Source of the DNA: Octopus sinensis
Taxonomy: Eukaryota
Reading direction: 5' to 3'
Assembly: GCF_006345805.1 (NCBI RefSeq)
Contig: NC_043024.1
Location: 4,588,001 to 4,652,000, forward strand
Length of the DNA: 64,000 nt
The notes under the pieces: generated by a model
What the model saw: the letters and a program-made list of their open reading frames with translations, nothing else
Databases searched by the model: none
What the model was told of the DNA's origin: nothing
In this document: one piece after another, positions 1 through 64,000 of the stretch
Layout: the number at the start of each line of letters is the position of its first letter
How positions within the stretch are numbered: position 1 is the first letter of the stretch
Translations under genes and position numbers: made by a program

Positions 1-1173
1 CTTATCACTGTGATATCTGTGGTAAATCATTCTCTCAGAACGGTAGCTTAAATACACACATACGGGTTCATACAGGGGAACAACCTTATCACTGTGATAT
101 CTGTGGTAAATCATCCTCTGCAAACAATGGCTTAAATACACACATACGGGTTCATACAGGGGAAAAACCTTATCACTGTGATATCTGTGGTAAATCATTC
201 TCTGATGGCAATAATTTAACTATACACAAACGGGTTCATACAGGTGAGAAACCATATACCTGTGATATCTGTGGTAAATCATTCTCTGTTGGCTGTAGCT
301 TAACTAAGCACAAACGTATTCACACAGGTGAGAAACCATATTCCTGTGATATCTGTGGTACATCGTTCTCTCATCACAGTAGCTTCATTCAACACAAAAG
401 GGCTCATACAGGCGAGAAACCATATCACTGGGATAGATCATCCTCTGCAAACAATGGCTTAACTACACACATACGGGTTCTTACAGGGGAAAAAACCTTA
501 TCACTGTGATATCTGTGGTAAATCATTCTCTCAGAACGGTAGCTTAAATACACACATACGGGTTCATACAGGGGAACAACCTTATCACTGTGATATCTGT
601 GGTAAATCATCCTCTGCAAACAATGGCTTAAATACACACATACGGGTTCATACAGGGGAAAAACCTTATCACTGTGATATCTGTGGTAAATCATTCTCTG
701 ATGGCAATAATTTAACTATACACAAACGGGTTCATACAGGTGAGAAACCATATACCTGTGATATCTGTGGTAAATCATTCACTCAAAGCACTGCCCTAAC
801 TATACACAAACGTATTCACACAGGGGAAAAACCTCATCACTGTGATATTTGTGGTAAATCATTCTCTGTTGGTGGTAGCGTAACTAAACACAAACGTATT
901 CATACAGGTGAAAAACCATACCATTGTAATATCTGTGGTAAATCTTTCTCTGATGGAAGTAGCTTAACGAAGCACAAACGTATTCATACAGGGGAGAAAA
1001 CATATACCTGTGATATCTGTGGTAAATCATTCTCTGATAGTGGTAACTTAACTCAGCACCACCGTACACATACGGGAGAGAAGCCATATCACTGTGATAT
1101 CTGTGGTAAATCATTCTCTAAAAGTCGGCATTTAACTAGACATAAGTTTATTCATTCTGTAAAAAAATCCTAA
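1..1173 (+). pseudogene. Tandem C2H2 zinc-finger gene (ZNF-A), 5' part outside window; frameshifted near 490
   Basis: 84-bp repeats encoding [10 protein letters not shown]...H...HTGEKP. One finger has a 9-bp deletion (~430) and there is an extra A in a homopolymer at ~490-495, giving a premature TGA. The downstream frame ends TAA at 1171-1173. The extra A could be a homopolymer sequencing error. Confidence 0.85.
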
Positions 1174-2819
1174 TCACTGTGATATGTGTGGTAAATAATT
1201 CTCATAAAATCCTTGCTTAGTTAAACACAAGTGCATTCCTTAGGAAGTGGATCCGTAACACTGATATTTGTTTACAACATCTCAAAAGGACAAGCTCGTA
1301 TCTCATAAGCACATCCACAGAAAATAGAAACTATATTACTGAGATATCTATAGTAAATCTTTTACTTGAAACAATCCATTAACGAATCAAAGAACATTGA
1401 CAGACAAGGGAAATCGTATCACTGTGATATCAGTGCTTAATCATTCTTTGAAAATGGTGAATTAATTATGCAGTCATATTAATATGAAAGATGTAATATT
1501 TTTCACATTAATATGACTGTGTATAATTAATTCACCCTCCTCTCTCAATGCTCTTGATATTTGTGTTGAATCAATCTATGAAAATGATCAATTATGAAAA
1601 CATAAATGCATTCATACAGAAGAGGAACCATATCACTACAATGCTGATAATCATCATCATTTAACATTCACTTTTCCATGCTTCTGTCCATCAGATGGAA
1701 TTCATTGATGGAGATTTTCTCCAGCTGGATGCCTTTCCTGTCTCCAATCCTCACCTGATTCCAAGCAAGGAAATATTTTACAAAGAAGACTGGAAATGAA
1801 CAACTGCATTTGCATAATGGTCTTTTACAAGCATCACATAATATTTGGACAAGGGTACACACACACATTTGTGTGTATGTTTGAAAAATTTGTCATAGGA
1901 GAATATTTTAATATTTTCTCTCCCTGTAAAAGTTTGTAATTCCTATTAGAAAATGAAACACATGTAATGCTGAATAAATAATATCAAACTTTTTCTCCAC
2001 TCTCCTTATGCGTTATGTAATTACTCTGCAAATGTTTTTGTCCAAACCTCACACAGAAATAATATACATCTATATATAATAAACAGCTTGTTTGTTCAGC
2101 TGTTATGCTTTTGTTAGTTAGAGAAGTAGAGTAATAGAGGAAAGGAGGGAAGAATGAAGAAAAGCGAGGGAGAAGTAGAGAAAGGTGATCTTATAATAAT
2201 TCTGCTTGTCGTTACGTTACTTAGCCTGTCGGTAATACTTTCATTTAATTAGAGGAAAAGAAAGAGAGGGAAGAGGATAAGGCGAATATTGAGGCAAATA
2301 GAGAAGTGTGCAGGATGTGTGATAGGAGGAATGTAATGTTTATTACATGGTTTAAAAGGTTAATTAAAGCTAGTTGTATAGAAGAGAGTTAGGAATATGA
2401 TTGTAGCAGATGGGTGATGTTCTGATCACAAGAATAAAGAGAGATAGATGGTGGGTGCATAGGGCAAAGTAATTATTTTAATTAAACAAGGTTTTTTATA
2501 TTACCTACAGATTAAAATGTGACTCGAGGCCTTGGCTTATAAGTTACCAATGATGTGGTTTTCAGTGTATGCCATGTTGCGTTAAACTTTTACCCACATG
2601 AAATTGTGACCCCTATATTTTACATAGAGAATAATGTATTTACTATACAATTTTCGGTTTTTAGATAAAAAATTGTGACCATGCAAAGTTTTTTCTGTTT
2701 ATAGGAGAAGTGAAAAATAAGAGTGAATATTTTATGATTGCTGTGTATTAAGTCTATGAAAGCATTTATAAAGTATATGAATTTATGCATAAAATGCATT
2801 AAGTTATCAACGTTTCCAA

Positions 2820-3492
2820 AATTCTTTCGCTTTTCAATGGATAACTTTTCATCTCCAGTCACAAGTCGTTTCAAAAAAGGCAGGCTTTCATTCCATTTCA
2901 AAAACATATTACAAACAGAATACTGCTCCAAGCAATTCTTTTCTGAGAGTTTGTGAGGGACCCATTACATTATAGCAAGAAATGTATCCTAGCTTCACAA
3001 GGTGTTCATCAGCCATACTTTGAAGAACTTTCAACTCCTCTGCAAGATCTCTAGTCTTGATATTGGAGTTTTCTTCGATTTTTGCCTTCAAAACATCCAC
3101 ATCCAATTTTGAAGATCTTCCACTGCGACTGTCGTCTTCCAAGCTAAACTCTCCAGTTTTAAATTTCGCAAACCAGCTTCGAACAGTTGATTCACCTGCA
3201 GCATCATCACAAACTTTACAAATGTTTTTGAAAGTGTTTGCAGCATTTTCACATTTTTTCTTTAAGAAAAGCATTACAAAGTGAATATAAAATTTTTGGT
3301 TATCCATTTCAAATATCATTAAAGGGTAACCAGAACGAAAGATAAACGGATTTTTGGTGAGGAACAAAGACGAGATGCACTACCACTTCTAGCAACGCCA
3401 AAGTTTTAACTCTGTTACGTTTCTGGTGTATTCAATGAAGCATTGAAAAATTTAGCTTCAAAAAGACACTCAGACCTTTCTGAACAACTTAA
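2820..3492 (-). mobile_element. Mariner (Tc1/mariner) transposon remnant, internally deleted
   Basis: ORF 2909-3367 has mariner HTH motifs (TVRSWFAKFKTGEFSLEDDSRSGR); the next frame has FLKRLVTGDEK (first catalytic Asp motif). One TIR-like end (ta)TTAAGTTGTTCAGAAAG at ~3475-3494; the second TIR was not found. Confidence 0.85.
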
Positions 3493-3628
3493 TACGAGTG
3501 TTCATATGGCGTACGTAAAGAAGAATCCCGTAAATATTTCATTTGTTTTCAGTTCACTTCATGTGGTGTCACGCACAAAATCCCGTTTTCTGAATGGGTA
3601 AAACTGATCACCCTATACTGACGCTGCT

Positions 3629-5901
3629 TTGGAAGCGAAGTTTACCCTTACTAAATCCAAGTTTCTATCAGCCTTCTCTAATTACACCCAAAGGCATATA
3701 CAAGAACGATCAGTAAATAAGACCCACGATCTTAACACCAAAGTTAAGAAAGACCTTAAATTAAAAAATCGCATCAAAAACAGAGAGATTGTATGTTTCC
3801 CAACTGACAAATCAGGTAGGATGTCTGTTGACAATATATCTAATTACATTTCGAACATGCAACCACACATCAGAGACATGACAGAAACTACAACACTCGA
3901 ATATATCGAGAACGAAAAAATCATTAATGCTTACATGGGGATGTGGAGTATCATTCTCCAGTCGGAGAAGCGCACAGCTAACAACTTCTTAACCACCAAC
4001 AACGAAATCCCACCCCTATATGGCCTTCGCAAAGATCATAAGAGCCATATGGATCATATACTTGGGCCACCCACCCGACCCGTTTGTGGTGCCAACAATG
4101 CAAACAACCACAAAATATCATATTTTCTCTCACAATTCCTACAGCCGTTAATAGAGCTATCTGCGGATGTATGTGACAGTACTGAGGACCTCCTTAGCAG
4201 GATCCACGAATGCAACAACACGTGTGACCTCAGGAACCACATCGTAGGTAGCATGGATGTGGTATCACTATATCCCTCCATCGATGTAGACTTTGCTGTC
4301 GATAAATGTATAGAAATAGTTAGTGAGAGTGGTATGATATTTAAGAATGTGGATGTATATGAACTAGGGCTCTTCCTGGTCCTGACGTGTACCAATGAAT
4401 ACCTATCGCGAAATAGCCTATATTCTTGTCCCACCCGTAACAAACGAGGTAGACCACCTACCATTACCTCAGCATACAGAAAGACTCACTGTGAGCGCTG
4501 GAAGGGATGGACAAAGCCGGACTACCCACCTTCAAGTGCACACGACATTAGAACCACCATCGCACATGCTATCGGTGTCAGCCTGAGAATTACGCTGAAA
4601 ACACATATTTTTAAGCTTGACAACAAACTGTATAAGCAGACGAAAGGCGGTGCTATTGGAGTGGGGATCGCCGGTGACGTTGCAAACCTCTTCATGGTAT
4701 GGTGGGACAAACATTTTAAACAGTGCCTAGCAAACCGTAACATCCACTTGGCTATGTACTCTCGTTACGTCGACGACATTAACCTTGTTGTGAAATGTTA
4801 TAATACAGACACAATTATGGGCCCTCTACCAAGTGAAGAACAGGTGATGACATCTATACAACACATACCTGACTCTATCCACAGCAATATAAAATTTACC
4901 ATAGACTATCCCTCTAAACACCCCAGTAAACGATTACCCGTCCTAGATACTGAGCTATGGATAGAAGATGCTATGGTTAATGGAACCATTAAACCCTGTA
5001 TACTCCACTCACACTATCAGAAACCGATGGCTAATCCACTAGTAATCCGTAGTGACTCAACATCCTAGTGGCAGACTTAATTAGAGTATTGAGGAATGTA
5101 TCACCACTATGCCAACCACAAAAACGACAACAACACATCCAGCACTACATATTCCGAATGCAACGCTCCGGATACACACAAGACGATAGAGTCAGAGTGT
5201 ACAAGAGAGCGAAAGCTAGATTCGAACGCATTCTAAGGAACGACGAAAACGGTATATGCCCCCTATACCGCAACAAGTTCTGGAATAGGTTAGAGAGGGA
5301 CACCAACAAAAGGATGAGAAACGTTACTTGGTATGATAAGAGGAAATTTCACGGTGTAATGTTCGTTGACGCCACACCTAAGAACGAGCTAAGTAAGGCA
5401 TTCAAGAAAATCCTGCGCACTACGGGCCTTAAAATCAAAGTTGTAGAAAAGACAGGTAGGACTATCAAATCGGCATTATGCAGATCATATCCATTTGATA
5501 GAATCACCTGTCAAAGTAATTGTGCAGTATGTTCGACAAATCCTCATGTAAACAGCAAAACCAAGGGCACTGTATACCAAATTGAGTGCCAAGAAGGAGC
5601 TTGCGCGACTAACCCAGAGTCATACATAGGTGAGACTTCTATAAGTATCAATGATAGGTTCAAAGAACACCTGGACAACTACATTGAAAGGAAGCCAAAC
5701 TCCATCTTCTACCAACATGCTGTAGACTGCCACAAGGGATCCTTAGGGAAACTTAAGCTGAACATCCTATCAACACATCCCACCGATGCAATGTTGAGAC
5801 AGGTCACAGAAGCTGTTTGTATACAAGAATACAAACCTACTCTCAACCGAAAGTCCGAATGGAGTAACATCCAGATCCCATTCAGGAGGACCATTCTATA
5901 A
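3629..5901 (+). mobile_element. Penelope-like retroelement (RT + C-terminal GIY-YIG endonuclease), one frameshift at ~5068
   Basis: RT motifs SMDVVSLYPSID, GGAIG and YSRYVDD in ORF 3629-5068. GIY-YIG signature TVYQIEC...SYIGET...RFKEH...EAVCI in ORF 5068-5901. Confidence 0.9.
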
Positions 5902-5989
5902 CCACCCCTCTCTCTCTCTCTCATTTACTTGTAATCCTTACATACATGTTGCAATGCGTGGTGCTAAAACACTTATGTGCAGTTATATG

Positions 5990-6242
5990 TAACCGTATGA
6001 GCGTACGTTGTCTCATACGTATGTGCGTGTGTGGTGCTACATATGAGCATGTATGGATGGATGGATGTATTGTATATATATGCGTTTATGCATATATATA
6101 TATGCGTTTATGCATATATATATATACTGCGTCGTATTTTGTATGTATGTGTGTGTGCGTGTGTGTATGCACGTGTGTGTGTGTATGTGTGTAATAGGAC
6201 ATGTATATAGAAGTGGATAAGTATATATGAGTATTTTAAGAT

Positions 6243-6328
<86 letters not shown>

Positions 6329-6356
6329 CATATATACATATATTTATATACATACG

Positions 6357-6454
<98 letters not shown>

Positions 6455-7035
6455 ATATATATATATTTATGAGTGTGTGTACTTGTGTATATGGATACGG
6501 TTACATGTGCACAGTTGCACCTAAACGTTGCATCCATTCACAGTTAGACGGTGATGAGAGGAACAAACACACACCCACACATATATATGTGTGTGTGTGT
6601 GCGTCTATACAAACATATATGTGTGTATGTATACAACCTTCAACCAAGTAACAGTCATGTACACAACTTGGACGGACACATACCAGTACACGGACATACG
6701 TTCACATACACATGTACACACTCTCACAGACGCGTCTGCCCATTCTCCTGGACACTCACATACATACGTAGCACGTGAGTACATACATACATACATACCT
6801 ACATATGGGCATACAGACGTACATACGCACGTACATGTACGCACACACATACATGGGCACATGCATACGTGTGCGTATACATACATACGCACATGCGTAC
6901 GTATGTGCATACACACATACATACATACATATACGTACATACATACATACATACGTACATACACACATACATACATACATACATACGTACATACATACAT
7001 ATACACACATACATACACACACATACATACATTTG
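5990..7035. repeat. Compound (TA)n/(CA)n/(CATA)n microsatellite tract
   Basis: Directly visible low-complexity repeats. Confidence 0.95.
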
Positions 7036-7433
7036 AGCATCCAGATGCCCCTCCCACCTAACCAGGAGTCCCTTATCTGAAGACCAGCTTCCTAGCTAGC
7101 CCACAGTGAAGGTCCCTCTTTATATTTCGTCTGTCATGAGTTGGTGCCCCAAACGTCTTTCCTTTCAAAGTATGACTTCCATCCTTTCGAGGTAAATAAA
7201 ATAAGCAGTAGAGCACTCGAGTCCCTGAAATTAACTCGTCCCCTTCCTACAAATTTCAGCTTTTGTACTTAAAAAAAAAAAAATCATTATTATTATTATC
7301 ATCAACATTAATATTTTATAAACCCCAAAATGTAGAGGGCTCATGGAGCAAAATCCTGACTCCAAATACATCTTACAATTTCATGAGTCCTTCATTAAAA
7401 AAAGGGACAATGGTAATTATTCTCCTTCCTCTC

Positions 7434-7700
7434 GCAGGTGTTACGACCACTCACGGAAATGGCAACACACGTCTTTGTGAGCAGAGAGGATCTCCTCAGT
7501 AGAATCAATAGCTGCAAACTCTCTGAACATCTCACAGGTTGTGTCCGGGTAGATTGGATATAATTCGCCTCTACCCATCTATAGACAGAGATTTTGTTGT
7601 GGGGTGCTTGTAAAGACAAGAACATTGCATACGTTGGTGAGACATCTAGAAGCATTGCAGGGGGACGAAATAAAAATTAGAGGCAGCATGACCACATAAC
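7434..7700 (+). mobile_element. Degenerate, internally deleted Penelope-like fragment related to the 3629-5901 element
   Basis: Manual translation QVLRPLTEMATHVFVSREDLLSRINSC / LYPSIDRDF / GACKDKNIAYVGETSRSI matches QFLQPLIELSADVCDSTEDLLSRIHEC / LYPSIDVDF / GACATNPESYIGETSISI. Confidence 0.7.
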
Positions 7701-7740
7701 CAGTCCTCCATACTCTACCAAAGTACTACTCAAATAGAAT

Positions 7741-8080
7741 GGTCCCGATGCGCGCACTCGTGCTAGTCCGTCATGACTGGTCGATCCTTCAACGGCGACC
7801 TAGCGCGAGTATGCAAATTAACAGATGCGCGCATAATAATATATGTATATAATGGCTGAATATATATCAAATAAAATGGGTTTTGTCTTAAACAAAGTAA
7901 ATAAAAGACACAACAAAAGAAATTACTTACTTTGTGTTTTATTTTCTTTGTTTAAAAAAAATTATTTGTTAAAATAAACCTCATACATGTCTAGCCCATG
8001 CGAGTGTGATTTTTAGTCGCGCACTCGAGTTATGTAGTCTTTGTAAGATCGATTAGTCACGACTAGCTAGCACCGGGACC
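7741..8080. mobile_element. MITE-like element with CpG-rich termini
   Basis: Terminal inverted repeat GGTCCCGATGC / GCACCGGGACC; subterminal blocks shared with 40392-40557 and ~39088-39137. Confidence 0.55.
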
Positions 8081-8099
8081 ACGCTTGTAGAAAAGTTTC

Positions 8100-8136
8100 C
8101 ATATATACATATATATACATATATATATAATATATA

Positions 8137-8197
<61 letters not shown>

Positions 8198-8400
8198 ATA
8201 TATATGTATAGGATATTTATATTAAATTAGAGATAAAACCACTATTAGGCAAATCAATATATATGTATATATATATACATACATACCTGTATACACACAC
8301 ATACACACATATGTATATATACATATATACATACATATATATATATGTATATATATATACATACATACCTGTATACACACACATACACACATATGTAGAT

Positions 8401-8431
<31 letters not shown>

Positions 8432-8544
8432 TATATATATACATATATATATACATATATATATATACATATATATATACATATATATATATATATACAT
8501 ACATATATATATATATATACATACATATATATTATATACATATA

Positions 8545-8616
<72 letters not shown>

Positions 8617-8735
8617 CATGCATATATATATATACATACATATATATATAATATACATATACATATATATATATATATACATATATATACATATATATTA
8701 CATGCATATATATATATACATACATATATATATAA

Positions 8736-8769
<34 letters not shown>

Positions 8770-8870
8770 CATATACATATATATACATATATATATATAT
8801 ACATATATATACATATATATATACATATATATACATATATATATACATATATATATATACATATATATAT

Positions 8871-8907
<37 letters not shown>

Positions 8908-8933
8908 TTATATACATATATATATATATATAT

Positions 8934-9003
<70 letters not shown>

Positions 9004-9041
9004 GTGAAAATAATTAAAGGGCGGGCAGATATATATATATA

Positions 9042-9124
<83 letters not shown>

Positions 9125-9165
9125 CAGATAATATATACATATATATAATATATTATAATATATAT

Positions 9166-9208
<43 letters not shown>

Positions 9209-9427
9209 TATATATATGGATTATATAGATATAGAGTATATATAGATATAACATATATATATATATGTATAGATAGAGACATATATATTATAGATTATAT
9301 AGATATATCGATATAGATATTATATATACATATATATCTATATATATGTATATATATATGTATATATATATATTACAATATATATATATATAATATATAT
9401 ATATATGTTATAATATATATACATATA

Positions 9428-9465
<38 letters not shown>

Positions 9466-9532
9466 CATATATATATATATATATATCTATATATATATTA
9501 TATATACTAATATATAATTATATATATATAAC

Positions 9533-9588
<56 letters not shown>

Positions 9589-9594
9589 TATATA

Positions 9595-9635
<41 letters not shown>

Positions 9636-9785
9636 TATATCTATATATCATGTATATATATATATATTAATATATCTATGTATATATATATATTATATTA
9701 TATATATATATATATATAAGTATATAGTATATATATATATATTCTATATGTATATGTATATGTATATATATATATATTATATATC
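8100..9785. repeat. Long (TA)n-rich microsatellite
   Basis: Directly visible. Confidence 0.95.
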
Positions 9786-9870
9786 TGCCCGTAGTGCAAT
9801 TCGGAAATAAGGTGAAAATTTAAAAACGTTGATACAGTCGCCTCGTGTATATTCGTCTCTCCCAGGTTTC

Positions 9871-9966
9871 TTTTACTGATGAAGTGTGACCTATGGTAGA
9901 CTAGCTTAATTTAATTTAATTAAGCTGGTCTATCATTAAAAACACCGAAACGATGCATCGTATAAA
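9871..9966 (+). ncRNA. Type I hammerhead ribozyme, family a, copy 1
   Basis: TTTA-CTGATGA-a-GTGT...ACAC-c-GAAA-CGATGCATCG-TA-TAAA: complete core, three stems, GUA cleavage triplet. Confidence 0.85.
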
Positions 9967-10340
9967 TGAATTAGGGTAAACGTTTTTAAATTTTCACCTT
10001 ATTTCCGAATTGCACTACTTGGCGGTTTGAGTTCTGGCTGCTCTTTCTGGTGGACGAATGGCCTGTTTAGGCCATTCCTAAATTGTTATATTTATATATA
10101 TTTAGTCTTTGACTATTTTCTCTTTTCCACTAGGCCGCTGGTAGCGATAAATTTTTACTGAATTTTTTGCTACCCTAAATTGATTAATTGATAATTTTCT
10201 GACTAATTCTGAGATTGAATCGGCAGTTTATATTTGCTGCCGATAAGTTTGGCGCGAATGCGTTGGTCTTGAAAATTTTAAGACAGATATTCCCGAGGCA
10301 TTGATACAGTCGCCTCGTGTATATTCGTCTCTCCCAGGTT

Positions 10341-10439
10341 TCTTTTACTGATGAAGTGTGACCTATGGGAGACTAGCTTATTTAATTTAATTAAGCTGGT
10401 CTATCATTAAAAACACCGAAACGATGCATCGTATAAAAA
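10341..10439 (+). ncRNA. Type I hammerhead ribozyme, family a, copy 2
   Basis: Same core; stem I TTTTA/TAAAA. Confidence 0.85.
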
Positions 10440-10812
10440 TGAATTAGGGTAAACGTTTTTAAATTTTCACCTTATTTCCGAATTGCACTACTTGGCGGTT
10501 TGAGTTCTGGCTGCTCTTTCTGGTGGACGAATGGCCTGTTTAGGCCATTCCTAAATTGTTATATTTATATATATTTAGTCTTTGACTATTTTCTCTTTTC
10601 CACTAGGCCGCTGGTAGCGATAAATTTTTACTGAATTTTTTGCTACCCTAATTGATTAATTGATAATTTTCTGACTAATTCTGAGATTGAATCGGCAGTT
10701 TATATTTGCTGCCGATAAGTTTGGCGCGAATGCGTTGGTCTTGAAAATTTTAAGACAGATATTCCCGAGGCATTGATACAGTCGCCTCGTGTATATTCGT
10801 CTCTCCCAGGTT

Positions 10813-10913
10813 TCTTTTACTGATGAAGTGTGACCTATGGGAGACTAGCTTAATTTAATTTAATTAAGCTGGTCTATCATTAAAAACACCGAAACGATGC
10901 ATCGTATAAAAGA
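10813..10913 (+). ncRNA. Type I hammerhead ribozyme, family a, copy 3
   Basis: Same core; 7-bp stem I TCTTTTA/TAAAAGA. Confidence 0.88.
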
Positions 10914-11039
10914 TGAATTAGGGTAAACGTTTTTAAATTTTCACCTTATTTCCGAATTGCACTACTTGGCGGTTTGAGTTCTGGCTGCTCTTTCTGGTGG
11001 ACGAATGGCCTGTTTAGGCCATTCCTAAATTGTTATATT

Positions 11040-11081
11040 TATATATATACATATATATATACATATATAGATATATATATA

Positions 11082-11146
<65 letters not shown>

Positions 11147-11190
11147 CTATATATATATATATGTATAATATATATATATACATATATATA

Positions 11191-11229
<39 letters not shown>

Positions 11230-11317
11230 ATATATATATATATACTATATATATATATATTATATATATATATATATATATATGTATATAATATATATAT
11301 ATATATTATATATATAC

Positions 11318-11348
<31 letters not shown>

Positions 11349-11530
11349 CTATATATATATATATATACATATATATATTATATATATATATATATACTAT
11401 ATATATATTATATATATATATATATATGTTATATATATATATATATATATATTATTATATATACTATATATATATATATATCACACACACACATACACTT
11501 ACGTGCGCAAACACGCACACACACACACAC
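11040..11530. repeat. (TA)n/(CA)n microsatellite
   Basis: Directly visible. Confidence 0.95.
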
Positions 11531-11700
11531 GCCCCACATATATTTCCATATCTGTGACCTGTGTTTCTCCCTCGTGACCGATTCATTTTCGGTTTTGGCT
11601 GTTTACGTCATCGTAACTTAGCAATTCAACAAAAGGAGGAGTAGCAGTGTGAACAGAGATAAGCGCATCCTTCGATGAGTGTGAGTAAACACGTCGATGT

Positions 11701-11743
11701 GGTGCTCCAGCATGGCCTTGTCCAAGAATTGAAACCAGTAAAC
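11701..11743 (+). mobile_element. SINE 3' tail fragment
   Basis: GGTGC(T/C)CCAGCATGGCC...TGAAA motif recurs at 14772-14806, ~15000-15035 (minus) and 58420-58466. Confidence 0.55.
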
Positions 11744-12149
11744 GACGGACGAGAAAATCTTAGTTCGTAGGTAACTATATCAAGAACTCCTATATATATA
11801 AACCATCTGTATTTGAGAGTAGTCTCCCTTAACAGGTAAACATCTGAATATGAATGTCAAGTGGCTTCAAGGCATCGTTCAAGGGAAGTAACTCCCATAC
11901 AATATATTTGTGAGTAGTCTCCCGTAACACCAAACGTTACGCCAGTGTTATAGTGCAGAGGTTGAGAGATGGAGATGAAGAGAGACAGACAGACAACAGT
12001 CGGACGGACACGTAAATCCGTGAGTGAAGAATAGACACATATTCTGTGTCATTCCATAATCAATGCGAGGAAAAAAATTTTTTTTTTTTAAATTAAGGGT
12101 TTTTAATCTAAAATTTTCTACATATATATATATATATATACTTAGATAA

Positions 12150-24843: not shown

Positions 24844-25869
24844 AACATAAATACATATATATACATACGCGTATATTTATGCAAGCTGCCGCATAGACAC
24901 ATGCACAGCAACAAACAAAAAGAAACAGCTCCAATAATGGACATGGTCAAGAACCAGTGAAGAGGTTGCAAGAATGAAGGAATACTTTAGAAAATAAATA
25001 AATGAACGGTCCTCAAAAGTAACCCCCGAATTGTTTTCCCACAAAATTCCTACCTTCTCGGAATCTATATCGTCCGAGGTATATTTGTAGAAAATTTCAT
25101 TTAAAAATATGACATCTATTTTCTTGAAAGTTAAGAAGAATTGAAGTTGACGCCGCTGAATTTCCCGAAACTCCTCACACCAAAAGCACTTTCCTACAAA
25201 AGTTTTGTATATTCGGAATCTACATACTATAACAAATATTCGTAGAATATTTAATTAAAGTTACGATCATCCAAAGTGGTGGGGCATGAATCTGTAGTTA
25301 TGCCGGTTCTCTGTTCATTTTACTCGTTAATCACAACGTTTTCTTCTCATTTTACAAATAAATTTCCTCTATATCACATCTAACAGCTGATAATAGGTTT
25401 TCAGAAACAACAAACCAACATTTCAGTTTGGAAGTTATTATTTAAGACGAGGAAATATATTTTTCCTAAACTTTTTATGTTTTCGCTTCGAAATAATTAC
25501 TGTGACACCGAGAAGTTCACAGAATTCTATTAATTACATTGTTATTAGTAGTATTAATATCATCATTGTCAACTTACTGTATTCAGACAAAAACTGCAAA
25601 TCACAGACCGATAACTAATTAGTCTAATTAATAATAATGATGTTAATTTCAAAGCACCTTGCACACACGGGAAGCCAGTAAGTGTATGACGTCATCAAGA
25701 GTGAAAGCGCGCTGTTTCGTGGCCGACCTATCGACGGCCGGAATGAACTATTATAGAAGTTATTTCCCTTCGTTTCATAGTAGTTCTCTAATTCTCTCCT
25801 AGATGGCTCTACTGATTGGTGGGATTCCCTCCAGTATCCCCCTCAGTTTTATTCTATTAATATCTGTAT

Positions 25870-25945
25870 TGTGTGTTAAGGCGCTCATTTGAGGGAATGA
25901 TTTGCCACAGATCTCGCACTGATATATCTTCTCTCCTGTAAGAAT
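25870..25945 (-). pseudogene. Single isolated C2H2 finger relic
   Basis: Minus strand ILTGEKIYQCEICGKSFPQMSALTH. Confidence 0.6.
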
Positions 25946-26056
25946 ATATTTCTGTTTAGCTAAAACGCTAAATAGAAAATCTCGCAGTGATAAAATCTTT
26001 ATTATGATCCTGAGATCGAACATAAAAAACGACATAACAGTACAAAGAATTACTAA

Positions 26057-26310
26057 AATGGGATCTTTTCCTTTTGAACAGCAGTTTTCAACACAATTTC
26101 TAGTTAACTAAACACTTTTAAACTTCGTATACTGGTTCAATGTGTCAAAATAAAACTTTTTTTTCTCTTGGCTTTCTTGAGAAAATTGCAATTTGTAAGT
26201 TTAACGTAGTTTAATTTTTCGAATTTTAACCAATCCTATGCCCTCTATTGAGCTAAAATCATTTGCTGCGTCTAAAACAGACAACATCCTGTCACTAAAC
26301 TTTCAACTGC
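26057..26310. mobile_element. Fragment of the GGATCTTTTC-TIR MITE family (cf. 58616-59024)
   Basis: Degenerate TIR GGATCTTTTCCTTTTGAACAGCAG plus internal sequence matching the 58.8-59.0 kb copy in reverse. Confidence 0.55.
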
Positions 26311-26699
26311 AGAATGCATTTCCTAATGTCAACCCTTCTACAGAGTGCACTGGGTGTCATTTTCTCTTTTTTATGTGACAACAAAACCGACAGGGTCCCC
26401 AAGGACCTTGCAAGACAAAATAGCTCAAAACTGGCAGGGAGGAAGGTAGTATTGAAGGGACGTCACCTTGTGCCAGTTGACAGGTTTAAGGTAGAAAGGG
26501 AACAGGGTCCAGATATAGAGCAAAAAAAACAAGCACAAAATAAATATTTTATTCATTATTCTTTATTAAGAAATTCCTATAACTGATGAAAGGAAAAAGC
26601 CTGTGTTTTAGCAGACCAATTAGTGTTAATTATTGTTATGACTTAATAAATTTTGACATTGAGACAGTAACACGTCTCTGTGAATAGCCACATGTTTAT

Positions 26700-27190
26700 G
26701 CATGTGGCTTTTTCGAGAGAATCATTTGCCACACATGTCACACTGACATGGCTACTCTCATGTAGGGATTTGTTCATGGACAGTTAAGTTAGGTCTATGA
26801 GAGAATGCTTTAACACAGACACGACCATTACATAGGTTGTGTCTGGTATGAAGATTTTCGTGTGTAGTTACAACACCATTTGCAAAAAATGAATTACAAC
26901 AACTAATGCGGGATTATGGCTTCTCTACTCCATGTGTATGCGTGTGTCTATTCAACTGATGCCTTTGAGAAAATGACTCACCACAGATCTCACAATGATA
27001 AGGTTTCTCACCAGTATGAAGGCGATTGTGAGTAAACAAATGACTATTTCGAGAGAATGATTTACCACAATTATCACACTGATATGGTTTCTCTCCTGTA
27101 TGTGTACGCTTGTGAGTAACCAATTCACTATTACGAAAGAATGATTTACCACAGATATCACAATGGTATGGCCTCTCTCCGGTATCAATA
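26700..27190 (-). pseudogene. Decayed C2H2 ZNF fragment (3 recognisable fingers plus degenerate ones)
   Basis: [16 protein letters not shown]...[16 protein letters not shown]...[16 protein letters not shown]; no start context. Confidence 0.75.
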
Positions 27191-28666
27191 CGTTTATTAT
27201 ATCTTCTTAGTGTTCCATGCTCTAGATCTGTGCATCTTTTCTCAGGCAGCTTGCAACTGTGTCTCTTGTGAATCCATAGTTTAGGCTAAATTAATCCTTA
27301 GAAACAAATATCAATCTCTTAAGTGAGAAGACGATAAATAATTGCACAGAAGTGCAAGTGTTGAGTTATGGTCTCAATAAAAAAAAGAAATTCCTTTTCA
27401 CTATCAACACACCACCACCACCACCACCACCATCACTCTCTCTCTCTGTGCCTTTATTTAATATCAACATCAGAACCACCCCTCTGCTAAGATTATATTT
27501 CTAACTCTTCTCTATATCACTACCTTCAGCTAGCTTTTTTAACCATAAAATAACTATTACATTCCCCCCATCACATGTCATGCTTGCTTCTTTCTTAGTC
27601 TTTTTGTCTCTCCCTTTTCTTTCTTTCTCTATTTGCCTCACTCTTTGTCTTATCATCTTTTCTCTCTCTACCCCCTTTTCTCTAATAACATGAAAGTGTT
27701 ACTGACGAGCTAAGTAACAGAATGAGAAGCAGAATTATTATAAGATCACCTTACTCTATTTCTCCCTCCCTTTTCTCCACTTCTGTCCCCACCCCTCATT
27801 TATTCCACTAATCTAATGAAAGCATAACAGCTGTACAAACAAGCTGGTTCTTATATATATACATAAATATCATTTTTGTCTGAGGTTTGGATAATATTCT
27901 TTGCAGAGTAATTACATATCACATAAGGAGACTGGAAAACAGTTTGATATTATTTATTCAGCATTACATGTGTTTCATTACCTAATAGGAATTACAAACT
28001 TTAGACAAAGAGAAAACATGTAAAATATCTCCTATAAGAAATTCTTCATATATACATATATACACGTGTGTGAGTGTGTGTGTGTATGCACAAGTGAGTG
28101 TATCTTTGTCCAGACATTATGTGATGTCCGTCATACTTCTGCAGTTCTTCATTTCCAGTCCTCTGCGTAAATTATGTCTCACCAGGAAAAATATTTCCTT
28201 GCTTGGAAACAGGTGAGGATTGGTGACAAGAAAGGGTACCCAGCTCAGGAAAATCTCCATCAATGAATTCCATCTGATCCATTGAAGCATGGAAAAGTGA
28301 ATTTTAAATGATGATGATTATCATCATTGTAGTGATATGGTTCCTCTTCTGTATGAATGCAGTAATGTTTTAATAATTGATCATTTTCATAGATTGACTT
28401 AGCACAAATGTCTTAGGGTATGGTTTTATCTTTCATATTAATATGACTGTGTATAATTCTCCATTTCGATAGAATGATTAAGCACTGCTATCACAGTGAT
28501 ATGTTTTCCTTCCTCTGTCAATGCTCTTTTGATTCGTTAATGGATCATTTCAAATGAAAGGCTTACCATTGATATCACATTGATATAGTTTCTTTCTTGT
28601 GTAGAGGGTTTTATGAGATACAAACTTGTCCTTCTGAAGGAATGTTCTACAACCAATGTCACTGTG

Positions 28667-29899
<1,233 letters not shown>

Positions 29900-30278
29900 T
29901 CAAGTTGTACAGATCAACAACTTTTCAATAATATTTCTTCTCTCACCAAAATATATGGATATTTTGCTTCTTTTTGCTTTTATAGTTTATTCCAAACCAA
30001 TATCACTTCTCTTATATTTCTTCTGAACGTGATCAATGCCAATATTTAAAAATGTCGCAAATACTCTTTGGAAATCTATCAAAGTATATGTAAAAGAGAA
30101 GATTATCTTCTGCACATTTCAGACACAGAAGTAAAGAAATGCTTTCTCTCTCTCAGAGGAAATATTTTACTGTAATTCAGCAATGTTTTCTAGAAGCAGG
30201 ATTATACGTTTGTAGAATATCTTTGCAGAGTCTTTCAAACATGATACATATTGATGATTCTTTAAAAGTAAAAAATAC

Positions 30279-31709
30279 TTTCCTCCTTCCACTCCTCTTC
30301 CTTTATTTTTGCGAAGCGAGTGGTTGCTTTTATGTCTGTAGCCTTGCTAAATAGTTTAAATTTGGAAAATTTAAAGTATTTATATACCCTTTCGTTTTTT
30401 TCATCAAAAGCAATGATCTTATCATATTTTTTTAAAGACTTTTTCACATCTTGTTTTATGGGGAGGGGCTTGGCGAACTGTTTTCCAATGAATACAGTGC
30501 CATGGGGGTAGGGCTGGGGAATTTGCTTTGTGTGTATGTCTGTGGTGCTTGCTGATTTTTTCCTTGTTTGGGGAGGGGAGTCCAGGGTGTTGTCTTTTTT
30601 TCTTTTGTGTGTCACCTGTGTGTAATCCATTTGTTCGATACAATCCTCCGTTTCTGTTTCTTTGCTTGTCGTCGTCTTGTTATCTTTTTCCGCCTTCTCC
30701 TCTTCAGTGTTTGAAGCACTTTGAGGAGGGGCTTCGTTGGTTTTCTTTTTTTTTAAGCAGTTCGAGCGGACGTGACCCTTCTCGCCACATTTAAAACACC
30801 TAGGTCTGCGCCCCTCCACTGACACTCTCATGGACGTTCCATCCTCGTTGAATATCCTATCGGGCAGGTTCTCCAATATCTTGTTCTCTGCCTGAACGAG
30901 GAGTTCCAGCGTCTGTCCCTTCCAGCGTACCTCCTCTTTCCTTCTCATCTGCAGAATCGAAATTTCCCGCTCTACATTGTGCAGGACCGCCGCTGCTACC
31001 CACATTATTTCATACCCTCTCGGTATGTCCTCTACCAGCAGTTTAGCTGTTCTTTTTCCCATATACGAGGGTAGCAACATGATATCATCATTTTTCAGGG
31101 TCATTGATGACACCTCTCTTGCTACCTCAGCCGAGTCAAAATGTGCTTCAACAGTGGCGCTGCGAGCACCTCGTACGACATGGCGAATTTTGTCCCACAC
31201 CGGGGACAAGCACTTTTCGACTATCTCGTTTCTAACGTCCATAATTTTTTTTTCTTTGTAGCTATACACTTTGTATATAACTGTTTTTTCCTTTATTTCT
31301 TGTACCTTCGCTTGCGGCGGTACAAGTTTGATTTCGTTTCCTTCCATTTTCACCAAGTTCCTAAATTCGAACAGTTGTTCGATCTTGAATTCAACGTCCA
31401 TCATGGTTCCGCCTACCGCGGCCGAAAAAGACTGTTTTGTTACTTCAGTGTCCTTTAATTCACTTGTTCCCATCGCGGGAAAATCATTCTTCGACGCCAA
31501 GTCGAAATCCATTTCTCAAAAATGTTTCAAAAATTACCTCGAAGGTAATAACAATTTTAAACATAGAATTTTCTGCCCCGTAGGGCGAAAATTACCGTTA
31601 CACAACGGGCACCGTTCAATTAACAATTAACAACAAACAACGATGAGCAAAAAGTCGAACTCTCTCAACAAAAGGCAGCATATTTCTCAAAACGCAGATG
31701 AAAGTTCAA
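30279..31709 (-). mobile_element. Tx1/L1-clade LINE copy c: 5'UTR + ORF1 (30262-31512), 3'-truncated and fused to the ZNF-B upstream sequence
   Basis: Near-identical to ORF1 of the full copies; zinc knuckle CFKCGEKGHVRSNC; the last residues (SIFYF) come from ZNF leader DNA. Confidence 0.9.
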
Positions 31710-31721
31710 GGGAACTAACTC

Positions 31722-34700
31722 TTTATTTCTATATTATGATTATACAATCGTTACGTAGAAGGACAAATACAGGATATACATGCAAGAAACAGTTAAGAGG
31801 GTCGATTAAAAATTTTCCATAACATTTGGATTATTCATTATTAAAAATTCGTCTGTAAATTGTCCTTTACATGACCAATAGAATATTATAACATTACATA
31901 AACTTTCGATCTTACCGAAGTTTTAAACCCCGGCAATTTATAAGGCCCCGCAGCTTTTGTTTCCTCTCCTCCCTCCATAGTTAAGCTGGGTTTCTGACAC
32001 CCACCTTTTTTTCCACTTCCTTCCATCTTTTCTCATACACACCCCGTGGTAAGATCCTCTTTTCCAGCCCCATTTTGCTCTTCAGATGATATCTGAAGTA
32101 AGTGAGCAAGCCGGGGCCCGAGACAAAGGATCCTATCGCGACTCCTTCCATTCTTGTTCGCCACATGCATTCTTTTACTACTGCAACCGTGCAGTGAAAA
32201 CATGCCTCACCTTCCTTCGAGAGTCCAGTTGGCGGTATCATCTTAATCATAGACTCAGCCGACAGCTGTACTCGTCCCCGATGCGATAACACGTGTTCTG
32301 CGTAACTTATCAAGTCGGACAACTTCCGACAGTGTACAAAAGCGTGCTGGACGGTTTCATCGTCCAACTCGCACCTTGGACACATCGGTGGCACTGAAAT
32401 TCCGTGCCGCGATAACTTCTCGCGAACAGGTAAAGCATTCCTATAGCACTGCCAGGCCAGGGATCTTTGGAAATTATCCAAATACCCCGTCCTGAAGGTC
32501 TTTTTAAACATGTTGGTAAGCTGGTCTTCGTCAAACTCCAGAGCCCCTCCTAGGACGCCGTCGTTCTTTGCCTCTACCAGCCTTCTATAAAATACCGAGG
32601 TGGTATTTCCGCAGCCGGCCTTGCATGCCTTGTGGATCAGCGTGAGTGCCTGTCGGCACTCCTTTTGCCATAAAGTCAGTTTCCATCTTTTGATGCGACC
32701 GGGTTTAAAATTCACTAAGGAGGCCGGTCTCGGGAAAAATTCCCCTGCCAGCGGACTCCACACCTTATCATCCTCCAGGTGGTGCCAGAGATGCTTCAGC
32801 CTCAACGCATGTCTGCGCATCATCAACCAAGGCATTCCTAACCCACCCTTTAACGGTTCCTGGCAGCAAACGGAGCGCCTCACAAGTGGCTTTCCTCCCT
32901 TCCACAAAAAGCGGAAAAGGATTCGCTCCAACTTGCTAAGCCATGAACCGGGGCAAGGGACAACGGTCAGGCGGTAAGTGATTACAGATGCAATGAACAT
33001 CTGTACCACCTCCACCCTTCCTTTCAAGGACAGAAACCTTCAGGACCAGGTCCGTACTATGGCCTCCACCTTGCTCGTCACCTCACTCCAGTTCCTCTCC
33101 GTTTGGGAGTCTGGCCCAAACCAAACTCCTAGCAACTTAACAGGGCCATCCGTCCAGTGTCCCACGACACTGGACGATATCGACTTGCTCCTCCAGGTGC
33201 CGAGGCGCAAGCCAACCGACTTGTCCTTGTTAACCTTTGCTCCTGCCATCGCCTCGTATCCTCTGATAGCCTCTTCCACACAAGGTAGCTGGGCCTCATT
33301 GGACACGATGAGGGTGACGTCATCCGCATAAGCAGTAACCGTCCTCCCACCTCCGATCTCATCCGAGTTACTTCCCAGCCTCTCCAACTTTCGCAGCAAT
33401 GGCTCAAGAGCCAACACGTACAAAAGTGGTGACAAGGGGCACCCTTGACGAACTGAACATTCGATCGAAAACGGTTCCGTTAGGTAACCGTTTATCTGGA
33501 CGGTGGACTTGATGCCGCTATACATAGCGGAGATCCACCCGCGAAATTCAGGGCCCAGTCCAGCCGCTTCGAGGACCGTCGCCAGGTACTCATGGTCTAC
33601 CCTATCGAACGCTTTACTTTGGTCTAAATGGACCATTACCCCGCCCTTGTCGGTTAATTTACCCACCCTATCTAAGGTGTAGCGTATAAGGTGAAGATTG
33701 TCCTGGATCGACCTGCCTGGAATTGCACATGTCTGTGCTCTCCCTACAAGTTTCTCCACGACAACCGTCAACCTTTTTGCCAACACCTTGGCCAAAATCT
33801 TTAACTCTACATTAAGTAGAGTTATGGGCCTGTAGTTACTAATGTTATCCCCCTTGCTCGGGTCTTTCTGGATTAGCGTCACCACTCCCCGGCTTACAGA
33901 ACTGGGAATTCTCCCATTCTGCTGCCAGTTCGTGTAGACGCCTGCCATATTCCCCCGAACAAGTCCGGCATACTTTGGTAAAACTCGTAGGGCAGACCAT
34001 CCAACCCCGGCGACTTCTCCCCGGCGCATCCGGCCAGTATCCCCTCTATCTCCGCGGGAGTGATCGCTTCTTCACAGCACTCCACCTCACGCCCCGAGAG
34101 CCGCGGTCCGCCGGCCAGGAAGTCCTTTAAGGTCCTCCCCCGCTCCGGCGCCACACCACCCCCGAACACGCGGGCGAAATGCTGGTGAAGAAACTTTTGC
34201 ATCTCCTCCTGTCCATAGATCTTTTGTCCCTGTTCGTCAGTTAAAGACTTGATTGAGGCTTTGTTACCTCTCTGACTCTCCAGTCGACGGGCCCATCCGG
34301 CAACGTTAATACCTTCTCGTTTCCCAGCGCGTAGCTTAGCTCTGACTCTGCAACCTTCGTGTTTGGAGTTAAGGTGACGGTACAATACCGTCCTTGCCGC
34401 CATCACTCCGGATGCAGAGCCAGCTTCCATTGCCTCGTTTAGATTCTTAACTAAATCGTCCTCTATCCTAGACCTATCTAACCTTAGCTGATTGCTAAAT
34501 CTAATGGACTCTGAACGAATGGCTCTTTTGAGGGAGTGCCACCATCTATTGTTAATGATGGTGCCACACAATGCCCTCTGTACTAACACCTTAATCCGGG
34601 TACGGAAGTCTTCACAATTCAAAATAGCCTTGTTCAGCTTCCAGTACCGGGTCCCTGTCTATGACACTTGTCTAATTGCATCCTACACGTCACAAATTTG

Positions 34701-37014
34701 TGATCCGTGTAAGGCACAATGTGAAACTGTGGACAACTAAACGTATCCTTATCTCTTTTCTTAATAAATATCCTATCTAAATACGATCTGTGTGAGCCGT
34801 CGTTGTTACTCCACGTCCACTGTGGAACGCTCGGCTCATCCAGTCGGTAACGGTCCACTAGATCAAAGCTCTCTAGTAGACCCTTGAGGCTAGGGTTCCC
34901 CTTCCTATTGGTTGAGCCAACACTGTCGACCCGCGCTTCAAGGACAGTGTTAAAGTCCCCTACTAGGATTACCGTTTTCGACGTCGCTAAAAAGGGCTCC
35001 AGGTTCCGAAAAAAACCCGTCTGTCTACCCTCGTTCGGAGCGTAGACAGCTACCAACCTGAAGGACTGTTTACTTACGTGGGTCACATACAGAACAACCA
35101 GCCTGCCTTCTGGGTCCAGAAAGACAGTACTTACCTGCAAGTCCAAGCTCTTCCTGATAAGGACTGCCACGCCTCTGCCTCTTCCTCGGCTAGGAGAAAT
35201 AAATTTCTCGAACCCATTTAGAAGAGGCGAGAACGCTTGGGCCTCGTTCATCTTGGACTCGGTTGCAATAGCTATGTCTACTCCATGTGTCGTGAGGTCG
35301 TTCAGGAAACAAATTTGTTTCCACTTCGTCCCCATTCCACGTACATTCACACAACCCAGCTTAGCCATTGTCGGTGAGAGAAAAAATAAATGAACTTACG
35401 GTTGAGAAAGGGAGCATGACAGTTTAAATCTGCCCGCTTCCACTTCTTCCTCCCTTGTGGTCGTAGCTGCAGGGCTCTTAACCGGCGTTGCCACCGGGCT
35501 CTGGGTAGGTGTGGTTGCCGGGGTTATAACAAGTTTACCCTCCAGTACTTCTTTTGTTACATCTCTTATCAGTCTATTCTTTAGATGTTCTTGTAGTATT
35601 TCCTCCTTCCACTCGTCTTCCTTTATTTTTGCGAAGCGAGTGGTTGCTTTTATGTCTGTAGCCTTGCTAAATAGTTTAAATTTTGAAAATTTATAGTATT
35701 TATATACCCTTTCGTTTTTTTCATCAAAAGCAATGATCTTATCATTTTATTTTAAAGACTTTTTTACATCTTGTTTTATGGGGAGGGGCTTGGCGAACTG
35801 TTTTCCAATGAATACAGTGCCATGGGGGTAGGGCTGGGGAATTTGCTTTGTGTGTATGTCTGCGGTGCTTGCTGATTTTTTCCTTGTTTGGGGAGGGGAG
35901 TCCAGGGTGTTGTCTCTTTTTCTTTTGTGTGTCACCTGTGTGTAATCCATTTGTTCGATACAATCCTCCGTTTCTGTTTCTTTGCTTGTCGTCGTCTTGT
36001 TTTCTTTTTCCGCCTTCTCCCCTTCAGTGTTAGAAGCACTTTGAGGAGGGGCTTCGTTGGTTTTCTTTTTTTTTAAGCAGTTCGAGCGGACGTGACCCTT
36101 CTCGCCACATTTAAAACACCTAGGTCTGCGCCCCTCCACTGACACTCTCATGGACGTTCCATCTTCGTTAAATATCCTATCGGGCAGGTTCTCCAATATC
36201 TTGTTTTCTGCCTGAACGAGGAGTTCCAGCGTACCTCCTCTTTCCTTCTCATCTGCAGAATCGAAATTTCCCGCTCTACATTGTGCAGGACCGCCGCTGC
36301 TACCCACATTATATCATACCCTCTCGGTATGTCCTCTACCAGCAGTTTAGCTGTTCTTTTTCCCATATACGAGGGTAGCAGCATGATATCATCATTTTTC
36401 AGGGTCAATGATGACACCTCTCTTGCTACCTCAGCCGAGTCAAAATGTGCTTCAACAGTAGCGCTGCGAGCACCTCGAACGACATGGCGAATTTTGTCCC
36501 ACACCGGGGACAAGCACTTTTCGACCATTTCGTTTCTGACGTCCATAATTTTCTTTTCTTTGTAGCTATACACTTTGTATATAACTGTTTTTTCCTTTAT
36601 TTCTTGTACCTTCGCTTGCGGCGGTACAAGTTTGATTTCGTTTCCTTCCATTTTCACCAAGTTCCTAAATTCGAACAGTTGTTCGATCTTGAATTCAACG
36701 TCCATCATGGTTCCGCCTACCGCGGCCGAAAAAGACTGTTTTGTTACTTCAGTATCCTTTAATTCACTTGTTCCCATCGCGGGAAAATCATTCTTCGACG
36801 CCAAGTCGAAATCCATTTCTCAAAAATGTTTCAAAAATTACCTTCGAAGGTAATAACAATATTAAATACAGAATTTTCTGCCCCGTAGGGCGAAAATTAC
36901 CGTTACACAACGGGCACTGTTCAATTAACAATTAACACAAACAACGATGAGCAAAAAATCGAACTCTCTCGACAAAAGGCAGCAAATTTCTCAAAACGCA
37001 GATGAAAGTTCAAG
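31722..37014 (-). mobile_element. Full-length but inactivated Tx1/L1-clade LINE copy a (ORF1 35396-36816; ORF2 31981-35368)
   Basis: APE motifs (VNVRG, VYAPN, ILVGDFN, SYLDRIF, TDHK), RT motifs (NYRPITLLN, LDQSKAFDRV, RQGCPLSP, AYADD) and a C-terminal CPRC...H...C; several frameshifts and stops. Confidence 0.93.
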
Positions 37015-37066
37015 GGGAACTAACTCTTGTCTTGAAATATTAACGGCTTTCCTGATATATATTTGA

Positions 37067-37654
37067 GTAGCAGTATAACCCGGCGTTGCTCGGTATTAAA
37101 TTCGGATCATTAAGAGATGAAGTGAGTTATTTCAAACCAAAATAAGTGACAATGATATCACATTTGAGCGAAATCTGCTGAAATTGGCGAAAAGTTTGGC
37201 TGATCGCAGGGAATTTGATTGGGAAATACCATAAGGAATCAGTTTATCGATTATTTCTACTAATGGTTTTTTTTTTTTTTTTTTTAAGAACTTAAAGCAT
37301 TCAAAGATCCCATGAGTCCTAAGTAGTGCTGGTATCAAGTTTGAGCAAAATATGTCAAAATTGGTAAAAGTTATGGTTGAAAATGGGGTGTAGCCAATTT
37401 TAGCAGAAACCCTATAAGGAATTAGTTTATCAATTATTTATCCTCATTGAATGGATAACCCGAAATCGATGGTGTTTGGCCTTGGGATTTGTTGATGGAC
37501 ATGGTGAAGCATGGTCTCACCGGACATTGCAATCTGCAGAACTTGACCGGCATGTCTGACCGTGGGGGATAAAGCTGCATCGTTGAAATGAAAACATTTT
37601 CACCCCTCCTGCACCCTGTTACAATGGTGGCCTCAATCAAGTGGGGCGTCAGGG
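37067..37654 (-). mobile_element. Helitron 3' tail (helicase C-terminus + terminus), duplicate of 43471-44033
   Basis: IEATIVTG...FTMSINKSQGQT and the same terminal hairpin; reverse complement of the 43.5-44.0 kb segment. Confidence 0.85.
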
Positions 37655-37828
37655 AATATGTTTAAAAGGTAGATATTCCAAAATGCAAATTTATGCCATT
37701 TCAGTTTTAATGGATTGTAGAAGTAAACCTGCATTCAAACTAATAAACTTACCCAAAAGTTAATAAATTACGAGCAGATTCAATAATTATAATTGCAACT
37801 CCTGGACATTAAATCTGTGAGACACACG

Positions 37829-37883
<55 letters not shown>

Positions 37884-37971
37884 CAATATAGATGTTAATG
37901 GCCTAGATAACCAATGTTTTCACCTTGGAGTTCTATCTTGTCAACACAGCTTTGTTTAGTAACGCAGATGT

Positions 37972-38043
37972 GGAGGCACATGGCCTAATGGTTAGAGCAG
38001 CCGACTCGCGGTCGTGGGATCGCGGGTTCGAATCTCAGGCCGG
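37972..38043 (+). mobile_element. tRNA-derived SINE head (truncated)
   Basis: A-box-like TGGCCTAATGG and B-box-like GGTTCGAATCT at tRNA-like spacing; no proper acceptor stem, so not a true tRNA. Confidence 0.6.
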
Positions 38044-38872
38044 AATTCATGTGGTGGTAGGGGTTTAGGGTAAATAAACAAACAAGAAAACATCAAAACA
38101 AACCAAAAAAAAAAAAAAACATATATACATATACATACACACACACAAGATTCCATGCGCTGCCAGGACATCCTCCGTCTATAGCCAGAAAAAAGGCCTT
38201 TTCGTTTGTTTTCTTGTTTATTTTGATTTCTGTATTGTATTTTCTTTTTATTTCTCATTTTGTATTTTCCTGTACATGCATTTTTATCTTGTATTTTATT
38301 GTGCATTTTTATTGTTACTGTCCTGTTTTTGCTACATTTTTTTCGTGTTCGTTTTACCCCTCTGTAAGAAAATTTTATTTTAATTCTCACGCAGGAAGGC
38401 CTAGTTTTGACGAGTCGTGTCCTGTCTTGCCTTCGAAACACGCTTGAGTCTAACTAGCGACAGCTGATGATTGGGGATTTTTCCTTGTGTAGGATGTCCT
38501 GTACTTTGTTTTTCTGTTGTAAAAAAATGTTTTTCCCGTCTTCGTTTCTCGTCCAGTTCCACATCTCGGTTTTTCCATTGTAAAAAAATGGCTTTTCCGT
38601 TTTCGTTTCTTGTTGAGTTCTACGTCTTGTTGTGGTGTCTTGTACTCTCGTATATATATATTTTTATATATGCATGTATATATACATGTAGATGTAGGTA
38701 CTTACATATATGTTTGTATGTATGCATATATTTTATTTATTACACTATTGTCTGACAGCGCTTCGTGTCGGGTTCGTTTCGATTCGTCGCTTCGTTCTGT
38801 TTCTTCTTCTTCTCCCAGTTCTGTTTTATATATATACATATATATACATAAATATATATATATATATAATAT

Positions 38873-38903
<31 letters not shown>

Positions 38904-39159
38904 CCTGAATGATGTACCTACCATGGATGCTGTCCAAAAACTAAAAACTAGTAAAAGAATATATCACACACATTTTATTTGATTTGTGTAAAAAAATCAT
39001 ATCCATTGTTCTAAGAAATAATTTATTTATTTTCTTTAAACAATTCTTTTATTTTATTCTGTAAAATCAATTCATTTGCATACGCGCAAGTCGTTGTAGG
39101 ATCGACTACTTACGACTAGCTAGCGCCCTCCGGGTCCAGTCTTTGCTAGTAGTACCTAT

Positions 39160-39915
39160 ATATATAAGTTGTAAATTGTAATGACGGAGAAGAACTAGCA
39201 AAAATAAAGACATTTCTTTTAATGTTTCACACAAATGCCGTTCCATTTCTTCAGTGAACCATCCTCTTTTCGTTTCAGTATTTCGAGTGCACAATCTAAA
39301 TTTTATATATTCTCTATTTTTCAGAAATTACATCGGAACTTCCCTGCATTTAAATAAATTCTTAGATTTACAAGCCAAAAATAAAGGAAAATGTTGTGTA
39401 AACAAGGTATTGCACTGACTCAAAGCAATGTAAGAAATAACCAAAACTGGAACGGAATGTCTAAAAGAAAATAAAACAAAATTATTCGAATGTCAGCCTT
39501 ACTTTCATATAATTTCGGCTTTGTTTGGTGAGATTCTTTTAATTTAATTATTCAACACGTCAGAATAAGCAAATGTACGTAAAATGACACATATACAATA
39601 GAAATGCTTAAATAAATATAATACTCACATAGAAATATACGTATATATATAGAGAGAGTCACCGAGGAAAATGTGAGAATATGATGAAGCAGTGAGGTCT
39701 GGAGTCTGAGTGGACAATGACAGCTTCAAGAGAATATCTAGATTTTTAATAGCAAACGTTGATTTATATTTTACAGATGAATTTAATAAAGAATACTGTA
39801 CGGATTTCTTTACACAGTTAATTATCAAACATGTGTATATTCAATTGGGTTCTCTCTTAAACAAGGAAACAGAATTGGAAAGATTTAGCAATTAACAGAC
39901 GAGGGGAAATCACTC
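39160..39915 (-). promoter_or_regulatory. Paralogous ZNF upstream module (minus orientation), with no ZNF coding exon attached
   Basis: Reverse complement aligns with 51102-51400 and 51540-51880; begins GAGTGATTTCCCC...TGTTAATTGCTAAATCTTTCC. Confidence 0.65.
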
Positions 39916-40391
39916 TATTTCTAATATCCGTTTTTAATTAAGAGCTGAGGTGCTTCACATAAATTCGTAAAAGACTTTCTTGCTCCTGTTTCTTACGCAT
40001 TTTTATTGCTTGATCGGTTCCACTTGACAACTGATATTTAAGAGAAAACCCAATCAAATATATACACGATTGGTAATTAAATTTCTAAAGAAACAGATGC
40101 AGCATTTTTGATTATGTGGACCTGAAAAATATTAATTAACGTTTGTTGTAATGAGGAAGAAATTCTCTTGAAGCTCTCTTTGTCCACTCTGAGTTCAGTT
40201 TTCACTACAATATATTCTTCTCACACCTTCCTCGTTAACTCACTCTACATATATACATACATATATATATATATATTTATTGTGTAAGTATTTTATTTAT
40301 ATAAATATTTCTATTATATATGTGTCATGCCATATATCTGATTGTTTCGATGTGTTGACTAAGTTAAAAGGGTACTACTTAAGAAGGGTGC

Positions 40392-40557
40392 TCCCGGTGC
40401 GCGCACTCGCGTATCCGCCCTAGCTAGTCGATCCTTACTTTGTGTTTTTGTTTTATTTACTTTGTGTTTTTGTGTTTTATTTACTTTACTACGTAGTCGT
40501 TGTAGGATCGACTAGTCACGACTAGCTAGAGCGGATGCGTGAGTGCGCGCACCTGGA
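40392..40557. mobile_element. Short MITE with CpG-rich imperfect TIRs
   Basis: GGTGCGCGCACTCGCGTATCCGC...GCGGATGCGTGAGTGCGCGCACC. Confidence 0.7.
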
Positions 40558-40699
40558 CAACTCTAATTAAGTAATACCAGTTAAAAGAAAGAATTTCACT
40601 AAACAAATACGATCTATTGCATTTCAGTCTGTTTCAGGGTTAGGGGAAGGGTATCTTTTTTTTCTTCACAAATGTAAATAAACCCAATCTGTTTCTTAA

Positions 40700-41784
40700 C
40701 CCTTTCGTTACTATATTTCTGACCAAATTACACCCCTTATGTGTTTCAATTAATTTCTAACGTAATCATAAATTTAGTCTGGTTTCATTAAACAACTATA
40801 ACTTTTTTATTTATCGATATATTAATCTGATTTTTGGAAGATAATTTAATGAAATATTCTCAACCAATTCTATACTATAATTTTTGTCACAAAGTGACTC
40901 TATTTGCAGGTAGATACAGGTAAATTCAACAAAATATAAAATTATTAAAATTTTGTTCAAACATCGCTATAGAAAATATTAGCTAATATTCAATTGGGTA
41001 TAAACAAAATTTTACGATAGAATTTGTTATTCTGGGTAACTTTCTGATACCCATAATAATATTTATGGCAAAATAGTCTTAATTTCATTTAAGGTTGTGG
41101 GAAATAACAAACTATCCTTTCTTTCGTTTTGTTTACGTTTAGCGTAACGGTTCGTTTTCGCTGTAATGATTTCAAATAGGCTCATTCGAAAAAGTAAATA
41201 GAAATAGCCTAAGGCTTTTTTTACCCTTCTGGGAAAGTCTGTGGCTTGGTCCAGTTTCTGCAGAAAAATCACCGAAAGAAACAGTTTTTAAATTTTCACT
41301 CCATTCAGGTGCCAATTCGTTTTCTTTATCGCTATCGGAGATCTCAGATTCACTGTTTTCACTTTCGGAAAATGAAACATCAAATTCATTATCAAATACC
41401 ATGTGCTTTTTTTTTTTCAGTCATATAGTTAGATTTATGAAGGTCTTCAGTAGAAAATCCTTCGAATTCTGACTCGCTGCTTGATATAATGAAATTCGTA
41501 TCCATTTTTTGTCAGAATTACAAATTTTGAAAACACAATAGGAACAAATTTCGGAAAAAAATCTCCCAAAATTCACGGAATTAAAATTACACTTCGATTA
41601 TTGTACAAAACTGTAGTTGAACTGTTTACGAAGTATAATACGTGTTTTCACGAATGTACTGAAGAGATTTGCTCTGATATTCTCATTTAAATATGAATAG
41701 GTAAATTCGGGCGGCTTTGGGCGGTTTGGTTTCATAAACCAAAATTTTTTTCGGGCGGCTTTGGGCGGTTTGGTAACGAAAGGG
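40700..41784 (-). mobile_element. Internally deleted piggyBac element
   Basis: TTAA target duplication (40696-40699, 41785-41788), 12-bp TIR CCCTTTCGTTAC, subterminal direct repeats, and N-terminal transposase fragments (acidic stretch; FYLLF...TNRYA...PTTLNEIK). Confidence 0.9.
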
Positions 41785-42849
41785 TTAAACGAGGGACATA
41801 TTCATACGGCACAGAATGTTTTTTACCTCAATAGACGTCAATGATTGGTTGAAATTGCAGAAAAATACAACAACAAATATCTTACAAAGTATAGAATTTT
41901 CTCAATAAAGCCAAGAGAAAAAAATATTCTATAAACATATTCTACCAGTATACGAAGTTTAAAATTTTTTAGTTACCTAGAAATTATGTTAAAAACTGCC
42001 GTTCAAACCGAAAAGATCCAGGCTGTTATTTTAATACTTTCATTCTGTTTGTTTTCTTTTAGACATTTCATTGCACTTTTGGTTATTTCCTATTTCCTAA
42101 AAATGTTTTATTTTGACACATTCTACCAGTATATGAAGTTTGAAAGTGTTTAGTTAACTAGAAATTGTCTACCGTTCAAAAGGAAAAGATCCAAACACCG
42201 TACTGAGCAAAAGAATTTGTGCAGGAACGTTATAGTTGCCTTCAAGGTAGGTTGACTGCACCTACATCCTTCCAACCACTTTGTAAGGCTATCAATCATG
42301 ATCAAGTAGCTCAAGCATAGTCTATATGTACCCAGGACCACAAACTCATAGTCTCAGACCACAATTGGTATTTCTCTGGTGGTGCCTTGGCTGCTAATGC
42401 ACAATCTCTACATAATTTTTACCAAATTTTGAATGTCCCGGTCCATTGCTGGCCAATACACATGACTCCCCATCAAAGCTTACAGTCATGACATCCCCGG
42501 GGGTTCACAATGAAATTCATGTAATGTCCTTTTCTGTACTGCAGTTGGTTCTACCACTCTTTGTGTTCACATTAATACATTGTCACAGATTTTCCTGCTT
42601 CATTGGTGTGTCTAGGAGTTGTTATTATAATACATGTGTCCACTCTATGATAGAAACTTCTCAAAAATGATGAGATTGGATAAGTTTAATACTTCTACAA
42701 TTTAGCAAAATAGAAGTGTTATAAATTTGCACTTTTGAATATCTACCTTTTAAACATATTCTATGTCTTATATTATTTTTTCTATTCTTTCAGAAAAATC
42801 ACATGAAATTGGCTAAAAAGAAAGAAAAGACGATAAGGTTAGGAATGAG

Positions 42850-44033
42850 GTGGGAAGAGGAAGAAAAGACTCAGAAAGAAGTGTGCAAATCCTTCCTGTC
42901 ATTCCTAAAGGGAGCAGGGCTGATGAAGTGCACGCATGCCTTAAGTCATCCATGTTGTGGCCCCAGGCTAAGACCTTAAGCCTAAGCACAAACATGCATG
43001 CGCACTTGCTTGGTGATAGAATGTCTGCTGCATTTGCAGAAGAAATTTTGGCCCTTGGAGAAGACAAGGTCCCTAGGAATGATAGGGGCGACATATCAAT
43101 CTATGATCTGTGCAACTCCGTGAACAACCCTTCTGGTTTTTTGGAAACAGTGTTCCCCAATCTGGAAAGTAATTATGCAGACATCAATTGGCTCGGTGAA
43201 AGAACCATCCTGGCCCCACAAAACGTAGGTGTCAGTGCTATCAATGACCAGCTCATATGACGAATTCCGGGTGAGGAGTACATCTACAAATCAATTGACC
43301 TGACGTCTGACCCCCAAGGCATTGTCATTTACCCTAACGAGTTTCTCAACTCATTGGAGCCAGAAGTGCTTCCACCTCACATCGTTAGGCTAAGGGTTGG
43401 ATGCCCAATTAGGCTAATCAGAAACTTAATTCCACCTAAACAGTGCCACAGGACCCGCTTAGTAATCAAGTCCCTGACGCCCCACTTGATTGAGGCCACC
43501 ATTGTAACAGGGTGCAGGAGGGGTGAAAATGTTTTCATTTCAACGATGCAGCTTTATCCCCCACGGTCATACATGCCGGTGAAGTTCTGCAGATTGCAAT
43601 GTCCGGTGAGACCATGCTTCACCATCTCCATCAATAAATCCCAAGGCCAAACACCATCGATTTGGGGTTTTCAATTCAATGAGGATAAATAATTGATAAA
43701 CTATTTCCTTATAGGGTTTCTGCTAAAATTGGCTACACCCCATTTTCAACCATAACTTTTACCAATTTTGACATATTTTGCTCAAACTCGATGCCAGCAT
43801 TACTTAGGACTCATGGGATCTTTGAATGCTTTAGTTCTCCAAAAAAGCGATGAGAAGAAATAATCGATAAACTGATTCCTTATGGTATTTCCCAATCAAA
43901 TTCCCTGCGATCCCAATTTCAGCAGATTTCGCACGAATGTGATGTCCTTGTCACTTATTTTAGTTTGAAATAACTCACTTCATCTCTTAATGATCCGAAT
44001 TTAATACCGAGCAACGCCGGGTTATACTGCTAC
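42850..44033 (+). mobile_element. Helitron remnant: PIF1-type helicase C-terminal part and 3' terminus
   Basis: ILPVIPKGSRADEVHACLKSS, LPPHIVRLRVGCPIRLIRNL and ISINKSQGQT; hairpin CCGAGCAACGCCGG followed by CTAC (CTAG variant). Confidence 0.88.
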
Positions 44034-44085
44034 TCAAATATATATCAGTAAAGCCGTTAAAATTTCAAGACAAGAGTTAGTTCCC

Positions 44086-47000
44086 CTTGTTGACTTTCAT
44101 CTGCGTTTTGAGAAATATGCTGCCTTTTGTTGAGAGAGTTCGATTTTTTGCTCATCGTTGTTTGTGTTAATTGTTAATTGAACAGTGCCCGTTGTGTAAC
44201 GGTAATTTTCGCCCTACGGGGCAGAAAATTCTGTTTAAAATTGTTATTACCTTCGAGGTAATTTTTGAAACATTTTTGAGAAATGGATTTCGACTTGGCG
44301 TCGAAGAATGATTTTCCCGCGATGGGAACAAGTGAATTAAAGGACACTGAAGTAAAAAAACAGTCTTTTTCGGCCGCGGTAGGCGGAACCATGATGGACG
44401 TTGAATTCAAGATCGAACAACTATTCGAATTCCGGAACTTTGTAAAAATGGAAGGAAACGAAATCAAACTTGTACCGCCGCAAGCGAAGGTACAAGAAAT
44501 AAAGGAAAAGACAGTTATATACAAAGTGTATAGCTACAAAGAAAAAAAAAATTATGGACGTTAGAAACGAGATAGTCGAAAAGTGCTTGTCCCCGGTGTG
44601 GGACAAAATTCGCCATGTCGTTCGAGGTGCTCGCAGCGCTACTGTTGAAGCACATTTTGACTCGGCTGAGGTAGCAAGAGAGGTGTCATCAATGACCCTG
44701 AAAAATGATGATATCATGTTGCTACCCTCGTATATGGGAAAAAGAACAGCTAAACTGCTGGTAGAGGACATACCGAGAGGGTATGATATAATGTGGGTAG
44801 CAGCGGCGGTCCTGCACAATGTAGAGCGGGAAGTTTCGATTCTGCAGATGAGAAGGAAAGAGGAGGTACGCTGGAAGGGACAGACGCTGGAACTCCTCGT
44901 TCAGGCAGAAAACAAGATATTGGAGAACCTGCCCGATAGGATATTTAATGAGGATGGAACGTCCATGAGATTGTCAGTGGAGGGGCGCAGACCTAGGTGC
45001 TTTAAATGTGGCGAGAAGGGTCACGTCCGCTCGAACTGCTTAAAAAAAAAGAAAACCAACGAAGCCCCTCCTCAAAGTGCTTCAAACACTGAAGGGGAGA
45101 AGGCGGAAAAAGAAAACAAGACGACGACAAGCAAAGAAACAGAAACGGAGGATTGTATCGAACAAATGGATTACACACAGGTGACACACAAAAGAAAAAA
45201 AGATAACACCCTGGACTCCCCTCCCCAAACAAGGAAAAAATCAGCAATCACCGCAGACATACATACAAAGCAAATTCCCCAGCCCTACCCCCACGGCACT
45301 GTATTCATTGGAAAACAGTTCGCCAAGTCCCTCCCCATAAAACAAGATGTGAAAAAGTCTTTAAAAAAAAATGATAAGATCATTGCATTTGATGAAAAAA
45401 ACGAGAGGGTATATAAATACTTTAAATTTTCAAAATTTAAACTATTTAGCAAGGCTACAGACATAAAAGCAACCACTCGCTTCGCAAAAATAAAGGAAGA
45501 CGAGTGGAAGGAGGAAATACTACAAGAACATCTAAAGAATAGACTGATAAGACACGTAACAAAAGAAGTACTGGAGGGTAAACTTGTTATAACCCCGGCA
45601 ACCACACCTACCCAGAGCCCGGTGGCAACGATGGTTAAGAGCCCTGCAGCTACGACCACAAGGGAGGAAGAAGGGGAAGCGGGCAGATTTAAACTGTCAT
45701 GCTCCCTTTCTCAACCGTAAGTTCATTTATTTTTTCTCTCACCGACAATGGCTAAGCTGGGTTGTGTGAATGTACGTGGAATGGGGACGAAATGGAAACA
45801 AATTTGTTTCCTGAACGACCTCACGACACATGGAGTAGACATAGCTATTGCAACCGAGTCCAAGATGAACGAGGCCCAAGCGTTCTCGCCTCTTCTAAAT
45901 GGGTTCGAGAAATTTATTTCTCCTAGCCGAGGAAGAGGCAGAGGCGTGGCAGTCCTTATCAGGAAGAGCTTGGACTTGCAGGTAAGTACTGTCTTTCTGG
46001 ACCCAGAAGGCAGGCTGGTTGTTCTGGATGTGACCCACGTAAGTAAACAGTCCTTCAGGTTGGTAGCTGTCTACGCTAACGAACGAGGGTAGACAGACGG
46101 GTTTTTTTCGGAACCTGGAGCCCTTTTTAGCGACGTCGAAAACGGTAATCCTAGTAGGGGACTTTAACACTGTCCTTGAAGCGCGGGTCGACAGTGTTGG
46201 CTCAACCAATAGGAAGGGGAACCCTAGCCTCAAGGGTCTACTAGAGAGCTTTGATCTAGTGGACCGTTACCGACTGGATGAGCCGAGCGTTCCACAGTGG
46301 ACGTGGAGTAACAACGACGGCTCACACAGATCGTATTTAGATAGGATATTTATTAAGAAAAGAGATAAGGATACGTTTAGTTGTCCACAGTTTCACATTG
46401 TGCCTTACACGGATCACAAATTTGTGACGTGTAGGATGCAATTAGACAAGTGTCATAGACAGGGACCCGGGTACTGGAAGCTGAACAAGGCTATTTTGAA
46501 TTGTGAAGACTTCCGTACCCGGATTAAGGTGTTAGTACAGAGGGCATTGTGTGGCACCATCATTAACAATAGATGGTGGCACTCCCTCAAAAGAGCCATT
46601 CGTTCAGAGTCCATTAGATTTAGCAATCAGCTAAGGTTAGATAGGTCTAGGATAGAGGACGATTTAATTAAGAATCTAAACGAGGCAATGGAAGCTGGCT
46701 CTGCATCCGGAGTGATGGCGGCAAGGACGGTATTGTACCGTCACCTTAACTCCAAACACGAAGGTTGCAGAGTCAGAGCTAAGCTACGCGCTGGGAAACG
46801 AGAAGGTATTAACGTTGCCGGATGGGTCCGTCGAGTAGAGAGTCAGAGAGGTAACAAAGCCTCAATCAAGTCTTTAACTGACGAACAGGGACAAAAGATC
46901 TATGGACAGGAGGAGATGCAAAAGTTTCTTCACCAGCATTTCACCCGCGTGTTCGGGGGTGGTGTGGAGCCGGAGCGGGGGAGGACCATAAAGGACTTCC

Positions 47001-49395
47001 TGGCCGGCGGGCCGCGGCTCTCGGGGCGTGAGGTGGAGTGCTGTGAAGAAGCGATCACTCCCGCGGAGATAGAGGGGATACTGGCCGGATGCGCCGGGGA
47101 GAAGTCGCCGGGGTTGGATGGTCTGCCCTACGAGTTTTACCAAAGTATGCCGGACTTGTTCGGGGGAATATTGGCAGGCGTCTACACGAACTGGCAGCAG
47201 AATGGGAGAATTCCCAGTTCTGTAAGCCGGGGAGTGGTGACGCTAATCCAGAAAGACCCGAGCAAGGGGGATAACATTAGTAACTACAGGCCCATAACTC
47301 TACTTAATGTAGAGTTAAAGATTTTGGCCAAGGTGTTGGCAAAAAGGTTGACGGTTGTCGTGGAGAAACTTGTAGGGAGAGCACAGACATGTGCAATTCC
47401 AGGCAGGTCGATCCAGGACAATCTTCACCTTATACGCTACACCTTAGATAGGGTGGGTAAATTAACCGACAAGGGCGGGGTAATGGTCCATTTAGACCAA
47501 AGTAAAGCGTTCGATAGGGTAGACCATGAGTACCTGGCGACGGTCCTCGAAGCGGCTGGACTGGGCCCTGAATTTCGCGGGTGGATCTCCGCTATGTATA
47601 GCGGCATCAAGTCCACCGTCCAGATAAACGGTTACCTAACGGAACCGTTTTCGATCGAATGTTCAGTTCGTCAAGGGTGCCCCTTGTCACCACTTTTGTA
47701 CGTGTTGGCTCTTGAGCCATTGCTGCGAAAGTTGGAGAGGCTGGGAAGTAACTCGGATGAGATCGGAGGTGGGAGGACGGTTACTGCTTATGCGGATGAC
47801 GTCACCCTCATCGTGTCCAATGAGGCCCAGCTACCTTGTGTGGAAGAGGCTATCAGAAGAGACGAGGCGGTGGCAGGAGCAAAGGTTAACAAGGACAAGT
47901 CGGTTGGCTTGCGCCTCGGCACCTGGAGGAGCAAGTCGATATCGTCCAGTGTCGTGGGACACTGGACGGATGGCCCTGTTAAGTTGCTAGGAGTTTGGTT
48001 TGGGCCAGACTCCCAAACGGAGAGGAACTGGAGTGAGGTGACGAGCAAGGTGGAGGCCATAGTACGGACCTGGTCCTGAAGGTTTCTGTCCTTGAAAGGA
48101 AGGGCGGAGCTGTTACAGATGTTCATTGCATCTGTAATCACTTAAGGCCTGACCGTTGTCCCTTGCCCCGATTCATGGCTTAGCAAGTTGGAGCGAATCC
48201 TTTTCCGCTTTTTTTGAAGGGAGGAAAGCCACTTGTGAGGCGCTCCGTTTGCTGCCAGGAACTGTTAAAGGGTGGGTTAGGAATGCCTTGGTTGATGATG
48301 CGCAGACATGCGTTGAGGCTGAAGCATCTCTGGCACCAACTGGAGGGTGATAAGGTGTGGAGTCCGCTGGCAGGGGAATTTTTCCCGAGACCGGCCTCCT
48401 TAGTGAATTTTAAACCCGGTTTCATCAAAAGATGGAAACTGACTTTATGGCAAAAGGAGTGCCGACAGGCACTCACGCTGATCCACAAGACGGGCAAGGC
48501 CGGCTGCGGAAATACCACCTCGGTATTTTATAGAAGGCTGGTAGAGGCAAAGAACGACGACGTCCTAGGAGGGGCTCTGGGGTTTGACGAAGACCAGCTT
48601 ACCAACCTGTTTAAAAAGACTTTCAGGACGGGGTATTTGGATAATTTCCAAAGATCCCTGGCCTGGCAGTGCTATAGGAATGCTTTACCTGTTCGCGAGA
48701 AGTTATCGCGGCACGGAATTTCAGTGCCACCGACGTGTCCAAGGTGCGAGTTGGACGATGAAACCGTCCAGCACGCTTTTGTACACTGTCGGAAGTTGTC
48801 AGACTTGATAAGTTACGCAGAACACGTGTTATCGCATCTGGGACGAGTACAGCTGTCGGCTGAGTCTATGATTAAGATGATACCGCCAACTGGACTCTCG
48901 AAGGAAGGTGAGGCATGTTTTTACTGCACGGTTGCAGTAGTAAAAGAATGCATGTGGCGTACAAGAATGGAAGGAGTCGCGATAGGATCCTTTGTCTCGG
49001 GCCCCGGCTTGCTCACTTACTTCAGATATCATCTGAAGAGCAAAATGGGGCTGGAAAAGAGGATCTTACCACGGGGTGTGTATGAGAAAAGATGGAAGGA
49101 AGTGGAAAAAAAGGTGGGTGTCAGAAACCCAGCTTAACTATGGAGGGAGGAGAGGAAACAAAAGCTGCGGGGCCTTATAAATTGCCGGGGTTTAAAACTT
49201 CGGTAAGATCGAAAGTTTATGTAATGTTATAATATTCTATTGGTCATGTAAAGGACAATTTACAGACGAATTTTTATAATGAATAATCCAAATGTTATGG
49301 AAAATTTTTAATCGAACCTCTTAACTGTTTTTTTCATGTATGTCTTGTATTTGTCCTTCTATGTAACGATCGTATAATCATAATAAAGAAATATG
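44086..49395 (+). mobile_element. Full-length but inactivated Tx1/L1-clade LINE copy b (ORF1 44283-45720; ORF2 45748-49137)
   Basis: Same domains as copy a; frameshifts at ~44550, ~46080 and ~48210; stops at 48077 and ~48145. Confidence 0.93.
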
Positions 49396-49407
49396 GAGTT
49401 AGTTCCC

Positions 49408-51101
49408 TAACGTTTGACGTCGGTTGTGTTTTTCTCAGCTCGTAGAATTCGGTGAAAAAGAACAAAAAGTGTTGTTGTTGTGGAGTTTTGAACTTCGGTT
49501 GATGCGGTTTCGCGTCGCACTGGTTTTGCGCGTTGCACTGTTTCTGTTTGGGCGGCCGTTTTCGGTCTGAGGAGATTATGAGCCGCCTCTCCCTAACTGG
49601 TGAGATGGCCGGGAGGAATTTATTTGAAAGTTTGCCGGAATTGTCAACATCTGAGGAGGAGTTGGAAGAAGCAGTGGCAAAAATGGACAGGAAGCTGGAA
49701 AGTACCTACGCAGGAATAATGAGGAAGTCGATAGAAAAAGAGGTGGACCTGGCTGAACTACCAGGCTTCCAGAATTTTATGAAGGAGGAGGAGAACGGCG
49801 AAGTCGAGCTGTCACCTCCAGCAAAGCGGGGCGAGTGGTTCAACCGTAGAACCATAAAATATAGAGTGTACGAGAATGGAGGAAGAAAGATGGAAATAGT
49901 CAATATGGAAGTTATTGAAGAGGCATTGAAACAGACTGGAGAGGAAATTGTTTACCTGACTAGAGGAATGGAGTATGGAACGGTTGCGGTGCAGTATAGA
50001 AGTGAGAACGTCGCCAAAAAAATAGCAGCCAAGGTGGTGAAGACCGAGAAAATATACTTACTGCCCTCGTATCTAAATAGAAGGACCACAAGAATTAGGG
50101 TGGAGGGAATACCTCCACACCTAGAGGGTGAATACATAACGGCAGCGGTGATTAAGGGAAACGAGGAAAAGGTGGACATCCTCCACGCCACGATGAAATA
50201 CGAAGGCGTGAGAGGTGCTACCTTGGACATGAATATGCAGACGGAGGCGGAAGCAGTGGAAGGGCTGACAGATACTGTAGGAACGGGGAACATTATTATG
50301 AGAGTGTGGGTGGAGGGCAGGGCGCCCAGGTGCTATAAGTGTGGCCTGAGGGGTCACATAAGAGCCTACTGCCCTCCCCCACCAAAGGAAAAGGAAATCG
50401 TTACGGAACCCCAAAAGAAGGAAGACACTAAAGAAAAGGAGAACCAAACAGAAAGGGAAGCAACTGAAGGGGAGGAGATCCAGCAAGAGTGGGAAGAAGG
50501 GAGAAAAAAAAGGAAAAGAAAGAAAAAAGAAAACAGTACGAAACCCTAACCCACCCCAACACCACACGTACCCTCTGAATCCCATCCCTCCCCTGCAAAC
50601 AGCGATTCCACCCACTCCCCGCCTACAAGAAAAACAAAAACAAATGCAGACACACAGAACGAACAAAGTCCCAGGACCTATTTTTTGTATGTTGCGAGGA
50701 GGAGGGACACCCAGAACTCGAAAAGGATGGTACATAAAGACTTATGGCGCGAACATGAAGATGGTAGTTACGCGGTTGTGAAATATGAATTTATGGAGAC
50801 ATTGGCGAGGAGGTGTGAGGAAGAGGGTATAAAATGGATGACAGTGCCGATGCAGGGTGAAATGATAGAGATGTATGAAAGGAAAACGAAGAGTGTGATA
50901 GAAAAACTAGGAATTGTAATTGGAAATGGGTGATAAAGGACAGGTAAGTGATGCTGGCGGATGGGGCCGAGAGCGTCGCTTTCATATTATCATTTTTTCA
51001 TTTAATAATTCATTGTTCATAAATTTAATGTTAATGTTCTATGTCCCCAATGTTTTGTAATGTCCCCTCTTCGCCGCCCCTGGTGGGTAATAAAAAAATC
51101 G
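49408..51101 (+). mobile_element. ORF1-only (HAL1-like) non-autonomous retroelement related to the adjacent Tx1 ORF1
   Basis: ORF 49578-50933 with one in-frame TAA at 50547-50549; LLPSYLNRRT / VEGRAPRCYKCGLRGHIRAYC homologous to the Tx1 ORF1; no ORF2; ends AATAAAAAAA; flanked on both sides by GAGTTAGTTCCC. Confidence 0.8.
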
Positions 51102-53675
51102 GAGTTAGTTCCCGTTGTTAATTGTAAAAACTCTTCCTCATTAAGTGTATTTCTTGTTCTTGTTCCTCACGCACCTTGATTGTTTGATCAGTTCCACTTG
51201 ACAACTGATATTTAAGAGAAAATCCAATCAAATATATACAAATGATTGGTAATTAACTGTCTAAAGAAACAGATACAGCATTTACGATTATGTGGACCTG
51301 AAAAATATTAATTAACGTTTGTTGTAGAAATCTAGAAATTCTCTTGAAGCTGTCGTTGTCCACTCTGACTCCAGTTCTCACATCTTCCTCCTTCACTCTT
51401 TCTCTCCATATCTATTACTATGTAAGTATTTATTTAAACATTTCTATTATATATGTGTCGTATTATGTACATTTATTTGTTTCGATGTGTTGAGAAAGTT
51501 AAAAGGAAAAAAAATCTCACGAAGACGAAATTATACGAAAGGCTGTAATTTTAATACTTTCATTGTGTTGTCGTTTTCTTTTAGACATTTCATTGCACTT
51601 TTGGTTATTTTCTAAATTATTTGTAAAAACGTCGGATCAATCCCTTGTTTAGATAACATTTATCTTTCTTTCTAACGTGTAAATTCGACGATTTCGTTAA
51701 AAGCGGGAAAATTACGATGGAATTAGTAAGAAATGGGGAATGTATAAAAATACGAGTGTGCACTTGAAATACTAAAACGAAAAGCAAATATCGTATCGAG
51801 AGGAAATGGCTTTTATTTGAGACATAGGAAGTCTTTATTTCTGGCGGTTCTTCTGCATCATTACAACTTACAATTAATATCTGGGGTTTGTTTTGTTTTT
51901 TCCGGAATTTTCAGAAAATTTTTGCAAATACATATTCTACACACGAGAATTCAACAAAAAAGCAAAAACTGTGTGCTTTAAGAGCTATTTGGCTGTTATT
52001 TTTCGCACATCTCACGACCACCTGATACCTCCCTAGTTTCTTTGTCACTCTGATGTGCTGACGTTTTTCAGTATTTTTCTCCATATAAAACCGGCGAGCT
52101 GGTAGAATCGTTAGCACGTGAGTTCAAATTCCGCCGAGGTCGACTTTGCCTTTCATCCTTTCGAGGTCGATAAATTTAGTACCAGTTGCGTACTGGGGTC
52201 TATCTAATCCACTGGGCCTCCCTCTCCCAAAATTTCTGGCCTTGTGCCTAGAGTAGAAAAGATATCCTTCTCCACATAAACACATTGTTGGGATTTAAGC
52301 AAAGTTCTACAGTGGCAATTTTTTAAAAAATGGGAAACAATTTTTTTCATAATGTAGGTCACAAATTTGGAGAATTTTCCGAAAATTCCACAGAAAAATG
52401 GGGAAAAAATATATAATGTTTAAAGCAGAATTGCACCCTTTTTTAAATGTTATTTTCAATTAATTATGCAAGTTATCCTTTTCTTTCTTCGTAATGCGTA
52501 TATATTTAATATGAATGTATTTTTCACTCATCCAGATAAACAATATTTCGTTTTGAAGCAACAAGGAAGAGAAACATTAATTATAATGTGTAAGAATTTA
52601 TAATTAAAAGAAAAAACAAGAATGGTTAAATTTTAAAACTATGTGCATAACAATGAAAAGAAATTATAGTTTTCCGTAAAAGAAGGATAGACTTCATTGA
52701 AGCCTCTTCCATTTGCCCCATGGAGAAGGATTGTCACCAATTTCATCAACCAACAATTTTTCTTAACATCAAAAATTCCCCACAAAAGATTTTGATGCTG
52801 CAAGTCAGACATCAATATTATTTACTGACTTTTATGCATCTTTTATGCTCAACAAAATGTTAACATTAAGCTAACCACATATATATATTTGTATATTTAT
52901 GCATATACAGAAAGAGGCAGAGGAGGAGTGATATCTATGTTATAAAACAAACCTGTGTTGATACAAAAGAACACTGAGGTGAAAACATCAGATATCTACT
53001 GTCATTGACATGTATATTGGTGTGTGTGTGTGTCTAGGACAGACGCAATGTCCAGGAGGTGTTATTACGATGGATGTGTCTGTGATATAAACCTCTTGAA
53101 AATAGAGAGATGGGATGAATATAATAGTTCAGATAAAGGATCAATTCTACAATTTATGAAAACAGAAATGTCGTAAATTTGCACTTTTGAATATCTGCCT
53201 TTTAAACATGCTTTATGTCTTATATTATTTTTTCTATTCTTTCAGAAAAATCACATGAAATTGGCTAAAAAGTATTTTTTACTTTTAAAGAATCATCAAT
53301 ATGTATCATGTTTGAAAGACTCTGCAAAGATATTCTACAAACGTATAATCCTGCTTCTATAAAACATTGCTGAATTACAGTAAAATATTTCTTCAGAGAG
53401 AGAAAGCATTTCTTTACTTCTGTGTCTGAAATGTGCAAAAGATAATCTTCTCTTTTAAATATACTTTGGTAGATTTCCAAAGAGTATTTGCAACATTTTT
53501 AAATATTAGCATTGATCACGTTCAGAAGAAATATAAGAGAAGTGATATTTGTTTGGAATAAACTATAAAAGCAAAAAGAAGCAAAATATCCATATATTTT
53601 GGTGAGAGAAGAAATATTTTTGAAAAGTTGTTGATCTGTACAACTTGAAGGTTCAGTTTTATTTTTCTTGAAGAG
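51102..53675 (+). promoter_or_regulatory. ZNF-C upstream module (putative promoter, intron and 5' leader); splice acceptor AG at 53244-53245
   Basis: Conserved among paralogs (39160-39915, 39950-42820, ~61952-63900); polypyrimidine TTTTTTCTATTCTTTCAG acceptor conserved at 42792 and 62383. Confidence 0.6.
52093..52263 (+). mobile_element. tRNA-derived SINE
   Basis: GGCGAGCTGGTAGAATCGTTAGC A-box region, GTTCAAATTCC B-box and TTTCATCCTTTCGAGGTCGATAAA body; relatives at 56548-56763 and ~7187-7225. Confidence 0.75.
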
Positions 53676-54881
53676 ATGTCGGAAGAATTAGGAAAATCAT
53701 CATATGACTGTGATATCTGCAAAGAGTCATTCTTAGAAGAAAGTAAATTCAATCAACACAAACAAATTCATACAGAGGAAGCACCATATCACTGTGATAT
53801 CTGTGGTAAATCATTCTTAAGTAGCAGTCACTTAACACGACACATACATATTCATACAGGAGAGAAACCATATCCCTGTGATATCTGTGGTAAATCACTC
53901 TCTGCTGGCAGTAGCCTAGCTACACACAAACGTATACATACAGGGGAGAAACCATATCAGTGTGATATCTGTGGTAAATCATTCTCTGTTGGCAGTAGCT
54001 TAACTAAACATAAACGTATTCATACAGGAGAAAAACCATATACCTGTAATATCTGTGGTAAATCATTCTCTCAAAGCAGTAGCTTAACTCAACACAAACG
54101 TGTTCATACAAGTGAGAAACCACACCACTGTGATATCTGTGGTAAATCATTCTATCAAAGGAGTGACTTAGCTAACCACAAACGTATTCATACAGGTGAG
54201 AAACCATATCACTGTGATATCTGTGGTAAATCATTCTCTCATGCTCATAGCTTAGATATTCACGAGCGTATTCATATAGGGGACAAACCATATCACTGTG
54301 ATATCTGCGGTAAATCATTCTCTGGTGGCAGTAACTTAACTGCACACAAACGTATTCATACAGGAGACAAGCCATATCCCTGTGATATCTGTGGTAAATC
54401 ATTCTCTAGAAAAAGCGACCTAACCACTCACAAACGTATTCATACAGGGGATAAACCATATCACTGTGATATCTGCGGTAAATCATTCTCTGATGGCAGT
54501 AGCTTAACTAAACATAAACGTATTCATACAGGAGACAAGCCATATCACTGTGATATCTGTGGTAAATCATTCTCTGGTGGCAGTACCCTAACCAACCACA
54601 AGCGTATTCATACAGGGGAGAAACCATACCACTGTGGTATTTGTGATAAATCATACTCTGATTGCAGTACCTTAATTAAACACAAACGTATTCATACAGG
54701 AGACAAACCATATTCCTGTGATATCTGTGGTAAATCATTCTCTGAAAGCGGTAGCTTAACCCCACACAAGCGTATTCATACAGGTGAGAAACCATACCAC
54801 TGTGACATCTGTGGTAAATCATTCTCACAGAAACATCACTCAATTAAACACAAGTGTATTCGTTATGAAGTTGATCCATAA
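53676..54881 (+). CDS. Tandem C2H2 zinc-finger protein (ZNF-C), 401 aa, 14 finger units (last one degenerate)
   Basis: Intact ORF; same N- and C-termini as ZNF-B. Confidence 0.92.
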
Positions 54882-56547
54882 CAGTGATATTGGTTGTATG
54901 ACATTCCTTCAAAAGGACATGTTTGTATCTCATAAAACCCTCTACACAAGAAAGAAACTATATCAAAGTGATATCAATGGTAAGCCTTTCATTTGAAATG
55001 ATCCATTAACGAATCAAAAGAGCATTGACAGAGGAAGGAAAACATATCACTGTGATAGCAGTGCTTAATCATTCTATCAAAATGGAGAGTTCTACACAGT
55101 CATATTAATATGAAAGATAAAACCATACCCTAAGACATTTGTGCTAAGTCAATCTATGAAAATGATCAATTATTAAAACATAACTGCATTCATACAGAAG
55201 AGGAACCATATCACTACAATGATGATAATCATCATCATTTAAAATTCGCTTTTCCATGCTTCAATGGATCAGATGTAATTCATTGATGGAGCTTTTCCTG
55301 AGCTGGGTAGCCTTTCTTGTCACCAATCCTCACCTGTTTCCAAGCAAGGAAATATTTTCCCTGGTGAGACATAATTTACGCAGAGGACTGGAAATGAAGA
55401 ACTGCAGAAGTATGACGGTCATGATGGCCATTTACGGACATCACATAATGTCTGTATAAGGATACACTCACTTGTGCATACACACACGCACGTGTATATA
55501 TGTATATATGAAGAATTTCTTATAGGAGATATTTTACATGTTTTCTCTTAGTCTAAAAGTTTGTAATTCCTATTAGGTAATGAAACATATGTAATGCTGA
55601 ATAAATACTATCAAACTGTTTTCCAGTCTCCTTATGTGATATGTAATTACTCTGCAAAGAATATTATCCAAACCTCAGACAAAAATGATATTTATGTATA
55701 TATATAATAACCAGCTTGTTTGTACAGCTGTTATGCTTTCATTAGATTAGTGGAATAAATAAGGGGTGGGGATAGAATTGGAGAAAAGGGAGGGAGAAAT
55801 AGAGTAAGGTGATCTTATAATAATTCTGCTTCTCATTCTGTTACTTAGCTCATCAGTAACACTTTCATGTTATTAGAGAAAAGGGGGTAGAGAGAGAAAA
55901 GATGATAAGACAAAGAGTGAGGCAAATAGAGAAAGGAAGAAAAAGGAGAGACAAAAAGACTAAGAAAGAAGCAAGTATGACATGTGATAAGGGGGGAATG
56001 TAATAGTTATTTTATGGTTAAAAAAGCTAGCTGAAGGTTGTGATATAGAGAAGAGTTAAAAATATAATCTTAGCAGAGGGGTGATGTTCTGATGGTGAGA
56101 TTAAAGAAAGGCAGAGAGAGAGATGATGGTGGTGGTGTGTTGATAGTGAAATGGAATTTCTTTTTTTTTATAGAGACCATCACTCAACACTTGCACTTCT
56201 GTGCAATTATTTATCGTCTTCTCACTTAAGAGATTGATATTTGTTTCTAAGGATTAATTTAGCCTAAACTATGGATTCACAAGAGACACAGTTGCAAGCT
56301 GCCTGAGAAAAGATGCACAGATCTAGAGCATGGAACACTAAGAAAATATAATAAAAAGAGGAAAAAGATGGCACCGATGGTGTTGTGAGGAATTGGATGT
56401 AGACAGATGCCAAGTATATTCAAAGAAAGCTAAAACTATGAATGCTATAAAAATGCAAATCATCCTCTCTTTCTTAAATAGGTCCTCTTAATTTTTTTCA
56501 TTCTGTAGAATTTACATGGGTCCCACTAGTAATTAATAATAAACTAA

Positions 56548-56763
56548 GGTGGCGAACTGGCAGGGTCGTTAGCACATTGGGGAAAATGCTTAGCTGTGGT
56601 TCTTCTGACATGACATTTGCATTTAAATTCTGCCAAGGTGGACTTTGTCTTTCGTCCTTTTGGGGGTTGGTGGAAGTAATCAACGGTTGAGCACTGGAAT
56701 CGACATATTCAACTTAACGCACACACACGTGGAATTGCTGGCCTTGTGCCAAAATTTGAAAAC
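56548..56763 (+). mobile_element. Diverged SINE of the same family as 52093-52263
   Basis: Collinear similarity from head to GGCCTTGTGCC tail. Confidence 0.65.
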
Positions 56764-58419
56764 AGTATGAACTTTAATGTCGACTTCTTGCTCTTGCCTG
56801 TGATAATGCCAGAAGCACGTCGGCTTGCTTCAGTAGGTTCTGTTGAACCTTGGTGTGTGGCCAACTGAGAAATTCTATCAAAGCCTTTCTCCAGGCCAAC
56901 AAGTGCCAAGTATAATGGTTTATTCACAACTAAATACTTGTATTGCAGTTGTAAGTAGGCAGACCTACACACACACACACACATATATTACATTAAAAAT
57001 GAACTTCAATCTTGCTTCAAATGTTACATAGCCAAAATGGCACATAATGGGGAAAATACTAAGAATTAAGACTTTCCTGAGATGTGAATACAAACGGAAT
57101 AAAACAAGTTTCGCATGAATTGGACAATTGGTTCTTGAGATATTAGGAGTTTTGGTGGGTATAAATACCCAGAACAGTGCATATTGGGAAAATACACCAA
57201 AAATAACTTAACACTAAAAAGGAAGAATTTTTAGCCTTTCGGTTAGACACATTATGACTAACTGCCAACAAAAAAAGTTGTTTTTACAGGAAATGTTTCT
57301 ATTTTTGCTTTTTTGTACTTATATTTTAGCTTTCTTTAAACAGACAATTTTATTTATTTTTTTATTATTTTCAATTGAATACCATTACGAAAATTGTTTT
57401 GGCATATTTAAAAAATATTTTAAAGTGAAGATGGCTTTAGAAATACCGTAAATATTTCGTAAAAGACCTGTTCATAACCTCACTGTGAAATAAATTCTTT
57501 CCATAGGTTTTTTTCAAGTGCATTCAATGTATCTCATTTCCAAAGACTTGGTTGCTATTTCTAGCATGCCCTGTTACCATACAACAGCTATTTACGATAA
57601 AGGACTCAAAATTGCTGTTACGTGGTAGTAGGGCATGCAAGAAATAGTGGCCGAATCTTTCTTTTTCTAAGGAAAGGAGCCGTTTACGTATAATTTCAAT
57701 GTCATATATTGAAAGCATGTAAAATAACCCAGAAAAAAAACCAAAACAAAACTCTGTTGGTGGGAAACTCCAAGGTCCCCCACCACCCCTCCCCCTTTCT
57801 TTTCTGGAAGAATGTGGCGGGTCTTGGGTTTGGACTGAGCATCGTTGAATGCACTAAAAAAAACGTGTGGAAAAATTATTTCACACCAAAGTACAAACGG
57901 GTCCTTTATGAAAAAGAAAGGACGGGTCATTCGAAGCTTTCTGTCCCCTGTAAAGAACCAGGTCGTCCTCGCAATTTCGGCTGATTAATCTTGAGATTGC
58001 TCCAATCTGGCCAGCCCCAAGGAAAAAGTAAGCTAAGAGCATCAGATTCCTTGGAAGAAAGCATGGAATGTATACGAAAATAAGGACGGAAAAACAGACA
58101 ATGTTACACAAATATAAATACAAAAATACAATAAAAATATTAATAATAATAACAGGACATAACAACAGGTGTCTTTCGACTGGGGACGAATTGAATTCAG
58201 CTGGTGTGTGTGGAAATGAAGCCTTACGGCAGAGATACAGAACTTTCATCAACACACGGAAGAATATCGATGTTGCACTGACCGTGGTCAGACGCAAAAA
58301 GAGGGTTAGCTGTCTGGGCTATCGGTTACGTGGGAACAGAAGAGAGAGAAAAAGAGGAACAAAAGAATTAAGGAGGGGAGAGAGAAGAGAGAGAGTTGTA
58401 GGTTTGTTCGACTACAAGT

Positions 58420-58466
58420 GGTGCTCCAGCATGGCCGCAGTCGAATGACTGAAACAAAAGTAAAAG
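58420..58466 (+). mobile_element. SINE 3' tail
   Basis: GGTGCTCCAGCATGGCCGCAGTCGAATGACTGAAACAAAAGTAAAAG. Confidence 0.6.
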
Positions 58467-58615
58467 TACCCTATGAATTACCGTGTGAAGAATACAGATT
58501 CACAAATATCTGACAACACGTGTTGCCATGCTCAAAATGATAGCTTCCAAACCCTGTTTTGTGAATGAGTAAACATAATCGAATTTTAAGCCATTGTAAC
58601 TTAAAAACAACTTTT

Positions 58616-59024
58616 GGATCTTTTCGGTTTGAACGGCAGTTTTTTCTAGCAGTGTCATATGAAATTGTCACCCATAATTATGACCCTAGTATCGATCTAT
58701 TGCATTCCAATCTGTTTTAGGGTTGGGGTTAGGGGAAAGGGTATCTTTTTTCTTCACAAATGTAAATAAACCCAATCTGTTTCTTAAACGAGGGACATAT
58801 TCATACGGCACAGAATGTTTTCACCTCAATAGACGTCATTGATTGGTTGAAATTGCAGAAATTGAAGGAAAAAAACATAAATATCTTACAAACTATAGAA
58901 TTTTCTCAATAAAGCCAAGAGAAAAAGATGTTTTATAAACACATTCTACCAGTATATGAAGTTTAAAAGTGTTTAGTTACCTAGAAATTATTTTAAAAAA
59001 CTGCCATTCAAACCGAAAAGATCC
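58616..59024. mobile_element. MITE, 409 bp, ~29-bp TIRs
   Basis: GGATCTTTTCGGTTTGAACGGCAGTTTTT / AAAAACTGCCATTCAAACCGAAAAGATCC; a related copy at ~40610-42020 is split by the piggyBac. Confidence 0.8.
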
Positions 59025-59214
59025 CAACTTTCTGTGGAAGAAGCAAATTAACTGATGAAATTCTGCATGGAAAATTATATGAATCCCTCAAATATTAAAA
59101 TTATCAGATCGTTTTGGGTTGAATGGCTGTTTTTTAACATAATTTCTAGGTAAATAAAAAATTTTAAACTTCGTATACTGGTAGAATGTGTTTATAAAAC
59201 ATCATTTTCTCTTT

Positions 59215-59476
59215 CTACATGGATCCACGTTACTCACCAACACTTCTACTTCCACCCCACTCACTATCACCTTTCTCTCCCCAAGGTTTACCTTCAAACC
59301 CTTGCTTTCAAATGCCTCCTTCCATTTCCAAAACTTCTCTCTCATCAAAACAAGGTCATCTGCATACAGTATCTCCATTTACAGTCTCTTTCTTGCACTC
59401 TCCTTCTCCACATCAACCACTATTGCAAACAACAATGGTAACAACACAGATCCCTGATGCACACCAACTTTCACCA
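59215..59476 (-). mobile_element. RTE-type LINE RT fragment
   Basis: Minus translation VKVGVHQGSVLLPLLFAIVVD...ILYADDLVL...ESKGLKVN. Confidence 0.75.
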
Positions 59477-59506
59477 TAAACAAGCTGGTTAATATATATA
59501 TATATA

Positions 59507-59998
59507 CTGTAAATCCTCGAGTATAGTCCACACTTGAGTATAACACCTAAACCTAAACCTTGTGTATAATACACATCCCTTCTCTAACTTGAATCGTGCG
59601 TAATTAAGCCAGCAGCACCTAGTCAAACAAACACTTCCACGCATGCGTAATACAATAATGGTGATGTTTTTAACTGTTATATGGGAATGTAAATATGTTT
59701 GCAAATTGTTTTTGTTACATGTTATTCTGTGTTCTGAATACTTTTATTTTAATAAATGTTGCTTATTGCAAGTTATGGATGATTATTTTATGACTTCATT
59801 GCTTTCGGGCTTAGCGTAAGGCATTTTCGCGCCTGACAGCACAAAATGCGTCTGAACACACATTGCCTGACAGCAAAATAGATCCTCGGACATTGCTTAG
59901 AAGATATTTTTCATTTTTAACCTTGTATATAGTACGCACTAGGGATTTTGACCGTTAATTTTAGGAAAAAAATGCGGATTATACTCGAGGATTTACGG
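59507..59998. mobile_element. Tc1/pogo(Tigger)-like MITE with TA target duplication
   Basis: TIRs CTGTAAATCCTCGAGTATAGTCC / GGATTATACTCGAGGATTTACGG flanked by TA; interrupts the ZNF 3' module that is uninterrupted in paralogs. Confidence 0.8.
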
Positions 59999-60832
59999 TA
60001 TACATATATATTATTTTTGTGGGCGGTTTGGATGATATTTTTTGCAGAGTAATTACATAACACATAAGGACAGTGGAGAAAAGTTTGGTATTATTTATTC
60101 AGCATTACATGTGTTTCATTTCCTAATAGGAATTACAAACTATTAGATGTGTAGAGAACATGTAAGATATTTCCTATAAGAAAATCTTCAGACATACATA
60201 AGTGTGTGTGTGTGTGTGTACCCTTGTCCAGATATTATGTGGTGTTCATAAATGGCCATCATGACCGTCATACTTCTGTAGTTGTTCATTTCCAGTCTTC
60301 TGTGTAAAATATGTCTCACCAGGGAAAATATTTCCTTGCTTGGAAACAGGGAAGGTATCAATGAATTCAATCTGATCCATAGAAGAATGTAAAAGTGAAT
60401 GTTAAATGATGAGGATCATCATCATCGTAGTGATATGGTTCCCCTTCTGTTTGAATTCATTTATGTTATAATTGATCATTATCAGATATCTTAGGGTATG
60501 GCATATTCTTCATATTAACAGGACTGTGTACAAACAATTCACCATTTTGAAAGAATGATTCAGGTTTAACATCACAGTGATATGTTTTCCTTCCTCTGTC
60601 AATGCTCTTTTGATTTAACAATGGATGATTTCATGTCAAAGATTTACTATAGATGTCACATTCATATAGTTTCTATATTCTGTGGATGTCTTTATGACAT
60701 ATGTCCTTTGTCCTTCTGAAGAAATGTTATACAACAAATATCAATGTGTTATGGACCCACTTCATAAGGAAAGACTTGTTTAAATCAGAAATGATTTTGT
60801 GTAAATGATTTTCCACAGATATCACTATGAAT

Positions 60833-61951
60833 TTATTTTTCTTGAGTGTGAATGCATTTGTGTTGAGTTAAGCCACTGTTCTGAGAGAAAGATTTACTAC
60901 AAATATCACAGTGATATGGTTTCTCACCTGTATGAATACGTTTATGTTTAGTTAAGCTACTGCTTTCTGAGAATGATTTACCACAGATATCACAGGTATA
61001 TGGTTTCTCGCCTGTATGAATACGCTTGTGATTAGTTAAGCTGCTGCTTTCTGAGAATGATTTACCACAGATATCACAGCGATATGGTTTCTCTTCGGTA
61101 TGAATACGTTTGTGTTTCGTTAAGTTACTGCCATTAGAGAATGATTTACCACAGATATCACAGTGGTATGGTTTCTCCCCTGTATGAATACGCGTGTGTT
61201 TGGTTAAGCTACTGCGAACAGAGAATGATTCACCACAGATATCACAGCGATATGGTTTCTTGCCTGTATGAACATGTTTGTGTTGAGTTAAGCTGCTGCT
61301 TTCAGAGAATGATCTTCCACAGACATCACAGGTATATTGTTCCTCCCCTGTATGAATACGCTTGTGTCGAGTTAAGCGACCGCCAACAGAGAATGATTCA
61401 CCACAGATATCACAATGATATGGTTTCTCCCCTGTATGAATACATTTGTGTTTCGTTAAGTTACTGCCATTAGAGAATGATTTACCACAGATATCACAGG
61501 TATATGGTTTCTCACCTGTATGAATGCGCTTGTGTTTAGTTAAGCTACTGCGAAGAGAGAATGATTTACCACAGATATCACAGTGATATGGTTTCTCCCC
61601 TGTATGAATACATTTGTGTTTCGTTAAGTTACTGCCATTAGAGAATGATTCACCACAGGTATCACAATGATATGGTTTCTCCCCTGTATGAATACGTTTG
61701 TGTTTAGCTAAGCTGCTGCCAACAGAAAATGATCTTCCACAGATATCACAGGTATATGGTTTCTCACCTGTATGAACACGTTTGTGAGTAGTTAAGCTAC
61801 TGCGAACAGAGAATGATTTACCACAGATATCACATTTGTATGGTTGTTCCCCTGTATGAATTTGTTTGTGTTGATTGAATTTACTTTCTTCTAAGAATGA
61901 CTCTTTGCAGATGTCACAGTCATATGATGATTTTCTTAATTCTTCCGACAT
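60833..61951 (-). CDS. Tandem C2H2 zinc-finger protein (ZNF-D), 372 aa, 13 fingers
   Basis: Intact ORF, same leader and first finger as ZNF-B/C. Confidence 0.92.
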
Positions 61952-63024
61952 CTCTTCAAGAAAAATATAATGAACCCTTCAAGTTGTACAGATCAACAAC
62001 TTTTCAAAAATATTTCTCCTCTCACCAAAATATATGGATATTTTGCTTCTTTTTTCTTTTATAGTTTATTCCAAATAAATATCACTTCTCTTATATTTCT
62101 TCTAAATGTGATCAATGCCAATATTTAAAAATGTCACAAATACTCTTTGTAAATCCATCAAAGTATATTTAAAAGAGAAAATTATCTCTTGCACATTTCA
62201 GACACAGAAGTAAAGAAATGCTTTCTCTCTCTCAGAAGAAATATTTTACTGTAATTCAGCAATGTTTTATAGAAGAAGGATTATACGTTTGTAGAATATC
62301 TTTGCAGTGTCTTTCAAACATGATACATATTGATGATTCTTTAAAAGCAAAAAATACTTTTTATCCAATTTCATGTGATTTTCTGAAAGAATAGAAAAAA
62401 TAATAAAGACATTAAGTATGTTTAAAAGGCAGATATTCAAAAGTGCAAATTTACGACATTTCTGTTTTCATAAATTGTAGAAGTAATTCTTTATCTGAAC
62501 TATTAAATTTATCCCATCTCTCTGTTTTGAAGAAGTTTATATCAGGGTGTAGACACATGTAGTATAATAACATCTATTGGACATTAAGTCTATCATAGAC
62601 ACACACCAATATACATGTCAATAACACTAGATATCTGATGCTTTCATCTCAGTCATGTGTCGTAAAGGAGATATCACACCTCCTCTGCCTCTTTCCGTAC
62701 ATTTATAAATATATAAATACACACATACAAGCAGCTTAATGTCAATATTCTGTGTTACATGAAACATGAATAAAAGTCAGGAAATAATCAGTATGGATGA
62801 CTAACAGCATCAAAATCTTTTGTGGGGAATTTTTCATGTAGGAAAATTTATTGGTTGAGGTGGAGAAGGAAATTGGTGACAACCCTTCTCAATGGGGGCA
62901 AATGATGTAGTTTTAACATTAAATTATGCTCGTTATTTTTAAATTCTTACACCTTACAATAAATGTTTCTTTTCCTTTTTACTTCGCAACGAAATATTGT
63001 TTATTGTGGTGAGTGAAAAACACA

Positions 63025-63075
63025 GAGACGCGTAATCACGGAGGTGTGAGTTCGAGTCTCATAGCCGGCCGCCAA
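63025..63075 (+). other. 3' half of a tRNA-like sequence (likely truncated SINE head)
   Basis: T-arm-like GTGAG-TTCGAGT-CTCAT; no D-arm or A box visible. Confidence 0.35.
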
Positions 63076-64000
63076 CACTTTTCTGCAAAATAGGGGTAGC
63101 TTATCCTGTTCAGGCTATATTATTAGCAATATCCTGCCTTTGAGAATTTAAAATCACTTCTTAAACTTCCTAAGACATCTCAAAGCTTCTAAAGCAAACT
63201 TCGTTTGTTTGTTTCCGTTCATCGTAATTTGAATTTAAATATATATGTATTACGAAGAGAGAAAAGGATAACTTAGGTAATTAATTGAAAATAACATAAA
63301 AACACAGAGTGCAATTCATATATAATGCCTTAAATCCCAACAACGGACCATTGAATGTGTTTATGTGAATAAAGATATTGAAAAACATTAGCACGTAAGA
63401 GTGAGAAAGAAACTCGGAAGGTATCAGGTGGTCGTGGGGTGCGCGATAAATAACAGCTAAACTGCTCTTCAATCGGTTTTTTCCCTTCTTTGTTGGTTTC
63501 ATAACCGTTTGAATCCTTGCATGTACAGCAGAAATACGCAGAAATTTTCTGAAAATTTCCCCAAAATAAAAATATGTGATAAGCGGTTATATTGGGTGCT
63601 TAAAGAAAGATTCCTTTGAAAAATAGATATTAATTGTAAGTTGTAATGATGGAGAAGAACCTTCGGAAATAAAGACTTCCTAGGTTTTAAATAAAATCCG
63701 TTCCATTTCTTGTATATACAAAATTTACTTTTCGTTTCAGTATTTCAAGTGCACACTCGTATTTTTATACATTCCGTATGTCTTAGAAATTACATCGTAA
63801 TTTTCCCGCGGAATTTACGTGTGAGGAAGAAAGAGAAAAGTTATCTACACAAGGTATCCATCTGACGTTAACAAATAATATAGGAAATAAGGAAAGATGC
63901 AATGAAATATCTGAATGTAAAGGAGAACACAACGAAAGTATTGAAAGAACAGCCTCACCGAAGTTGAAAAAGTGGGTTTCCATCGCAAAAAAATTAGGGA

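What the first reader, a model, noticed from the sequence alone, without database searches (positions are those of the whole stretch)
31710..51113. Identical 12-mer GAGTTAGTTCCC at every intact LINE boundary: candidate sequence-specific retrotransposons targeting ZNF promoters
The 12-mer occurs at 31710-31721 and 37015-37026 (minus) and at 44074-44085, 49396-49407 and 51102-51113 (plus). These are precisely the 5' and 3' ends of both full Tx1 copies, the 5' end of the partial copy and both ends of the ORF1-only element, giving head-to-tail stacks. The last copy continues GTTGTTAATTGTAAAAACTCTTCC into the ZNF-C upstream module. The uninserted paralogous module begins GAGTGATTTCCCC...TGTTAATTGCTAAATCTTTCC (39915 downward), so the motif belongs to the ZNF module. 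Tx1-clade elements are known to be target-specific for multicopy sequences (snRNA, tRNA, 5S genes, microsatellites); I do not know of one targeting a ZNF-family promoter motif. The 12-mer may be a target-site duplication or the elements' own 5' end; either way insertion is site-directed.
Basis: partly seen in the sequence, partly recalled or inferred. Interest (0 to 1): 0.92.

Follow-up and report, generated by a model that had tools for sequence, protein, structure and literature searches.

The report
Jumping gene targeting zinc-finger gene starts
A young LINE retrotransposon and a shorter partner element in this cephalopod genome have inserted many separate times at one exact spot, the first bases of the first exon of a family of zinc-finger genes, which is a kind of target I found in no paper on site-specific LINEs.

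Summary
GAGTTAGTTCCC occurs five times in the window (0.02 expected) and bounds two full LINEs, one partial LINE and one ORF1-only element.

- **Site specificity.** Genome-wide, 24 of 38 exact LINE 3' ends are followed within 1-4 nt by GAGTTAG.
- **Occupancy.** Of the 40 best copies of the target module, 18 are empty with a single 12-mer. Eleven carry the LINE, 9 the partner element and 2 something else.
- **Independent insertions.** LINE ends are 98.7% alike, whereas their flanks are 89.9% alike and fall into at least 11 clusters.
- **What the target is.** The 12-mer lies 33-35 nt downstream of a TATA-like box. RNA contigs show the module is a roughly 310-nt 5' exon, spliced GT..AG to the exon that leads into the C2H2 array. 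So the elements sit, in sense orientation, at or near the transcription start.
- **A second target.** A sister LINE subfamily is 95% identical, with about 98% identical endonuclease. It is flanked the same way by an unrelated 16-mer, 30 nt downstream of a TATAAAA box in a 720-bp tandem repeat.

Tx1-clade membership was not verified; only L1-group affinity was shown. The scan flagged the same idea twice before on neighbouring DNA (s1-103702, s1-105136).

The parts
27193..30281 (-). Left-arm ZNF gene remnant: exon 2 from about its 24th base onward, with a C2H2 ORF at 28667-29872. Exon 1 and the intron are deleted.
   Evidence: It is 92.5% identical, inverted, to 53269-56355. The junction was read: the LINE sequence meets exon 2 with AAA microhomology, so this is a deletion and not a splice site.
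30279..31709 (-). Partial LINE copy (5' 1.43 kb only), second member of a head-to-tail stack.
   Evidence: It is 96.5-97.5% identical to the 5' parts of both full copies.
31710..31721 (-). 12-mer between the left full LINE's 3' end and the partial LINE's 5' end.
31722..37014 (-). Left full-length LINE, with ORF2 broken into pieces. The APE domain ORF is at 34634-35368, the RT piece at 33040-34029 and the zf-RVT piece at 31981-33027.
   Evidence: Pfam gives Exo_endo_phos 3.9e-14, RVT_1 8.5e-34 and zf-RVT 1.7e-10. It is 97.9% identical to the right copy.
37015..37026 (-). 12-mer at the 5' end of the left LINE.
37027..37655 (-). Promoter-type flank (variant A) of the left arm, with a TATATAT run about 35 nt upstream of the 12-mer.
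   Evidence: It is 92.05% identical to 43471-44073. The sequence was read.
39904..39915 (-). Degenerate 12-mer (2 mismatches) at the start of a diverged, uninserted exon-1-like module. A 5'-truncated module faces it on the plus strand from about 39975.
43471..44073 (+). Promoter-type flank (variant A) of the right arm. TATATAT starts at 44039, 35 nt upstream of the 12-mer.
44074..44085 (+). 12-mer at the 5' end of the right LINE.
44086..49395 (+). Right full-length LINE. 44086-44095 (CTTGTTGACT) is a short leader resembling exon-1 nt 13-22. ORF1 is at 44554-45720 (CCHC knuckle). APE is at 45748-46471 and is interrupted. The RT ORF is at 46259-48079 and the zf-RVT ORF at 48214-49137. AATAAA is at 49382-49387. 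There is no poly(A) tail.
   Evidence: Pfam. tblastn of the APE domain. Sequence read.
49396..49407 (+). 12-mer between the LINE's 3' end and element 2's 5' end.
49408..51101 (+). Element 2: a 1.7-kb ORF1-only retroelement. Its ORF (49533-50549) is homologous to the LINE's ORF1. AATAAA is at 51089-51094, and the 3' end resembles the LINE's (TAATAAAGAAAT-like).
   Evidence: BLASTP gives 37% identity over 195 aa, E 2e-32. No Pfam family was found.
51102..51113 (+). 12-mer that is the native start of ZNF exon 1 (the target itself).
51102..51421 (+). ZNF exon 1 (5' non-coding exon), with a GTAAGT donor at 51422.
   Evidence: Mapped by homology (95%) to L123:501-807, where RNA contigs of three runs join 807 to 2485 with GT..AG ends.
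53246..54881 (+). Exon 2 (acceptor ...TTTCAG just before 53246), running into the C2H2 ZNF ORF 53676-54881 (401 aa, at least 11 fingers).

Best explanation
**The elements and their target.** The window holds a young APE-type non-LTR retrotransposon of about 5.3 kb. It has a CCHC ORF1 and an ORF2 with APE, RT and zf-RVT domains, an AATAAA near its 3' end and no A-tail. It also holds a 1.7-kb ORF1-only relative, element 2. Both integrate site-specifically, always in sense orientation, immediately 5' of GAGTTAGTTCCC. That motif is the conserved first 12 nt of the 5' non-coding exon of one C2H2 zinc-finger gene subfamily, about 33 nt downstream of its TATA-like box and so at or very near the transcription start.

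**How the 12-mer comes to flank each element.** Each insertion ends up flanked by the 12-mer, and repeated hits on the same site build head-to-tail stacks.

**Inferred steps (not shown).**
- The first-strand nick falls at the -1/+1 boundary.
- A few read-through bases (GAG, GAGTT) at the RNA's 3' end pair with the nicked target to prime reverse transcription.
- The 5' junction is completed either by a staggered second nick at least 12 bp downstream (a true target-site duplication), or by pairing between the target and a host-derived leader carried on an RNA that starts at the ZNF start site.
- An inserted copy is then transcribed from the captured ZNF promoter.
For: **The 12-mer belongs to the target.** Eighteen of the 40 best module copies are uninterrupted: a TATA-like flank, one 12-mer, then exon 1. 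Eleven more empty sites of another promoter and exon-1 variant were found.

**Same position, many times.**
- 24 of 38 exact LINE 3' ends genome-wide are followed within 1-4 nt by GAGTTAG.
- 21 of 37 sampled 3' ends carry the 12-mer, and 3 more lie in the module.
- 22 of 37 sampled 5' ends are preceded by a promoter flank plus the 12-mer.
- Element 2 occupies 9 of the 40 modules at the same base.

**Independence of the insertions.**
- The flanks fall into at least 11 clusters.
- Between clusters the LINE ends are 98.7% identical and the flanks 89.9%. The LINE is the more similar in 141 of 141 pairs.
- In the window the LINE bodies are 97.9% identical, against 92.05% for the upstream flanks and 92.5% for the ZNF arms.
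- The bases next to each junction differ between loci.

**Link to ZNF genes.** 14 of 20 modules have a C2H2 ORF 2.3-5 kb downstream on the same strand, and none on the other strand.

**The module is an exon and the motif is near the start site.**
- RNA contigs of 3 runs from 3 studies join L123:807 to 2485 (GT..AG).
- Depth is about 0 in the 100 nt before the 12-mer and rises after it.
- A TATA-like box sits at -33 or -35.

**The core motif is recognised.** Where the first motif is mutated to GACTTAG, the 3' junction sits at a second GAGTTA 19 nt further on (L069/L032).

**Read-through tail.** Off-target copies keep GAG, GAGTT or GAGTAG after the LINE end.

**Domains.**
Against: - Everything rests on one assembly and on comparing paralogous sites. 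No filled and empty alleles of one locus were compared.
- The genome search scores only the best 40 of at least 242-302 candidates. The figures therefore describe the youngest subfamily.
- Thirteen of 37 young 3' ends are off target, so specificity is not absolute.
- The start site is placed only to within tens of bases, because contigs cannot show RNA ends.
- No off-target copy carries the 12-mer leader: all 16 exact leader-LINE junctions lie in ZNF clusters. An RNA that begins at the ZNF start site is therefore not demonstrated.
- The 5' and 3' 12-mers differ in 4 of 19 pairs. That fits later mutation as well as it fits an RNA-borne leader.
- Some 5'/3' flank combinations look shuffled by recombination between LINE copies (L045/L050, L069/L072).
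Confidence: 0.85

Rival explanations
1. There was one ancient insertion. It was then copied along with the ZNF genes by segmental duplication, or spread between paralogous modules by gene conversion or unequal crossing-over. On this view there is no site-directed retrotransposition.
For: The cluster is full of duplications. The window itself is an inverted duplication. The copies on contig 2 around 195.3 Mb are tandem duplicates with identical flanks (one cluster of four). Some loci share a 5' flank and leader but differ in their 3' flank, as recombination between LINE copies would give.
Against: LINE ends are more alike than their flanks in 141 of 141 between-cluster pairs, 98.7% against 89.9%. 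Flanks differ from the very first base outside the 12-mer, so every conversion tract would have to stop exactly there. Half of the sampled modules are empty. Two unrelated elements use the same base. Stacks differ in composition. There are off-target copies with read-through remnants, and three on-target copies with small target deletions, both typical of target-primed reverse transcription.
Confidence: 0.07
2. Site-specific insertion is real, and the target is chosen by the protein alone. The APE endonuclease, or another ORF2 DNA-binding part, recognises GAGTTA(G), as is accepted for the R1 and Tx1 clades. The 12-mer pair is then a plain 12-16-bp target-site duplication made by staggered nicks.
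For: This is the established view that target choice is mainly set by the endonuclease (PMC4494074, citing Takahashi and Fujiwara 2002). The insertion at a second GAGTTA motif when the first is mutated fits it. The sister subfamily shows a clean 16-bp repeat at both ends. The mismatch rate between the 5' and 3' 12-mers (4 of 19) fits later mutation.
Against: The sister subfamily uses an unrelated sequence (CCTTATTATTGCTTTC), yet its APE domain differs at only about 3-4 shared positions out of 241 and the whole element is 95% identical. The bases after the 5' 12-mer, (C)TTGAACT, do not match the local target. They resemble nt 13-22 of another exon-1 variant, which suggests host sequence carried on the RNA.
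Confidence: 0.4
3. Site-specific insertion is real, but targeting is positional. The RNP is drawn to the pre-initiation complex or to open DNA at TATA-type Pol II promoters and nicks at +1, as Ty3 does at Pol III start sites.
For: Two unrelated target sequences both lie 30-35 nt downstream of a TATA-type box. In stacks the LINE is always promoter-proximal to element 2 (4 of 4).
Against: The insertion at an internal GAGTTA 19 nt into the exon argues for sequence rather than position. Off-target copies show no promoter context. A third flank type (GGCATTATACATAC...) has no box at the right distance. The four stacks are not all independent.
Confidence: 0.1

Closest known systems
Target-specific APE-type LINEs of the Tx1 clade (Tx1L in the Tx1D transposon, Keno in U2 snRNA genes, Kibi and Koshi in microsatellites, Tx1-Mar in a Mariner family)
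   Same: An APE endonuclease plus RT, with a C-terminal zinc-binding motif. Repeated insertion at one position of a multicopy sequence, in one orientation. Head-to-tail stacks. Related lineages that have changed target. A non-autonomous partner sharing the 3' tail (PMC4494074, PMC4640811).
   Different: The known targets are small RNA genes, other transposons and microsatellites. Here the target is the start of the first exon of Pol II-transcribed protein-coding genes. Clade membership was not tested by phylogeny.
Spliced-leader-exon elements (SLACS, CZAR and CRE of trypanosomatids; NeSL-1 of nematodes)
   Same: They insert a few bases into a multicopy Pol II-transcribed 5' exon, in sense orientation. 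From my own knowledge, they rely on the host gene's promoter, so their RNA begins with host bases.
   Different: Those elements carry a restriction-like endonuclease and branch early (PMC4640811). Their target is a small non-coding RNA gene, not a protein-coding gene. The endonuclease here is APE-type.
R2 and R1 of 28S rDNA
   Same: Single-site specificity, no promoter of their own, co-transcription with the target, and host sequence on the RNA that aids precise joining (PMC4494074, citing Eickbush 2000 and 2010 and Fujimoto 2004).
   Different: Their target is Pol I rDNA, and R2 uses a restriction-like endonuclease and a self-cleaving ribozyme. No such RNA family was found here.
Ty3 (LTR element) at Pol III start sites; HeT-A/TART telomeric arrays
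   Same: Ty3 integrates within a base or two of a transcription start. HeT-A arrays are head-to-tail, with each copy driven from its upstream neighbour. Both points are from my own knowledge.
   Different: These use different enzyme machinery (integrase, or telomere end-addition). Neither targets a protein-coding gene family.

Membership tests
Site-specific non-LTR retrotransposon (general kind) | Encodes a reverse transcriptase and an endonuclease | tested here: met
   RVT_1 at 2e-33 and 8.5e-34; Exo_endo_phos at 3.9e-14
Site-specific non-LTR retrotransposon (general kind) | Independent copies occupy the same nucleotide position of a repeated target, in one orientation | tested here: met
   24 of 38 exact 3' ends abut GAGTTAG. 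There are at least 11 flank clusters, and the LINE is more similar than the flank in 141 of 141 pairs. All on-target copies are in sense orientation relative to the exon.
Site-specific non-LTR retrotransposon (general kind) | Uninserted copies of the target exist with the site intact | tested here: met
   18 empty modules among the 40 sampled and 11 more of another variant
Site-specific non-LTR retrotransposon (general kind) | The endonuclease or RNP cleaves the target site specifically | not testable with these tools
   This needs a nicking assay
Tx1 clade (L1 group) | APE-type endonuclease N-terminal to the RT, with a C-terminal zinc-binding motif | tested here: met
   The order along the element is APE, RVT_1, zf-RVT
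Tx1 clade (L1 group) | The RT groups with Tx1L and its kin in a phylogeny of LINE clades | not tested
   No named reference sequences could be obtained (searches gave unnamed relatives). The only indication is that the best solved-structure match is human L1 ORF2p (4e-44), against R2 at about 1e-25. That points to the L1 group, not to the clade.
Spliced-leader / R2-type early-branching site-specific elements | Restriction-like (PD-(D/E)xK) endonuclease C-terminal to the RT | tested here: not met
   The endonuclease is APE-type and N-terminal. The C-terminal piece matches only zf-RVT.
Elements that target small RNA genes (snRNA, tRNA, 5S, SL) | The target is a known small RNA gene | tested here: not met
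   Rfam finds nothing at either target. The module is a spliced 5' exon of a ZNF gene.

The most novel reading that the evidence does not exclude
Target choice in this LINE lineage may be carried largely on the RNA rather than in the protein. A copy parked at a Pol II start site would be transcribed from the captured promoter. Its RNA would begin with the host exon's first bases and end a few bases into the next copy of them. Those host-derived ends would then guide priming and 5' joining at paralogous sites. Near-identical proteins could in this way home to unrelated start-site sequences: the ZNF exon 1 here, and a 720-bp TATA-bearing repeat in the sister subfamily. If the hit ZNF genes are themselves transposon repressors, the element would also be disabling or hijacking its own police.
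Probability: 0.3. Interest if true: 0.9.

Novelty: new variant of a known kind. Interest (0 to 1): 0.8.

Why it matters
[quoted passage not shown] A protein-coding gene family hit at its transcription start would be a new class of 'safe harbour', and one that brings a Pol II promoter with it.

The family concerned is the C2H2 ZNFs, whose expansion in octopus coincided with a burst of transposons (PMC12988792, citing Albertin 2015). These genes are suspected of binding transposons (PMC10547256, PMC12513265). Half of the sampled gene copies of this subfamily carry an insertion between promoter and exon 1. Such an element could therefore silence, rewire or help duplicate ZNF genes.

The pair of subfamilies with near-identical endonucleases but unrelated targets gives a natural system for asking what sets LINE target choice. 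That question also bears on targeted gene insertion.

Tried and rejected
- **Known RNA genes at the targets.** Rfam was run on the window region and on both targets. Nothing relevant was found, only sub-threshold miRNA-like hits in simple sequence.
- **The left-arm LINE/ZNF junction (30279-30281) as a retro-copied splice junction.** Rejected. The break lies 24 nt inside exon 2 with AAA microhomology, so it is a deletion.
- **LINE plus element 2 moving as one composite transcript.** Not supported. Within one pair of loci the LINE is 96.8% identical and element 2 is 98.2% identical.
- **Off-target copies carrying the 12-mer leader.** These would prove an RNA starting at the ZNF start site. None were found: all 16 exact junctions lie in ZNF clusters.
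- **Naming the clade.** Protein-search names, cluster members and the ESM Atlas gave only unnamed or generic 'reverse transcriptase' relatives, the nearest named ones from Argonauta hians and Acanthosepion pharaonis.
- **Probable RNA runs on promoter plus LINE 5' end.** They hold 0.14-0.39 of the words. Without laying reads this cannot say which half is transcribed, and the single read-laying run had already been used.
- **Literature.** Searches and three papers on octopus ZNFs or transposons were read, and none mentions such insertions.
- **Not used.** Complex prediction and the structure tools were judged unnecessary.


Full report
**1. Observation**

GAGTTAGTTCCC occurs exactly five times in the 64-kb window, at the coordinates and strands given. 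Shuffles give 0.02 expected.

A self-comparison and direct reading give the anatomy, which is a large inverted duplication.

- Right arm (plus strand): promoter-type flank 43471-44073, 12-mer, 5.3-kb LINE 44086-49395, 12-mer, 1.7-kb element 2 at 49408-51101, 12-mer, ZNF upstream module, C2H2 ORF 53676-54881.
- Left arm (minus strand): flank 37655-37027, 12-mer, full LINE 37014-31722, 12-mer, the first 1.43 kb of another LINE copy down to 30279. That copy is fused by a deletion to the 24th base of the ZNF's second exon.

So the 12-mer does stand at every element boundary.

**2. What the elements are**

- The LINE has an ORF1 with a CCHC knuckle. Its ORF2 carries an APE-type endonuclease (Exo_endo_phos, 3.9e-14), RVT_1 (about 1e-33) and zf-RVT (about 2e-10).
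- Both window copies have interrupted ORF2s.
- The best solved-structure relative is human L1 ORF2p (4e-44), with R2 proteins at about 1e-25.
- The nearest named protein relatives come from the cephalopods Argonauta hians and Acanthosepion pharaonis. The assembly is 2.7 Gb.
- The 'Tx1' label could not be tested, because no named references were obtainable.
- Element 2 encodes only a protein that is 37% identical over 195 residues to the LINE's ORF1 (E 2e-32).
- Both elements end in a similar TAATAAAGAAAT-like tail containing AATAAA, and neither has an A-run.

**3. Is the 12-mer target or element?**

It belongs to the target.

- I fetched the 40 best genomic matches to the module that follows 51102. 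Of these, 18 are uninterrupted: a flank with a TATTAAAG or TATAAAG box, one copy of the 12-mer, then the module.
- Eleven modules are preceded by the LINE's 3' end, 9 by element 2's 3' end and 2 by something else.
- Eleven further empty sites of another promoter and exon-1 variant were found by pattern.
- Genome-wide the exact 12-mer occurs 257 times, against 152 for its reversed control. The excess of about 100 is what the clusters account for.

**4. Is insertion site-directed?**

- The exact terminal 21-mer of the LINE occurs 38 times in the genome, and 24 of these are followed within 1-4 nt by GAGTTAG.
- Among 37 fetched 3' ends, 21 carry the 12-mer. Three more lie in the module with a small target deletion or at a variant motif, and 13 are elsewhere.
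- Among 37 fetched 5' ends, 22 are preceded by a promoter-type flank plus the 12-mer.
- The 18 on-target copies that run into a module have flanks in at least 11 clusters. Between clusters the last 280 bp of the LINE are 98.7% identical and the next 270 bp of flank 89.9%. The LINE is the more similar in all 141 pairs.
- Inside the window the two LINE bodies are 97.9% identical. Their upstream flanks are 92.05% identical and the ZNF arms 92.5%. The two full copies therefore entered after the host duplication.
- The bases just outside the junctions differ from locus to locus, which conversion tracts would not respect.

One caveat applies. The genome search scores only the best 40 of at least 242-302 candidates. 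These figures therefore describe the youngest subfamily.

**5. What the target is**

- Fourteen of 20 modules have a C2H2 ORF (3-19 fingers) 2.3-5 kb downstream on the same strand, and none on the opposite strand.
- I laid contigs of four probable RNA runs on an empty locus, L123, where the 12-mer is at position 501. Three runs from three studies joined 807 to 2485 with GT..AG ends.
- In the same runs, depth was about 0 in 401-500 and rose from 501.
- By homology the window's exon 1 is 51102-51421, with a GTAAGT donor, and exon 2 starts at 53246.
- A TATA-like box starts 33 nt (variant B) or 35 nt (variant A) upstream of the 12-mer.
- The motif is therefore the first 12 nt of a spliced 5' exon, at or near the transcription start. 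Contigs cannot fix the start to the base.
- No Rfam family matches the module.

**6. How it probably works**

What is shown:
- The LINE's 3' end always abuts the G of GAGTTAG, and orientation is always sense.
- Where the first motif is mutated to GACTTAG, the 3' junction lies at a second GAGTTA 19 nt further in (L069/L032).
- Off-target copies keep GAG, GAGTT or GAGTAG after the LINE end. This fits RNAs that run a few bases into the downstream 12-mer beyond AATAAA.

What is inferred:
- The first-strand nick is at -1/+1.
- That short tail pairs with the nicked strand to prime reverse transcription.

The 5' side is unresolved.
- After the 5' 12-mer most copies read (C)TTGAACT and then TTCATCTGCG, whatever the local exon-1 variant.
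- Variants read CTTGTTAACT or CTTGTTGACT. These are nt 13-22 of the exon-1 variant found empty.
- This suggests a host-derived leader carried on an RNA that starts at the ZNF start site. That would also mean the element is expressed from the captured promoter.
- A plain 12-16-bp target-site duplication with later mutation fits the 4 of 19 mismatched pairs equally well.
- No off-target copy carries the leader.

**7. A sister subfamily with another target**

- LINE copies that are 94.8-95.0% identical over 5.3 kb are flanked on both sides by CCTTATTATTGCTTTC. This includes tandem LINE-LINE junctions.
- That 16-mer lies 30 nt downstream of a TATAAAA box in a roughly 720-bp tandemly repeated unit. 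I found 47 uninserted copies of the unit, and it matches no Rfam family.
- The APE domains of the two subfamilies differ at only about 3-4 shared positions of 241.
- The accepted view is that the endonuclease mainly sets target choice (PMC4494074). Two unrelated targets with nearly the same endonuclease, both just downstream of a TATA box, leave room for RNA-assisted or promoter-linked targeting.
- Relatives of element 2 elsewhere also form head-to-tail arrays with their own 16-17-nt spacer.

**8. Comparison with what is known**

[quoted passage not shown] Tx1-clade examples are Tx1D, U2 snRNA genes, microsatellites and a Mariner family (PMC4494074). Co-transcription with the target, and its help in precise joining, is known for R2 (PMC4494074). 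The nearest functional analogues are the spliced-leader-exon elements, but they use a restriction-like endonuclease. I found no paper describing LINE insertion at ZNF gene starts in cephalopods. This scan flagged the same idea twice before on neighbouring DNA (s1-103702, s1-105136). My data include the locus of the first of these (L001, L125).

**9. Verdict**

- Site-directed insertion at the start of ZNF exon 1: confidence about 0.85.
- Promoter capture and RNA-borne leader: about 0.5.
- Targeting guided mainly by RNA: about 0.3.
- It is a new variant of a known kind, of high interest to transposon biologists and relevant to the co-expansion of ZNFs and transposons in octopus.

Noticed in passing
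L133:1-7010 and L134:1-7037 (contig 11 at 24.61 Mb, contig 8 at 36.0 Mb); also L057, L061, L064, L070, L127-L132: A sister LINE subfamily (95% identical) is flanked on both sides by CCTTATTATTGCTTTC. That 16-mer lies 30 nt downstream of a TATAAAA box in a roughly 720-bp tandem repeat with 47 uninserted copies, and it matches no Rfam family. What the repeat encodes is unknown.
   Followed up: partly
L136:1-9330 (contig 2 at 57.15 Mb): Relatives of element 2 (78% identical) form a head-to-tail array of 1.68-kb units. The units are separated by a constant 16-17-nt spacer (AAGAAACGTCACCACTT), which may be another site-specific target.
   Followed up: partly
L084 and L143 (contig 28 at 5510645): A third kind of insert precedes a ZNF module and cuts inside the 12-mer (...CTTCCATCA then GCTCCC). 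The inserted sequence was not identified.
   Followed up: no
L030, L035, L036 (3' flanks) and L052, L055 (5' flanks): Older LINE copies (92-95% identical) on several chromosomes share flanks containing GGCATTATACATACATGCC. This may be yet another repeated target, or a composite repeat.
   Followed up: no
window 39700-40210: Two degenerate exon-1-like modules stand head to head about 70 bp apart at the centre of the inverted duplication. One starts with GAGTGATTTCCC and the other lacks its first 50 nt or so.
   Followed up: partly
window 9961-11125 and 16061-16843: There are tandem repeats with periods of 472-474 bp (three units) and 483 bp (two exact units). The first was noted elsewhere in the scan as a possible hammerhead array (s1-118214).
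   Followed up: no
L123:1-300 (contig 2 at 195328000): The 300 bp upstream of an empty ZNF promoter have an RNA-contig depth of 1e5-6e6 with many internal joints. This is probably a very abundant expressed repeat (SINE-like).
   Followed up: no
window 49372-49395: The LINE's 3' end carries TATAAT 18-23 nt upstream of the next 12-mer. This might give weak initiation for the downstream unit in a stack. It is speculation only.
   Followed up: no
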